From contig OZ251539.1 of assembly GCA_965243135.1 (NCBI GenBank), positions 928,001 to 992,000 on the forward strand: a stretch of 64,000 nucleotides of DNA, read 5' to 3'. Source of the stretch: Alphaproteobacteria bacterium. Lineage in GTDB: Bacteria > Pseudomonadota > Alphaproteobacteria > MPNO01 > UBA830. The notes under the pieces were generated by a model, which did not search any database, was not told the DNA's origin, and saw nothing but the letters and a program-made list of their open reading frames with translations. This document shows positions 1 through 64,000 of the stretch, piece after piece. A program made the translations under genes and the position numbers. How positions within the stretch are numbered: position 1 is the stretch's first letter; the number at the start of each line of letters is the position of its first letter.

Positions 1-59
1 TGATCGAGTTCGGCCGGGAGGAGCGCAACATCGTCGGGTTCGAATTCGAGACCGCCTGA
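1..59 (+). CDS. 3' end of AAA-ATPase/PD-(D/E)XK nuclease family gene (copy 1, cut by window edge, possibly pseudogene)
   Basis: Encodes IEFGREERNIVGFEFETA*, near-identical to the C-terminus of 1311..2849. It carries the same 6-nt deletion (LIGIEF to LIEF) as the decayed copy at 14040. Confidence 0.85.
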   Translation, partial: IEFGREERNIVGFEFETA

Positions 60-159
60 AGCCGGGAGCCGTCCCGTTCGGACGCAGGCGGCGCCTCCTT
101 GGTCTGGAAGCGTTCTAAACAGGGTACATGGACCGGACACACCGACATGTTAATGGAGC

Positions 160-280
160 CGTGTGCGCTGTCCGCAACGCCTTGGAATGCGGACAGCTTT
201 CAGGAGTACCTAATTTTTTCCTCGGGTACGGAAAACTGCGAATTCTCCGCGCCGGAACCGCGATTTTCGCAGATTCCACC
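160..280 (-). repeat. Dispersed intergenic repeat family R-A (copy 1)
   Basis: Core AATTCGC(A/G)GTTTTCCG at 229-244 (minus) matches 34283-34298 and 40574-40589, with looser similarity over about 120 bp. Confidence 0.65.
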
Positions 281-1275
281 CCTCGGCCGGCCGGGCGACG
301 CCCCTGGCCGCCTGCGTTCAGGCCACGGCCCGGCTTGCACCGGATTTGCGGCGCAGCAACACTCGCCTTTGCTGTGTAACTACCCCGAGCTGCCGGCCAC
401 CCGTGAACCATTCCGCGAGATTTTTTCGCGGCGGCGTTTGCCGTTCGGGAGGAGCGTGACGCTGAGGGCTGCCAGCCCTGTCTTCACGCCGCGACGCCCG
501 AACGCGGAACGGTTATGTCGGCACATGATAGCGGCGCGAGGCCGGGAGAACCATACCCAAAGTTACATGCTACGGGGTGAGCAGGCTCCGATCATGAGAG
601 AGTTTGTCATGCTGTCCGCCGCTCCCGGAAGTCTCGCGCACCGAGCATGGAGCGCCGGAGCGCGGCGTCCGCGCCCCGAACGGTCCACCGCCGCCGACCG
701 GTTGCCGACCGTCCTTTTGCAACCGGCCTCGACGCCGCCGGAGGACACGCCGGATAGCATTTCCCGCTAAGGCGGCCGCATGTCCAGAAGGTGCGCCGAG
801 AAGGCGAAATTACCAATGGACAAGCCGCCGCGACATAAGAAAGTCCCTCAGGCAAATCGCACTACCCAGAAAAATCTACGAAAAATTTTTCTGAAATCCC
901 ATATTTTCCAAGGGCCTTAGCGGGAATTGCTGCACGCCGGAGGACAAACCCTGTGCGCGGAACTTTGCGTATGCGCGAGCGGGATAGCCTGCAACGCCGC
1001 GCTTGCGGAGAACGGCCTCGTCGACCCGACCGTTTTCAAGGGCGCCGCACCGCTTTCTCGCCGACGCCTCCGCAAGTTCCCCGCGCCTTCGCCAAGGTGC
1101 CGTTTCGCACAGGTCGACGGACGGCGTCGGGGAACGGTTCGTCGGCGAGGTTCCCGGAGATCTCCCCAGGACTACGCGTCGCCCGGCGTCGCGACAGCGG
1201 CGATGGCGCGTTTCTCGCTCGACCCGTTGAGCGAAAGGCGAATCTCAAGAAATTGACGCGCACCCGGCGCTCTCC

Positions 1276-1310
1276 TTGACGGTTCCGGCATGGCGGCCTA
1301 CTCTCGCCGG
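1276..1310 (+). promoter_or_regulatory. Sigma70-type promoter, probably leaderless, for AAA-nuclease copy 2
   Basis: TTGACG (1276-1281), 17 bp, TACTCT (1299-1304), 6 nt, ATG (1311). No Shine-Dalgarno. The layout is conserved at other copies. Confidence 0.7.
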
Positions 1311-2849
1311 ATGGCGAAACGCATGCTTCCGATCGGCTTTTCCTCCCTCCGGGAGATCCGGGGGATGGACTGCTACTACGTCGACAAGACGGAGCATGCG
1401 CGCCGCCTCGTCGAGAGGGGCAAGTACTATTTCCTGTCGCGTCCGCGCCGGTTCGGCAAGACCCTGCTGGTGGACACGCTGCAGGAGCTGTTCGAGGGAA
1501 GCGAAGAACTGTTCCGGGGCCTCGCCGTGCACGACGGGTGGGACTGGTCGGGACGCCATCCGGTCGTGCGGATCAGCTTCGGCGGGGGCAATTTCGACTC
1601 CCCGGATCTCGTTCGGAGAAACGTGGAACGGCAGCTGGCGGCGACGGAGAGGCGCGCTGGCCTCGAACCGGGCTCCGACGAGGCGTCGAACCGTTTCGGG
1701 GAATTGATCGAAGCCTTGCACGAGCGCACCGGGCAGCGGGCGGTCGTTCTGGTGGACGAATACGACAAGCCGATCCTGGACGCGCTCGGCGACCGGGAAC
1801 TGGCGCTGGCCAACCGCGACTTCCTGCGCGGCTTCTACGCGATGATCAAGGACAACGACAAGCATCTCCGTTTCGTTTTCCTGACGGGGGTAAGCAAGTT
1901 CTCGCAGGCGGGCCTGTTCTCGGGCCTGAACAACCTGCGCGACATCACGCTGGCGCCGGAGTTCTCGGACATTTGCGGCTACACGGACGACGAACTGGAC
2001 GCGGTCTTCGCCTCCGAACTCGAGGGCCTGGACCGGGACAAGATCCGCCGCTGGTACAACGGCTACAACTGGCGCGGGCCGGAGAGGCTCTACAATCCGT
2101 TCGGCATCCTGCTGCTGCTCGCCGAGCGCAGGTTCGGCAACTACTGGTTCTTGAGCGGCACGCCGACCTTCCTGGTCGAGACGCTGTCGCGGCGCCAGGT
2201 CTCGGCGCCGGCCCTGGAGGGCATGTTCGCGGACGACGACCTGCTGTCGGCGATCGACGTCGACCGCATCCCCGTCGAGGCTTTGCTGTTCCAGACCGGC
2301 TACCTGACCATCGCCGGCGAAGAACCGGACGAGGACGCGCCCCTCTACCGGCTGGACTACCCGAACCATGAGGTGAAGCGCAGCCTGAACGCGCTCCTGC
2401 TGGAGGCGATGGCGCCGGACGTCGCGGTCGCGGCGGAGAGCCGGGAGTTGCGCCGCCTGATGAGGACGAACGACTTCGCGGGACTCGAGCGGCGGTTCCG
2501 GGCGTTCCTGGCGAGCATCCCGAACGAGTGGTACGCGAACACGGGCATGGCGGGGGCCCACTACGCGAGCGTGTTCTACTCGCACTTCGCGGCGGCGGGG
2601 ATGGACGTCCGCGCGGAGGAGAGCACGGCGCGCGGCCGCTCGGACCTGGCGGTTCTGCACGGCGGCGGCGTCTACCTGTTCGAGTTCAAGGTCGCGGACG
2701 GGAAGCCGGAAGGCCGGGCGCTGGCGCAGATACGGGAACGCGGCTACGCGGACAAGTACCGGCGTCCGGGCGTGCCGATCCACCTGATCGGCATCGAGTT
2801 CGGCCGGGAGGAGCGCAACATCGTCGGGTTCGAGTTCGAGACCGTCTAA
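1311..2849 (+). CDS. AAA-ATPase-like domain plus C-terminal PD-(D/E)XK nuclease (PDDEXK_9/DUF1703-type), copy 2, open
   Basis: YYVDKT, Walker A RPRRFGKT, Walker B VVLVDEYDKP, YNGY, LLFQTGYLTI, nuclease motif GRSD...LFEFK, ALAQIRERGY. Confidence 0.92.
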   Translation: MAKRMLPIGFSSLREIRGMDCYYVDKTEHARRLVERGKYYFLSRPRRFGKTLLVDTLQELFEGSEELFRGLAVHDGWDWSGRHPVVRISFGGGNFDSPDLVRRNVERQLAATERRAGLEPGSDEASNRFGELIEALHERTGQRAVVLVDEYDKPILDALGDRELALANRDFLRGFYAMIKDNDKHLRFVFLTGVSKFSQAGLFSGLNNLRDITLAPEFSDICGYTDDELDAVFASELEGLDRDKIRRWYNGYNWRGPERLYNPFGILLLLAERRFGNYWFLSGTPTFLVETLSRRQVSAPALEGMFADDDLLSAIDVDRIPVEALLFQTGYLTIAGEEPDEDAPLYRLDYPNHEVKRSLNALLLEAMAPDVAVAAESRELRRLMRTNDFAGLERRFRAFLASIPNEWYANTGMAGAHYASVFYSHFAAAGMDVRAEESTARGRSDLAVLHGGGVYLFEFKVADGKPEGRALAQIRERGYADKYRRPGVPIHLIGIEFGREERNIVGFEFETV

Positions 2850-2964
2850 TACCAATCCCACAATTAAATGACTTGTTTTTGCGGGGTTTGCAGTAGCCCG
2901 TTCTCGTTGCACATAAACGAGTACATTCATTCGTTATACAGGTCACTTAATAGTAGGTTTGGTA
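2850..2964. mobile_element. 115-bp AT-rich MITE inserted at the stop codon of copy 2
   Basis: 27-bp imperfect terminal inverted repeats (TACCAATCCCACAATTAAATGACTTGT vs TACCAAACCTACTATTAAGTGACCTGT, 22/27) flanked by TAA at 2847-2849 and 2965-2967. The equivalent empty site is visible at 51-66. Confidence 0.85.
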
Positions 2965-3343
2965 TAAAGCCGGGAGCCGTCCCGTTCGGACGTTTCGGCA
3001 GGCGGCACCTCCGCGAAAGGCGCGGGCGGACCGCGCCGCTGGTCGCCATGCCCTTCGTCGGGAACGGCCGTTGTTTCCGCCGGGTCGCCGCCTTGCGCGC
3101 CGGCCGCCCGACGGGACGCATCAGCGCGGGAACTCCGGGCCGACGTTCGGCTGGCGGACTCCGCCCTGGAAGCGTTCTAAACAGGGTACATGGACCGGAC
3201 ATATCGTCCGTTACTGACAGGTCGCGCGCCGGATCTTGCCGGATTCGGAAAAAAGAGTATCATCGGCGCCATCCTTTCCCGGCGCGGGGAAGCTTCGGTA
3301 CGTTTCCGTTCGGTGCGGAACGTCATGCATGGAGGGTGTTTCC

Positions 3344-4759
3344 TTGGATACTCATCAGATAGTCGCGCAGGACACGGGCCCGGCCGGCGAGCAAGCGGCG
3401 GGACCGATCCCGCAAACCGACAGGTATCGGGCGCTGACGTCAAGGCATTTCGGCGATATTCCCCAGCTGGAGAAAATTCCGGGCGACGACCGCTTCGCAA
3501 TGCAGGTGGTGAGCAGCGTGTTGCCATTCCGCTCCAACCGGTACGTGATCGACAACCTTATCGACTGGGACCGCGTGCCGGACGATCCGATCTATCAGAT
3601 GACCTTCCCGCAGGCGGGCATGCTGGAGGATTCGGAATTCGGACGGGTCGCGGACCTCATGCGCAACGATGCGCCGAAGAACGACTTCGAGGCCGCGGTC
3701 TTCGACATCAGGGAAAAGCTCAACCCGCATCCCGCAGGGCAGCGCGAACTGAACATCCCCAAGGTCGGAAACGAGATTTTGGAAGGGCTTCAGCACAAGT
3801 ACCGCGAGACGGTGCTGTTCTTCCCGAGTCAAGGGCAGACCTGCCACGCCTATTGCTCCTTCTGTTTCCGCTGGGCCCAGTTCGTCGGCGAGAAGGATCT
3901 CAAGATCTCCGCCCGCGAGGCCAGCGGACTGCACCGTTACCTTGCCGAGCATCCGGACGTCACCGATCTTCTGGTCACCGGCGGCGATCCGATGGTGATG
4001 AAGACGAGTTCGATGGCCCGGTTCCTGGAGCCGATCATCGAACAGCCGGAATTGTCCCATATCCGCGATATCCGCATCGGCACGAAGGCTCTGACGTTCT
4101 GGCCGAACCGCTTCGTCGGCGACGACGATGCCGACGACATGCTGCGGTTGCTGGAACGGATCGTCGGATCCGGGCGGCACGTCGCCATCATGGCCCATTT
4201 CAATCACTGGCGGGAACTGGAAACCGACGTGGTGCGCGAGGCCATTCGGCGGTTGCGCGATACCGGCGCGATCATCCGTTGCCAGGGGCCTGTCCTCGCC
4301 CACATCAACGATTCCCCGGACGTCTGGAGCCGCATGTGGCAGGAGCAGGTCCGGCTGGGCATGATTCCCTATTACATGTTCGTGGAACGCGACACGGGCG
4401 CCCGGAACTACTTCGAACTTCCCCTGGCCAGAACGTGGGAGGTTTTCCACGGCGCGGTTCGAAGCGTATCCGGGCTGGCCCGCACGGTTCGCGGGCCGAG
4501 CATGAGCGCCACGCCGGGCAAGGTCGAGGTTTTGGGAACGCAGGAACTTAACGGCGAGAAGGTTTTCGTGCTGCGATTCCTGCAGGGCCGCAATCCCGAG
4601 TGGGTCGGGCGTCCCTTCTTCGCCGCGTTCGACGGCAAGGCGACCTGGCTCAATCATCTGAAGCCGGCCTTCGGAGAAAAGCGCTTCTTCTTCGAAGACG
4701 AGCTCGACGCCATGACCGGAGGAGCGTCGATTCCCGTCGGCACGAGCAGGCCTCACTGA
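3344..4759 (+). CDS. KamA-family radical SAM protein (lysine 2,3-aminomutase-like)
   Basis: GLQHKYRETVL, CxxxCxxC (CHAYCSFC), LVTGGDP, RIGTK, HFNH, PYYMF, SATPGK. TTG start chosen after GGAGG; ATG at 3329 is an alternative. Confidence 0.88.
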   Translation: MDTHQIVAQDTGPAGEQAAGPIPQTDRYRALTSRHFGDIPQLEKIPGDDRFAMQVVSSVLPFRSNRYVIDNLIDWDRVPDDPIYQMTFPQAGMLEDSEFGRVADLMRNDAPKNDFEAAVFDIREKLNPHPAGQRELNIPKVGNEILEGLQHKYRETVLFFPSQGQTCHAYCSFCFRWAQFVGEKDLKISAREASGLHRYLAEHPDVTDLLVTGGDPMVMKTSSMARFLEPIIEQPELSHIRDIRIGTKALTFWPNRFVGDDDADDMLRLLERIVGSGRHVAIMAHFNHWRELETDVVREAIRRLRDTGAIIRCQGPVLAHINDSPDVWSRMWQEQVRLGMIPYYMFVERDTGARNYFELPLARTWEVFHGAVRSVSGLARTVRGPSMSATPGKVEVLGTQELNGEKVFVLRFLQGRNPEWVGRPFFAAFDGKATWLNHLKPAFGEKRFFFEDELDAMTGGASIPVGTSRPH

Positions 4760-4919
4760 GGGGCCGGGCGTTTCGTCCCGAAAACCCGGCGGCGCGGCGA
4801 ACGCTTCGCCGCCGGGCCGAATCCCTGACCGGCCGGCGCGAGGTTCGCCTGCGACCGGAATTGCAGGAAGGTAGACTTTTCCGGCGGGCAAGGGCGGCGA
4901 CTTGCCCGCGCCGGCCAGG

Positions 4920-5804
4920 ATGACGGCCGCCGCGCCCGACCGGCACGCTCCGGCGGCGGGCATGCTTTGGATGCTGATGGCGGCGCTATGCTTTTCGGCA
5001 TCCTTCACGCTGGTCAAGGCGCTTCAGGACTTCGGAATGACCGTGTTTCAGGCGGTGCTGATCCGCCAGACGCTGGGGCTCGCCGTTCTGTCGCCGCTGT
5101 TGATCCGGCGATGGCCGGAGCCGTTCCGCACCGAGGTGAGAGCGCGCCACTGCGCCCGCGCGTTTCTCGGCTTCGCCGGCATGTGTTCCGCCTACTACTC
5201 GCTGTCGCTGATCAACCTCGCCGATTCGGTGGCGCTTCAGTTCACGCTGCCGTTCTTCACGATGGCCTTCGCGATCTGGATCCTCGGGGAACGTCCGAGG
5301 GCGCACAGGACGATCGCGACCGCGATCGGTTTCGGCGGCGTTCTGATCATCGTCCGGCCGGGCTTCGCCGAATTCAATCACGGCATCCTCTTCGCGCTCG
5401 CCGGCGCCGCCTGCTACGCCGCGTCGGACGTCAACGCCCGCCGCCTGGCGCGGCACGACCCGTTGTCCACCATCATGGCGTGGAACTTCCTGCTGACCAT
5501 TCCGCTCTCGGCGGTTCCGGCGGCCGTGTGGTGGGTCCCGCCGCCGGCGGACGCCCTCTGGACGATGCTGGGCTTCGCCGCGACGGGCGTCGGCGCGCAG
5601 TTCTGCCTCACCAGATCCTTCGGGCTGGCCGAGGCGGGGCTCGTCTCGCCGGTCCTGTTCCTGCGCCTGCCGATCGTCGCGGCCGCCGGCTGGCTCGTCT
5701 ACGGCCAGCAGACGGGAATCTGGACATGGATCGGCGCATCCATCATTTTCGCGGCGACGATCTGGATGGCCCGCGCCGAGACCGGCGGGCGTGGAAAACG
5801 CTGA
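4920..5804 (+). CDS. DMT/EamA family transporter
   Basis: About 10 hydrophobic helices, GFGGVLIIVRPG motif, ILGER. Confidence 0.9.
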   Translation: MTAAAPDRHAPAAGMLWMLMAALCFSASFTLVKALQDFGMTVFQAVLIRQTLGLAVLSPLLIRRWPEPFRTEVRARHCARAFLGFAGMCSAYYSLSLINLADSVALQFTLPFFTMAFAIWILGERPRAHRTIATAIGFGGVLIIVRPGFAEFNHGILFALAGAACYAASDVNARRLARHDPLSTIMAWNFLLTIPLSAVPAAVWWVPPPADALWTMLGFAATGVGAQFCLTRSFGLAEAGLVSPVLFLRLPIVAAAGWLVYGQQTGIWTWIGASIIFAATIWMARAETGGRGKR

Positions 5805-6991
5805 TGGAAGAATCGGCCTGGGGCGAGGCGACCCGCGCCGCCCTCGTGGAGAAGGCGCGGTCGTTCGTCGAACCGTTTCGCGGGCGCGCGGGAGAAGCCG
5901 AAAAGAACGGCAGGCTGCACCTCGAGACGCACGAGGCGATGCGCGACGCGGGCTTCTACCGGCTCCAGATGCCGGCGCGTTACGGCGGTTTCGAGATGGA
6001 CCACAGGGGCATGCTCGACATTTCCGTCGAACTCGGACGCGCTTGCGGATCGGCGGCCTGGGTTTTCTCCAACATCGCCGCGCAGAACGGCATCGTCGCC
6101 ATGGCCTCGCGGGAGCTTCAGGACGAGGTCTGGGGCGAGGACGGCGACGTCTGCACGGCTTCGTCCTACCCGGCGAAGGGCGGCCGGGTGCGCAGGGCGG
6201 CGGGCGGGCTCGTCGCCGACGGCGTCTGGAGTTTCGCCTCGGGCGTGGACTGGGCCGAATGGAACAACCTGCAGACGTTCGTGCCGCAGGACAACGGGCC
6301 GCCGCAGCATCACATGGCGCTCGTTCCGCGGTCGGACTACACGATCGTCCGGGATTGGGCTTCGCCGGGACTCGTCGCGACCGGTTCGCATTCCATCGTT
6401 CTCGACAACGCGTTCATTCCCGATCACCGGACGCTGAACACCGCCGAAGCGCGGGCGGGGCGGACGATCGAAGCGTCGGGCAATTTCGGCCCGATTTTCC
6501 GCGTTCCGCCGATGTGCGGCGCGAACAAGATCTTCTCCGGCCCCGTGGTCGGCATGGCGCGCGGCGCGCTGGACGCGATCGAGAGGGAGCTCGCGGGCCG
6601 GAACAGCGTCGCCGGCGTTCCGATGGCGGCGCTGACGACGGCTCAGATGCGGGTCGCCGAGGCCGGGGCGTTGATCGACGCGGCCTGGGCGCTGCAGCAG
6701 CGCGACTGCGACGCCGCTCTCGAAATCGGCGAGGCCGGGCGGCTGACCACGGTCGAGGACCGGGCCGTCTGGCGCCGCAACAACGCCTATGCGGGGGTGA
6801 TGTGCGTAAAGGCGGTCCAGTTGCTGTATCCGCTCATCGGCGCCCGCGGCCTCGCGCCCGACAGCGATTTCTTGCGCGCCTTTCGGGACATTCACGCGGC
6901 GACGATGCAGATCAACATGTCCTGGGATCGGCAGGCGGTGTCCGCGGGCCAGATTCAGCTCGGCCTCGAGCCGGACGATCCGCGGATTTGA
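5804..6991 (+). CDS. Acyl-CoA dehydrogenase-fold flavin-dependent monooxygenase (HsaA/C2-type)
   Basis: PARYGG, GRACGSAAW, GVWSFASG, DW...GLVATGS, RAFRDIH. TGATG overlap with the upstream gene. Confidence 0.88.
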   Translation: MEESAWGEATRAALVEKARSFVEPFRGRAGEAEKNGRLHLETHEAMRDAGFYRLQMPARYGGFEMDHRGMLDISVELGRACGSAAWVFSNIAAQNGIVAMASRELQDEVWGEDGDVCTASSYPAKGGRVRRAAGGLVADGVWSFASGVDWAEWNNLQTFVPQDNGPPQHHMALVPRSDYTIVRDWASPGLVATGSHSIVLDNAFIPDHRTLNTAEARAGRTIEASGNFGPIFRVPPMCGANKIFSGPVVGMARGALDAIERELAGRNSVAGVPMAALTTAQMRVAEAGALIDAAWALQQRDCDAALEIGEAGRLTTVEDRAVWRRNNAYAGVMCVKAVQLLYPLIGARGLAPDSDFLRAFRDIHAATMQINMSWDRQAVSAGQIQLGLEPDDPRI

Positions 6992-6995
6992 CGGG

Positions 6996-8171
6996 ATGAA
7001 AACGCCGGAGACCCGGGAAGGCATGATCGGCCGCGCCCGCGGCATGGTCCCGGCGCTGCTGGACCGGGCGGGCAGGGCGGAGCGGGATCGGGCCATTCCC
7101 CGCGAGACTTTCGAGGAGATGGCCGAAGCCGGTTTTTTCCGCGTTCACCAGCCCCGGCGTTTCGGAGGATTCGGCTGGGAGCCGGGCATGATGGTGCGCA
7201 TCGGCGCCGAGCTCGGCCAGGGGTGCGGATCGAGCAGCTGGATCTTCAGCAATCTGGCCGTTCAGAGCTGGATCCTCGGCATGAGCGAACCGCAAGCGCA
7301 GGAAGACGTATGGGGCGGCAATCCGCTCGCCCTCGTCGCGTCGTCGTTTCCCGTGAAGGGCGGAACGGCGCGGCGCGCGAAGGGAGGCATCGTCGCCGAC
7401 GGGCTTTGGAGCTTTTCGTCCGGCGTGGATTTCTCGGACTGGAACAACATCCAGGTTTTCCTGCCTTCAGGCGACGCTCCGCCGGAGCATCATTTCGCGC
7501 TCGTGCCGCGTTCCGACTACGAGGTCGTCGACGACTGGCATTCGCACGGCCTCGCCGGAACGGGCTCGCGGAGCATCCGGCTCGACGACGTATTCATTCC
7601 CGAGCATCGCGCGACGCATTCGACGCGGCTGATGGGCGGGCCGTCTCCCGGCAGCGCCGCCGACCCTTCCGCCTTGTACCGCGTTCCGCCGCTCACGCTG
7701 GGGACCAAGGTCTTCTCGTCTCCGGCTCTGGGAATCGCCAAGGGCGCACTGCGGCTGGTGGAGGACGAAGTTTCCGGCCGCGCCACCGTGGGCGGCACGG
7801 CGATGGCCGAGTTGCCCACGGCGCAAGTCCGGGTATCGGAGGCGGGCGCGGAGATCGACGCCGCCGAGGCGCTGCTGTTGAAGGACTGCAGCGACGCGAC
7901 GGCGATGGCAGAAGCCGGAGGGGCGCCGACAGCAGGCGACCGCGCGCGCTGGCGGCGCAACAACGCGTTCGCGATGCAGCTTTGCCTGCGCGCGGTGGAG
8001 CGTTTGCATCCGCTGGTGGGCGCGCGCGGACTCGCGCCCGGCAATCACTTCCTGCGGATGTTCGTCGACGCGCATGCGGCCTCCCTGCAGATCACGGTCG
8101 CGTGGGATATCCAGGCGGTCAACGCCGGGCGCGTCCGGTTCGGTCTGCCCTCGCTCGATCCGCGGGTTTGA
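6996..8171 (+). CDS. Second acyl-CoA dehydrogenase-fold flavin-dependent monooxygenase (tandem paralog)
   Basis: PRRFGG, GCGSSSW, GLWSFSSG, DDW...GLAGTGS. Colinear with the preceding protein, and both end in DPR(I/V). Confidence 0.88.
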   Translation: MKTPETREGMIGRARGMVPALLDRAGRAERDRAIPRETFEEMAEAGFFRVHQPRRFGGFGWEPGMMVRIGAELGQGCGSSSWIFSNLAVQSWILGMSEPQAQEDVWGGNPLALVASSFPVKGGTARRAKGGIVADGLWSFSSGVDFSDWNNIQVFLPSGDAPPEHHFALVPRSDYEVVDDWHSHGLAGTGSRSIRLDDVFIPEHRATHSTRLMGGPSPGSAADPSALYRVPPLTLGTKVFSSPALGIAKGALRLVEDEVSGRATVGGTAMAELPTAQVRVSEAGAEIDAAEALLLKDCSDATAMAEAGGAPTAGDRARWRRNNAFAMQLCLRAVERLHPLVGARGLAPGNHFLRMFVDAHAASLQITVAWDIQAVNAGRVRFGLPSLDPRV

Positions 8172-8755
8172 CGGCTCGACCATGCGATGCCCAAGTTTGC
8201 GTACTGCCCTTTGCGCTTCCAGTGGCGCGGCCGGGAGTTCAGCGGCGCATGCCTTTGCGCTCAGGAACGGACGGCAAGCGCGGATTTTCCGCTTTCGCGG
8301 GTTCCGGCCGTACGGTACGGTTTGTTCCGAAGTTACCCTGCATATCGCGGTAATTCGGCGTGGAGGGTCAACCTGGAGGAACGCTTGTCGGCGTAAAGAA
8401 CGAAGATCGAGAGTTCCGCGAGTATATTTTCACCCATCTTCAGCAACTTTGAGACTGTGGGCGAGGCGGCCAAAGCTCTCGAATTCGTAGTTGAAGTTGC
8501 TCGAGGGTATGGATTCTTTTCCGTCCGGATGACCGTTTTCAAAAACAGCGCCGAGGTAAAGCAGGTTTCGATCGACGCGTTTCCGGGCGCCGCCGCCGTG
8601 CGCGAGCGACGCGGCCGGCGCAGGCCGCAACGCCCGGAACGGCGTCCGGAAAACCGCCGGGCGCGGGCGGCCTTCCGCTGGTCCTGTCACGGAAAGCGGC
8701 GGGCGCCGCCGGCCGTTCGGGAATCCGCACGGTGGGACCGGCCCGCCGCCGGTCT

Positions 8756-11700
8756 TCAGAAGTAGTAGGCGAAGCTGACGGCGCCGTCGAACTCGCCGTT
8801 GCCGCTGCCGCGTGCGGCGTATCCGGCGGCGGCCCGCAGCGCGTAGCGGCCGTCCCCCCAGCTATGCTCGCCGCCGATCCCGAGGCGGACCCCGGTCTTC
8901 TGCGCCTCGGTCGTCTTCAGCGCGACGTTCGAGACCTTCGCCGTCCGCTCGTCCGAGAACTCGCGCGTCGCCTCGATCGAGCCGAACAGCCGCGGACCGT
9001 TCTCCGTCCGCGTTTCAACCCGAATGCCGGCTCGGCCCATAAGGCTTTGCGCGTCCTCCACCGACACCTTGGCCCCGCGGTTGCCTATCCTGTCCGTGAA
9101 GCTCAGCGATGCCTCCGACCAAGCCAAGCCGACGGCGGGCGTCACTGTCAGCCTGCTGCCCACGTCCGTCCGCCGCCCGGCCTCCACGCCGAGAGCCAGC
9201 CCAAGACCCTTCGCGCCGTCCTTCAGAAACTTCTCGGAGGTCAGCTTGACGTCGTACCAGGTCGCCATCGCCTGCGCGTCCACATGGATGCCGCCGCCGA
9301 GGAACGCCGTGCCGTGCGCGCCGGCACCGACACCCGACAGCTCGATCTCGCCGCCGGAACCCGCCATCTCCGCAGAACCCTGCAGCCCGCGCACCGACAC
9401 GCCGAACCGCCCGTCGCGGCCCACCACGAAGTCCACCCCCGCCTGCACGCCGTACCGGCGGTAGTCGAAGGCCATGTTCGGCTGCGTCGAACTCTTCGCC
9501 TTCCACTCGCCGCCCGCGCCGTCGATCCGCGCCCAGCCGCCGTTGCCGTTTCGCGCAGCCGCCATGCGCTCCCCGTAGGTCGGCAGTTCGTTCATTGCCA
9601 GCAGCACCGACGGCAGCGCCTCGTAGAGACTGCATCGTTTCAACAGGTCGTTCGACATGTCGCAAGCGAAGGGGAGGCGCGGGCGGTCGCCGCCATTCTC
9701 TTCGGACACGCATTCGTCGTTCTGAAGTTCCTGCCCGGCAGGACAGGGGACCAACTTTTCGTAATCAGGATGCCGTTCGGGTTCCACCACGCCGCTGGTT
9801 TCGTTGAGAGGCGCGGGCAGATAGTAGCCGGTGGGATCGCCGTCCGGGGTCGTCTCAGCGATCCGGACGACAACCACGTTTCGCGTTCCTTGCGCCCTGC
9901 CATCTTCCGTGATGTTGTCGCCGCCAACGGTGCCCAACCTCCTCGCCGCGTGACCGGCGCCCCGCTGCGTGAGGAGCCCTTCGCCATCGGCGAAGTCGGG
10001 ATCCTGAAACACGGTCACCTGGGTCGGCGCGCCGTCGCCCCGGATCGCGAGAGTCGCCCCGTTGGCTTCCACTTGGCCCTTCGGACCGACGGTGACGCTG
10101 CCGCCGCCGGTCAGATGCACCGCCGCATGCGGCCTGTCGTCGCCGGCTTGGGGCACGCTGCCCCTGACGAGCCCGTGGATGAGGATGATCGCCCGGCCGG
10201 GATCGTTGACCAGGATCGCCCGGCCCGAAGTGCCGGCGTGCACCTCGCCCGTCGCGCCGACCGTGACCATGCCGCCGCCCGCAATATGCACGGCCGCGTC
10301 CGTCCCGCCCGTCACGGTGCCGTTCACCTCCACGGTCTGCTTCAGGATGCGGGCGGCGCCCGTTCCCGTGCTGCCGGCGTTGGCGACCCAGATGCCCGCT
10401 TCGCCGCCGGTGACGGTCGCGCCGTCGGCGATGGTGACGGAAATGGCCCCATTCATGTCGTTGGGCGTCGCGTAGTAGGCGCGGATGCCGTCGCCCCGAG
10501 AGGTGATGGATCCCCCGTTCACGGCGACGCGGATGTTGCCGACGTTGTAGCGGTCGAGCAGAGCGTTCACCGCGTTCTTGTAGTCTTGTGAGAAGCCCGC
10601 GTCCGCGTCGTCGAGCGCGGCGGTCAGCCCATCGCTGTTGTCGGTCGCCACCGCCCGCAGCACCGCCTTCTCCTTGTCCGAGAGGCCCTGCGCCAGAATG
10701 TTCTGCAGCAGGGTTCTGATAGCGTCGTCGTCCGTCTGGAGATACGCCACGATCTCGGCGTCCGTCACGTCGGCTAGGCTCGTCGCGCTCGAGTCGATGG
10801 CCTCGAAGACCGCCGCCGCGACCGCGAGGTCCGCGTTTTCGAGCGCCGCCCGGAACTGCTTGACGTAGTCGTTGTCGCTGGCGGTGGCGCCCGTCGGCAC
10901 GGCCGCCAGCTGCGCTGCGTTGTCCGCGATCTCGCCCGGGTCATCGCCCTTCGCCACTTCCTTCGCCACATGGCTCCAGCCCATGACCTGGGCTTCGATT
11001 CCAACCGCCGGTCCCTCACGGACGATCATCTCGGGCGCCACGTATTCCAGGTTCGTTTCAAGCGCGGCGGCCACGCTTCCCGCCCTGAGCTTGGCCGTGT
11101 CGCTCTCGGCGGTTTCCGTTCCGTGCGAGAACGCGCCGCCTGTCCATGCGATGTCGATCAGGGGCTGAGCCGCGCGCGTCTCGCCCTCCGCGCTGATGCG
11201 TCCGACCTGGGCGTAGATGCCCTTGCGTGCCGCAATCGTCCCGCTCTGCTTGATCGCGATCTGGCGGTTGGCCTCCTTGACGGGAACCCAGATGCCGAAC
11301 AGCGCCGCCATGAGGTCGCCGCTGTTGGTGACATCGATGTCGCCGGCGACGACATTCTCGGGGTGCTGGCCTTGGACCAGGATGCCGTGGTCGTGTCTGG
11401 CGTCCGCCGCGCCGATATCGCCGCTGTTGGTCACCGTGACGTCGCCGGAGCCTTTCTCCTCGACGAAGATGCCCATCCAGTTCTCGACCCCCGTCTTCTT
11501 GATGGCGCCGCTGTTGGTGACCGAAATCGCGCCGGAACTCGCGCGGCGACGGACGAAGATGCCGGTCTTCGGGGTGGTGATCGTCCCCGCCTGGTCGATG
11601 GTGACGGCGCCGTCCGCGTTCTCCGAGCCGAGCTCGGCGAAGACGCCGTGCTGTTCCGTGGAGGTCAGCGTGACGCCTGCGGCGACGTCGATCTCGATGT

Positions 11701-13663
11701 TGCCGCTCCCGAGGTTCTTCGCCTCCAAGATCGTGCCGTCCACGTCGAAGGACCCGCCTGTGACGTCAATCTTGGCCAGGCCCCTGTTCACGGCGGCCCA
11801 GATGCCTCTGCCGGCGGTGACGACGTCGCCGCTGTTCGTCACCGTGACGCCGCCGGAGGCGCCTTCCTGTTTCTCGACATAGATGCCGTGTTGATGCTTG
11901 GGGTCCGCCTCGCCGATGTCGCCGCTGTTCGTGACTGTGACGTCCCCGGCGTTTTTGTCTTCGACGAGGATAGCGCGCCAGTTCGTTTCTCCCGTCTTCT
12001 TGATGTGGCCGCTGTTGGTGATCGAGATGGGGGCCCCGTCGCCGGTAGCGGTCGCCTGGCGGCGGACGTAGATGCCGGTCTTCGGGCCGGTGATCGTTCC
12101 CGCGTTGGTGATGGTGACGCCGCCCGCCACGTTCCCCTCCGGCATGTCGGCGAAGATGACGTGCTGGTTCATGGAAGTCAGCGTAACGCCATCGGAAACT
12201 TCGATGACGATGTCGCCGGACTGCAAGTTCGCCGCCTCCAGGGTCGTGTCGCGCGATTCGACCGTCCCGCCCGTGACCTTGATCACGGCGTCGCCCGCGT
12301 TGTTGGCGGCCGTGTCGTCGTCGTCGCCTACCGTGGCCTTGATGCCGCCGCCGGCGGAGACGTCGATGGTGCCGCCCGAATGGGTGACGGAGGCACCGGC
12401 GTCCGAGTCGACGGCGTTCTTGTTCCGCGTCAAGACATCGATGCCGATGGCGGTCGACGTGATGGCGCCGCTGTTCTCGACCGTGACGGCGCCGACGGAA
12501 CCAGTATGCCGCAGATAGATGCCGGACGAGTTGGCGTTCTGGACGGTGAGGCCGCCGCTGTTGGTGACCGTGGCAGCACCGGCGCCTGCGTTCTCAAGAA
12601 AGATCGCGTGCTGTTTCGACTCGATGGCGGCGGTGTTGGTGATCTTGGCGGTGCCCGAGGCGGCGCCGCTGCCCTCGGCGTTGCTGGGTGCCGGACCGCG
12701 ATTTCGATATCGGAGGAGGATGCCGTACCCGTTGGTCACGCCCGAGGCGGTGGCGATGATGGCGCCGCGGTTGTCCACCTCGGCGTTGCCATGACCGCGA
12801 TCGTAGTCCAGCTCGATGGCACCTTGATTCCCCGTTCCGGTGTGCTTCGTGATGGTGCCGCTGTTGGTGATCTTGGCGTTGCCGGTGGTGGTCGATGCGG
12901 TGTTGCCGCCGCCGCCGGTCGTGTCGCCGGCCAGGTAACGCAAATAGATGCCCCGTGTTCCCGCCGTGATGGCGCCAGTGTTGGTGATGGTCGTGGCGGC
13001 ATTGGTGTCGGCGCTGTCTCCCCTCAGGACGTCGATGCCTTCAAACGCCGAATGGATCTCGGCATGGTTGATGAACGTGGCCGCGCCGGAGCCGAGCCAC
13101 ACCCGGGCGCGGATGCCGTTGCGCATCATCCTGGCGCTCGATGTCCCGATGGTGACGCCGCGATGGACGGTCACCGCCGTCGTGGACGCGCCCGTGAACT
13201 GGTTGTTGACGACGATGCCGTTGTTGTTGTCGTTGCCGGAGTTCGCGTTGCCCGTGCGCTGGCGGATGTTCACGTTGTTGGCGTTGCCCGTGCCGCCGAC
13301 CGTGAGCGCGAGGCCGCCCCCCGCGATGTCGCCGTCCCGGCTGTCCAGAGCGATGCCGTTCCCCGGGAATCCGGCACCGTTCCCGGAGGTGACCGTCCAC
13401 GCAGTCGAGCCCCCCGGCACGTTGAGCGTGGCGACGCCGGTCGCGCCGGGATTCACGCCAGTGCCGTGGTAGATGATGCCGCTGCCAAAGGTGCCGGTGC
13501 CGCCGCCATGGGCCGCGGTGCAAGTGCGGACCAGATTCGTGGAGGTAATCGTTCCCCCGCACTCGTCGGCCGCCCGCGCCGCCTCCGGCGCGAGGAGGAG
13601 AAGAAGAAAAGGTATCGCCATGCAGGCAATCGAGCTGCGCAAAAAGCGATGTCTCAAGTCCAT
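8756..13663 (-). CDS. Large autotransporter (type Va) adhesin-like protein, about 1635 aa
   Basis: Signal peptide (FLLLLLAPEAARA), repeated xTxTNSGxI beta-helix rungs, and a C-terminal barrel ending VSFAYYF. ATG 13663 follows GGGAG; the ORF track extends to GTG 13702. Confidence 0.9.
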   Translation of the reverse strand: MDLRHRFLRSSIACMAIPFLLLLLAPEAARAADECGGTITSTNLVRTCTAAHGGGTGTFGSGIIYHGTGVNPGATGVATLNVPGGSTAWTVTSGNGAGFPGNGIALDSRDGDIAGGGLALTVGGTGNANNVNIRQRTGNANSGNDNNNGIVVNNQFTGASTTAVTVHRGVTIGTSSARMMRNGIRARVWLGSGAATFINHAEIHSAFEGIDVLRGDSADTNAATTITNTGAITAGTRGIYLRYLAGDTTGGGGNTASTTTGNAKITNSGTITKHTGTGNQGAIELDYDRGHGNAEVDNRGAIIATASGVTNGYGILLRYRNRGPAPSNAEGSGAASGTAKITNTAAIESKQHAIFLENAGAGAATVTNSGGLTVQNANSSGIYLRHTGSVGAVTVENSGAITSTAIGIDVLTRNKNAVDSDAGASVTHSGGTIDVSAGGGIKATVGDDDDTAANNAGDAVIKVTGGTVESRDTTLEAANLQSGDIVIEVSDGVTLTSMNQHVIFADMPEGNVAGGVTITNAGTITGPKTGIYVRRQATATGDGAPISITNSGHIKKTGETNWRAILVEDKNAGDVTVTNSGDIGEADPKHQHGIYVEKQEGASGGVTVTNSGDVVTAGRGIWAAVNRGLAKIDVTGGSFDVDGTILEAKNLGSGNIEIDVAAGVTLTSTEQHGVFAELGSENADGAVTIDQAGTITTPKTGIFVRRRASSGAISVTNSGAIKKTGVENWMGIFVEEKGSGDVTVTNSGDIGAADARHDHGILVQGQHPENVVAGDIDVTNSGDLMAALFGIWVPVKEANRQIAIKQSGTIAARKGIYAQVGRISAEGETRAAQPLIDIAWTGGAFSHGTETAESDTAKLRAGSVAAALETNLEYVAPEMIVREGPAVGIEAQVMGWSHVAKEVAKGDDPGEIADNAAQLAAVPTGATASDNDYVKQFRAALENADLAVAAAVFEAIDSSATSLADVTDAEIVAYLQTDDDAIRTLLQNILAQGLSDKEKAVLRAVATDNSDGLTAALDDADAGFSQDYKNAVNALLDRYNVGNIRVAVNGGSITSRGDGIRAYYATPNDMNGAISVTIADGATVTGGEAGIWVANAGSTGTGAARILKQTVEVNGTVTGGTDAAVHIAGGGMVTVGATGEVHAGTSGRAILVNDPGRAIILIHGLVRGSVPQAGDDRPHAAVHLTGGGSVTVGPKGQVEANGATLAIRGDGAPTQVTVFQDPDFADGEGLLTQRGAGHAARRLGTVGGDNITEDGRAQGTRNVVVVRIAETTPDGDPTGYYLPAPLNETSGVVEPERHPDYEKLVPCPAGQELQNDECVSEENGGDRPRLPFACDMSNDLLKRCSLYEALPSVLLAMNELPTYGERMAAARNGNGGWARIDGAGGEWKAKSSTQPNMAFDYRRYGVQAGVDFVVGRDGRFGVSVRGLQGSAEMAGSGGEIELSGVGAGAHGTAFLGGGIHVDAQAMATWYDVKLTSEKFLKDGAKGLGLALGVEAGRRTDVGSRLTVTPAVGLAWSEASLSFTDRIGNRGAKVSVEDAQSLMGRAGIRVETRTENGPRLFGSIEATREFSDERTAKVSNVALKTTEAQKTGVRLGIGGEHSWGDGRYALRAAAGYAARGSGNGEFDGAVSFAYYF
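11285..12290 (-). repeat. Tandem duplication of about 165 aa in the autotransporter passenger
   Basis: VTGG...GVTLTS..QH..FA...AGTIT.PKTGI.VRR...IKKTG..NW..I.VE.K..GDVTVTNSGDIG.AD..H.HGI occurs twice. Confidence 0.85.
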
Positions 13664-13683
13664 CGAAAAACTCCCTGACTTCG

Positions 13684-13696
13684 CCCCCCCCCCCCC
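13684..13696 (-). repeat. G13 homopolymer upstream of the autotransporter start (candidate phase-variation tract)
   Basis: 13 consecutive C on the plus strand, 20 nt upstream of ATG 13663. Confidence 0.8.
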
Positions 13697-14039
13697 GTAC
13701 ACGGAGGAAGTAAGGCAATAGGCAATTCAGAAGGCAAAATAATACAACATGTCATGCCCGCGCAAGTAATAATTTTTTCGCGTTTTCGGCGCGCGTCTGC
13801 GGGAACCGATTCGACTTCGGCGCGAACGCCCGATCCTCGGCGACCGGCCGGAACGCCGGCCAAAGCGCTTTGCGCCGACATGCCGCGAAAGCGCCCTTGG
13901 CTGGGTCGGCCGCTCCCCTGTTGTTGCAGGCATAGCGGAGCGGTCCGCGGGGCGCTGATCAGGCTGCTGCCGACAAAAAATAGCGCAGCGCAAACGGCCC
14001 CTTCTAGACGGCTTCGGTGCGGCGGCTTACTCTGCCCGA

Positions 14040-15239
14040 ATGGCGAAACGCATGCTTCCGACCGGCCTGTCCTCCCTTCGGGAGATCCGGAAGATGGACT
14101 GCTACTACGTCGACAAGACGGACCATGTGCGCCGCCTCGTCGAGAGGGGCAAGTACAGTTTCCTGTCGCGTCCGCGCCGGTTCGGCAAGACCCTGCTGGT
14201 GGACACGCTGCAGGAGTTGTTCGAGGGAAGCGAGGAGTTGTTCCGGGGCCTCGCCGTGCACGACGGGTGGGACTGGTCGGCGCGCCGTCGTGCGGCTGGA
14301 TTTCAGCGGCATGGGCCGTTTCGACAGCCCGGACGGGGTTCGGGAAACCGTGGAAGCGCAGCTGGAAGAAGCGGAGATGCAGGCCGGCCTCGAACCGGGC
14401 CCCGCCGGGGCGGCGTCCGTTTCCGGCGCCTGAGCTGCACGAGCGCACAGGGCAGCAGGCAGTCGTTCTGGTGGACGAACAAGCCGGTCGCGCTCGGCGA
14501 CCGGGAACTGGCGCGGGCCGGAGAGGGTCTACAACCCGTTCGACATCCTCCTTCTCTTCGAAACGCGAGAATTCGAGGAGCACTGGTTCCAGACCGGCAC
14601 GCCGACCTTCCTCGCCGACCTTCTGGCGCGGCGCCGGATCTGGAGGGCGCGAACGCCACGCTGCTGTCGGCCGTCGACCGCATTCCCGTCGAGACGCTGC
14701 TGTTCCAGACCGGTTACCTGACCATCGTCGACGAGAAGCGTGACGACGACGCGCTCCTCTACCGGCTACCCGAACCAGGAGGTGAGGCGGAGCCTGAACG
14801 AGCTCCTGTTGCAGACGATGGCGCCGGATGTCGCGGTCGCGGCGGAGAGCCAGGAGTTGCGCCGCCTGGACGAACGACTTCGCGGGCCTCGAACGGCAGT
14901 TCCGGGCGTTGCTGGCGAGCATCCCCAACGAGTGGCGCGCGAACACGGGCCTGGCGGGGGCACTACGCGAGCGTGCTCTACTCGCACCTCGCGGCGGCGG
15001 GGATGGACGTCCGCGCCGAGGAGAGCACGGCGCGCGGCCGCCCGGACCTGACGGTCCTGCACGATGGCGGCGTCTACCTGTTCGAGTTCAAGATCGCGGA
15101 CGGGAAGGGGCGGTCGCTGGCGCAGATCCGGGAACGCGGCTACGCGGACAAGTACCGGCGTCCGGGCGTGCAAGTCCACCTGATCGAGTTCGGCCGGGAA
15201 GAGCGCAACATCGTCGGGTTCGAGTTCGAGACCGTTTGA
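14040..15239 (+). pseudogene. AAA-ATPase/PD-(D/E)XK nuclease copy 3, decayed by many deletions
   Basis: Intact 5' end and promoter (TAGACG-17-TACTCT-6-ATG), then frameshifting microdeletions and a deletion of about 269 bp at 14519. Ends VGFEFETV*. Confidence 0.9.
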
Positions 15240-15911
15240 ACCGCTGTCCGGCACCGGGAGGACGTCCCCGTGCAGGTTCGAGAGCCTCGGAGGTCTCGAT
15301 TTCGGAACTCCCGACGTGGCGCCTGGTTTCGTTGAATTTTTGCGCAGTGCTCACATCTTGCTTTCCTGCGCGACAATGTAGCGCATCGTCTCGGAGCCTC
15401 TTGCGTTGTTCCGACCGTCTCGCTTGCGAATCGCAACGCAGGCTGTCGGCAGCGCGAGGGCATTATCAGGAGGTGACCAGTCGACAAAACGGCATGGCGC
15501 AAACGCCTGAATTTTCGATCGCAAAGCGCTGGTTCAATTCCTGTTTCGGAAATCATGCTGTCAAGTCGGGCGGCATGAAACATGGTTGCAAAGAAATTTT
15601 CGGACCTTCAATGACGGTAACGAATGGACGCATAAAACAACGTCAATGCATGATATAAAGCGATCGCAAATCCAATTTTGAAGCGTGCGGCATGAACGGA
15701 ATCGTCAATGGTTTTGGCGGCCGCCGATTTGGCTCCGCATGAGCGCGGAGCGGGCGGTTGGAGATGGCGCTCCGTCCCTCCTTTCGAGCGGCCGCGCATG
15801 TCGAGCATGCCTGAAATCCTGGTCGAAATTTTCGATTCCGGCGATCGCGGCTTGACGGGACGGCGCGTTTGATGACAAGCTGAACGAACTTGACGGCTCG
15901 GGAGGCGCGAG

Positions 15912-17396
15912 ATGGCCAAGACAGGCGCGGATCATCTGAAATCCTTGCAAGACGGCAGGGAAGTTTATCTCAACGGCCGGATGGTGGCGGACGTCACGAC
16001 GCATCCGGCGTACCGGAACGCCGTGAGGGCCGCCAGCGAGCTGTACGATTTTCAGGCCCATCCCGACCATATCGACTATATGACGTTCGAGAGCCCGACT
16101 TCGGGCGAGCGCGTGAACCGGTGCTGGCAACTGACCAGGAGCTACGAAGAACTGGTCACGCGGCGCAGGGCGATCGCCGCCTGGTCCGGACTGTCGGGCG
16201 GGTGGCTCGGCCGCTCCCCCGACCACATCGCGTCCTCCATGGTCGGCCAGGTCATGGGCATCTCCGTGTTCGAGAAGCATTCGCCGGCGCGCGCCACGGC
16301 GCTTCGAGAGTACTTCGAATGGGCCCGGGACGCGGACGCCTACATGACGTACGTGATCATCAACCCGCAGGCCGAGCGCAACAAGTCCACCGGCGAGCAG
16401 CAGGACGAATATCTCGCGACGGGCGTGGTCGACGAGGACTCCGAGGGCATAACGGTGCGCGGCGCCAAGATGCTTGGCACCGGCTCGATCATGGCGAACG
16501 AAGTCCTGTTCGCCAATATCCAGCCGCTCAAGCCGGGCGAGGAGAAATACGCGATTTCCTTCGCTCTCCCCATGAACGCCAAGGGGTTGAAGATCATGTC
16601 CCGGAGGTCGTACGAGGAGGCCGCCTCCACCCCCTGGGACTACCCCCTGTCGTCGCGCTTCGACGAGAACGACGCGCTGATCTATTGCGACGACGTCAAG
16701 GTGCCGTGGGAGCGCGTGTTCATATACCGGGACGCGGATGCCGCCCGCGCGCAGTTCCAGGACACCTACGCTCACTACATGCAGAATTATCAGGCGCAGA
16801 TCCGCCTGATGGTGAAGATGCAGTTCCTGGTCGGCGTGGCGCGCCGCATCTGCGAGACGATCGGGACGGTCGGCATGCCGCCGGTCGCCGAGAAGCTCGG
16901 CCATATGGCGGCCCAGACGGCGATGGTGGAGGGCCTGGTCTACGGAATGGAATCCGGCGGCGGCGAATACAACGGCTACTACGTGCCGGATCGCAACCTG
17001 ATGTATACCGCCCAGGTGCTCACGCAACAGCTCTACCCGGAATTCATCACCGCCATGCGCGAACTCGCCGGCGGCGGGCTGATCATGCTTCCCTCCTCGG
17101 CGGAGGATTTCCGCGATCCGGAACTGGCGCGGCTTATCGACGCGACGCAGAAATCTCCCGTCGGTTCTCCCGAAGGGAAAGTGAAGTTCATGAAACTGGC
17201 GTGGGACGCGATCGGTTCCGAATTCGCCGGCCGTCACACCCAGTACGAAATGTTCTACGCCGGCGCTCAGTTCGTGACCCGGGCGCACGCGTTTCGGACC
17301 TACGACTGGGACAGGGCGGCGTCGCTGGTCGATTCCGTTCTCGAGCGCTACAGCCTCGACGACGTCATCGGCGACCGCAGGATCGCGGCCGAATAG
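15912..17396 (+). CDS. 4-hydroxyphenylacetate 3-monooxygenase family oxygenase component (HpaB/PvcC-like)
   Basis: KTG...SLQDGREVYL, GRSPDH, GITVRGAK, DYPLSSRFDEND, AWDAIGSEFAGRHTQYE.FYAG. Confidence 0.92.
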   Translation: MAKTGADHLKSLQDGREVYLNGRMVADVTTHPAYRNAVRAASELYDFQAHPDHIDYMTFESPTSGERVNRCWQLTRSYEELVTRRRAIAAWSGLSGGWLGRSPDHIASSMVGQVMGISVFEKHSPARATALREYFEWARDADAYMTYVIINPQAERNKSTGEQQDEYLATGVVDEDSEGITVRGAKMLGTGSIMANEVLFANIQPLKPGEEKYAISFALPMNAKGLKIMSRRSYEEAASTPWDYPLSSRFDENDALIYCDDVKVPWERVFIYRDADAARAQFQDTYAHYMQNYQAQIRLMVKMQFLVGVARRICETIGTVGMPPVAEKLGHMAAQTAMVEGLVYGMESGGGEYNGYYVPDRNLMYTAQVLTQQLYPEFITAMRELAGGGLIMLPSSAEDFRDPELARLIDATQKSPVGSPEGKVKFMKLAWDAIGSEFAGRHTQYEMFYAGAQFVTRAHAFRTYDWDRAASLVDSVLERYSLDDVIGDRRIAAE

Positions 17397-17406
17397 CGCC
17401 GGCCGC

Positions 17407-18924
17407 TCAGCTTTCGTAGAGCCGTCTGAGATCGTCGCGCAGCACCTTGCCGCGATCCGACTTCGGCAGTTCGTCGATGAAGAGAAACCGCTTCGGAACC
17501 TTGAATTCCGGCAGGGTTCGGCCGCACCACGCCTGCAATTCCCGTTCGGGCAGGGCTTCGCCGGGCGCGACGGACACGTAGGCCACGATTTCCTCGCCGT
17601 AGATCGGGTCCGGCACGCCGACCGCGGCGGCCTCGCGCACTTTCGGGTGCCCCAGCAGCACGTTGTCGATTTCGAGCGGAGCTACGTTGACGCCGCCGCG
17701 AATGATGAGATCCTTGGTTCTACCCGTGACCGTGACGAAGCCGTCGTCGTCCATGACGCCGAGGTCGCCGGTCCGGATGCGGGCGTCGGACAGATCCTCG
17801 TAGTCGCCCTCCGGCGAGAGCCTGCCGAGGCAGGTCTGGGGGCCGCCCACCGTTATTTCGCCTTCCGTTCCGGCCGGGCAGGGCGCGCCGCCGCCGTCGA
17901 CGATCAGGAACTCCTGGTGCCTGGCTGGCGGTCCGACCGTTCCCATGCGCCGGCGGTAATGCCGATTGCCGCAGATCCAGCCCGCTTCGGACATGCCGTA
18001 GAGTTGCAGCAGCTTGACCCCGTAAATGCTCTCGAATTTGCGCCATTGGTCGGGGGAGAGCGGCGCCGTCGAACAGGTCATGAGCCGCAGCGTCGGCAGA
18101 TCGCGCTCCTCCTCGGGCGGCGGGTCGTTCAGCAGCATGTTGACGACCGTGGGAACGCCCGCGGAAAACGTTATGCCCCGGTCCCGGATCCATCCGAAGA
18201 AGCGGGACCGCGAGAAACGTCTGGCGATATGCATCGTGAGCCCGACCTGGAGCCACGGCATCAGGCTGAGAATCTGGGCGGAATTCCATCCGAACGACCG
18301 GTATTCAAGCGTCCTGTCGTCCTCGGCGAGGCCCAGCATGTCGAGCGTGGAGAGGCCGCTCAGCCAGTAGGACAAATGGTTGTACATGACGCTCTTGGGC
18401 TTCGAGGTCGTCCCCGAGGTGCAGAAGATGCAGGCCAGATCTTCGGGGCCGTTCTCGCCGGCGATTTCGCCGCCGCGCGAGGCGGGAAAGAACTTGTCGT
18501 CAAGCCGCGAGAACCGCGTCGCGGGCGCGTCCAGGCCGCGGGTCAGCCTTTCTCCGTCCAGTTCTTCGTGCCACAGCACGAGCGACGGCGCGATGGACCG
18601 AAGGATTTCCGCCAGATGCGTTTCGTTCATTTCCACGTTGAGCGGGCAGACGGCGGCGCCGTAGCGCCAGATTCCGATCCAGAGGATCAGCTTCTCGATC
18701 GTCTCGTCCGAGAGGAGAGCGACCTTGTCGCCGGGCTTCACGCCGCGGTCCGCGAGGAAGCGGGCGATCCTGTCCGCCTCGGCGGCGAGATCCCCCCACG
18801 AAATCGACCGGCCTTCCTGGTCCAGATCGACGATCGCCGGCTTGTCGGCGTCGCGGCGCCGCCACTCGTCGAGCAGCGCGCGGACGGACCTGAACGGCAA
18901 GCTCATTTCGGGCTGACTGGGCAT
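17407..18924 (-). CDS. AMP-binding acyl-CoA synthetase
   Basis: TSGTTSKPK, YGMSE, RTGDLG, GRTKDLIIRGG, PKSDRGK. Confidence 0.9.
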   Translation of the reverse strand: MPSQPEMSLPFRSVRALLDEWRRRDADKPAIVDLDQEGRSISWGDLAAEADRIARFLADRGVKPGDKVALLSDETIEKLILWIGIWRYGAAVCPLNVEMNETHLAEILRSIAPSLVLWHEELDGERLTRGLDAPATRFSRLDDKFFPASRGGEIAGENGPEDLACIFCTSGTTSKPKSVMYNHLSYWLSGLSTLDMLGLAEDDRTLEYRSFGWNSAQILSLMPWLQVGLTMHIARRFSRSRFFGWIRDRGITFSAGVPTVVNMLLNDPPPEEERDLPTLRLMTCSTAPLSPDQWRKFESIYGVKLLQLYGMSEAGWICGNRHYRRRMGTVGPPARHQEFLIVDGGGAPCPAGTEGEITVGGPQTCLGRLSPEGDYEDLSDARIRTGDLGVMDDDGFVTVTGRTKDLIIRGGVNVAPLEIDNVLLGHPKVREAAAVGVPDPIYGEEIVAYVSVAPGEALPERELQAWCGRTLPEFKVPKRFLFIDELPKSDRGKVLRDDLRRLYES

Positions 18925-18997
18925 GTCCGGCTTTTCCTTTTCGGCGATTGCCGCCGCGCCGTCCGACCGGGCGGTCCGGCCGCTTCGGGGGCGCGCT

Positions 18998-20134
18998 TTA
19001 CCTTACGTTGGAGTCGCCGAGCGCCCGGTCGAGGGCGTTCTCGAGGTTGGCCGCGGCGCGGTCGACGTTCTGCAGCTTGTCCAGGCCGAACAACCCGATC
19101 CGGAAGGTGCGGAAATCGTCCGGTTCGTCGCACATCAGGGGCACGCCGGCCGCCGTCTGGATGCCTGCCCGGATAAATTTGGCGCCGTTCTGGATTTCGG
19201 GGTCTTCCGTGTAGCTGACGACGACGCCGGGCGCTTCGAATCCCCGGGCGGCGAGGCTCTTGAAGCCTCTTCGGGAGAGCAGCCCGCGGACGCGGCCGCC
19301 GAGCTCGATTTGCGCGGCGCGGGCCTTGTCGAAACCCCAGGCTTCCGTTTCCCGCATCGCGCCGTGAAACCGGACGATCGCGTCGGTGGGCATCGTCGCA
19401 TGGTAGGCGTGAGCGCCGTTTTCGTAGGCTTCCATGATCTGCAGCCATTTCCCGAGATCCGCGGCGAAGCTGGTGCTGCGGGATTCCCGGACAGCGGACC
19501 TGGCCCGTTCGGAAAGCATCACGAGCGCGCTGCACGGCGACGCGCTCCAGCCCTTTTGCGGCGCGCTGATCAGCACGTCGATCCCGATTTCGGCCATATC
19601 GACCCAGACCGTTCCCGACGCGATGCAATCGAGCGCGAACAGTCCGCCCGTCCGCCGGACCGCCTCCGCGACCTTGCGAAGGTAATCGTCGGGCAGGATC
19701 ATGCCGGAGGCGGTTTCGACGTGGGGGGCGAGGACCAGATCGGGACGGAACTCTTCGACGGCGGCGACCACGTCCTCGACCGGGGCGGGCGCATAGGCCG
19801 GCCGGGGGGCGTCTTCGACCGGGCGCGCCTTGAGCACCCTTTCTTCGGCCGGAATGCCGCCGGCTTCGAAGATCTGGCTCCAGCGGTAGCTGAACCAGCC
19901 GTTGCGGACGACAAGGCATTTTCGCCCGGTCGCCAGTTGGCGCGCCACGGCTTCCATGCCGTAGGTGCCGCCGCCGGGCACCAGCGCCACGGCGTCGGCA
20001 CCGTAGACTTTCCTGAGCGTCGCCGAGACGCCGGTCATGACGTCCTGGAACTTCGCGGACATGTGATTGAGCGAGCGGTCCGTGAAAACCACGGAGTATT
20101 CGAGAAGCCCCTCCGGATCGATCGGTCCAGGCAC
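18998..20134 (-). CDS. Class V PLP aminotransferase (alanine/serine-glyoxylate aminotransferase family)
   Basis: LLEYSVVFTDRSLNHMS, PGGGTYGMEA, HVETASG, SAPQKGW, FRIGLFGLDKL. GTG start after GGAGG. Confidence 0.88.
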   Translation of the reverse strand: MPGPIDPEGLLEYSVVFTDRSLNHMSAKFQDVMTGVSATLRKVYGADAVALVPGGGTYGMEAVARQLATGRKCLVVRNGWFSYRWSQIFEAGGIPAEERVLKARPVEDAPRPAYAPAPVEDVVAAVEEFRPDLVLAPHVETASGMILPDDYLRKVAEAVRRTGGLFALDCIASGTVWVDMAEIGIDVLISAPQKGWSASPCSALVMLSERARSAVRESRSTSFAADLGKWLQIMEAYENGAHAYHATMPTDAIVRFHGAMRETEAWGFDKARAAQIELGGRVRGLLSRRGFKSLAARGFEAPGVVVSYTEDPEIQNGAKFIRAGIQTAAGVPLMCDEPDDFRTFRIGLFGLDKLQNVDRAAANLENALDRALGDSNVR

Positions 20135-20148
20135 GTCATTCCTCCATG

Positions 20149-21516
20149 CTATGCGCGCGCGCTTTCTAACGGAACGGAAGCGGCAGTTCCAACGGCCCGG
20201 GGGAGGAACCGGTTTTCCGGGCGCGGCAGGCCCAGATTCTCGCGCAGCGTTTCGCCTTCGTATTCCCGGCGGAACAGGCCGCGGTCCCGGAGAACGGGAA
20301 TCACGCGATCGACGAAATCGTCGAGGCCTTGCGGCAGGTAGGGGAACATGACGGTGAAGCCGTCGCTGCCCCGGGTCTCCAGCCATTCTTCCATCTCGTC
20401 CGCGATCGTCTCCGGCGTGCCCACCATGGCGAGGCCGGAATAGCCGCCCAGACGCTTCGCGAGCTGGAGGACGGTCAGGCCCTCGCGTTCCGCCAGGTCG
20501 ATCGCGCGCTGACGTCCCGACTTGCTGGCGTTGCTCTCGGGTATCGGAGGCAGCGGGCCGTCGGGATCGAAACGCGAAGCGTCGCAGCCGAGAGAGATGG
20601 ACAACGACGCGATAGCGCTTTCGTCGTGAACGAGGCCGTCGAGCGCCAGCCGCTTCGCGCGGGCCTCTTCGACCGTATCGCCGACCACCACGAAGCAGGC
20701 GGGCATGATCTTGAGATGGTCGGGGTCGCGTCCGATCGCCTTCATGCGGCCCTTGACGTCCTCGTAGAACGCCTGTCCGGCCGCGAGGTCGGCTTGCGCC
20801 GCGAATACGGCTTCGGCCGTTTCGGCGGCGAGGCGGCGGCCGGCCTCGGATCCCCCGGCCTGAACGATGACCGGCCACCCCTGGACGGGACGGGCGATAT
20901 TGAGCGGTCCGCGCACGTCGAAGAATTCCCCGCGATGGTCGAGCACGTGCATCCGGTCCGGGTCGACGAAAATTCCGCTTTCCTGGTTGCGGACGAAAGC
21001 GTCTTCGGCCCAGCTGTCCCACAGGCCCGTCACGACGTCGTGGAACTCCCGGGCCCGCCGGTAGCGGGTCTCGTGGTCGAGATGCTCCTCGCGCCCGAAA
21101 TTCTTCGAGGCGTCGGGATTGGACGTCGTGACGATATTCCAGCCGGCGCGTCCGCCGCTGATGTGGTCGAGCGAAGCGAAGCGCCTGGCGATGTGGTAGG
21201 GCTCGTCGTAAGTCGTCGATCCGGTCGCCATCAGCCCGAGGCGGGCGGTGACCGTCGCGAGCGCCGAGAGGAGGGTGAACGGTTCGAAAGAGGTCGGGGT
21301 CGCGGATCGCCGCAACGCCTCCATCGGCATGTTGAGCACCGCGAGATGGTCCGCCATGAAGAAGCCGTCGAATTTCGCTTCCTCGAGTCTTTGCGCGAAA
21401 CGCCTCAGGCGAGGGAAATTGAAATTCGCGTCGGCCCACGAGCCGGGATAGCGCCATCCTCCGGCGTGAATGGTCGCCGGCCGCATGAACGCGTTGAGTC
21501 GCAACTGTCTGGCCAT
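20149..21516 (-). CDS. LLM-class FMN-dependent monooxygenase (NtaA/SnaA/DszA family)
   Basis: FDGFFMADH, FEPFTLLSALA, ARRFASLDHISGGRAGWNIVT, PVIVQAG, GETLRENLGL. Confidence 0.92.
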   Translation of the reverse strand: MARQLRLNAFMRPATIHAGGWRYPGSWADANFNFPRLRRFAQRLEEAKFDGFFMADHLAVLNMPMEALRRSATPTSFEPFTLLSALATVTARLGLMATGSTTYDEPYHIARRFASLDHISGGRAGWNIVTTSNPDASKNFGREEHLDHETRYRRAREFHDVVTGLWDSWAEDAFVRNQESGIFVDPDRMHVLDHRGEFFDVRGPLNIARPVQGWPVIVQAGGSEAGRRLAAETAEAVFAAQADLAAGQAFYEDVKGRMKAIGRDPDHLKIMPACFVVVGDTVEEARAKRLALDGLVHDESAIASLSISLGCDASRFDPDGPLPPIPESNASKSGRQRAIDLAEREGLTVLQLAKRLGGYSGLAMVGTPETIADEMEEWLETRGSDGFTVMFPYLPQGLDDFVDRVIPVLRDRGLFRREYEGETLRENLGLPRPENRFLPRAVGTAASVPLESARA

Positions 21517-21652
21517 CGGTTCGCCTCCTGCCGGAGATTTACGCCGCAAGGAGCGCGGCGGCAAGGCGGGCGGCATGCGATTCGCTCGGCCGTCGACTAC
21601 GATCGCGCGGTCGGCCGCCGCGTCCTGCCGACGCGAAAGGGAGAGCCGCCGC

Positions 21653-22195
21653 ATGGCACGTTTGAACCCGCCCGATCCTTCGACTTACGACGAGGAACAG
21701 CGCCGCATCGCGGATTCGATCTCCTCCAGCAGGGGATCGATTCGGGGGCCGTTCGGAGTCTGGCTTCATTCGCCGGGGCTGGCCGATCCCGCGCAAAAGG
21801 TGGGCGCGCATCTTCGCTTCTCCTCGGAATTGCCCGGAAACCTGCGCGAAATCGCGATCTGCACGATCGCGCGGCACTGGCGGGCGAATTTCGAGTGGTA
21901 CGCGCATGCGCCGCTCGCCATCGAGGAAGGCGTGTCCGCGGAAGCGATCGAGAAGCTGCGCGTCGGCGAGACGCCGCGGCCGCTGACGGACGGGGAGGCG
22001 CTCGCGCACCGTCTCGCGAAGGAAATGATCGAGACGGGCGGCATGTCCGACGAGTCCTACGCCGCCGGGCTGGAGCGTCTCGGCGAACGGCAACTGGTGG
22101 ATCTGGTCGGCCTCTGCGGATACTACACTCTGGTTTCCTTCACGCTGAACGCGTTCGAGGTGCCCGTTCCCGGCGGGAAACCTCCTTTCGACTGA
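21653..22195 (+). CDS. Carboxymuconolactone decarboxylase family protein
   Basis: GPF..WLHSP, LREIAI, FEWYAH, LVDLVGLCGYY. Confidence 0.85.
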   Translation: MARLNPPDPSTYDEEQRRIADSISSSRGSIRGPFGVWLHSPGLADPAQKVGAHLRFSSELPGNLREIAICTIARHWRANFEWYAHAPLAIEEGVSAEAIEKLRVGETPRPLTDGEALAHRLAKEMIETGGMSDESYAAGLERLGERQLVDLVGLCGYYTLVSFTLNAFEVPVPGGKPPFD

Positions 22196-22326
22196 TACGA
22201 GTCCGCGCTCCGAGGCGTTCGGCCGTCCGGGCGCTCCGCCAAAGAAAGCAGGCCTCGAGATCATCGCTCGAAGGTCGCGCAGGTCTCCGGCGAAGCGGCG
22301 TTGCAGGTTCGGCCTTTCCCGGCGCG

Positions 22327-23115
22327 TCAGGCGCCCTTGAAACGCGGAGGGCGCTTTTCGAAGAAGGCGGCCATGCCTTCCTTGTGGTCTTCCGACAGGA
22401 CGAGCGCCGACTGGGCGAGCCGCTCTATGTCGCGGCCGGTGTGCATGTCGGCGTTGACGCACATGTTGACGACGTGCTTCGCCATGCCCATCGCGAAGGG
22501 CGAGTTCTTCAGCAGGCGCTCCGCGTAGGCGTATACGCGGTCCATGAATTCGGCGTCCTGGTGGACCTGGCTGACGAGTCCGATGCGCCGCGCTTCGCGG
22601 GCGTTGATCGGGTCGGCGGTAATGATCAGTTCCTTGGTCTTGGCGAGGCCGACATGATGGATCATCCGGTTGCAGGCGCCGGAGGCAGGGATCGCGCCGA
22701 GCTGGTTCTCCACCAGGCAGAAGGTGGCGTTTTCGGACGCGATCGAGATGTCGCAGGAAAGGGCCAGTTCCACGCCGCCGCCGTAGCACAGGCCGTTGAT
22801 GGCGGCGATGACCGGAACCTCGAGCGCTTCGAGATCGTCGAAGGCCTGGTGCGCCTGACGATAGTAGAAACGGAACGCCGACTGGTTCAGCCGATCGCTG
22901 CCGAGCATGGCGAGGTCGACTCCTGACGAAAACGCCCGTCCGCGGCCGGTGACGACAAGCACCCGGATGTCGTTCTCGTAAGCGCATCGGGCGATCGCGT
23001 CCCGCCATTCGTCGAACATCTTTCGCGTGAAGGCGTTGAGCCTTTCGGGCCGATCGAGCGTCATGGTCGCGATGCCGTCGTCGCGCAGGTCGAAATCGAT
23101 CTCCGTGTAGTCCAT
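22327..23115 (-). CDS. Enoyl-CoA hydratase/isomerase family protein
   Basis: LDRPERLNA, AFSSGVDL, PVIAAING...GGG.ELAL.CD, DHKEG..AFFEKR.P.FKG. Confidence 0.92.
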   Translation of the reverse strand: MDYTEIDFDLRDDGIATMTLDRPERLNAFTRKMFDEWRDAIARCAYENDIRVLVVTGRGRAFSSGVDLAMLGSDRLNQSAFRFYYRQAHQAFDDLEALEVPVIAAINGLCYGGGVELALSCDISIASENATFCLVENQLGAIPASGACNRMIHHVGLAKTKELIITADPINAREARRIGLVSQVHQDAEFMDRVYAYAERLLKNSPFAMGMAKHVVNMCVNADMHTGRDIERLAQSALVLSEDHKEGMAAFFEKRPPRFKGA

Positions 23116-23245
23116 CCGGTTCTCTCCGTCCGTTCGAGGGTCCGATGGTAGGGGAAGATCCCGCCGGCCGAAAGACGTCCGCGGCGCCGATTGATTTTCG
23201 CCGTTCCTGGCGCAAACTGTCGCGAACTTCGGGAGGATCCGCGCC

Positions 23246-24802
23246 TTGCATTCCGCCGCTCGCATACTCGATCGCGCGGTCAGCTTCTTTCCTGACCGCC
23301 TCGCGATGGTCGACGGCGGCGTCAGGCAGACCTATCGCCAGCTCGGCGCGCGCGTCAGGCGCCTCGCCAACGCGCTGCGCGGCCTCGGTCTCGAGCGCGG
23401 CGACCGGGTGGCCATGCTCGACCTGAACACCTACCGCTACGCCGAAGCGTATTACGCCTGCGCCGCCGCCGGGCTTACGTTCATGCCTCTGAATTCGCGC
23501 CTCGCGGCCCCGGAGCTCGAGTACATCTTCGACGATTCCGATGCGCGCGCGCTGCTGCTGTCCGAGCCGTTTCTGGGACTCTGCGAGGAGGCCGGTCCGG
23601 CGTCGCTGAAGATCGGCCTCGACCTCGATCCCTGTCCCGCCGGCATGCGCGATTACGAGGAATTGCTGGCCGCATCGTCGGAAGCCGGTCCGGACGGCGA
23701 CGGCGACCCCGGCGACATCGCGCAGATCTACTACACGAGCGGAACGACCGGCGACCCCAAGGGCGTCTGCCTCACCCACGGCAACGTGTTCCATTGCGGC
23801 CTCGACTGCGTCGGCACGATGGATTTCCGTCTCGGCTCCACGTGGTTGCATTCGGCGCCGATGTTCCATCTCGCCGACGCGGTGGCGTTCTGGGCCGTTC
23901 CGCTGGTGGGCGGCGCGCAGGTTTGCGCGCGGTTCCGGCCGGACCGGGCGCTGGAGCTGATTCAGGCCGAGCGCGTCACGATCACCTCGCTTCCGGCGAC
24001 GCTGATCGCCATGATCGCCAATCACGGCGACGCGTCGCGGTACGATCTTTCCAGCTTGACGCAGATCATGTACGGGGGATCGCCGACTCCGCTGGGCGTC
24101 TTGCAGAAAGCGCAGGAGTTCTTTCCGTCGAGCTTGATGCTGCATACCTACGGCATCACCGAAACGACGGGCCTCGCCTGCTGCCTGCACCCGGCGGATC
24201 ACGATCTTTCGGCGGCGGAGGGAGGCGCCTACCGGGCGGCATCCTGCGGGCCGCCGACGCCGCTTGTCGATCTCCGCGTGGTGGACGACGACGACAACGA
24301 TTTGCCGCCCGGCGAGATCGGCGAAGTCCTTTGCGGCGGCCCCAAGATCATGAGCGGCTACTGGCGCAAGCCGGACCTGACGCTCGATGCGCTGCGCGGC
24401 GGATGGTATCATACCGGCGACGTCGGATACCGCGACGAGACGGGGCATCTTTATCTCGTGGACCGCAAGAAGGACATGATCATCACCGGCGCGGAAAACG
24501 TCTACTCCGTGGAGGTCGAGAGCTTGCTTTCCACTCATCCCGCCGTGCTCGAAGCCGCGGTGATCGGCATACCGCACGACCTCTGGGGCGAGCAGGTGCA
24601 CGCCGTCGTCGTCCGGCGCCCGGGAGCCGGCGAGGCGTCGGCCGAAGAGATCCTCGAACATTGCCGGGGCAGGATCGCCGGCTACAAGATCCCGAAGTCG
24701 CTCGAGTTCGTGGAAGGGCCGCTGCCCGTCACCGGACCCGGCAAGATCGCCAAGCGCCGGCTGCGCGATCCCTACTGGTCCGGGAAGGCGCGCCGGATCT
24801 GA
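23246..24802 (+). CDS. Long-chain-fatty-acid/acyl-CoA ligase
   Basis: YTSGTTGDPKG, YGITE, WYHTGD, DRKKDMIITG, GKIAK. Start uncertain. Confidence 0.9.
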   Translation: MHSAARILDRAVSFFPDRLAMVDGGVRQTYRQLGARVRRLANALRGLGLERGDRVAMLDLNTYRYAEAYYACAAAGLTFMPLNSRLAAPELEYIFDDSDARALLLSEPFLGLCEEAGPASLKIGLDLDPCPAGMRDYEELLAASSEAGPDGDGDPGDIAQIYYTSGTTGDPKGVCLTHGNVFHCGLDCVGTMDFRLGSTWLHSAPMFHLADAVAFWAVPLVGGAQVCARFRPDRALELIQAERVTITSLPATLIAMIANHGDASRYDLSSLTQIMYGGSPTPLGVLQKAQEFFPSSLMLHTYGITETTGLACCLHPADHDLSAAEGGAYRAASCGPPTPLVDLRVVDDDDNDLPPGEIGEVLCGGPKIMSGYWRKPDLTLDALRGGWYHTGDVGYRDETGHLYLVDRKKDMIITGAENVYSVEVESLLSTHPAVLEAAVIGIPHDLWGEQVHAVVVRRPGAGEASAEEILEHCRGRIAGYKIPKSLEFVEGPLPVTGPGKIAKRRLRDPYWSGKARRI

Positions 24803-24849
24803 GCCCGCCGCGCCGCGGAAGCCGGTCGATACGTTACGGGAGTTCAAAG

Positions 24850-25863
24850 TTGGAAAATTTCGTTCGCAACGCCTGGTACGCCGCCTGCTGGTCCGGGGAA
24901 CTGACCGGATCTCCCCGCTCCCGGAGCCTCCTCGGTCTCGACGTCGCCTTGTTCCGCACGGAGTCGGGCCGGCCCGCGGCGCTCGAGGACTGCTGTCCCC
25001 ACCGGTTCGCCCCGCTGTCGATGGGAGGCGTGGAGGGCGAGCACATCGTCTGCGGCTATCACGGCATGAGGTTCGGCCGCGACGGCGTCTGCGTCGACGT
25101 GCCCGGCCAGAAGAACGTGCCGTCCCGCGCCCGCGTCCGCGCCTTTCCCGTCGTCGAGAAATACGGGGTGGCCTGGGTCTGGACGGGCGACGGCGATCGG
25201 GCCGACGAAAGCCTCGTTCCCGACGTTCACTGGCTCGACAAGCCGGGCTGGTCGTCGGTGACCGGGACGATGCGCTACGAGTGCAACTGGTTGCTGTTGG
25301 TCGACAACCTGATCGACCTTTCCCATACGACCTTCGTTCACAGGTCGACGATCGGCACCGACGACGTCGCGGCGACGCCGGTGACCGTGAAGCGCGACGG
25401 CGACGTCGTCACCGTCACGCGGCTCATGAACGACACGGAACCTTCGAACTTCTACAGGAAGGTGGGAGGCTTCGAGGGAAAGATCGATCGCTGGCACCGG
25501 ATATGGCTCGATCCGCCGTCGACCGTGGTCATCGACGCGGGCGGGGTTCCAGCCGGCGCGAAGGGCGGTGGCATAGACACCCGGATCATCAGCATGCTGA
25601 CTCCGGTGAACGGGCGATCCGTAGATCAGTTCTGGGCTTTTTCACGCGATTTCCGAACCGGCGACGCCGGGATCGACGAGATCATCGCCCAATCCATCGA
25701 CACGACCTTCAACGAGGACCGGGCCATCCTGGCCGGCCAGCAACGCAACTTCGAACGGATGCCGCATCGGCGGATGCTCAACAACGCGGCCGACGGCGGC
25801 GTCGCGCAGGCGCGCCGCGTCGTCGACCGGCTGCTCGCGGCGGAGAGCCGCGCCGGGACGTAG
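24850..25863 (+). CDS. Rieske non-heme iron oxygenase alpha subunit (VanA-like)
   Basis: RNAWY, Rieske CPH...CGYHG, DNLIDLSH..FVH, F.ED. TTG start after GGGAG. Confidence 0.9.
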   Translation: MENFVRNAWYAACWSGELTGSPRSRSLLGLDVALFRTESGRPAALEDCCPHRFAPLSMGGVEGEHIVCGYHGMRFGRDGVCVDVPGQKNVPSRARVRAFPVVEKYGVAWVWTGDGDRADESLVPDVHWLDKPGWSSVTGTMRYECNWLLLVDNLIDLSHTTFVHRSTIGTDDVAATPVTVKRDGDVVTVTRLMNDTEPSNFYRKVGGFEGKIDRWHRIWLDPPSTVVIDAGGVPAGAKGGGIDTRIISMLTPVNGRSVDQFWAFSRDFRTGDAGIDEIIAQSIDTTFNEDRAILAGQQRNFERMPHRRMLNNAADGGVAQARRVVDRLLAAESRAGT

Positions 25864-25905
25864 CGCGCGGGCGAACGCGCGCTTTTGGGGGCGTCGAGGT
25901 TGCCC

Positions 25906-26115
25906 TTAGTCCAGCGCCACGATATTGTCCGCCGCCTGCCTTCCGTCGCGGCTGGGAACGAGTTCGAACTGAACCTTCTGACCCTCGCGCAGCCCGGTGA
26001 GACCCGCCCGCTCGACCGCCGAGATATGCACGAACGCGTCTTTTCCTCCGGCGTCGGGCTCGATGAATCCGAATCCCTTGGTTGAATTGAACCATTTCAC
26101 GGTGCCTGTCGGCAT
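25906..26115 (-). CDS. cspA: Cold-shock protein
   Basis: GTVKWFN..KGFGFI, FVHISA. Confidence 0.95.
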
Positions 26116-26803
26116 AGCTACTTCTCCTTACAGTTACTGCGCAAGGATTGCGCAGCTTCGCTTCCTGTCCGGGTGTAGCTGGTCGAGGTCTTCGAAGAGT
26201 ACGCCTGGGCAGGCGTCAAGCGTACCGAACAGGTGCATGAAAAGCAAAAAGAGAATAACCGAAAGAAAATCGCGATCAGGATCCCGGTCCGCGACGGCCG
26301 CGAAGCGCGGAAAGCCCGCGGGCGCCTCTCGGGGCGGACGGTCTCCTTGCCCGTAAGCGCGCGGTGCCGAAGCGGGCGAAACGCGGCCTTTCGACCGCCG
26401 AGCGCGTCGAACGAAATTTCGGCGACCTCCGGGCGACGTTCGTCCCTGACTGCGGTATGCGAAGGATTTCGCAGGCGGCGAAGAATTCAGGATGGTTTTC
26501 GAAACGGACCCGCGTCGCCTGCGCGCGGCCGACGCGGTTTCAGCCCTCCGATGAACTCGGGTTCGTCGAGGGCGGTTTCGTACCGGTCTTCGCGGTGCCC
26601 GGCTGCCCGGAAAATGCCGTCAAGAAGCCGGCGGGCCGTTTCGCGCCCGAAACGAACCTCGCGCTACGCCTTCCTTCGGCCCGCCGTTCGCGCCCCCGTT
26701 CCGCGGGAGAGATCGCCTTTGCGCCGCCCCCTGTCGCCTCCGGAAGTCCAGCGCTTCGAAAGGGACGAGGTCGAACTTTTCCGGACAGACCGCAGGCCGC
26801 GTT

Positions 26804-27853
26804 CTACAGGGCGATTCGCGGCTGCGTCCTTGCGGTGCGGATGCCGCAGGTCCGGTGACGGAACGCCGGCGGGCGCGGCCGGATTTCCTCGTTCTGCAGC
26901 CACAGCCGCCAGAGATGGCGGGGGCGTCCAGGCCGGTCCTCGTAAGCGGTCCGAGAATGCATGGTGACGTGGCTATTGAGTATCTGAACGTCGCCGACCT
27001 TGAAGCTCATGGACAGGTGCAGCTCTTCGTTGATTTCGCCCATCAGGGCGAAAGCCGCCTTTTGCGCCGCGCTCAGCGGCGGATTTCCGGGCAGCGCATG
27101 TCCCTTCTCGATATGCTTTCTGCCCCCTGCGGTCGTGAGATACCCGTCGACGTAGTTGAAGATCGCGGCCTTGTACCAAGGAGCTTCGCCGGGGCCGACT
27201 TCGCCGTGCCGCGTCCAGTACATTTCCCGCGCCAGTTCCGCGGCCAGATCCGGCCTGCGGCGGACCATCTCGTTATGGACCGCGGCCGCGCTGACGATCT
27301 TCGATTGCCCGCCCGATTTGGCGGTTTCGAGGCAAAGCAGCGATACGACGTCGCACTGGTCCGTGTGGAACAGCATATGGGCGCTGGTCTGGTAGCCCCG
27401 GTGCTTCGGATTGTCGTAATCCTTGCCGAGGTCGATGACGCTGCCGATCATGTCGCCTTCGGGATTGTTCGACAACGGCCGCCCGATTCGCAGTCCCATC
27501 GCCCAATAGGCGACGGCGAGGTCGAGACGGTCCCATTCCCGCACCGGCATGCCGCGGATGAGTTGGAAGCCGCATCCGTCCCTGATCCGATGGAAGACTT
27601 CGTCCATTGCGCCGGCGAATGGGCCGAGGTCGAACGACGCGGGGTCGGCTCTCAGAATGCCGTTCGGGTCGTCGCCGATTTCCCTGCGCGCCCGCGCCGC
27701 GGTCTCGGCGAGCGCCGCCAGCTCTTCCTCGGTCAGAACGCGCAGCCAGTCCGTCCGCTTCGCGATTTCGGCTCCGGTCCAGACGGCCGGATCGGCGACC
27801 GGCTTTCCCGGCTCGGCCGGTTCGCGAAGAACGGTTGGCGCTTTGTCGAGCAT
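26804..27853 (-). CDS. TauD/TfdA-family Fe(II)/2-oxoglutarate dioxygenase
   Basis: FHTD, SGGQS, HSRT, RHLWRLWL. Upstream TAGAAT-6 nt-ATG suggests a leaderless transcript. Confidence 0.88.
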   Translation of the reverse strand: MLDKAPTVLREPAEPGKPVADPAVWTGAEIAKRTDWLRVLTEEELAALAETAARARREIGDDPNGILRADPASFDLGPFAGAMDEVFHRIRDGCGFQLIRGMPVREWDRLDLAVAYWAMGLRIGRPLSNNPEGDMIGSVIDLGKDYDNPKHRGYQTSAHMLFHTDQCDVVSLLCLETAKSGGQSKIVSAAAVHNEMVRRRPDLAAELAREMYWTRHGEVGPGEAPWYKAAIFNYVDGYLTTAGGRKHIEKGHALPGNPPLSAAQKAAFALMGEINEELHLSMSFKVGDVQILNSHVTMHSRTAYEDRPGRPRHLWRLWLQNEEIRPRPPAFRHRTCGIRTARTQPRIAL

Positions 27854-27949
27854 GCGCCCATTCTACGCGGAGTCGGCGAGAAGATCCATTCGTGCGCGGT
27901 GCCGGTTCCGCCCTGCGCGGGCGCGTCCTGCGGAACTGTCGGCCGGGTT

Positions 27950-28480
27950 TCATTCGACGCGGATGACGAGCTCGCTGCGAACGTGACCCGTTTCGCTCAG
28001 ACGATAGGTTTCGACGGCGCGGTCCAGCGCGAACGTTGCGCCGACCGTCGGGCGCACCGCGCCTTCCTCGAGCAGCGCCGCGATACGCTTCGTTCCCGCG
28101 CATTCGTAAGCGACCGGCGGCGTCGAAATGCGAATGTCCTCGCGCCGGGGGCTGTCGGGAACGGGCGCGGCATTGAGGCCGACCAGCGGGACGCCGGGTT
28201 TGAGTGCGCTTTGCGAGCGCAGGAGAACGTCGCCGCGGGCCGTGACGACGTCGAGATCCGAAACCGCGTCGCGGAAATCCGCGGCTGCGTAGACCGCGGC
28301 CAGCTCCGCACGGCTGCCCCAGCGGGTTGGAGGGCAGACGCCGAACACCTCGTCCCCGACCGCGAATTCCGGCGCGTTCGATCCCGTTCCGACGACGATT
28401 CCCGAAAGGTCGCGTCCTGGAACGTCGAGGAAGTCGAGTTCGAAACGCCCGCGCATGAGTTCGTTCCGCACCTTCCAGTC
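27950..28480 (-). pseudogene. Decayed NADP-dependent (quinone reductase/MDR family) oxidoreductase
   Basis: IDWKVR, PGRDLSGIV, FAVGDEVFG and SETGHVRSELVIRV are present. The central Rossmann region and N-terminus are missing. Confidence 0.7.
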
Positions 28481-28750
28481 GATCGTAAGCGTTCGGCCGC
28501 GGGGTGACCTGTCCGTTCCGCCTGCAGTCCCGGTGCAGGGCAGGCTCCCGTTGACTTTGCGTTGCATTTCCGGGGTTCCTGTTTCCTCAGGCTTTCGCGA
28601 GTCTCCCAAGCCACGGCTTCGAGCGAGCCCTGAAGGTTCGGCGGCGGAAGCCCGCCTCGCTCGACCGAACGAGCGGAACGTTCCCGTCCGACGGAACCGT
28701 TGCCTGAAGTTCAGGCGTTTCGCCGCTTACGGCGTATGTCGTCATGCGCA
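28475..28750 (+). repeat. Dispersed repeat family R-B (copy 1)
   Basis: 28475-28635 matches 30920-31068 inverted, and 28565-28745 matches 45200-45365 direct. Contains the palindrome GCCTGAA-G-TTCAGGC. Confidence 0.8.
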
Positions 28751-28880
28751 CCGCCCCTGCCGTCGCCTCGAGGACAGAGCCTGGCAGCCTCCCTCGACCA
28801 GCCTCTCGCCCTGGCGCAAACGTCTCTCCTTTGACGATCGGTGCCGCGGGTCTCCGGAACCGTCTCCGGAAAGGACGCTT

Positions 28881-29135
28881 ATGACCGCCTTCGAGATCGC
28901 CAACCTCGCCATCGCTTCCGCCGCCGTGGCCGTCGTCGCGGCCGTCGTCGCGGCCGTCGGCGTATGGCGTCCGCGCCAACGACGAACGCGGGCAACAACA
29001 GCGCGCGGCCACGCAGCAGCGCGAAGCCGAAGAATGCCGCCACGAGGAGAACATGACGGCGCTCAAGGCGCCGATAGCCGGCTTCGAACGCCAGACCGCC
29101 GCGCTGTAAACCGTCGTCGAACGAACGGCGTCCGG
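28881..29135 (+). pseudogene. Decayed small single-TM/coiled-coil protein
   Basis: AAGGA RBS, then MTAFEIANLAIASAAVAVVAAVVAAVGVW. After a frameshift it reads RHEENMTALKAPIAGFERQTAAL*TVVERT. Confidence 0.5.
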
Positions 29136-29216
29136 ACCCGCGACGTCATGACCGCTTTCGCCAGCATCGCCGCAGGAAGGCCTCGCGACGGCCTGGCAAA
29201 GCCGACTGACGGCGGT

Positions 29217-30761
29217 TCAGACGGTCTCGAACCTGAAATCCACGATGTTGCGCTCCTCCCGGCCGAACTCGATGCCGATCAGGTGGACCGGCACGCCCGG
29301 ACGCCGGTACTTGTCCGCGTAGCCGCGCTCCCGAATCTGCGCCAGCGCCCGGCCTTCCGGCTTCCCGTCCGCGACCTTGAACTCGAACAGGTAGACGCCG
29401 CCGTCGTACAGGACCGCCAGGTCCGAGCGGCCGCGCGCCGTGCTCTCCTCCGCGCGGACGTCCATCCCCGCCGCCACGAAGTGCGAGTAGAACACGCTGG
29501 CATAGTGCGCCTCGTAGCCGGCTATGCCCGTGTTCGCGTACCACTCGTTCGGGACGCTCGCCAGGAACGCCCGGAACAGCCGTTCGAGACCTGCGAAGTC
29601 GTTCGTCCGCATCAGGCGGCGCAACTCCCGGCTCTCTGCCGCGACCGCGACGCCCGGCGCCATCGCCTCCAGCAGGAGCGCGTTCAGGCTGCGCTTCACC
29701 TCCCGGTTCGGGTAGTCCAGCCGGTAGAGGGGCGCGTCCTCGTCCCGCTTCTCGTCGGCGATGGTCAGGTAGCCGGTCTGGAACAGCAGCGCCTCGACGG
29801 GAATGCGGTCGACGTCGACGGCCGACAGCAGGTCGTCGTCCGCGAACATGCCCTCCAGGGCCGGCGCCGAGACCCGGCGCCGCGCCAGAAGGTCGGCGAG
29901 GAAGGTCGGCGTGCCGCTCTGGAACCAGTACGGGCGGAACTCGCGCCGCCGAAACAGCAGCAGCAGGCCGAACGGGTTGTAGACCCTCTCCGGCCCGCGC
30001 CAGTTGTAGCCGTTGTACCAGCGGCGGACCTCGTCCCGGTCCAGACCCTCGAGTTCCGGGGCGAAGACCGCGTCCAACTCGTCGTCCGTGTAGCCGCAAA
30101 TGTCCGAGAACTCCGGCTCCAGCGTGACGTCGATCAGGTTGTTCAGGCCCGAGAAAATGCCCGCATGCGAGAACTTGCTCACCCCCGTCAGGAAAACGAA
30201 ACGCAACTGCTCGTCGCAGTCCTTGATCGCCCCGTACAGGCTGCGCAGGAAATCGCGGTTGGCCCGCGCCAGTTCCCGGTCGCCGAGCGCGTCCAGGATC
30301 GGCTTGTCGTATTCGTCGACCAGAACGACCACCTGCCGCCCGGTGCGCTCGTGCAGGGCCTCGATCAATTCCCCGAAACGGTTCGACGCCTCGACGGGAT
30401 CCGGTTCGAGGCCGGCGCGCCTCTCCGCTGCCGCCAGCTGCCTTTCCACGGTTATCCGAACCCCGTCAGGGACGACGAAATTGCCCCTGCCGAAGCTGAG
30501 CCGCACGACCGGATGGCGCGCCGACCAGTCCCACTCGTCGTGTACGGCGAGGCCCCGGAACAGCTCCTCGCTTCCCTCGAACAGCTTCTGCAGCGTGTCC
30601 ACCAGGAGGGTCTTGCCGAACCGGCGCGGACGCGACAGGAAATAGTACTTGCCCTTCTCGACGAGGCGGCGCACATGGTCCGTCTTGTCGACGTAGTAGC
30701 AGTCCCTCGTCCGGATTTCCCGGAGGGAAGTCATCCCGATCGGAAGCATGCGTCTTTCCAT
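29217..30761 (-). CDS. AAA-ATPase/PD-(D/E)XK nuclease copy 4, open
   Basis: Same motifs as copy 2. Promoter TTGACC-18-TATTCT-6-ATG at 30762-30797. Confidence 0.92.
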   Translation of the reverse strand: MERRMLPIGMTSLREIRTRDCYYVDKTDHVRRLVEKGKYYFLSRPRRFGKTLLVDTLQKLFEGSEELFRGLAVHDEWDWSARHPVVRLSFGRGNFVVPDGVRITVERQLAAAERRAGLEPDPVEASNRFGELIEALHERTGRQVVVLVDEYDKPILDALGDRELARANRDFLRSLYGAIKDCDEQLRFVFLTGVSKFSHAGIFSGLNNLIDVTLEPEFSDICGYTDDELDAVFAPELEGLDRDEVRRWYNGYNWRGPERVYNPFGLLLLFRRREFRPYWFQSGTPTFLADLLARRRVSAPALEGMFADDDLLSAVDVDRIPVEALLFQTGYLTIADEKRDEDAPLYRLDYPNREVKRSLNALLLEAMAPGVAVAAESRELRRLMRTNDFAGLERLFRAFLASVPNEWYANTGIAGYEAHYASVFYSHFVAAGMDVRAEESTARGRSDLAVLYDGGVYLFEFKVADGKPEGRALAQIRERGYADKYRRPGVPVHLIGIEFGREERNIVDFRFETV

Positions 30762-30919
30762 TCGGCAAGAATAGGCCGCCGCAACGGAAACGGTCAAATT
30801 TATTTCAGACCTGAGGCATGTTAGCAACGGATGATATGTCCCCCTGTCCGGATTTGGAACGCTTCCGGACCAAGGAGATCGGCGACAGGGACTGAGGAAG
30901 TTCGAAACGGACGCACCCG

Positions 30920-31068
30920 TCAGGGTTCGCTCGAAGCCATGGGCGGCTCGCGAAAGCGAAACAAGAAACCCGGAAATGCAACGCAAAATCAGCGTATCCT
31001 GCCTTGCACCGGGATTGGAGGCGGAACAAGCAGGTCACCCCGCGACCGAACGCTTACAGTCGATCGGA
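30920..31068 (-). repeat. Dispersed repeat family R-B (copy 2, inverted)
   Basis: CCGGAAATGCAACGCAAA...TGCACCGGGA...AGGCGGAAC...CAGGTCACCCCGCG.CCGAACGCTTAC is shared with the reverse complement of 28475-28635. Confidence 0.8.
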
Positions 31069-31216
31069 TTCACGCTGGCGGCGCGCGCCTTTACAAGCAC
31101 GTCGTCCGGCCCCGGCTCGGGGTCCGGCAGGTCCGCGAGACGCGCCGAGACCGCCGTAGGCGTCGTAAACAAGGGCTTTCATGCCGGATTCTCCCTGCGC
31201 CCGGGAAACGCCGATC

Positions 31217-31681
31217 TCACCAGTAACCCGCCATCAGTTCTCCGGCCCATTCCGGCTCCTCGACCTCGCTGCGCGGCGCGAAGCCCGTCATGTAGGGCTT
31301 GATGTCGATGACCGGCGTGCCGTCGACCGCGTCGAGGCCCCGCACGCGCAGCCTGCGGTCCGAGACGCCGAGAATCTCGCAGGTCGTCACGCCGACGAGG
31401 TTGGGGCGGTTCTTCCCGCGTTGCGCGAAGATGCCGACGAGCGGCCATTCCGGGTTGTTGCGGGGATGCCGGGCCCCCCATTCTATGGTTTCGGGATCGA
31501 CCTTGTCGAAGTGAAACACGACGACCGCGTGGGAAAACTGATCGAGGCTCGCCAGGGCCTCGGGTCCCAGCCTTTCGTCGAGCTCGATATACGCTTCGAT
31601 CGCCCCCCAGTCGTCGTTGACGACCTCGGCGCGTCCGCCGCGCACGGTTCCGACGGCTTCCAGTTCGATCTTCATGCCCAT
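31217..31681 (-). CDS. trmO: TrmO/TsaA-family SAM-dependent methyltransferase
   Basis: FSH.VVVFHF, GIFAQRGKNRPN.VG, V.GLDAVDGTPVIDIKPY. Confidence 0.82.
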   Translation of the reverse strand: MGMKIELEAVGTVRGGRAEVVNDDWGAIEAYIELDERLGPEALASLDQFSHAVVVFHFDKVDPETIEWGARHPRNNPEWPLVGIFAQRGKNRPNLVGVTTCEILGVSDRRLRVRGLDAVDGTPVIDIKPYMTGFAPRSEVEEPEWAGELMAGYW

Positions 31682-31684
31682 GCT

Positions 31685-32368
31685 TCAATTCTCCGGTTCG
31701 GGTGGCAGTTCGATGCCGAAATGCCTTCGCAGCAGGTCGTCGATCAGGTCGAAGCACGAGCCGTAGCGGATCACCGTCATGTCGCCGACGTCGATCATGG
31801 TGGAAGACCGGCCGTAACGGTTCCAGCGCATCAGGCCGTAATCCAGAACGATGTCCGCCGTTTGGATGATTTCGGGTTCGATGTCTCCGGCGCGGAACTT
31901 GACGCCGCGCAGGGAGACGTTGGCCGAAGAGCCGATGACGAGCCGGTTGTCCGCGAAAGCGATCCGGGCAAGCGTATCCATCACGGGACCGGCGTTGAGC
32001 AGCATCGCGATCGTGTCGCGATGGGTCGTCTGTTCGTAGACGTCTTGCCGGAGGGCCGCCAGCGCCGGATGGTCGCGCCGAGCCTTCGCCGCGGTGCCCA
32101 TCGGCAAGTCGTGAAGTTCGGTGATCGCCGAGACGATCTCGCGCCGCTCGTCGGGCACGTCGTGGAGCGCCATGTGCATTTCCTTGCAGCCGCAGACCGC
32201 GTTGAGCTTCTCCGGCTTGCGGCGCTTCGCTTCGAAGATCCGCCAGATCGCCTCCGGGGCGCAGGCCACGATGACGTAACCGACGTCCGTCGGGACGATT
32301 CCGATGCCGCCTTCCGCGAGCGCCTCGTAGACGCGGCGAGCGTCCGTTTCGTAATCGTGAAGCCGCAT
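31685..32368 (-). CDS. Sua5/YrdC/YciO family protein
   Basis: GGIGIVPTDVGY, IFEAKRR..K, SSANVS, SSTMID. GGAGG precedes ATG 32368. Confidence 0.85.
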   Translation of the reverse strand: MRLHDYETDARRVYEALAEGGIGIVPTDVGYVIVACAPEAIWRIFEAKRRKPEKLNAVCGCKEMHMALHDVPDERREIVSAITELHDLPMGTAAKARRDHPALAALRQDVYEQTTHRDTIAMLLNAGPVMDTLARIAFADNRLVIGSSANVSLRGVKFRAGDIEPEIIQTADIVLDYGLMRWNRYGRSSTMIDVGDMTVIRYGSCFDLIDDLLRRHFGIELPPEPEN

Positions 32369-32565
32369 CGGCACCTCCGCGTAGAGTCGCGAATCACCGT
32401 CCGAACGGGAGTCGCTGACCGTCCCTCCCGTCCCGGCCGCGGCGGACGGAGGCCTTTCGTCAAATATAGTCGATTCCACGAGACGCTGCTTTCGGCGTAT
32501 GCAAGTCGGACTTCACCGGTTCATGCGGACAGCGTGGCTCCGAACGGCAGTCGCCGTGTCGGACG

Positions 32566-32648
32566 CACCCGGCGTCAGCTGGCCCACGAGCTGTGCGAGC
32601 GCGAAGACTGGCGCAACGAGAAGGGCGAACTTTGCCTCGGCACGGCGG
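32566..32648 (+). pseudogene. Relic of a DUF4338-type transposase N-terminus
   Basis: TRRQLAHELCEREDWRNEKGELCLGTA resembles SRGQLVDRVCAAFGFRDGRGRWQRVTC of the 45589 transposase. Confidence 0.55.
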
Positions 32649-33334
32649 ATCCTGCCGGAGCTCGCCGAGCGCAGGTTCGGCAACTACTGGTTCCAGAGCG
32701 GCACGCCGACCTTCCTGGTCGAGACGCTGACGCGCCGCGACCTGCCCACATGGACGGCATGACCGGCAGCGAGAGCCTGCTCTCGGCCTTCGACGTGGAC
32801 AATGTCGAGGCGCTTCTGTTCCAGACCGGCTACCTCAGTGCGCCGGCGAGGAGGACGGGCGCTACCGGCTGGACTACCCGAACCTCGAGGTGCGCCAGAG
32901 CCTGGGCGAGGTCCTGCTGGGAGAACTGCTCCCGGTCGAGGCCCGCAAGAAGACGGGGCGCCTGCGGCTGGGCGAACTGCTGGAGGCGAACGACTTCGAA
33001 CGCACCCTGTTCCGCGGCGTCTTCGCCCCGCACCAGTGGTACGCGACCAGCCCGGTCGCGAAGTACGAGGCCCACTACGCGAGCGTCCAGCTGCTTGGAG
33101 GGCTTCGAGCCGGTGGCCGAGGACAGCGGCAGCCGGGGGCGCGCCGACATGGCGATCCGCGCCGGCGGGGGCGTCTACCTGTTCGAGTTCAAGGTGGTGG
33201 AGCGCGGACGGGAGGGGACCGCGCAGTTGCGGGAGAAGGGATACGCGGACAAGTACCGCAATCTCGGACGTTCGGTCCACCTGGTGGAGTTCAGCCGCGA
33301 AGAGCGCAACGTCGTCGGGTTCGAGACCGCCTGA
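32649..33334 (+). pseudogene. AAA-ATPase/PD-(D/E)XK nuclease copy 5, 5'-truncated and frameshifted
   Basis: LAERRFGNYWFQSGTPTFL...GRADMAIRAGGGVYLFEFK...VVGFETA*, with many small deletions relative to 43359..44894. Confidence 0.88.
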
Positions 33335-33671
33335 AGCCGGACGAGTTCGACGTCCCGTTCGGACACGGCCGCCTCCGCGAAAGAACGCCGCCCGCGGTCC
33401 GGCCTGCGGCGGCCGCCGATTCGTCGCCTCGCGCGGCGCTCGACCGGAAAGCGCCTGAAAGGTCGCGGGAAGGCGTCCGCGGGGCCGGCTGCTTGTCGCG
33501 CGACGCAGCGCGAGACAGGCCTGACCTCAAGGCCTACGTTCTACCAGGCGCCAAGGAACAACGATACGCTCAAGGACTCAACAACAATGGCGGGGGGTTG
33601 AAAGGTCGCTGGCCGCCCTCCCGGCCGCGGCGGACGAAGGCCTCGCCGGGACGGGAGGGGCGGACGGCGCG

Positions 33672-34073
33672 CTACGCCCATGGCAAGGCGCCGCCCGAGT
33701 CCACGCTGCCGACGCAGCCTGCGGTGCTGAGCGAGCTCGCGGTCGAGGGAACGGTTCCGGCGCACGCCAGCGAGCCCGCGGTGCTCGCGGTCTTGCCGCC
33801 GCCGGAGACCACCATCAGCGCCTCGTCCTGGAGCATCTGGTTCGGGTCGGGAGGCATGGCCAGGTGGAAGATGTCGCGGGTGTTGAGGACGACCTTCACG
33901 TCCATACCCGCCGGAACGTCGTGCCCATGCTCCCGCAAAATGTCTTTCGGATGCTCCTCGACCTCGCGCAGCCGATCCTCGTCGGAGCGGCAGGCGTCGG
34001 CGAGGTCTTGGAAAGCGCGGGCGCGCTGAAGGAAGATGTCGTGGGCGCCTTCTTGGTGGATGTTATCTCGCAT
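33672..34073 (-). CDS. NHLP (nitrile hydratase-like leader) RiPP precursor peptide
   Basis: Leader HPKDILREHG.DVPAGMDVKVV.NT..IFHLAMPPDP...LQDEALMVVSGG, then a 41-aa core rich in Ser, Thr, Cys, Gly and Ala. AGGAG RBS. Confidence 0.85.
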   Translation of the reverse strand: MRDNIHQEGAHDIFLQRARAFQDLADACRSDEDRLREVEEHPKDILREHGHDVPAGMDVKVVLNTRDIFHLAMPPDPNQMLQDEALMVVSGGGKTASTAGSLACAGTVPSTASSLSTAGCVGSVDSGGALPWA

Positions 34074-34239
34074 GATCGTCTCTCCTGCGATGTTCGGGTG
34101 AAGGTTCTGTCCAGCGGTTCGAGATACTGGAACCCAATCCCCGAGTCTTCAGCATCATCATCCACTCCGTAGCGGAGGGGGTAAACCCTAATTTCACGCC
34201 TCCCGAGCGAGGAGGCGAACCGGAGGCGCGGTCGTGGGG

Positions 34240-34360
34240 CGGCTTGGGGCGGAATCCGCGAAAACGGCGTTCTCGGCGTGGAAATTCGCGGTTTTCCGTA
34301 CCCGGGGCAAGGCCGCACCCGTAAAAATTGCCTGCGCTTCAGGACGTCAGGAACGACGCG
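34240..34360 (+). repeat. Dispersed intergenic repeat family R-A (copy 2)
   Basis: GGAATCCGCGAAAA...AATTCGCGGTTTTCCGTACCCG matches the reverse complement of 223-277. Confidence 0.7.
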
Positions 34361-34447
34361 GGAGTTTCGTCGGCGTTTTTTCGCGCCGGAACTCTTGGCG
34401 AAAGAGCGACTCGCCGCTATACCGCCATTTTTCCGGAGAACGTTGCC

Positions 34448-35629
34448 ATGGATGCAGACGCCCGTACGGCGAGCGGGCTTCGCCGCGCGATCGAGGAACT
34501 TCCCGAATCGCTTATCCGTCATGTAGCGGAACCCAACATGGATCGCGAGGGGTTGGTGCGCTTGTGGTTCGGCGAACCCGACGTTCCGACTCCCGAGTTC
34601 ATCAAGCGCGCCGCGGTGGCGGCTCTGGCCGACAACCGGGTCTTCTACGCCAACAACCGGGGCGTGCTCGCTCTTCGCGAGGCCATCGTCGAGTACGCGA
34701 CCCGGTTGCATGGGCGCGAGGTCGCCCTCGAGCGCATCACGGTCACCGGATCGGGCATGAACGCCATCATGATCGTCTCGGAGGCCTTGATGTCTCCGGG
34801 CGACAACATGGTTGCCGTCGGACCGGTCTGGCCCAACTGCAGGGAAACGGTCCGCATCATGGGCGCGGAACCTCGCCAGGTTTCGCTGCGGCTCGGCGCG
34901 GACGGACGCTGGCGTCTCGGCGTCGACGAACTCTTCGCCGCCTGCGACGAGCGCACTCGCGCCGTCTTCGTCAATTCGCCGGGCAACCCGACGGGATGGG
35001 TGATGTCGGCCGAGGAACAGCGGACGGTTCTCGACGAATGCCGGCGGCGCGGCATCTGGGTGGTCGCAGACGAGGTCTATATCCGGCTTGCCTACGAGCA
35101 GGAGCTCGGGCGCGCGCCTTCCTTCCTCGACGTCGCGGAGGAGGAAGATCGCGTGGTCGTGATCAATTCGTTTTCCAAATCATGGTCGATGACGGGCTGG
35201 CGGCTGGGTTGGCTCACGCATCCGGCCGCCGCGGGGGACGAATTCGCGAAGCTCATGGAATACAACATCGCCAACCCTACGACCTTCGTGCAATACGCCG
35301 GAATAACCGCGATACGCGACGGCGAGGACTTCGTCGCGGAGACGATCGCCCGCTACCGGCGCAATCGGGACATCGTGGTCCAGCGTCTCGGCTCCATGCG
35401 GCGCGTTCGGCTGTCGCGGCCCGAGGGCGCGATTTACGCGTTTTTCTCGGTCGACGGCATGACGGATTCGGTCGCCTTCGCGCAGCGGCTCATCGACGAG
35501 GCCGGCGTCGGCCTTGCGCCCGGCCGCGCCTTCGGCGAGGACGGAGAGGGCTGGATGCGCCTTTGCTTCGCCGCCGACGCGGCGACCGTCTCGGAGGCGA
35601 TGGACCGGCTGGAGTCGGCGCTGGATTGA
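34448..35629 (+). CDS. Class I/II PLP-dependent aminotransferase
   Basis: LWFGEPD, NSPGNPTG, DEVY, NSFSKSWSMTGWRLG. Confidence 0.92.
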   Translation: MDADARTASGLRRAIEELPESLIRHVAEPNMDREGLVRLWFGEPDVPTPEFIKRAAVAALADNRVFYANNRGVLALREAIVEYATRLHGREVALERITVTGSGMNAIMIVSEALMSPGDNMVAVGPVWPNCRETVRIMGAEPRQVSLRLGADGRWRLGVDELFAACDERTRAVFVNSPGNPTGWVMSAEEQRTVLDECRRRGIWVVADEVYIRLAYEQELGRAPSFLDVAEEEDRVVVINSFSKSWSMTGWRLGWLTHPAAAGDEFAKLMEYNIANPTTFVQYAGITAIRDGEDFVAETIARYRRNRDIVVQRLGSMRRVRLSRPEGAIYAFFSVDGMTDSVAFAQRLIDEAGVGLAPGRAFGEDGEGWMRLCFAADAATVSEAMDRLESALD

Positions 35630-35689
35630 GACGCCGCGCAATTTTACGAGGGGCGCGGGCGGCTATCCGGCGGATGGCCCGGAGACCGC

Positions 35690-36955
35690 TCAGGCGACTC
35701 CCGGCGCGAATTCCTCGTCGCCGCCCGGACGGCTCCGGGTCAGCAGCGCCGCGACGATCGCGAGATTGGCGGCATTCGCGGCGACGCCGATCAGAAACGG
35801 CAGAACGTAGTCGCCGGTCGCGTCGAACAGAGCCCCCGCGAACCAGCTTCCGAACCCCATGGACGCCGCGCCGAACAGAAACACCAATCCGGTGCGGCGG
35901 CCGGCCTCCATGGGCGGCATGTATTCGCGGATGAGGATGGCGTAGACCGGAAAGATGCCGCCGTAGCCGAGCCCGAAGCCGACGCCCACGATATAGAGCG
36001 CGTAAACCGTGTCGGCGAAGGTGAGCAGGCCGAGCGTTATCGCCTGGACGCCGGAAAAGAAGAACAACGCCCACAGCGCGCCGAATCGGTCCGCGAGGAG
36101 ACCGACCACGACCACGCGGCTCACGAAGGCGGCCATCAGGGTGACCGAAAGGATCTCCACCGCGTTCGTCAGAGCCAGGCCCTTGTCGGTCGCGTGCGAG
36201 ATGAGATGGGCGAGCGGCATGGCCATCGCGATGCAGCAGCCGAGGATGGCGACGCACAGGATGGTTTGCAATCTGGCGTGGCTGAACGGCATCCGGCTGC
36301 GGCGCGGACCCCGCCTCGGCTTGCTCCCGTCCTTTTCGAGGGCCTCGGCCTCGGCGAGCGTACCGGGCGGCGGCGGAGCGCGGACGAAGACGGCGGCCAG
36401 CGGCAGCATGACGCAAGCGGCGAAGATCCCGAAGCCCAGAAAGCCGTCGCGCCAGCCGACCCACGCGACGACATGGCCGAACACGGCGGGCCAGACGATG
36501 CCGGCAAGGCTCTGTCCGCTCGCGACGATGCCCACCACCATCCCGCGACGCCGCTCGTACCAGCGGGCGATGTTGGCGAGCATCGGCGCGTAGAGGCTGC
36601 CCTGGCCGAAGAAGCCGAAGAGAACGAGATAGATCGCGTAGAGTTGGACGGGAGTCTCGACGAAGACCGTCAGCACCGCGCCGGACGCGACCGAGACGGC
36701 GGCCGTCAAGGGCGGAACGACGGCGCCCAGGCGGTCGAGGGCGTATCCCATGACCATGCCGCCGCATCCGCCGCCGAGGAACTGGAGAGCGAAAGCGAGG
36801 GAGGGCACTTCGCGCGGCCAGCCGAATTCCGCCGCGAGATCCTTGAGCGTCACCGAGATCAGGAACAGGCTGCCGGAGGCGACGAAGATGAGCGTCGTGG
36901 ACGCGGCGAGCAGATAGAACCGGAATCTCAGGATGCCTCGGAGACGGTCGGCCAT
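35690..36955 (-). CDS. MFS transporter
   Basis: About 12 TM helices, GYALDRLG and GLLADRFG motifs. Confidence 0.9.
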   Translation of the reverse strand: MADRLRGILRFRFYLLAASTTLIFVASGSLFLISVTLKDLAAEFGWPREVPSLAFALQFLGGGCGGMVMGYALDRLGAVVPPLTAAVSVASGAVLTVFVETPVQLYAIYLVLFGFFGQGSLYAPMLANIARWYERRRGMVVGIVASGQSLAGIVWPAVFGHVVAWVGWRDGFLGFGIFAACVMLPLAAVFVRAPPPPGTLAEAEALEKDGSKPRRGPRRSRMPFSHARLQTILCVAILGCCIAMAMPLAHLISHATDKGLALTNAVEILSVTLMAAFVSRVVVVGLLADRFGALWALFFFSGVQAITLGLLTFADTVYALYIVGVGFGLGYGGIFPVYAILIREYMPPMEAGRRTGLVFLFGAASMGFGSWFAGALFDATGDYVLPFLIGVAANAANLAIVAALLTRSRPGGDEEFAPGVA

Positions 36956-36959
36956 CTCT

Positions 36960-37400
36960 CTACGCCGCGACGGGGGCGGTCGGTTCGAGGCTCGCGTATG
37001 CCCGCAGCAAGAGCCGGCGCAGCGTTTCGACCTCCGACCGGGAGAGGCCGGCGACGGCGCGGGCCTCCAGAGCGACCGCCTCGGGAATCAGTTTCTCGGT
37101 GGCGCGCTTCCCCTCGGGCGTGAGGCGAACGTTGACCGTGCGCGAATCGCCGTCGTCGCGGCTGCGAAGCGCCAGCCCCTTGGCATCCATGCGGCCGATC
37201 AGCCGGGACAGGGTCGACAGGTTGATGCTGGTGAGTTCCGAGAGCTCGCCCACCGGCAGGTCGCCGTGCCGGTGAAGGACGCTGAGCGCCCGCCACATCT
37301 GCACGTCGATGCCGGCTTCGGCGAGCGACGGGGTGAATTCGCTTACGAAGCGCTGGCCGAGCCGGTTGACGAGATAGGGGAGGTAGTTGTCGAGCTCCAT
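36960..37400 (-). CDS. MarR-family transcriptional regulator
   Basis: wHTH STLSRLIGRM..KGL, DSR.V.V.LTPEG. Confidence 0.9.
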   Translation of the reverse strand: MELDNYLPYLVNRLGQRFVSEFTPSLAEAGIDVQMWRALSVLHRHGDLPVGELSELTSINLSTLSRLIGRMDAKGLALRSRDDGDSRTVNVRLTPEGKRATEKLIPEAVALEARAVAGLSRSEVETLRRLLLRAYASLEPTAPVAA

Positions 37401-37406
37401 GCGGCG

Positions 37407-38471
37407 TCAATCCGCCGCGGCGCGTTCGAACGCCGGCGCGACGCATTCCATGAACCGGTGCATCTGCTCCTTGACGAGCGCATGCGGCTTGTTGCCGACG
37501 TTGAAGTAGAGGATGACCTCCTCGATGCCGGCCGCTTCGACCTGCTTGAGCCTGTCCGCGATCTGCTGCGGACTGCCGATCAGGACGGAATTCGCCGACA
37601 GCTTGTCCTTCTCCATGTTGCGCAGGACCTCGTTGATCTTGAGGAAGTAATGCATCGTGGGCGGCATCTTCGCGGGGTCGTCGGGAAAGGCGCGCAGCAC
37701 GCAGTGCTTGAAATAGTCCATCATCGCCTGGCGTCCGGCGTCGTCCTCTTCCGGGGTTTCGGCGATATGAACGAAGTAGCTGCACATGGCGCGGCCGGGG
37801 GTTCCGCCGTTCTGGACGCAGGCTTCTCGGTACTTGTCCACGGCTTGTTCGATCCCGCCGTAGACCATCGTCGCGGCGAACGGGGCGTAGATCACGTTGA
37901 GCCCCCTGCGCGCCGCCATTTTCAGCGAGGTTTCGGAGAACGACGCGACGTAGAACGGTATCGGATTCTGCACGGGCTTCGGCGTGATCGACATGTCGTC
38001 GATGCGGTAGCACGCCCCGTGGTGCGACCAGAAGCCCGGCTCGGTCCAGGCCTTGAGCAGCACGTCGATGCCTTCCTCGAACATCTCGGCGGACTTCATG
38101 AAATCGGCGCCGAACGGCGCGTACTCGGCCCGGTCGTAGCCGCGTCCGGTCGCGAAATCGACGCGGCCGCCGGACAGGAGGTCGAGGGTCGCCCAGCACT
38201 CGGCGACGTGGATCGGGTGATGCAGCGGCAGCACGTTGACCGCCGGCGCGAAACGGATGTTCTTCGTTTCCGGTATGATGCTGGCGAGGAGGATGTCGGG
38301 GCGCGAATTCACTCCGAGGCGATCGAAGTGGTGCTCGCCGATCCAGGCCGAGTGATAGCCGAGCCGGTCGGCCAGGATCGCCTGCTCGCGGATTTCGAGG
38401 ACGAAGTCGCTCGCCGAGCGCGGGTTGTCCGGATAGTAGTTGTCGGAAAGGGTGAAGTAGCCGAATTCCAT
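37407..38471 (-). CDS. LLM-class flavin-dependent oxidoreductase (luciferase-like)
   Basis: WIGEHHF, LPLHHP..VAE..ATLDLLSGGR, PKPVQ.P.P. Confidence 0.9.
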   Translation of the reverse strand: MEFGYFTLSDNYYPDNPRSASDFVLEIREQAILADRLGYHSAWIGEHHFDRLGVNSRPDILLASIIPETKNIRFAPAVNVLPLHHPIHVAECWATLDLLSGGRVDFATGRGYDRAEYAPFGADFMKSAEMFEEGIDVLLKAWTEPGFWSHHGACYRIDDMSITPKPVQNPIPFYVASFSETSLKMAARRGLNVIYAPFAATMVYGGIEQAVDKYREACVQNGGTPGRAMCSYFVHIAETPEEDDAGRQAMMDYFKHCVLRAFPDDPAKMPPTMHYFLKINEVLRNMEKDKLSANSVLIGSPQQIADRLKQVEAAGIEEVILYFNVGNKPHALVKEQMHRFMECVAPAFERAAAD

Positions 38472-38636
38472 GGCGCGGACTTCCTGCATTGGGGAGATGC
38501 GCCGGGAGGGTATCGCGCCCGCGCCTATATTTGCAAGTGCAAATTTCGCCGCGCCGGGGCCGGGAACGAAAGGCCGTTCCCCCGAACGCCGACAGCGGGT
38601 ATACTCGCGGCGGGCCCTGACGCATAGGAGGAGGAT

Positions 38637-39518
38637 ATGGGCGATCCCGTGTACCGGAACTACGACGCGGAGGCGCTCTGGGCGCAATACGATAACCGCG
38701 CCCAGATACCGGCGGAGACGTTCGACGCCATAAAGGCCGATCAGGCCGCCCGGTCGGCGGACTACCGCCGCACTGCGAGGCGCGCCTACCTAGATGTCGC
38801 CTACGATCGCCAGTGGCGGGAACGCCTGGACCTGTTCCTGCCCAGCAGCGGCAGGAGCTGGCCGCTGTTCGTCTTCATTCACGGCGGTTACTGGCAATGG
38901 AACAGGAAAGAAGGTTTCGAGTTCCTCGCCCGGGAACTCGTGGCCGCGGGCGCCGCTTTCGCCAGCGTCGAATACGCGTTGTGCCCGTCCGTGACGATGG
39001 AGGAATTGACCGATCAATGCCGCCGGGCGGCCGCTTATCTGTGGCGCGAGGCGGATTACTACGGTTACGATCGCGAGCGCTTCGTCGTGTCGGGCCATTC
39101 GGCTGGAGGGCATCTGGCGACGATGCTGCAGACCACCGTCTGGTTGAACGTCGCGGGAGATCTTCCCACTGGTTTCGTGACGGGGAGCTTGCCGATCAGC
39201 GGGATTTACGATCTCGAACCGATCCGGCTGACGCCGCTGAACGATGCGGTCCGCCTGGGGCAATCCGACGTTCCCGGCCTCAGCCCCATGTTCCTGAAAC
39301 CGACGTCGATGGGGCGGACCATCGTCGCCTACGGCGAAGCCGAATACGACGAGTTCCACCGCCAAGCGCGCGACCTCGCTTCCGCCTGGGCCGGACATGG
39401 AATGGAAACCAGCGTTCTGGAACTGCCGGGCCGCGATCACTTCACGGCGCTGAACGCGCTCGCCGAGCCCGACCACGAGTTGTTTCGGGCCGCGCTCGGG
39501 CTCCTGGGACTCGACTGA
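38637..39518 (+). CDS. Alpha/beta hydrolase (arylformamidase-like)
   Basis: FIHGGYWQ, GHSAGG, SGIYDL, DHF. Confidence 0.9.
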   Translation: MGDPVYRNYDAEALWAQYDNRAQIPAETFDAIKADQAARSADYRRTARRAYLDVAYDRQWRERLDLFLPSSGRSWPLFVFIHGGYWQWNRKEGFEFLARELVAAGAAFASVEYALCPSVTMEELTDQCRRAAAYLWREADYYGYDRERFVVSGHSAGGHLATMLQTTVWLNVAGDLPTGFVTGSLPISGIYDLEPIRLTPLNDAVRLGQSDVPGLSPMFLKPTSMGRTIVAYGEAEYDEFHRQARDLASAWAGHGMETSVLELPGRDHFTALNALAEPDHELFRAALGLLGLD

Positions 39519-39550
39519 ACGCCGACGGACCGTTCGGGAAATCCGGGTTC

Positions 39551-40402
39551 TCAGGCCTCGTTCACGATCGGGTTGGACAACGCGCCGATCCCGTCGAGTT
39601 CGACCTCGATCGTATCGCCTCCCTTCATGAACACCGGCGGCTTCCGGTAGTTGCCGACGCCGCCGGTGGTGCCGGTCGAGATGACGTCGCCCGGGTAGAG
39701 TTCCGTGACGGCGGTGAGGTAGGCGATGAGCTGATTGACGTCGAAAAGGAGATCGTCGGTCGTCGCGCGTTGCATTTCCTCGCCGTTGAGGCGCGTCGTC
39801 AACGTCATCTTGGTCGGATCGGGGATTTCGTCGGCGGTCACCATCCACGGTCCGAAAGCGCCCGAGCGGTAGAAGTTTTTCCCCGGCGCGAACTGGCTGG
39901 TGTGACGCTGGTAGTCGCGAACGGAGCCGTCGTTGTAGCAGGCGTATCCGGCGACGACCGAGAGCGCGTCCTCTTCCCTGACGTGGCGGCAGGTCTTGCC
40001 GATGACGACCGCCAGTTCCCCTTCGAAGTCGAACTTGTCGGAAACTCGCGGCTTGATCATCGGCTGGAGGTGGCCGACCTGGGAATTGGGGTAGCGCGTG
40101 AAGATCATCGGCCATTCGGGCGCCGGACGGTTGCCGCCCTCGAGCACGTGGCTGCGATAGTTGAGTCCGACGCACAGAATCTTGTCCGGGTTCGGAACGA
40201 CGGGCAGGAACTCCACGTCCTCGATGCGGTGATCGGGCGCCCTGTTCGCCGCGGCTTCGGCGATCTCGTCGAGGGCGTTCCGGGCGATGGCGTCGCGCAG
40301 CGTTTGCGCGCCGCCCGCCAGGGGCCGCGCGTCGACGATTCCCGCCTCGGTGACGACGCCGTAGGATTCCGTCCCGCCGACAGCGTAGCTGGTGATCCTC
40401 AT
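39551..40402 (-). CDS. Fumarylacetoacetate hydrolase family protein
   Basis: KILCVGLNY..H, DFEGELAVVIG, NDGSVRDYQ, PGDVISTGT. Confidence 0.92.
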   Translation of the reverse strand: MRITSYAVGGTESYGVVTEAGIVDARPLAGGAQTLRDAIARNALDEIAEAAANRAPDHRIEDVEFLPVVPNPDKILCVGLNYRSHVLEGGNRPAPEWPMIFTRYPNSQVGHLQPMIKPRVSDKFDFEGELAVVIGKTCRHVREEDALSVVAGYACYNDGSVRDYQRHTSQFAPGKNFYRSGAFGPWMVTADEIPDPTKMTLTTRLNGEEMQRATTDDLLFDVNQLIAYLTAVTELYPGDVISTGTTGGVGNYRKPPVFMKGGDTIEVELDGIGALSNPIVNEA

Positions 40403-40530
40403 TCGATCCTCCGTTGCAATGCGCGCGCATACATAATGCCCGCCCGCATCGAGGGCAAACCGCCGCGCGTTCGGGGTCCGCGCCGGATGCGATTCGAAAA
40501 CCGGCGCCGGACGATCGAGGCCGGGCGGCC

Positions 40531-40670
40531 GGCTTGCGGCTGAAGCAGCGAAGACGGCGGGCGGGGCGCGGAAAATTCGCGGTTTTCCGCGCCCGAATCG
40601 GGGCGAAATTCCTTGCCCCTGAAAACCGTTTGCATTTCGAGACGTTGCGAACGGCGCGCGCGGCTCTTGA
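40531..40670 (+). repeat. Dispersed intergenic repeat family R-A (copy 3), directly before TTGACA of the autotransporter promoter region
   Basis: AATTCGCGGTTTTCCG at 40574-40589 plus looser flanking similarity. Confidence 0.6.
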
Positions 40671-40720
40671 CAGGGACCAGGGAGATGAATTAGGATGCCA
40701 GACTCCTATAACTGAAACGG

Positions 40721-42187
40721 GTGAACGTTGTGAATTCAAAAACGAGTCCGACCGGACCGGATGCGCAGCGGTCCATTCTCGACAGGGCGTCGCTGACGAC
40801 CGCCGCGCTCGCCTTGGCTGCTTTCGTCCTCTGCGGAGGATCGGCTTTCGTCCTCTACCCGGGAAATGCGCAGGCGTCGCACAGTTGCGGCGAAGAACAT
40901 CCACCAGTCGAACCAGGCCATCGGCAGCATAGGTGCAGGGGCCGCCTTCTAGTAGACAACAGCGGCTTAATAGAAGGGGAAGATGCTATAGATTTCGGGG
41001 AAGGTGGAGGCCAGCTCATCAACCGTGAAGGTGGGCGCATAAAGGGAGACATCGTGGTCGACGAAGACGAAGATGTCAAGGTGATCGTGGAGCTGCCGGA
41101 AGACGATCCATCGCTGGATGCGTATAAAGAGGCGGTGGAAGGCGATCTCATCGGCATTGACGAAGTGGTTGTCCGCGCCGGCGACAAGGAGAGCACGCTG
41201 CCCGTTGTGGATGGCCAGCCCGTCGGCCTGCCGCCGAGGCCGGAGGCAAAGGAAGAGGAAGAACCTTCGGACGCCGACTTCGCTTGCGACGGGGTGGATC
41301 ATTGCCGCCTCTACGAGGCGCTGCCGTCGGCGCTGCTGGCCATGAACGGGCTGCCGACCTACGGGGAGCGCATGGCGGCGGCGCGGGACGCCGCTGGCGG
41401 CTGGGCGCGGATCGACGGCGCGGGCGGCGAGTGGAAGGCGAAGAGTTCGACGCCCTCGACGCCGCCGAACGCGGCCTTCGACTACCGCCGGTACGGCGTG
41501 CAGGCGGGGGTGGATTTCGCCGTTGGCGGCGACGGGCGGTTCGGCGTGTCGGTGCGCGGGCTGCGGGGCTCGGCCGAGATGGCGGGTTCCGGCGGCGAGA
41601 TCGATCTGTCCGGGGTCGGCGCGGGCGCGCACGGGACGGCGTTCCTCGGCGGCGGCTTCCACGTGGACGCGCAGGCGATGGCGACCTGGTACGACGTCAA
41701 GCTGACTTCCGGGACGAACGAGGTTCTGAAGGACGGCGCGAAGGGGCTGGGGCTGGCTCTCGGCCTCGAGGCCGGGCGGCGGACGGAAGTGGGCCGCGGC
41801 CTGACCGTGACGCCCGGCGCCGGTCTGGCGTGGTCGGACGTGTCCCTGGACTTCACGGACGCGATGGGCACCCCGTTCTCCGTGGAAGACGCGCAAAGCC
41901 TGGAAGGCCGCGCCGGATTGCGGGTCGAGGCGCGGATGGAGGACGGCCTGCGGCTGTCCGGTTCGGTGCAAGCGACGCGCGAGTTCTCGGACGAGAAGTC
42001 GGCGAAGGCGTCCAGGGAGTCGCTGAAGACGACCGAAGCGCAAAAGACCGGCGTTCGCGTCGGGTTCGGCGGCTCGCGCAGCTGGGAGGACGGCCGGTAT
42101 ACGCTGCGGGCCGACGCGGGATACGCGGCGCGCGGCAGCGGCAACGGCGCGTTCAACGGCGGCGTCAGCTTGGCCTACCGCTTCTGA
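40721..42187 (+). CDS. Short-passenger autotransporter
   Basis: Signal peptide (..NAQA), a short acidic passenger, and a barrel nearly identical to that of 8756..13663 (LYEALPS..., GGWARIDGAGGEWKAKSST, ends LAYRF). Confidence 0.88.
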   Translation: MNVVNSKTSPTGPDAQRSILDRASLTTAALALAAFVLCGGSAFVLYPGNAQASHSCGEEHPPVEPGHRQHRCRGRLLVDNSGLIEGEDAIDFGEGGGQLINREGGRIKGDIVVDEDEDVKVIVELPEDDPSLDAYKEAVEGDLIGIDEVVVRAGDKESTLPVVDGQPVGLPPRPEAKEEEEPSDADFACDGVDHCRLYEALPSALLAMNGLPTYGERMAAARDAAGGWARIDGAGGEWKAKSSTPSTPPNAAFDYRRYGVQAGVDFAVGGDGRFGVSVRGLRGSAEMAGSGGEIDLSGVGAGAHGTAFLGGGFHVDAQAMATWYDVKLTSGTNEVLKDGAKGLGLALGLEAGRRTEVGRGLTVTPGAGLAWSDVSLDFTDAMGTPFSVEDAQSLEGRAGLRVEARMEDGLRLSGSVQATREFSDEKSAKASRESLKTTEAQKTGVRVGFGGSRSWEDGRYTLRADAGYAARGSGNGAFNGGVSLAYRF

Positions 42188-42629
42188 AACCGCGGCAGCG
42201 CGCCTCCCCGGTTTCGGCGCTCCGTAGCGTCAGGCGCGGTCTCGGCGGCGGGCAGGGCGGCCGCTCCGCTCGCCCGGGGATCGCAGCAGCCCGACGGTTT
42301 CGCAGCGGCAGGATCGAGCGTTTCTCGGCCGTCGGTTCGTTCGTCGGGTCCGGTGCGGCGGTTCGGTGCGCCAAGCGGCTTCGCCCGGCGGAAAGGTGCC
42401 GTCGCGAGCGTCGCCCGGCTCTTCGTGGACGGCGGCCGGGGTGCCCGCCTGACGGGACCGACGGAATGCCAGCTGCCTTCGCGACGGAGATTGCCGACCG
42501 CGCGCTTCGGCGTCGACAGGAGGAGACTCGAAGAACGGCGCGGGAAGATTGGTTTGGTTTTGAGCGTTGTCCGCCAACGTGGTCTATAGGTTTCCGGTTC
42601 GTCTCGACAACCGGGGTTTCGGGGTTCCC

Positions 42630-43142
42630 ATGCAATTTCTGAAACGCGCCGCGGTTTTCGCAGCGATGCCTTTCTTTCTTGCCGTGGCGCCGGTGGGCGC
42701 GAACGCGGACAACGAATGCGATTCCCCCGTGAACGGGGAAACTTCATGCCCGAACCGAGGTTCTTCGGTCCGGTCGGTGATCATCATCAATGGCGAGGTG
42801 ATCGGCGGCAATTCCGAGGGGGGCGCGGCCGTGAAGCTGACCGGCGGCGGCAGCGTCATCGTCGGTCCGAAGGGCCGTTTGAACGCCGACGGGGCGCCCT
42901 TCGCGATCAGGGGCGACGGCGCCGCGACCCAAGTGACCGTGCTCCAGGATCCCGATCTCGCCGACGATGGGCGCCTCACGAAGCAGGGCGTCGACGATGC
43001 GCTGGAAAGATTGGGCGCGGTCGGCGGCGTCGACGCCGTCGCCGTTCGGGCTGGCGAGGCGGGTTCGACCGGCGCCGACTACGAGAGGCGCGGGACGGTC
43101 GGCGATGACGGCAGCGTCAGCGTCGACGCCACGGGTCTTTAG
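42630..43142 (+). CDS. Barrel-less autotransporter fragment (signal peptide plus passenger C-terminal segment), possibly a pseudogene
   Basis: Signal peptide, then AAVKLTGGGSVIVGPKG...AIRGDGAATQVTVLQDPDLAD matching the large autotransporter at about 9960-10200. No barrel follows. Confidence 0.7.
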   Translation: MQFLKRAAVFAAMPFFLAVAPVGANADNECDSPVNGETSCPNRGSSVRSVIIINGEVIGGNSEGGAAVKLTGGGSVIVGPKGRLNADGAPFAIRGDGAATQVTVLQDPDLADDGRLTKQGVDDALERLGAVGGVDAVAVRAGEAGSTGADYERRGTVGDDGSVSVDATGL

Positions 43143-43189
43143 GAAGGCCCTCCGCAGGCGACTTCCAGGTCGGGCGTCGAACGCGCTCG

Positions 43190-43310
43190 TCTCAGCGGGG
43201 CAGGATTTCTGCGGAGCGACAGGTTCGCTCGCCCCCGCGCTTTTCCCCGCCGTACCGCTGCGAAAACTGCCGGCTGCTTGCCGCGCCACAGGGGACGCGG
43301 ACAGGCCTGC
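43190..43310 (+). repeat. Dispersed repeat family R-C
   Basis: GGGCAGGATTTC..CGGAGCGACAG.TTCGCTCGCC...CTGCCGGCTGCTTG...GACAGGCCTG also occurs at 48038-48158 and in part at 33484-33523. Confidence 0.75.
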
Positions 43311-43358
43311 CGCCGCCGACTCCTTGACGGCTCCGGCGCGGCGGCCTACTCTCTTCCG

Positions 43359-44894
43359 ATGGCGAAACGCATGCTTCCGATCGGCATGACCTCCCTCCGG
43401 AAAATCCGGGGGATGGACTGCTACTACGTCGACAAGACGGACCATGTCCGCCGCCTTGTCGAGGGTGGTCAATATTATTTTCTGTCGCGTCCGCGCCGGT
43501 TCGGCAAGACCCTCCTGGTGGACACGCTGCAGAAGCTGTTCGAGGGAAGCGAGGAGTTGTTCCGGGGCCTCGCCGTGCACGGCAAGTGGGACTGGTCGAC
43601 GCGCCATCCTGTCGTGCGGATCAGCTTCGGCGGGGGCAATTTCGACTCTCCGGACCACATTCGGAGAAACGTGGAGGACCAGTTGGAGGAAACGGAGCGG
43701 CTGGCCGGCCTCGAACCGGGCCCCGCCGAGGCGTCGGTTCGTTTCCGGCGCCTGATAAGGACGCTGCACGAGCGCACCGGGCAGCGGACGGTCGTTCTGG
43801 TGGACGAGTACGACAAGCCAATTCTGGACGCGCTCGGCGACCGGGAACTGGCGCTGGCCAACCGCGATTTCCTGCGCGGCTTCTACGCGATGATCAAGGA
43901 GTGCGACGAGCAGCTCCGCTTCGTTTTCCTGACGGGGGTGAGCAAGTTCTCGAAAGCGGGCCTGTTCTCGGGCCTGAACAACCTGAACGACATCACGCTG
44001 GACGAGCGCTACGGCGCTATTTGCGGTTGTACGGACGCGGAACTGGACGCGGTCTTCGCCCCGGAACTGGAGGGCCTGGACCGGGACGAAATCCGGCACT
44101 GGTACAACGGCTACAACTGGCTCGGACCGGAGAAGGTCTACAATCCGTTCGGCCTCCTGCTGTTGTTCGACAAACGCAAGTTCGGCAACTACTGGTTCCA
44201 TAGCGGCACGCCGACCTTCCTGGTCGAGACGCTGGCGCGCCGCGACCTGCCCACTCCCGACCTGGACGGCATGACCGGCAGCGAGAGCCTGCTCTCGACC
44301 TTCGACGTGGACAATATCTCGGTCGAGGCGCTTCTGTTCCAGACCGGCTACCTCACCATCGCGGGCGAGGAGGACGGGCGCTACCGGCTGGACTACCCGA
44401 ACCTCGAAGTGCGCCAGAGCCTGGGCGAGGCCCTGCTGGAAGAACTGCTCCCGGTCGAGGCCCGCAAGAAGACGGGGCGCCTGCGGCTAGGCGAATTGCT
44501 GGAAGCGAACGACTTCGAACGCATCGGGACCTTGTTCCGCGGCGTCTTCGCCGCCATCCCGCACCAGTGGTACATGAACAGCCCGGTCGCGAAGTACGAG
44601 GCCCACTACGCGAGCGTCATCCACAGCTGCTTCCTGATGGAGGGCCTCGAGCCGGTCGCGGAGGACAGCGGCAGCCGGGGGCGCGCCGACATGGCGGTCC
44701 GCGCCGGCGGGCGCGTCTACCTGTTCGAGTTCAAGGTGGTGGAGCGCGGGCGGGAGGGAACCGCGCTCGCGCAGTTGCGGGAGAAGGGCTACGCGGACAA
44801 GTACCGCCGTCTCGGTCGTTCGGTCCACCTGATCGGGGTGGAGTTCAGTCGCGAAGAGCGCAACGTCGTCGGGTTCGATTGCGAGACCGCCTGA
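43359..44894 (+). CDS. AAA-ATPase/PD-(D/E)XK nuclease copy 6, open, with the alternative (type B) C-terminal half
   Basis: RPRRFGKT, VDEYDKP, GRADM...LFEFK. Promoter TTGACG (43324)-17-TACTCT-6-ATG. Confidence 0.92.
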   Translation: MAKRMLPIGMTSLRKIRGMDCYYVDKTDHVRRLVEGGQYYFLSRPRRFGKTLLVDTLQKLFEGSEELFRGLAVHGKWDWSTRHPVVRISFGGGNFDSPDHIRRNVEDQLEETERLAGLEPGPAEASVRFRRLIRTLHERTGQRTVVLVDEYDKPILDALGDRELALANRDFLRGFYAMIKECDEQLRFVFLTGVSKFSKAGLFSGLNNLNDITLDERYGAICGCTDAELDAVFAPELEGLDRDEIRHWYNGYNWLGPEKVYNPFGLLLLFDKRKFGNYWFHSGTPTFLVETLARRDLPTPDLDGMTGSESLLSTFDVDNISVEALLFQTGYLTIAGEEDGRYRLDYPNLEVRQSLGEALLEELLPVEARKKTGRLRLGELLEANDFERIGTLFRGVFAAIPHQWYMNSPVAKYEAHYASVIHSCFLMEGLEPVAEDSGSRGRADMAVRAGGRVYLFEFKVVERGREGTALAQLREKGYADKYRRLGRSVHLIGVEFSREERNVVGFDCETA

Positions 44895-45199
44895 AGCCGG
44901 ACGAGGTCCCGTTCGGACACGGCCGCCTCCGCGAAAGAACGCCGTCCGCGAGGCGGGTCCGGCCTGCGCTCCGTCGAAGGCGGCAGCTGGCTCGTCGCCT
45001 CGTGCGCTTGCGGCTTGACGGGACGCCCCGCCGAGGAGGCCGCCTCGGGGCCGGCGGCGTCTCCCTGCAGGCGCTCGCGGCCGGGCGCGCGCCCCTTCAA
45101 GTTTGAAGCGCAACGCGCGTGGTGGCTGACCGACCGTTTTCATGTTGCGGAGAGGTCAGGCGGATGAGTTCAAAAACGGAGGCCAACGCCTGCCATCAC

Positions 45200-45365
45200 C
45201 GTTTCCGGTTTCGCTTTTGCGAGCCGCTTCGGTTGATGGCTTCGAACCAGCCCATGGAGGTTCGGCGGCGGAAGTCCGCTCGCTCGACCGGACGACGCTC
45301 TCGTTCGACGGAGCCGTTGCCTGACGTTCAGGCGTTTCGCCGCTTGCGGCGCATGTCGTCGCGCG
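45200..45365 (+). repeat. Dispersed repeat family R-B (copy 3)
   Basis: GGTTCGGCGGCGGAAG..CGCTCGACC...CGACGGA.CCGTTGCCTGA.GTTCAGGCGTTTCGCCGCTT.CGGCG.ATGTCGTC is shared with 28635-28743. Confidence 0.8.
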
Positions 45366-45438
45366 CGCGGGTCTCCGGGCGGCACTGATGTCGATATTCC
45401 AGACATGGAGCGCATGTCGTCGCGCGCACGGGTCTCCG
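45349..45438 (+). repeat. Pair of 29-bp direct repeats separated by 32 bp
   Basis: GCGCATGTCGTCGCGCGC(G/A)CGGGTCTCCG at 45349-45377 and 45410-45438. Confidence 0.85.
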
Positions 45439-45527
45439 TCGCCGAACCAACTGCAGGTATGGCGGCGAGGCGTGCCGCGACGATCGTCGTTGGATGCGCG
45501 CGGCTTTCCCTGGCGAGGGCGCTTGCC

Positions 45528-47882
45528 CTGCCTGTCGCCCACAAATCGGGTGTTGACACGGTGAGTCTGATTCGGTACCGTGCGGGACATGGAGGTCCAG
45601 AATCAAGTCATCCGCACTCTTCGGAGCGATCTTGTCCGGCTGCAAGGGCTGACCGGGGACGGGGGCAGTCGCGGCCAACTGGTCGACCGGGTCTGCGCGG
45701 CGTTCGGGTTTCGGGACGGGCGCGGTCGCTGGCAGCGCGTGACTTGCCGGAAAGCGCTGACCGCGCTGGAAGCGGAAGGACACATTTCGCTTCCGCCGCG
45801 CCGTACCGCTCGCTGTGGCCAGCGACGCGTCGCCGATCCGGTGCCGCCGGCGCGCGACGTGCCGGACGCGGTCTGCGCGGTCGAGGATTTGGAGCTGGTC
45901 CTGGTGACGGATGCGCGGCAGCGCGCGATCTGGGACGGGTTGATGACGCACGAGCATCCGTGCGGCGCAGGGCCTTTCGTGGGCTGCCAGGTACGTTACC
46001 TGGTGGGGTCGGCGCATGGCTGGCTGGGAGCCGTGGGGTTTGCCTCTTCCGCCCGTTGGCTGGCCTGCCGCGACCGCTGGATTGGCTGGAACGACGACAA
46101 GCGGCGCGCTTGTTTGCACCGGGTCGCGTGCCTGTCGCGTTTTCTGATCCGTCCCGGCATCGAGTGCCGGAATCTCGCCTCGCACGTCCTGGGGCAAACA
46201 GTATGCATGGCGGGAGACGATTTCGAGGTGCGCTACGGCTATCGGCCCTATTTGCTGGAGACCTTCGTCGACGAGGAGAAGCATACGGGGGCGATCTTCC
46301 GTTCCGCGAACTGGCAGCATGTGGGGAAGACCAGTGGTCGCCGAAGGGGTGCGGCGAAGGCACCGAAAGCGGTGTACATGTACGAACTGGACGCAGGATG
46401 GCGGGAACGTCTGCACATTCCCGAACCGCGTCTTGCGCCTCTGAAGGTCGGGGCCGGTCTCGATCGGGAGAGCTGGGCGGAACAGGAGTTCAGCGGCGCA
46501 CCGCTGGGGGATGCACGCCTGAGCGCACGCCTGGTGACTTGCGCCCGGCATCAGGCGGAAGCGCCGATGCGGGCGTTCACGGGCGCAGCGAGGGGAGATC
46601 AAGCCTTGATCAAGGCTTATTACCGTTTCATCGACAAGCCGGACAACGAGGCGGTGACGGTGGAGAACATCATGCAACCGCACCGTCGCCGGACGCTGCA
46701 GCGGATGCAGGGAGAGAAGACGGTGCTGTGCGTGCAGGATGGCAGCACGCTGAACTTCGCGAAGCGCGGCAAGACCGAAGGGTTGGGAATCATCGGCAGG
46801 AACCAGACCGCCGCCGCCGCCCGGGGCTTGCACTTGCATGCGACTCTTGCGGTGAACGCCGACGGGTTGCCGCTGGGAGTTCTGCGGGCGGCGTTCGACG
46901 CCCCACAGCCGGGCGCGGAGAAGGACAAGCCTCGCGAGGAGAAGAAGTCGTACCGGTGGATCGAGGGTCTTCGCGACAGCGCCGCGGCCGCTGCGGCACT
47001 CGATGGCGTGCAGGTCGTCGGCGTCATGGATCGGGAAGCAGACTTCGTCGACCTGTTCGTCGAGCGCCGCGAGCGGACGCCGGGAGTGGAACTCCTGGTG
47101 CGGGCGAAGACGAACCGCGTTCTTGGAAAGGACGACGCCGACAAGCTGTTCGACAAGGTGCGGAAAAGTCCAGCGCAAGGCAAGCTGGTCATCGAGGTCA
47201 AGCGTCTGAGCGCACGAATCAAGGCCAGCAAGCAGGCCGCAAAGGCAATGCGACCGGCCCGCCAGGCTACGGTCAGGCTGCGCTACCTCAAGGTCGAGCT
47301 GCCGGCGAAGGGCAAGGCGCCTGTCGAGATGACGATCGTGCACGTCCGCGAGGAAAACCCGCCGGCGGACGACGAACGGCTGGAATGGTTCCTGCTGACG
47401 ACGCTGCCGGTCGAGAGTGCCGTGGACGCCGAACGCATCCTGATGTGGTACGGCCTGCGCTGGCGCATCGAAGATTACTTTCGCGTCTTGAAGTCCGGCT
47501 GCAAGATCGAGGAACTCGAGAACCGGACGGCCGAGCGCCTTCAGCGCGCCGCAGCCATCAATATGGTCGTCGCCTGGCGGATTCACCTGATGGCCCGCCT
47601 CGGACGGGAACTGCCCGATCTGCCGCCCGAGATCCTGTTCTCGGACGTCGAACTCCAGGTGCTGGCGCTGTTCGCCAAATCGCGACGCAAGGACGCGCCG
47701 AAAAATCTTGGAGAGGCTGTCTTCCTGGTCGCCGCCCTCGGCGGCTACATCAAGCGCAAGCGGGACCCGCCAGGCGCGGAAGTAATGTGGAACGGCTACC
47801 TCCAACTCGCCGCAATGGCTTTTCACCAGGAACTTCGGGATGAATATTGTTAGTCTAGCATCGATTTGTGGGGGACAGGCAG
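45528..47882 (+). mobile_element. Intact IS4-family (IS50/Tn5-like) insertion sequence, 2355 bp
   Basis: 21-bp inverted repeats CTGCCTGTC(G/C)CCCACAAATCG (45528-45548 and 47862-47882, 20/21). 8-bp target duplication CGCTTGCC (45520-45527 and 47883-47890). Confidence 0.92.
45589..47853 (+). CDS. IS4-family transposase with N-terminal DUF4338-like domain
   Basis: SRFLIRP...NLAS..L...LLETFVD..G.IFR.ANW (DUF4338-like), then WAEQEF...LGDARL, VQD, MDREAD, WFLLT, Y..RWRIEDYFRVLKSG (YREK), PPG. Promoter TTGACA-17-TACCGT-7-ATG. Confidence 0.92.
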   Translation: MEVQNQVIRTLRSDLVRLQGLTGDGGSRGQLVDRVCAAFGFRDGRGRWQRVTCRKALTALEAEGHISLPPRRTARCGQRRVADPVPPARDVPDAVCAVEDLELVLVTDARQRAIWDGLMTHEHPCGAGPFVGCQVRYLVGSAHGWLGAVGFASSARWLACRDRWIGWNDDKRRACLHRVACLSRFLIRPGIECRNLASHVLGQTVCMAGDDFEVRYGYRPYLLETFVDEEKHTGAIFRSANWQHVGKTSGRRRGAAKAPKAVYMYELDAGWRERLHIPEPRLAPLKVGAGLDRESWAEQEFSGAPLGDARLSARLVTCARHQAEAPMRAFTGAARGDQALIKAYYRFIDKPDNEAVTVENIMQPHRRRTLQRMQGEKTVLCVQDGSTLNFAKRGKTEGLGIIGRNQTAAAARGLHLHATLAVNADGLPLGVLRAAFDAPQPGAEKDKPREEKKSYRWIEGLRDSAAAAAALDGVQVVGVMDREADFVDLFVERRERTPGVELLVRAKTNRVLGKDDADKLFDKVRKSPAQGKLVIEVKRLSARIKASKQAAKAMRPARQATVRLRYLKVELPAKGKAPVEMTIVHVREENPPADDERLEWFLLTTLPVESAVDAERILMWYGLRWRIEDYFRVLKSGCKIEELENRTAERLQRAAAINMVVAWRIHLMARLGRELPDLPPEILFSDVELQVLALFAKSRRKDAPKNLGEAVFLVAALGGYIKRKRDPPGAEVMWNGYLQLAAMAFHQELRDEYC

Positions 47883-48408
47883 CGCTTGCCTTCGCGTTGC
47901 GTCGGCTCTGGTTTCCGCGGCGAGGGCGTCGACCTTGCTGGCGGTGCCGGCCGTCGGCGTTCGCTTCCGCCTGACGGCCTCCTGGCCGCGCGTTGAGCGT
48001 GTCGGACGTGCTTGCAACCATGGTCGCTTACTGCGGGCGGGCAGGATTTCCCCGGAGCGACAGATTCGCTCGCCTCCGCGCTTTCCCCCGCCGGCCGCCT
48101 GTACCGCCGCGGAAGCTGCCGGCTGCTTGTCACGCGATACAGAGCGGGACAGGCCTGGTCGCGAAGTGCCGCGGCGACGTTCTCTCGCCGGCCCGTGGCG
48201 CGTCCCTTTCGCCGGGCTTTCGCCCGGCGCGTCCGTTCGCCGCAGGGGCGGCGTCCGGCCCCGAGTTCCCTGCGGCCTCCTCGGAGGGGCTCCCGTCGAA
48301 CCGCTGGCGCGCAAGGCGACGAACCGGCTGCTGCCGCAGGCCGAATCCGCGTCGCGGGCGGCGTTCTTTCGCGGAGGCGGCCGTGTCCGAACGGGACCTC
48401 GTCCGGCT

Positions 48409-49887
48409 TCAGGCGGCCTCGCAGCCGACGACGTTGCGCTCCTCGCGGCTGAACTCCACCAGGTGGACCGAACGCCCGAGACGGCGGTACTTGTCCGCGT
48501 AGCCCTTCTCCCGCAACTGCGCGATCGCGATCCCCTCCCGTCCGCGCTCCACCACCTTGAGCTCGAACAGGTAGACGCGCCCGTCGGCGCGGACCGCCAT
48601 GTCGGCGCGCCCCCGGCTGCCGCTGTCCTCCGCGACCGGCTCGAAGCCCTTCAAGCAGCTGGACGCTCGCGTAGTGGGCCGCGTACTTCGCGACGGGGCT
48701 GTTCAGGTACCACTGGTGCGGGGCGAAGACGCCGCGGAACAGGGTCCCGAGGCGCTCGAAGTCGTTCGCCTCCAGCAGTTCGCCTAGCCGCAGGCGCGCC
48801 GTCTTCTTGCGCGCCTCGACCGGGAGCAGCTCTCCCAGCAGGGCCTCGCCCAGGCTCCGGCGCACCTCGAGGTTCGGGTAGTCCAGTCGGTAGCGCCCGT
48901 CCTCCTCGCCGGTGATGGTGAGGTAGCCGGTCTGGAACAGAAGCGCCTCGACATTGTCCACGTCGAAGGCCGAGAGCAGGCTCTCGCTGCCGATCATGCC
49001 GTCCAGGTCGGGCGTGGGCAGGTCGCGGCGCGTCAGCGTCTCGACCAGGAAGGTCGGCGTGCCGCTATGGAACCAGTAGTTGCCGAACTTGCGTTTGTCG
49101 AACAGCAGCAGGAGGCCGAACGGGTTGTAGACCTTCTCCGGTCCGAGCCAGTTGTAGCCGTTGTAGAAGCGCCGGACCTTCTCCCGGTCCAGGCCCTCCA
49201 GTTCCGGGGCGAAGACCGCGTCCAGCTCCGCTTCGGTGTAACCGCAGATGGCGCCGTAGCGCTCGTCCAGCGTGATGTCGTTCAGGTTGTTCAGGCCCGA
49301 GAACAGGCCCGATAACTTGCTCACCCCCGTCAGGAAAACGAAACGGAGCTGCTCGTCGCAATCCTTGATCGCCCCGTACAGGTCGCGCAGAAAGTCCCGG
49401 TTGGCCCGCGCCAGTTCCCGGTCGCCGAGCGCGGACCGGCTTGTCGTACTCGTCCACCAGCACGACCGCCCGCTGCCCGGTGCGCTCGTGCAGCGTCAGG
49501 CGCCGGAAACGGATCGCCGCCCCGGCGGGGCCCGGTTCGAGGCCGGCCTGCATCTCCGTCTTTTCCAGCTGCGCTTCCACGGTTTCCCGAACGCGGTCCG
49601 GGACGACGAAATTGCGCCCGCCGAAGCTGAGCCGCACGACGGCGCGCCGACCAGTCCCACTTGCCGTGCACGGCGAGGCCCCGGAACAACTCCTCGCTTC
49701 CCTCGAACAGCCTCTGCAGCGTGTCCACCAACAGGGTCTTGCCGAACCGGCGCGGACGCGACAGGAAATAGTAATCGCCCCCTTCGACGAGGCGGCGCAA
49801 ATGGTCCGTCTTGTCGACGTAGTAGCAGTCCCTCGTCCGGATTTTCCAGAGGGAGGTCATGCCGACCGGAAGCATGCGTTTCGTCAG
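48409..49887 (-). pseudogene. AAA-ATPase/PD-(D/E)XK nuclease copy 7, full-span but frameshifted
   Basis: Fragments in several frames cover the whole gene. The first ATG is lost and the promoter spacer is shortened to 12 bp. Confidence 0.9.
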
Positions 49888-50266
49888 AGAGTAGGCCGCC
49901 GCGCCCGTCAAGAAGCCGACGGTCGCGAGGCAGGGCGATGGTAGCGGCGTGATTCCACATTTTTTTCGCTGCGCTACTTTCTTCTCTGACTTTCGCTAAC
50001 CGATTCGGTTACTCGCTGGTCATGGCTGAGATTCCCGCGCCGGACTGGGAAGATTTTTCGCTCGAAGGAGTGGTTACGCAACGAAATGGCGCAAAAAACC
50101 GCCGTGGCCAAGCCGCAAGCATGTCCGGTTCCCCGGTTGGGACCAGCGCGGCGCGACGCACAGAAAATAGCGTGGGATCGCCCTGCTTCGGCGAACCGCG
50201 GCGGTTCCGCTAGGCCCGAAAACCCACTAGACTTCCGCCGCGTTCGACCGTGCGCGGGAGGAAGAG

Positions 50267-50818
50267 ATGGGAAAACTACCGCAAATGCAGCTCGCCCATG
50301 TGGGCATCTGGGTGCAGGACTTCGAGCGCATGAAGAATTTCTACATGCGCATGTTCGGCTTCGGGATCTCCGACGAGGGCCTGCTCAATGGCAACAGGTA
50401 CGCCTTCATGACCCGCGATCCGAGGGACCACCACCAGGTCATCGTCGCGGAGGGCCGCAAGCCGGAAACCGAACAGACCACCGTCAACCAGATTTCGTTC
50501 CGCTGCGAAAGCCTCGCCCAACTGCGGCAGGTGCACGAGGCGGTGACTTCGGACGAGGACGTGCAGCAGGTCTTCGTGACCGATCACGGCAACGCGTGGT
50601 CGGTGTATTTCTACGATCCCGAGGGCAATCGCCTCGAAGCGTTCATGGATACGCCCTGGTACATCAACCAGCCGCATCGCCACGATCTCGACCTGACCTT
50701 GTCCGACGAAGAGATCTTCGCCCGCTCCGAGGCCCATGCGAAGGCCGATCCGTCTTTCCGCGCGATCGAGGACTGGCGCGCGCAGTTCGCGGAGGAACTG
50801 GCCGCGTCCGCCGCGTGA
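50267..50818 (+). CDS. VOC/glyoxalase (extradiol dioxygenase-like) family protein
   Basis: [28 protein letters not shown]. Confidence 0.88.
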
Positions 50819-50825
50819 GGCGACG

Positions 50826-51998
50826 ATGATTCCCAACGCGTTGCCGACGCTCGACTTCGATCTCGGATCGACAGCGGATCTCCTTCGGGAATCGGTCCGT
50901 GCGTTCGCCGTGGAGGAAATCGCGCCTCTGGCGGCGGAAATCGACCGGTCCAACGACTTCCCGATGGAACTCTGGCCCCGGATGGGGAAGCTCGGGTTGC
51001 TGGGCGTCACGGTGGAGGAGGAGTACGGCGGTTCCGGCATGGGCTACCTTGAGCACGTCCTCGCGATGGAGGAGATCAGCCGCGCCTCCGCGTCGGTCGG
51101 CCTGTCCTACGGCGCGCATTCCAACCTGTGCGTCAACCAGATCCGCCGCAACGGAACCGAGGCGCAGAAACGGAAGTATCTGCCGGGGCTGATCTCGGGA
51201 GAGCGGGTCGGCGCTCTCGCGATGTCGGAGCCGGGCGCGGGATCGGACGTCGTCTCCATGAAGCTGAGGGCGGAGCGCTGCGGCGGCGGATACGCGCTCG
51301 ACGGCGCCAAGATGTGGATCACCAACGGCCCGGACGCCGACGTGATCGTCGTTTACGGCAAGACGTCGCCGAAAGCGGATTCGCGCGGGATCACGGCTTT
51401 CATCGTCGAAAGCGGGTTCGAAGGCTTTTCCGCCTCCCGGAAGCTCGACAAGCTCGGCATGCGCGGCTCGAACACCGGCGAGCTCGTGTTCGAAAACTGC
51501 TTCGTGCCCGAAGAAAACGTGCTCGGCGCCGTCGACGAGGGCGTGGCCGTGCTGATGAGCGGGCTCGATTACGAGCGCGCGGTGCTGTCCGGCGGACCGC
51601 TGGGCATCATGCAAGCCTGCATGGACGTGGTGATGCCCTACGTTCACGAGCGCGAGCAGTTCGGGCGCGCCATCGGCCAGTTCCAGTTGGTCCAGGGCAA
51701 GCTGGCCGACATGTATACGAAGATGAGCGCGTCCCGGGCGTACGTCTACGCGGTCGCGCAATCCTGCGATCGCGGGGGGCTGCCGCGCAAGGACGCCGCC
51801 GGCGCGATCCTGTATTCGGCGGAGCGCGCGACGGAGATGACGCTCGACGCGATCCAGCTGCTCGGCGGAAACGGCTACGTCAACGATTATCCGACCGGAC
51901 GGCTGCTGCGCGACGCGAAACTCTACGAGATCGGCGCCGGCACGTCCGAGATCCGCCGCATGCTGATCGGCCGCGAGTTATTCGCCGAAAGCGGTTGA
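50826..51998 (+). CDS. ivd: Isovaleryl-CoA dehydrogenase
   Basis: [57 protein letters not shown]. Confidence 0.95.
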
Positions 51999-52043
51999 TT
52001 TCGGGCGCTGTCGGCCCGTTCGCCGCGCCGGCTGGAGAATCGC

Positions 52044-53651
52044 ATGCCTCGCCTTCCCACTTTCATCGACCCGGCGTCCGCGGAGTTCAGGGCGAACGAG
52101 AAGGCGATGCGCGCGCTCGTCGCCGATCTGAGGGAGGCGACCGCGGCCGCCCGGCAGGGCGGCAGCGAAGCCGCGAGGTCGCGCCACGCCGCGCGCAACA
52201 AGATGCTGGCGCGCGACCGCATAGACGCGCTGCTCGACGCAGGAGCGCCGTTTCTGGAGCTGTCGCCGCTCGCCGCGCGCGGCGTTTACGAGGACGAGGT
52301 GCCGGCGGCCGGCATCGTCACCGGGATCGGCCGCGTTCAGGGGCGGGAATGCATGATCGTCGCCAACGACGCGACGGTCAAAGGCGGCACGTATTACCCG
52401 TTGACCGTGAAGAAGCACCTGCGCGCCCAGGAGATCGCCCGCGCCAACCGGCTTCCCTGCATCTACCTCGTGGACTCCGGCGGCGCCAACCTGCCGAACC
52501 AGGACGAGGTGTTTCCCGACCGGGATCATTTCGGGCGCATCTTCTACAATCAGGCGACGATGTCGGCGGCGGGCATCCCGCAGATCGCCGCGGTGATGGG
52601 CTCCTGCACGGCGGGCGGAGCCTACGTTCCCGCGATGTCGGACGAGAGCGTGATCGTCAAGGGGCAGGGCACGATCTTTCTCGGGGGGCCTCCGCTGGTG
52701 AAGGCGGCGACGGGAGAGGTCGTCACGGCGGAAGAGCTCGGCGGCGCGGAGGTTCACGCGCGCGCGTCCGGAGTCGCCGATCACATGGCGGAGGACGACG
52801 CGCACGCGCTCGCCATCGTGCGCCGCGCGGTGGCGAATCTGGCTCCCGCCTCGCCCGCATGGCCGGCGGTCCCCGGACCGGTCGATCCCGCATACGATCC
52901 CGAAGAGTTGAACGGCATCGTTTCGCCCGATCTGCGCACGCCTTTCGAGGCGAGGGAGGTGATCGCCCGCATCGTCGACGGTTCGGAATTCGACGAGTTC
53001 AAGGCCCTGTACGGAACGACGCTGGTTTGCGGATTCGCGCGCATACACGGCTGTCCGGTCGGAATCGTCGCCAACAACGGAATCCTGTTTTCCGAATCGG
53101 CCCTCAAGGGAGCGCATTTCGTCGAATTGTGCTGTCAGCGCCGGACCCCGCTGGTGTTCCTGCAGAACGTCACCGGATTCATGGTCGGCAGGAGATACGA
53201 GGCCGGCGGCATAGCGAGGGACGGCGCCAAGCTCGTGACGGCCGTCGCCTGCGCGCGGGTTCCGAAGCTCACGGTGATCGTCGGCGGCTCGTTCGGCGCG
53301 GGCAATTACGGCATGTGCGGCCGCGCCTACGATCCGCGGTTTCTGTTCATGTGGCCGAACGCCCGGATCTCGGTGATGGGAGGCGAGCAGGCGGCCAGCG
53401 TTCTCGCGACCGTCCGCCGCGACGGAATCGAGGCCGGGGGCGGAGAGTGGACGGACGAGGAGGAGGAGGCGTTTCGGGAGCCGATCCGCCGCAAGTACGA
53501 GACCGAAGGGCATCCGTATTATGCGACGGCGCGTCTCTGGGACGACGGCATCGTCGAGCCCGCGGAGACGCGCATGGCGCTTGCCTTGTGCCTTTCGGCG
53601 GCGCTGAACGCGCCGGTGGAGGAGACGAAGTTCGGCGTGTTCCGGATGTAG
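52044..53651 (+). CDS. mccB: 3-methylcrotonyl-CoA carboxylase beta subunit
   Basis: [41 protein letters not shown]. Confidence 0.95.
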
Positions 53652-53849
53652 CGCGCGGCTCCCGCGCATGGCGTTTCTTCGCGCGTTTCCAGGGCGCATC
53701 GCCCGGCCGTTCGGCGCGTTTCCGCCCCGATAAGTTCGTGCGGCGGCGCGACCGAACCCGGCGTTGCGCCTCCGCCGCCGTTTCGGCAGTCTCCCGCCGG
53801 GCGGCGGGCGACGGCAAGCCGCCGGCGGCGTGATTTTCGGGCTTCGTTC

Positions 53850-55811
53850 ATGTTCGACAAGATCCTCGTTGCGAACCGGGGCGAGATCGCCTGCCGGGTG
53901 CTGCGGACTTGCCGCGCTCTGGGCGTGCGGACCGTCGCCGTCTACTCTTCCGCCGACCGTCGCGCGCTGCACGTCGAACTGGCGGACGAAGCCGTCAGGA
54001 TCGGCGCCGCGCCGCCGTCGGCAAGTTATCTGAACGGAGAGGCCGTCGTCGATGCCGCCCGCCGCGCGGGAGCGCAGGCCGTTCATCCCGGTTTCGGCTT
54101 TCTTGCGGAGAACGCGGAATTCGCGGCCGCTTGCGCCCGGGCCGGAATCGCGTTCGTCGGCCCGTCGCCCGATTCGATCCGGGCCATGGGTTCGAAGTCG
54201 GCCGCCAAGCGAATCATGGCCGCGGCCGGAGTGCCGGTTCTGGATGGCGATCCCGCCGCGGCGCAGGACGACGGATCGCTGGCCGCCGCGGCCGCGGCGG
54301 TCGGATATCCCGTGATGGTGAAACCAGCGTTCGGCGGCGGCGGTCGCGGCATGCGGATCGTGGAAGCGGAGTCGGACCTTCCCGGCGCGCTCGCCGCGGC
54401 GCGCCGGGAGGCGGCTTCCTCGTTCGGGGACGACGCCCTGCTGATCGAGAAATACCTTCGGCGCGCGCGCCACGTGGAGATGCAGATATTCGGGGACCGG
54501 TACGGAAACGTCGTTCATCTCGGAGAGCGCGACTGTTCCGTGCAGCGCCGCCACCAGAAGGTCGTCGAGGAAGCGCCGGCGCCGGGCCTCGGCGCCGGCC
54601 TTCGCCGGCGGCTGGGCGACGCCGCGACGGCGGCCGCCAGGGCGGTCGACTACGCAGGAGCCGGGACCGTGGAGTTCCTGGTCGACGCCGACGGCGGCCA
54701 CTGGTTTCTGGAGATGAACACCCGCATTCAGGTCGAGCACCCGGTGACCGAAATGATCACGGGGATCGACATCGTGGAGTGGCAGCTGCGCGTCGCCGCG
54801 GGCGAGCCGCTTCCGCTTCGGCAGGAGCAGGTGAGATTTTCGGGCCATGCGATAGAGGCGCGCCTCTACGCGGAAGATCCCGCCGACGGATTTCGACCGG
54901 GGACCGGCCGGATCGCGCATCTGTCGCTGCCGGACGGAGAGCCGGGCGTGCGGATCGATACCGGCGTCCGCGAAGGAGACGAGATCACCGCGCATTACGA
55001 CCCGATGATCGCCAAGATCGTCGCCCATGGACCCGATCGGGAGGTCGCGGCCGGGCGCTTGTCGTCGGCCTTGTCGTCCGTTCGGGTGGCGGGGCCCGTC
55101 ACCAACGAGGCGTTTGTCGGAGCGATCGTGGATCATCCGGAATTCCGGTCCGGTCCGCCGGATACCGGATTTATCGCGCGGCATCTCGACGCCCTCCGCG
55201 GTTCCGCCGGTGCCGTCGACGACGACGTCTTCGCTCTCGCGGCGTTGGCCGAGCTGCGCCGACCGTCGGGCGGCGGCGAACGTTCTCCTTGGGCGGATAC
55301 GCGAGGCTGGCGGCTCGGCGGCGCTTTTCGGCGCCGGATAGCGCTTGCGTCGGGCGATGCGCGGCGCGAATACGCCCTGCGCGGCGACGGCGGGTTCGAG
55401 CGCGGCGGCGAGCTTCTCTCAGTTGTCGGGGATTGGCGTTCGGATACCGAATTCAGCGCGGTAGTGTCCGGCCGACGGCTCGATGCCGTCGTGATTCGAA
55501 ACGGCGCGGAGATCACGGTCTTCGCGAACGGGCGTCGCCACGCGCTTCTGGTGGACGATCCTCTTCTGGTCCGCCGCGGCGGGGTTGCGGACGGCGGGAC
55601 GCTTTTTGCGCGCTTGCCGGGGGTGGTCGCGGCGGTTTTCGTCCGTCCCGGCCAGGAGGTCGCCGCGGGCGCGCCGTTGCTGGTCGTCGAGGCGATGAAG
55701 GTGGAGCACACGATTCGCGCCCCTGCGGACGGCACGGTCACGGCGGTGCGTTTCGCGGCCGGCGATTCCGTGACCGAAGGCGCGGAACTGGTCGGCTTCG
55801 ATTCGACCTGA
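53850..55811 (+). CDS. mccA: 3-methylcrotonyl-CoA carboxylase alpha (biotin carboxylase/carrier) subunit
   Basis: ILVANRGEIACR, GGGGRGM, RDCSVQRRHQK, EMNTRIQVEHP, biotin site EAMK. Context next to ivd and mccB. Confidence 0.92.
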   Translation: MFDKILVANRGEIACRVLRTCRALGVRTVAVYSSADRRALHVELADEAVRIGAAPPSASYLNGEAVVDAARRAGAQAVHPGFGFLAENAEFAAACARAGIAFVGPSPDSIRAMGSKSAAKRIMAAAGVPVLDGDPAAAQDDGSLAAAAAAVGYPVMVKPAFGGGGRGMRIVEAESDLPGALAAARREAASSFGDDALLIEKYLRRARHVEMQIFGDRYGNVVHLGERDCSVQRRHQKVVEEAPAPGLGAGLRRRLGDAATAAARAVDYAGAGTVEFLVDADGGHWFLEMNTRIQVEHPVTEMITGIDIVEWQLRVAAGEPLPLRQEQVRFSGHAIEARLYAEDPADGFRPGTGRIAHLSLPDGEPGVRIDTGVREGDEITAHYDPMIAKIVAHGPDREVAAGRLSSALSSVRVAGPVTNEAFVGAIVDHPEFRSGPPDTGFIARHLDALRGSAGAVDDDVFALAALAELRRPSGGGERSPWADTRGWRLGGAFRRRIALASGDARREYALRGDGGFERGGELLSVVGDWRSDTEFSAVVSGRRLDAVVIRNGAEITVFANGRRHALLVDDPLLVRRGGVADGGTLFARLPGVVAAVFVRPGQEVAAGAPLLVVEAMKVEHTIRAPADGTVTAVRFAAGDSVTEGAELVGFDST

Positions 55812-55871
55812 CGTTTCTCCGCCTTTCCTCGACCGCCCGAGGGCCGTCTCGGCGACAGAGAAGGCGCGGCT

Positions 55872-56861
55872 TCAGAGGCCGGTCCGGCGGAGGATCTCGC
55901 GGGCGATCGTCTCGGCGTCGTTCAGCGGTCGGTAGCGCCAGCCGATCGGGTCGGCGTCGGCGCACGCGGCCGTCAGGGGCCGCGCGCAACCTCGGGCGTA
56001 AAGCCGTTCGTGCAGAAGTCGATGCTTGGCGGCGGTGGCGCCGTCCGGGGCGAATATATATACGGGACGGCCGGTAGCGCAGGCTTCGGTGCACATCGAC
56101 GTGGAATCGCCGGTTACGATCAGTATGTCGCTCAGCGCAAGGTAGGCCAGATAGGGGTTGTTCTCTTCGGTTCCCCGCCAGAGATGGCATTCGGTCCCAT
56201 TCCCGACGGCGGCCATCAGCGCTTCGCTCGCGGCGGCGCCGGTGCGCCGGCTCGTGGAAATCATCAGGGATCCACCGACCTTGCGGGCGAGGTCCGACGC
56301 CTGGCGGCCCAGTTCGCGGGCGAGAGCGGGCGTGAATCCGTGATGCCGCGTATCTCCCCCCACCAGCGCGGCGATGCGCGGCGGCGATACGCCGGCGAGG
56401 CGGTCGCGCCAGGCTTCGCGCGCGGCGGCGAGCCGTTGCGGAGTGACGTGATTCGGCGCGCCGACCGTGCGAAGCAAATTGGGGCGCGGCCGTATCCGAT
56501 CGTGAGCCGGCGTCGCGATCAAATTCAGGTCGGCGGCAGGGGCCCCCGGCCACATCAGCTGGACCAGGAACGCGCGTTCTCCGGAACGCCGTTTGATCGT
56601 CCGGGCCACCGGAACCGTGCGCCTCCCGGCGGCAATCACGATGTCCGGCCAGGGCGGCGCGACCGCCGCCGCGCTTTCCTTTTTCAAATGGGCCAGCGTT
56701 CGCCCGAGAAGAAGGTTCGGGAGGCGCGCTCTACGGTTGTAAGCGAGTCGCTTGGTTCGGTAAGGAACGTCCAGCGCTTCCGCGACTCCCAGGCATTGGT
56801 GGACATTGCCGATCCGTTCGTCGGCCAAGATCCAGACCTTGTCGCTGGGTTCACGCGCCAT
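55872..56861 (-). CDS. ELM1-family (mitochondrial fission ELM1-like) protein
   Basis: QCLGVAEAL, PPWPD..IAAGRR, P.HD, STSRRT, NPY..YL, VTGDS.SM..EA..TG.PV. Confidence 0.88.
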   Translation of the reverse strand: MAREPSDKVWILADERIGNVHQCLGVAEALDVPYRTKRLAYNRRARLPNLLLGRTLAHLKKESAAAVAPPWPDIVIAAGRRTVPVARTIKRRSGERAFLVQLMWPGAPAADLNLIATPAHDRIRPRPNLLRTVGAPNHVTPQRLAAAREAWRDRLAGVSPPRIAALVGGDTRHHGFTPALARELGRQASDLARKVGGSLMISTSRRTGAAASEALMAAVGNGTECHLWRGTEENNPYLAYLALSDILIVTGDSTSMCTEACATGRPVYIFAPDGATAAKHRLLHERLYARGCARPLTAACADADPIGWRYRPLNDAETIAREILRRTGL

Positions 56862-58191
56862 GTCGCGTCGTCGCGCAAGCGGTGCGCCGCAGGCGGTCCC
56901 GCATGGGTTTCGCCGGACCGCCGTTCATTTCGCCGGCCGCGTCCACCCCGGAGGACGGTTCGGCGGGGAGTTCTTGCGTGAATTCGGCGCGCGACATGGC
57001 GAACGTCGTCGCGCCGTCCGGGGCGACAGTCCTGAATCTCGCCGTCAAGCGCCCCGGAACTTGCGTTCGGAACCGCCGGCCCCCGGTGCCGGTTTTATCC
57101 TGTTTAACGGCGATATTTTTCCGGGCGGGTCCGGTCACTAGACCGCGCCGGGCGAACAGGGCCGGGGATCCGTCGGAGCGATCCCGCGCAGCGATTCCGG
57201 AAGCAGCTCGAGACGGAAACGCCGCCGGTCCAGCCGCGGCAGCGCGGCGAGAAAGTCGGCCGGGCCGTGGCGCGGAACTCGCAAAGCCAACTGCTGCGCG
57301 ATGTCCCCGAAATCGACCGGCGGCGATTGCTCCAGCACGGCCCGCAATCTCTCGACGCAGCTATGGTCGCCCGCAACCGTCCCGGCTTCGTCGTCCCGGA
57401 CGATCTCGCGCAACTCGTCGCCGTAACGGGCGTCTGCGAATTCGATGCGGTGAATCATGGGTCGAAGTGTAGCAGAAGGCCGAGCGCGAGGCGCACGAGG
57501 TCCAGCGTCTCCGGGTCGTCTTTTGGAGGCTCGGGACCGTCGGTTTATCGTAGATCGAGTGGAACGCGGTCTGCAACGCCCGCGTGGCGATCTCCCGCGC
57601 CCCGTTCTGCGCTCCCGCCCGAAATAGTTGTCGATGTACTTGTCGGGCCGGCCCATTGTCCCGGCGTAGCTCCCTCCGCCGCGGGGTCCGCGGCGGCGCG
57701 GCGCCTGTGGAGTTTCTGGAACAACGCGTCGAAGCCCGGCATCGCGTCCTGCGGGCGCGTATTCGTGCAGCCGGTTCGCCGGATCCGCGGACGCGAACGC
57801 GCAGTCCTCTCCCGCCCCTCGCTCGCTCGCGGCCGTTCCGGACGTTCTGACGACGTCCTTCACGTCCGGCAAGTGTAGACGGTGCTCATCTTCGTTGTCG
57901 GCCGTCGGCGAAGCGCAGCGACGCGAACCCGTTTGCCCGCTCGACCCGCGAGACTGGCGGGCCCGCCGCTTTCTCGCGCATGAGACTCGCGACTGCCTTG
58001 TCGCCCGTCGCGACGCGAAACGCCGGGCGTCGGCCTGGGAGTGCGCCCAAGCCGCCTTTGCCGCGGTCCGAAGGTTGTGAAGCGGCTGCGGGAAATTGTT
58101 CCGTGGGATGCGCCCGACGGGCTCTCTGCTATAAATGACGCAAATGCGGCCGAACCCAATTCGTCCGGGATCCGGCAGGAAGGAAGACGAT

Positions 58192-59313
58192 ATGGGCAAG
58201 ATCAGGGTAGCGATCGCCGGAGTCGGGAATTGCGCGAGCGCGCTGGTGCAGGGAATCGAATACTACCGCAGCCGGACCGCCGACCCCGGGCTCATGCATC
58301 TGGATATCGGAGGGTGGAAACCTTCGGATCTGGAAATCGTGGCCGCGTTCGACGTCGATCGCCGCAAGGTGGGTTGCCCGCTCGAGGAAGCGGTGTTCGC
58401 GAAACCGAACTGCGCGCGGATCTTCCAGCCTGTCCTGCCGGCCAGCGGCGTCAGGGTTCTCATGGGACCGGTGCTGGACGGGGTGGCGGATCACATGGCG
58501 GATCACCACGAGGACGAGGCGTTCCGCCTCGCGGACGAAACGCCCGTGGACGTTGCGGCCGTTCTCGCCGAAGCCGGAGCCGAAGTGTTCGTGTGCTATC
58601 TGCCGGTCGGCGCCGAGAAGGCGGCCGGCAGTTACGCGGAAGCCTGTCTGGACGCCGGCGTCGCCATGGTGAACTGCGTGCCCGTGTTCATCGCGTCGAA
58701 CGCCGGCTGGGCCGCCAGGTTCCGGGAGGCGGGAATCCCCATCATCGGCGACGACATCAAGAGCCAGATCGGGGCGACGATCGTTCACCGAACGCTCGGC
58801 CGCCTGTTCGCCGACCGCGGCGTCAGGCTGGACAGGACGTATCAACTCAATACCGGCGGCAACACGGATTTCCTCAACATGCTGGAACGCGACCGCCTCT
58901 GCTCGAAAAAGGTATCGAAGACCGAAGCCGTCCAGAGTCAGCTCGGCCGGCGGCTGGACGGCCGCGACATTCACATCGGCCCGTCCGACTACATCCCGTG
59001 GCAGGACGACAACAAGGTGGCGTTCATCCGCATGGAAGGGCACGGATTCGGCGGCATTCCGCTCGAACTCGAGCTGCGCCTGTCGGTCCAGGATTCTCCC
59101 AACAGCGCCGGCGTCGTCGTCGATGCCGTGCGCTGCGCCAGACTCGGGCTCGAAAGGGGGCTCGCCGGTCCTCTCGAGGCGCCGAGCGCGTATTTCATGA
59201 AGAGTCCGCCGCGACAGTTCCGGGACGAGGTCGCCCGCGCCGAACTTGAAGATTTCCTCGGAGGGAAGGGCGCGGCGGCGGGCGAGGATCCGGCGGTTAC
59301 GGCGCGAGGGTGA
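58192..59313 (+). CDS. ino1: Inositol-3-phosphate (myo-inositol-1-phosphate) synthase
   Basis: GVGNCAS, YLPVG, IGDDIKSQIGAT, QLN.GGN.DFLNM, SKK.SKT, DSPNSAG. Confidence 0.93.
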   Translation: MGKIRVAIAGVGNCASALVQGIEYYRSRTADPGLMHLDIGGWKPSDLEIVAAFDVDRRKVGCPLEEAVFAKPNCARIFQPVLPASGVRVLMGPVLDGVADHMADHHEDEAFRLADETPVDVAAVLAEAGAEVFVCYLPVGAEKAAGSYAEACLDAGVAMVNCVPVFIASNAGWAARFREAGIPIIGDDIKSQIGATIVHRTLGRLFADRGVRLDRTYQLNTGGNTDFLNMLERDRLCSKKVSKTEAVQSQLGRRLDGRDIHIGPSDYIPWQDDNKVAFIRMEGHGFGGIPLELELRLSVQDSPNSAGVVVDAVRCARLGLERGLAGPLEAPSAYFMKSPPRQFRDEVARAELEDFLGGKGAAAGEDPAVTARG

Positions 59314-59482
59314 AGGGCGCCGGTCGGCGGCGCGGGTCTCCGGTTCCGGCGTCGTCGCGTCGCGAAGCCGCGGCGACCGAATCGGCGTTTTTTTTCCATC
59401 CAATCTGCCGCGATTGTGGATCGAATCCGGGAAACTGCGTAATAACAATGCGTTATGGACGTAAATTTTTTTCGAAAATGGG

Positions 59483-59510
59483 TTGCAATCGGGAACAAAT
59501 AATGTACATT
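59483..59510 (+). promoter_or_regulatory. recA promoter with alphaproteobacterial LexA (SOS) box
   Basis: GAAC-AAATAAT-GTAC (59493-59507) overlapping TTGCAA...TACATT. Confidence 0.82.
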
Positions 59511-59558
59511 TATGGTGGTTGGCGTTGATAGGCGCTATCGAACACGGAGGATGATGAT

Positions 59559-60653
59559 ATGGTCGGGCTCAAGGTGATCGGAAAGGATCGGATGGACAAA
59601 TCCGCTAGCGACAGGTCGAAAGCGCTCGAGGCGGCGCTGAGCCAGATCGAACGGGCCCACGGCAAGGGTTCGATCATGAAATTGGGAACCGCGGCCGCGA
59701 ACGCCGACATCGAAGCGATTCCGACGGGCTCCATCGGCCTCGACATCGCGCTGGGGATCGGCGGCGTGCCGCGCGGCCGCGTCACCGAAATCTACGGCCC
59801 GGAAAGCTCCGGCAAGACGACCCTGGCCCTTCACGTCATCGCGGAGGCGCAGAAGAAGGGCGGCGCCTGCGCGTTCATCGACGCCGAGCACGCGCTGGAT
59901 CCGGTCTATGCGCGAAAGCTCGACGTCAACGTGGAAGAACTGCTGATTTCCCAGCCGGACGCCGGCGAGCAGGCGCTCGAGATCGCCGACACGCTCGTGC
60001 GGTCGGGCGCGATCGACGTCATCGTCATCGATTCCGTCGCCGCCCTCGTGCCGCGGGCCGAGCTCGAAGGCGAGATGGGCGACAGCCACGTCGGCCTTCA
60101 GGCGCGGCTCATGAGTCAGGCGCTGCGCAAGCTGACGGGGTCGATCAGCAGGTCGCAGTGCCTGATCGTCTTCATCAACCAGATCCGCATGAAGATCGGC
60201 GTGATGTTCGGCAGCCCCGAAACCACTACCGGCGGCAACGCGCTCAAGTTCTACTCGTCGGTCCGCCTCGACATCCGCCGCATCGGCTCCATCAAGGACC
60301 GCGACGAAGTCGTCGGCAACCAGACCCGGGTGAAAGTCGTGAAGAACAAGGTGGCGCCGCCGTTCAAGACCATCGAGTTCGACATCATGTACGGCGAAGG
60401 CATTTCCCGGATGGGAGAACTGGTCGATCTCGGCGTCAAGGCGGGACTCGTCGAGAAGTCCGGGTCGTGGTTTTCCTACGCGGATCAGCGGATCGGACAA
60501 GGCCGCGAGAACGCCAAGGCGTTTCTCCGCGAGAATCAGGACCTGGCCGACCGGCTGAGCCGGGAGATCCTCGAGCACGCGGGCGTCCTGTCGGAGGCGG
60601 CGATGAGCGCCGATCCTCCGGGACGCGCCGAGGAGGAAGACGAAGTTCTCTGA
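59559..60653 (+). CDS. recA: Recombinase RecA
   Basis: [38 protein letters not shown]. Confidence 0.99.
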
Positions 60654-60869
60654 CGTCCGGCGCCGGGAAGCGGGACGCAGCGCTTCCCGGCCGCGCCGTT
60701 CTTTTCCTTGCCGAGGCGCGTATCGTCGGCTTCGCGACCTTTCCGGGAACCGCGCAAGACCGCCGCGCCGGCGGGAGCGCGGTAGTGCGGCGGCCGTAAA
60801 ACGGATATACAGGCTGGCGTCGCGCTCGGGGCGGCGCGGGACGATGCGGAAAACTTGCGGATATCCGTT

Positions 60870-63530
60870 GTGACTTCCGGAACGAACGACATCAGGCAGG
60901 CGTTTCTGGACTATTTCGCGGCGAACGGCCACGAGATCGTTCCGTCGTCCCCGCTTGTGCCGCGCAACGATCCGACCTTGTTGTTCACCAACGCCGGCAT
61001 GGTTCAGTTCAAGAACGTGTTCACTGGCGCGGAAACCCGCAGCTTCGGGCGCGCGGTCACTTCCCAGAAATGCGTCCGCGCGGGCGGCAAGCATAACGAC
61101 CTCGAAAACGTCGGCTATACGGCCCGCCATCACACGTTTTTCGAGATGCTGGGCAATTTCTCGTTCGGCGACTATTTCAAGGACGTCGCGATCGAACTGG
61201 CCTGGAACCTGATAACCAGGGAGTTCGAACTCCCGGCCGACCGGTTGCTGGCGACGGTGTACGCGGACGACGATCGGGCTTTCGACCTGTGGAAGAGGAT
61301 CGCCGGACTGCCCGAGAGCCGCATCGTGCGCATCGCCACGAGCGACAACTTCTGGTCGATGGGCGATACCGGGCCTTGCGGTCCGTGCTCGGAAATCTTC
61401 TACGATCACGGGGACGAGGTGCCGGGCGGCCCTCCCGGCAGTCCGGACGAGGACGGCGACCGCTTCATCGAGATCTGGAACCTCGTCTTCATGCAGTTCG
61501 AGCAGGAGGACGCGACGACCCGGCGCGATCTTCCGAAACCGTCGATAGACACGGGCATGGGGCTCGAACGCCTCGCGGCGGTTCTCCAGGGCCGCCACGA
61601 CAACTACGACATCGACCTCATGCGCGGCTTGATCGAGGCGTCGGCGTCGGCGTCCGGCGTCGGCCCGGACGGCGACCACGCCGTTTCGCATCGCGTAATC
61701 GCCGATCACCTGAGGGCCTGCAGCTTCCTGATCGCCGACGGCGTTCTTCCGTCGAACGAAGGGCGCGGCTACGTTCTCCGCCGGATCATGCGGCGCGCCA
61801 TGCGGCACGCGCACATCATGGGTTGCCGGGAACCGCTGTTGTGGAAGCTCGTTCCGGCGCTCGCGAACGAGATGGGAAAGGCGTTTCCCGAACTGGAACG
61901 CGCGGGAACGCTGATCGCGGAAACCCTGAAACTGGAGGAAAGCAGATTCAAGGAGACCCTCGGGCGGGGCCTGCGGCTGCTCGAGGAGGAAACCGCGGGG
62001 CTTGACGAAGGCGGAACGCTGGCCGGAGACGTCGCCTTCCGGCTCTACGATACTTACGGCTTTCCGCTCGATCTTACCCGGGACGTGCTGCGCGGCAAGG
62101 GGATCGCCGTGGACGCGGACGGTTTCGAAACGGCGATGGCGCGGCAACGGGCGGAGGCGCGAAAAAACTGGGTCGGAAGCGGCGCGACCGCCGACGAGAC
62201 GGTCTGGTTCGACGTTCGCGAACGGACGCCGGCGACGGAGTTTCTTGGTTACGCGATGGAAGCGGCGGAGGGCGTAGTCGTCGCGCTGGCGGTCGACGGC
62301 GCCGAAACGGATTCCGCGGGCGAGGGGGCCGAGGTCGCGCTGGTCGCCAATCAGACGCCGTTCTACGGCGAAAGCGGAGGGCAGTTGGGCGATTCAGGCC
62401 GAATCGTCGGCGACGGCTTCGAACTCCGGATCGCCGATACCGTCAAGAAGGCCGAAGATCTGCACGTCCATGTCGGCAAAGTCGTCAAAGGCGCGGTCGC
62501 CTTGGGAAGCGCTGCGGAGTTCGTCGTCGACGGCCCGCGCCGGGAAGCGCTGCGCGTTCATCATTCGGCGACTCATTTGCTGCACGAGGCGTTGCGCAGG
62601 CGTCTCGGCGATCACGTTACGCAGAAGGGTTCGCTCGTCGCGCCCGATCGCCTTCGCTTCGACATTTCCCATCCCAAGGCGATCGAAGCGGCGGAACTGG
62701 ACGATATCGAGCGCGAGGTGAATGCGCGGATCCGTCTCAATACGCCGGTCGAGACCCGTCTCATGGCGCACGGCGAAGCGATCGAGAGCGGCGCGACGGC
62801 GCTGTTCGGGGAGAAGTACGGAGACGAGGTCCGGGTGGTGACCATGGGCGGCGGCTCGGAGCGGTATTCCGTGGAACTGTGCGGCGGAACCCACGTAAGG
62901 CGGACAGGCGACATCGGGTATTTTCGCATCGTCGGCGAGAGCGCGGTCGCCGCCGGCGTGCGGAGGATCGAGGCGCATGTCGCCGCGTCGGCGGAGGGTC
63001 ATGCTCGCGACCGGGAGACGCTGCTTGCGCGCGCCGCTTCCGCATTGCGGACCGGAGCGGAAGAGGTGCCGGCGCGCGTCGCGGCCCTGTTGGAAGAGCG
63101 CCGCCAGCTGGAGCGCGAACTGACGGATCTCAGACGCCGGGTCGCGACCGGCGGCGCCGGTCCGGGCGACGACGAAGCGCGCGATATAGCCGGAATCAGG
63201 TACGTGCCGCGCAAACTCGCGGAGGTCCCACCCAGGGAACTCAAGCCGATGGCGGACGAGATCAAAAAACGAATCGGGACCGGCGTCACGGCCCTCGTAT
63301 CCGTCGCCGGCGGCAAGGCGTCGATCGTCGTCGGCGTCACCGACGATATCGCCGCCCGGCTCAGCGCGGTCGATCTGGTCCGGGTCGGTTCGGCGGTTCT
63401 CGGCGGGAAGGGCGGCGGCGGGCGCCCCGACATGGCGCAGGCGGGAGGGCCGGACGGCTCCGCCGCGGAACCGGCGCTCGAGGCCATCGCGTCCGCGATC
63501 AGGGAACGAATCGAAAAGGCGCCGCCTTAG
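60870..63530 (+). CDS. alaS: Alanine--tRNA ligase
   Basis: [58 protein letters not shown]. Confidence 0.99.
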
Positions 63531-63628
63531 ACCGGCCGCGGTTCGGCGGCCGGGCGCCGCCGACCGGATTTCCGAATCCTGTGAGCGCCCCCCGGCGGGC
63601 GAGGCATGTCGCTGCAAGAGAGGATTAC

Positions 63629-64000
63629 ATGATCGATCTGATGTCCATAGCGCGAACGGAAGCCGACGGGGGCGACTTGTTCCGCATTTTCTCCGAGATG
63701 CTCGAACCGGCCGACGTGCGGCCCGACGGCTATCCGGACGCCGTCGTCTGGAAAGGCGGCAATCACGACGGCGACGTGCGCCCGGTGGCTCACAGCCTGA
63801 CCGACGCCTACGCGCTGCTCGGCACCGTCGCGGCTTTCGACGTTCTCGGGCTTCCGTTCTACGCGGTGCCGATGTGGGCGCAGTATCGCCACGACAGGAA
63901 ACTGGAGCCTCTCGCCTGGTTCGGCAACATGCCGTGCACCTCCGTCAAGTGGTCGACGGCGGGCGACGCCTATGTCGACGACGGCAAGGGAGGCAAGGTC
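63629..64000 (+). CDS. Hypothetical protein, 5' part (open to window end)
   Basis: AGAGAGGA RBS, then MIDLMSIARTEADGGDLFRIFSEML..., 124 codons with no stop and GC3-rich codons. Confidence 0.6.
   Translation, partial: MIDLMSIARTEADGGDLFRIFSEMLEPADVRPDGYPDAVVWKGGNHDGDVRPVAHSLTDAYALLGTVAAFDVLGLPFYAVPMWAQYRHDRKLEPLAWFGNMPCTSVKWSTAGDAYVDDGKGGKV

Follow-up and report, generated by a model that had tools for sequence, protein, structure and literature searches.

Expansion of a DUF1703 family with recombination among its members has already been published for Cardinium hertigii cCpun, an insect symbiont with 25 DUF1703 paralogs of 39% average amino acid identity. In the account given in PMC6387759, the paralogs form a reticulate network, intragenic recombination between them was detected by RDP4 and PHI, and related genomes underwent independent expansions. 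As far as that account goes, the family described here is like it in its two-domain proteins (PF09820 AAA-ATPase_like plus PF08011 PDDEXK_9), its lineage-specific expansion and its intragenic recombination. The present case is much larger, with 98 open and 65 partial or broken copies, a median identity of 71% and a share of 3.58% of a 6.1-Mb genome, and here exchange has been dense enough to unlink the N-terminal blocks from three types of C-terminal half. Further differences from the published description of cCpun are a promoter-like element that is conserved just before the ATG, a group II intron in several copies and, judging from a structural model, no room for signal peptides, which are predicted for 10 of the 25 cCpun paralogs. 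No functional test of a DUF1703-type ATPase-nuclease was found in the literature.

In pilE/pilS and vlsE, antigenic-variation systems based on gene conversion, a single expressed locus is accompanied by many promoterless partial cassettes. The present family resembles these in that segmental conversion among paralogous sequences would yield new combinations, but it consists of 98 complete copies, 90 of them with a promoter-like element.

Domain architecture and structural relatives

The DNA analysed (the window) is a stretch of 64,000 nucleotides from an alphaproteobacterial genome assembled as one 6.1-Mb contig. Its repeated gene encodes an ORC/STAND-like P-loop ATPase, with nucleotide-binding, helical and winged-helix domains, joined to a C-terminal PD-(D/E)XK nuclease. 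The two-domain AAA-type ATPase/nuclease architecture proposed in an earlier, sequence-only reading was borne out; PF09820 and PF08011 were matched above their curated cut-offs by the four window ORFs tested, whether open or fragmentary. PF09820 (E 1e-60) scored 205-208 bits in three open copies and 86.9 bits in a decayed one, against a gathering cut-off of 26.1, and PF08011 (PDDEXK_9) scored 47.8-69 bits against 25.5 (E 1e-16 to 1e-19). For DUF1703, Knizewski et al. (2007) described two atypical motifs, RPRRFGK[ST] as Walker A and DEYD as Walker B; the family copies carry both, together with the PD-(D/E)XK signature (D...E-x-K). Walker A SRPRRFGKT is present in the translations of the three open window copies, and GK[TS], VDEYD and E-F-K are invariant in all 95 genomic copies of the alignment used for motif and recombination analyses. 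The five commonest variants of the segment ahead of E-F-K, found in 76 of these 95, all end in GR-x-D. Across a set of 81 diverse relatives, D445, E458 and K460 each show a conservation of 90% or more.

A sequence search of solved structures gave no significant match (best E 0.058). In structural alignment of an AF2 model (pLDDT 93.5), residues 4-360 were closest to the archaeal PF01637-type AAA+ ATPases SSO1545 (2fna, Z 15.8) and PAB2304 (2qen, Z 15.5), with 278-280 residues aligned at only 11-14% identity; these proteins are without a PD-(D/E)XK nuclease. The 2007 paper defining DUF1703 had tied its N-terminal region to PF01637. The nuclease end of the model is most similar to the Wolbachia CidB/CinB nuclease domains (7fiv and 7esz; Z 12.4 and 10.0, rmsd 2.8-3.0 Å over 132-147 residues, 16% identity), whose domain context differs in having no AAA-type ATPase; the text of PMC6387759 also describes differences between DUF1703 and CidB/CinB around the catalytic residues. 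The nucleotide-binding, helical and winged-helix domains (NBD-HD-WHD) also superpose on STAND/NLR-like ATPases at Z 11-14 (Avs3, 8dgc, 11.2; CED-4, Apaf-1 and plant NLR resistosomes about 13), with archaeal AAA+ and Orc/Cdc6 proteins scoring equal to or above them.

As in the present family, some Avs proteins have a nuclease effector fused to a switch ATPase, and plant NLR clusters are likewise expanded and variable. In contrast to STAND/Avs proteins, the nuclease is here C-terminal rather than N-terminal, no PADLOC family is matched, and neither Pfam nor the model reveals a repeat-type sensor domain (TPR, WD40 or LRR), the protein ending with the nuclease at residue 512. Membership in that group is not claimed.

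Copies in the window and across the genome

All seven family loci of the sequence-only reading were found where it had placed them. At the left edge of the window lie the 3' end and stop codon of an intact copy (1..59, forward strand; the whole copy, from tblastn and ORF extension, occupies genome positions 926527-928059), which clustering assigned to C-half type 2, the A half of that reading. The next copy (1311..2849, forward) is intact, encodes 512 amino acids and combines N motifs 'a' (RISFGGGNFDSPD, LALAN and RGFYAMIK) with C-half A, cluster 2 (APALEGM and GMDVRAEESTARGRSD). The copy at 14040..15244, forward, has decayed: it lacks about 340 nt of the usual length and has a mid-gene frameshift, though its N-terminal ~75 amino acids and nuclease end are recognisable; Walker B and the N-block motifs are absent from frame 0, and tblastn matches fall in more than one frame. 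An intact copy of 514 amino acids on the reverse strand (29217..30761) has N motifs 'b' (RLSFGRGNFVVPD, LARAN and LYGAIK) with the same C-half as the copy at 1311. A 3' fragment running from about residue 273 to the end, with C-half type B, lies at 32643..33334 (forward) within some 2.1 kb that is absent, by synteny, from the same site in three relatives, the assemblies G001, G002 and G004. The intact copy at 43359..44894 (forward, 511 amino acids) joins the 'a' motifs to C-half B, cluster 1 (PTPDLDGM and EPVAEDSGSRGRAD), and the full-length but broken copy at 48409..49887 (reverse) joins 'b' to B, its motifs being spread across three frames and frame 0 having 8 stops. The four combinations aA, bA, aB and bB that had been reported are therefore all present, with the quoted motifs exactly placed. 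A 507-aa ORF at 3236-4759 was considered as a hidden divergent member and rejected (hhalign probability 0.4%).

Genome-wide the family amounts to about 163 segments, of which the sequence-only reading had seen 7, and the window is thus a sample of something larger. In all, 98 uninterrupted PF09820+PF08011 (DUF1703-type) copies and 65 broken or partial segments were located, well in keeping with the gene having been called multicopy; together they account for 218,532 bp. The gene type is widespread, with 17,368 cluster representatives at E <= 0.001, and occurs on 67 plasmid records. Among 300 other sampled alphaproteobacterial genomes, 5 carry it, with 1-31 first-look candidates each as against 196 here. 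The window loci are part of a lineage-specific expansion of one gene, to which both tandem and dispersed duplication contributed. Among the arrays, many are plain tandem duplications with pieces of neighbouring genes taken along, and segments are scattered in intergenic DNA between ordinary genes. Metabolic and housekeeping genes are the neighbours in the window. Around 20 other copies, 8 of 74 flanking ORFs are mobile-element- or defence-like, 15 are without a family, and the rest belong to ordinary metabolism. A Tn5-like transposase (45580-47853) adjoins family DNA in the window.

On comparison with relatives, the expansion is lineage-specific and fast-turning. In G004, a second and separate assembly, the family copies are 66-99.6% identical in amino acids among themselves and 55-61% identical to those of the present genome, and they occupy different positions. 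At syntenic sites family copies occupy DNA that relatives lack, and the converse is seen too; one copy lies within about 2 kb of extra DNA, relative to four relatives, between a gene and tRNA-Thr. Sponge metagenome runs contain close relatives of the present genome. For a flanking Sua5-like gene, the best relatives on metagenome contigs are just 58-77% identical, and hence of no use for scoring presence/absence polymorphism.

Upstream of the copy at 1311 is a promoter-like element (1276..1310, forward) composed of TTGACG (1276-1281), a 17-nt spacer and TACTCT (1299-1304), with 6 nt to the ATG. The copy at 43359 has the same arrangement (43324..43358, forward; TTGACG, 17 nt, TACTCT, 6 nt), and that at 29217-30761 has TTGACC, an 18-nt spacer and TATTCT, again 6 nt from the ATG (30762..30797, reverse). 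Such an element precedes 90 of the 98 open copies, at 6 nt in 90 of 90. Since a Shine-Dalgarno-like core is found upstream of the ATG in none of the 98, we infer that the mRNAs would be leaderless. A consensus promoter scanner called nothing at 1100-3100, the element at 1276 being missed because its -10 matches the consensus at just 3 of 6 positions. Elsewhere in the genome a tRNA-Thr gene has a look-alike, CTTGCCGG-N17-CTATTCT, upstream.

Each copy is autonomous, with a conserved promoter-like element of its own directly before the start codon. Conservation of the flanks reaches some 45 nt ahead of the ATG and some 50 nt past the stop codon, with no common end sequence, and no inverted pair is common to the three window units. 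The lack of inverted repeats common to these units, the lack of a common terminus and the 97.6% nucleotide identity of the closest pair speak against an insertion sequence or transposon. Two candidate flanking motifs were also rejected. A 34-nt repeat found beside the first copy of the window has just 5 genomic matches, 3 of them local. A 21-nt motif (AAACGGCGCAGCGCAAACGCC-like), with 88 occurrences against 3 in a reversed control, is no end specific to the family, since just 24 of the 88 are 600 nt or less from an intact copy (13 upstream, 11 downstream). When three 3' flanks were folded, they did no better than shuffled sequences (z -0.04, -1.26 and +0.72), and the scanner called one terminator-like site where 1.7 were expected.

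Recombination among the copies

The sequence-only reading had held that simple duplication could not produce the mosaic and that paralogs recombine, and several measures over the 95 aligned copies agree. The PHI statistic is 0.70 against 0.953 +/- 0.005 after permutation, with none of 1000 permutations as low. No single tree fits all blocks: the N-terminal data reject the C-terminal tree and vice versa (delta lnL 5462 and 9627). Linkage between sites (r2) falls from 0.36 to 0.02, about background, over 700 nt. The C-terminal 220 codons occur as three discrete, deep types, coherent over ~630 nt and without intermediates. Linkage to the C type is tight in the part that starts at codon ~286 and runs to the end (AMI 0.78-0.98), and absent ahead of codon ~255; between blocks, the ARI is 0.97 for C1-C2, 0.02 for N2-C1 and 0.00 for N2-M. 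There are 50 different block combinations among the 95 copies. Pairs just 77-80% identical overall have exact tracts of 100-195 nt in common. Codons 141-170 of the copy at 1311-2849 are 100% identical to those of a copy only 79.3% identical overall. A Hudson-Kaplan Rm of 119 was treated as inflated by recurrent mutation at such divergence and is not relied on.

We conclude that the family has very probably evolved as a mosaic through recombination between paralogs. On this view the copies, once duplicated, swapped segments by homologous recombination (gene conversion), using the near-identical stretches that separate the variable blocks, and this brought the N blocks close to linkage equilibrium with three old, discrete C-terminal types and gave rise to the 50 combinations. 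The reassortment reported from the window stands, and the mosaic is finer still. In nearest-neighbour painting the closest relative of each window copy switches every 30-60 codons, and the two 'a' copies are alike at the ends of the N block and differ in its middle, where the copy at 1311 matches the 'b' copy at 29217. Despite the shuffling in between, N-block residues 87-99 and 173-180 are strongly paired (p = 3.6e-12). With linkage lost within ~700 nt, the family illustrates the extent to which bacterial paralogs can be scrambled by ectopic recombination.

The mosaics might instead have been created in assembly or polishing, by mixing reads of different paralogs. In four runs the contigs, built from short reads, stop wherever a family copy is reached, and short reads therefore cannot place the blocks. 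An artefact is nevertheless highly improbable, given that the genome is one 6.1-Mb contig whose unique flanks match contigs of two runs with 0 differences, that any two copies differ by at least 2.4% of nucleotides, and that random mixing would preserve neither 98 open frames nor coherent C-half types. The separate G004 assembly likewise has many similar, non-identical copies, and paralog recombination in the DUF1703 family of another organism is reported independently in PMC6387759.

Dead copies had been proposed as donor cassettes. The layout of an expression site with silent cassettes is absent, and as partners in exchange the broken copies do not stand apart, being related to intact copies much as these are to each other: the median best identity is 92.8% from broken to intact and 93.5% from intact to intact, and the median longest exact tract is 126 nt for broken and 157 nt for intact copies. 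Nor was the term diversifying supported as a statement about selection. The overall dN/dS is 0.53; it exceeds 1 in only a few 15-codon windows (1.25-1.34) when all pairs, deep ones included, are pooled, and among closely related pairs it is 0.04-0.82 in 32 of 33 windows and 1.08 in the remaining one. Positive selection is accordingly not claimed.

Possible roles of the family

Tentatively, we read the family as a repertoire of ORC/STAND-like ATP-gated nucleases used in genetic conflict, in an immune-like manner. Each protein is a predicted ATP-gated nuclease whose recognition target may be set by variable helical surfaces, namely a two-helix insert and the helices that precede the core of the nuclease; these were placed on the secondary-structure string of the model. 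Lying after strand 2 and before the strand of Walker B, the insert would correspond in position to the initiator-specific motif (ISM) of Orc1/Cdc6. The paralogs could then form a germline repertoire against phages, plasmids and other mobile DNA, its diversity kept by inter-paralog conversion. The narrower anti-phage role suggested earlier found no backing: the family has no match among PADLOC, NCBIfam or PHROG models, the neighbours are mostly metabolic, and no defence-island context was seen in the window or around the 20 other copies.

A selfish, self-spreading unit of promoter, gene and short tail, similar to a free-standing homing-endonuclease gene or an addictive module and with a mosaic born of ectopic recombination, is possible though doubtful. 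About 163 segments scattered among ordinary genes, 65 of them decayed or partial, would fit it, as would the compact unit with its own promoter-like element, the DNA lacking at syntenic sites in relatives (and the converse), the plasmid records, the mobile DNA at hand (the Tn5-like transposase beside, and a group II intron inside, copies) and the bacterial DUF1703 homologue that PMC6387759 places in the Tribolium Medea selfish element. Yet no two copies are identical (at most 97.6% in nucleotides and 97.7% in amino acids; median best partner 93.5%), and there is thus no sign of a recent burst; the window units have no common terminal inverted repeats, the conserved flanks end without a common sequence, many arrays are plain tandem duplications with pieces of neighbouring genes, and 95 of 95 aligned copies retain the catalytic motifs, at an overall dN/dS of 0.53. 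That the family has no repertoire function at all, an ordinary or dispensable gene having become numerous by drift in a symbiont-like, repeat-rich genome with conversion as a neutral by-product, is rather unlikely. Other repeats do abound, robust positive selection was not found, 65 segments are decaying, and any large paralog family is expected to show decay of linkage and mosaics; but three deep C-half types persist without intermediates, and 98 open copies with every catalytic motif intact, 90 with a promoter-like element, would be hard to keep without selection on individual copies.

Exported effectors or toxins directed at a host or at competitors, the role suggested in the Cardinium study for its DUF1703 expansion, are improbable here. 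The account in PMC6387759 describes signal peptides predicted in cCpun and puts forward secreted nucleases, and the likeness to the CidB/CinB nuclease domains and the presence of close relatives in sponge metagenome runs point the same way. In the present proteins, however, residues 1-40 are modelled with pLDDT 88-98 as part of a well-folded ATPase core, and the Pfam match begins at residue 14 of the ORF translation, residue 7 from the conserved Met, so that on the model a cleavable signal peptide would not fit in. The copies examined, in the window and among the 20 others, have no secretion-system gene beside them.

If the family is indeed a conflict or immune repertoire, it would represent prokaryotic diversification of germline receptors by gene conversion. 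A more specific form of this reading, which we offer with considerable reserve, is a bacterial counterpart of NLR clusters: around 100 individually promoted ATP-gated nucleases would make up an innate-immune repertoire with conversion-shuffled surfaces, recognition residing in the ISM-like helical hairpin and one of three C-terminal helix/nuclease types. One genome would then carry at least 50 specificity combinations, and the pairing of residues 87-99 with 173-180 would reflect co-adapted contact surfaces. Were the unit selfish, it would represent a novel kind of mobile nuclease gene, one that has no transposon ends that can be recognised. In any event the genome is an extreme natural experiment, with about 100 intact variants in one cell, clear blocks and three C classes, and its copies are a ready panel in which block swaps could show what the variable blocks recognise.

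Besides the family, the genome is rich in repeats, among them a dispersed element of ~230 nt, Tn5-like copies and group II introns. Several family copies outside the window contain a group II intron (RF02003, 77 bits, and RF00029, 51 bits, at one locus), the insert starting with GTGCG, which fits GUGYG. Removal of the intron in silico gave an open frame at all four short-intron loci, with a precise in-frame exon junction.

Family copies and their upstream element

Re-reading of the window sequence located every locus and motif quoted in the sequence-only reading at the positions it had given for them. All four combinations of its two N motifs (a and b) and two C-halves (A and B) are present: aA in the open copy at 1311–2849 (plus strand), bA in the open copy at 29217–30761 (minus strand), aB in the open copy at 43359–44894 (plus strand), and bB in a broken copy at 48409–49887 (minus strand), whose motifs are spread over three frames with eight frame-0 stops. 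The open copies were assigned from motif positions and Pfam. The remaining loci are the tail (1–59) of a copy which tblastn and ORF extension showed to be intact at the genome level, a shortened, frame-shifted copy (14040–15239) and a 3' fragment of type B (32649–33334). PF09820 (AAA-ATPase_like) and PF08011 (PDDEXK_9) scored above the curated cut-offs in the three open copies and in the decayed copy at 14040.

The window is part of a single contig of 6,103,318 bases. With one copy as query, tblastn gave 98 full-length copies with an uninterrupted frame between the conserved start and the stop; in 97 of them ATG stands at the aligned start position. Family-like DNA amounts to 218,532 bases in 163 segments, or 3.58% of the genome; the 65 non-intact segments comprise 26 full-length but broken copies, 11 of 900–1399 nt, 13 of 400–899 nt and 15 of 100–399 nt. 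The copies are distributed round the whole chromosome, both singly and in head-to-tail arrays with spacers of 108–1432 nt, some of which include pieces of other genes. Protein identity between pairs of the 98 copies ranges from 40% to 97.7% (median 71%), and no two are identical. Two tandem members at genome positions 1565053–1568791 (minus strand), with only 42% identity to the rest and a different upstream region, seem to be an older subfamily of their own; they were excluded from the copy alignment.

Conservation between copies sets in sharply about 45 nt upstream of the ATG and is gone within about 50 nt past the stop. In 90 of the 98 copies the upstream 40 nt conform to TTGAC[G/C]-N17(18)-TAYYCT-N6-ATG, with a spacer of 17 nt in 83 copies and 18 nt in seven; the ATG follows after 6 nt in all 90, and a Shine-Dalgarno-like core was found in none of the 98. 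This arrangement suggests a predicted sigma-70-type promoter which would give rise to a leaderless mRNA. Counting against this, a consensus promoter scanner called no promoter in 1100–3100, because the -10 matches at only 3 of 6 positions; in its favor, a look-alike (CTTGCCGG-N17-CTATTCT) precedes a tRNA-Thr gene that lies at another place in the genome and is conserved in four relatives. Copies in a related genome (G004) have another upstream region, comprising a leader of about 110 nt and a purine-rich stretch ahead of the start. Structure in the 3' flanks did not exceed that of shuffled controls. A 21-nt motif (AAACGGCGCAGCGCAAACGCC-like, up to three mismatches; for example at 6740–6765 of family locus L118) occurs 88 times in the genome versus three times in the reversed-sequence control. 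It lies 41–54 nt upstream of the ATG in nine family copies. In some family copies, as at a tRNA-Thr gene, it adjoins the -35 box, and it is perhaps a promoter-upstream element that these genes share.

Exchange between paralogs

Recombination was investigated in a codon alignment of 95 copies and 1521 columns, from which three divergent copies and columns with at least 10% gaps had been removed. The PHI statistic, which the sequence-only reading had proposed as a check, was 0.70 at 768 informative sites; the permutations averaged 0.953 (sd 0.005), and none of the 1000 was as low. Incompatibility between sites grows with distance, and r2, computed over 207 common biallelic sites, drops from 0.36 for sites at most 10 nt apart to 0.02 for those more than 700 nt apart, close to the floor of 0.0105 for 95 sequences.

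Distances in the C-terminal block are bimodal (up to about 0.13 within a type, mostly 0.27–0.42 between types) and define three types of 50, 33 and 11 copies plus one singleton. The two halves of this block are tightly linked (ARI 0.97), whereas the block of residues 85–185, with 11 clusters, shows no linkage either to the C type (ARI 0.02) or to the middle block (ARI 0.00). In a sliding scan, association with the C type was 0.78–0.98 for all positions from codon 286 onwards, whereas before codon 255 it never exceeded 0.17; the switch zone falls in a conserved stretch at about codons 226–285. The 95 copies contain 50 different combinations of the N2, M and C alignment blocks. Pairs with only 77–80% overall identity share exact runs of 100–195 nt, where about 25 nt would be expected, and among the window copies the identity of the nearest relative switches every 30–60 codons. 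The N data rejected the C tree (delta lnL 5462) and the C data rejected the N tree (delta lnL 9627); p-SH prints as 0 at 1000 resamplings, which is below the number advised for the AU test.

From the PHI, linkage, block and topology results, therefore, a single tree for all blocks does not hold, and the proposal that modules reassort among paralogs stands. Evolution by duplication with pervasive homologous exchange via conserved stretches is well supported.

Across the 95 copies the motif at residues 87–99, one of the binary motifs of the sequence-only reading, shows no association with C type (chi-square p = 0.8) and is tightly tied to the motif at residues 173–180 (chi-square p = 3.6e-12). 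These two (for example window 1569–1607 and 1827–1850) are about 80 residues apart, and the motif between them is weakly tied to either; their covariation could reflect contact in the folded protein.

Selection, introns and predicted fold

The motifs GK[TS], VDEYD and E-F-K show no variation in all 95 aligned copies. With all pairs pooled dN/dS is 0.53, exceeding 1 at codons 91–105, 271–285 and 361–375 and reaching 1.0 at 346–360. The repertoire had been described as diversifying; positive selection was not borne out by closely related pairs, in which dN/dS was 0.04–0.82 with a single codon window at 1.08. We conclude that the enzyme core is under purifying selection and the variable patches under relaxed constraint. 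Nor was the idea of dead copies as donor cassettes supported: almost every intact copy has a promoter-like element of its own, and broken copies are about as related to intact ones as intact ones are to each other. The family does not have the layout of an expression-site/silent-cassette system; exchange may still involve broken copies.

Some split loci are not dead. In several copies a group II intron lies exactly between the codons of FQTGYLT and IAGE, at the same boundary within a conserved site each time; its matches in Rfam are RF02003, at 77 bits, and RF00029, at 51 bits. All these sites are outside the window, at G000:C1:1150704–1151571 in the genome under study (locus L087) and near 1934100, 3618450, 4119190, 2889590 and 2665270–2668830. 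Excising the ORF-less 861–868-nt intron in silico gave an open frame at all four short-intron loci, of 507 and 508 codons in two and without a stop within the stretch read in the others. Longer forms are interrupted at intron positions 456 and 730, and a reverse-transcriptase ORF is probably present in them. The intron seems to use the multicopy family gene as its homing site.

For the copy at 1311, AlphaFold2 gave a model with a mean pLDDT of 93.5 and a pTM of 0.92. Residues 4–360 align best to the archaeal AAA+ ATPases 2fna (Z 15.8) and 2qen (Z 15.5), followed by CED-4, Apaf-1 and plant NLR resistosomes (Z about 13), Orc2 (12.8), BrxC (11.5) and Avs3 (11.2); the C-terminal domain aligns to the nuclease domains of CidB (Z 12.4) and CinB (Z 10.0). 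In the secondary-structure string, residues 91–135, the N block with the most variation, form a two-helix element between the strand at 85–89 and the Walker B strand at 144–149, and the variable C block consists of helices 353–428 and the first nuclease-core strands. From AAA+ topology, we take the position of the 91–135 element to be that of the DNA-contacting initiator-specific motif in Orc1/Cdc6-type initiators.

Distribution, possible function and surroundings

Relatives (three or four same-genus genomes) lack, between conserved genes, the DNA that contains the copy at 29217 and the fragment at 32649; another copy lies within about 2 kb of extra DNA, relative to these genomes, between a gene and tRNA-Thr. 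Copies in G004 are 66–99.6% identical among themselves and only 55–61% identical to those studied here, the DNA flanking them being 72–84% identical; two of their sites are empty in this genome. This pattern fits independent expansion or within-genome homogenisation, together with fast turnover. The family was present in 4 of 30 related genomes in a first sample, and in 5 of 300 other alphaproteobacteria (at least 90% complete), with 1–31 first-look candidates versus 196 in this genome. It also occurs on 67 plasmid records and on 31 unannotated 'Bacteriophage sp.' contigs of faecal viromes. Sponge metagenome runs contain a third to half of the sampled words from a window stretch, and one run covers the unique parts with a few differences per kilobase. 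By its RecA, the genome belongs to the Alphaproteobacteria.

We tentatively favor an ATP-gated nuclease repertoire for genetic conflict, since the fold is shared with switch ATPases that act in immunity and in origin recognition, a nuclease forms the effector, the copies keep both catalytic residues and their own promoter-like element, variation concentrates in helical surface elements, and the family has a patchy distribution, has spread horizontally and is expanded in the genomes that have it. A rather less likely reading is a nuclease gene that spreads selfishly, to be set beside the copies in DNA absent from relatives and the empty sites; no terminal inverted repeats common to the three window units were found. 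Slightly less likely again is a neutral high-copy family. Exported effectors, as proposed for Cardinium, appear improbable here, and that the block mosaics arose as an assembly artefact we consider extremely improbable.

A 2007 paper (PMC1913061) defined the domain architecture, and another from 2012 (PMC3424549) lists it. A review table (PMC10952713) gives PF09820 as one of the ATPase domains in RADAR, PARIS and Old-tin proteins. For Cardinium cCpun, PMC6387759 describes an expansion to 25 paralogs (39% mean identity) with frequent recombination, found by RDP4 and PHI, and at least 10 family copies in only 9.8% of species. The present family is thus a much larger instance of a known phenomenon, more thoroughly shuffled than in cCpun. 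A full-text literature search found no paper that dealt with the family in symbionts of sponges or with what it does biochemically. Details added here are the three C-terminal classes, the predicted promoter-at-ATG unit and the family-targeting intron.

The window neighbors are ordinary genes (acyl-CoA enzymes, monooxygenases, transporters, recA and alaS), except for a 757-aa ORF at 45580–47853 (plus strand), flanked by two family copies. It specifies a Tn5-like transposase (Tnp_DNA_bind, DDE_Tnp_1, Dimer_Tnp_Tn5) with a DruA-like N-terminal region (PF14236, E 3.6e-23), and has six long DNA matches elsewhere in the genome at 78–85% identity. Of 74 ORFs near 20 other dispersed copies, eight resemble mobile-element or defence genes and 15 have no Pfam family, the remainder belonging to metabolism. 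A dispersed repeat of about 230 nt (window about 368–598), with no obvious ORF, has several dozen genome copies at 80–88% identity, mostly away from family copies (31 of 132 matches to window 100–950 have a family locus no more than 1.5 kb away); it is possibly a MITE-like element. Genes for two autotransporters, with the PF03797 beta-domain, lie at 8756–13702 (minus strand) and 40721–42187 (plus strand), one with a 1648-aa ORF; parts of both recur 3–17 times in the genome.
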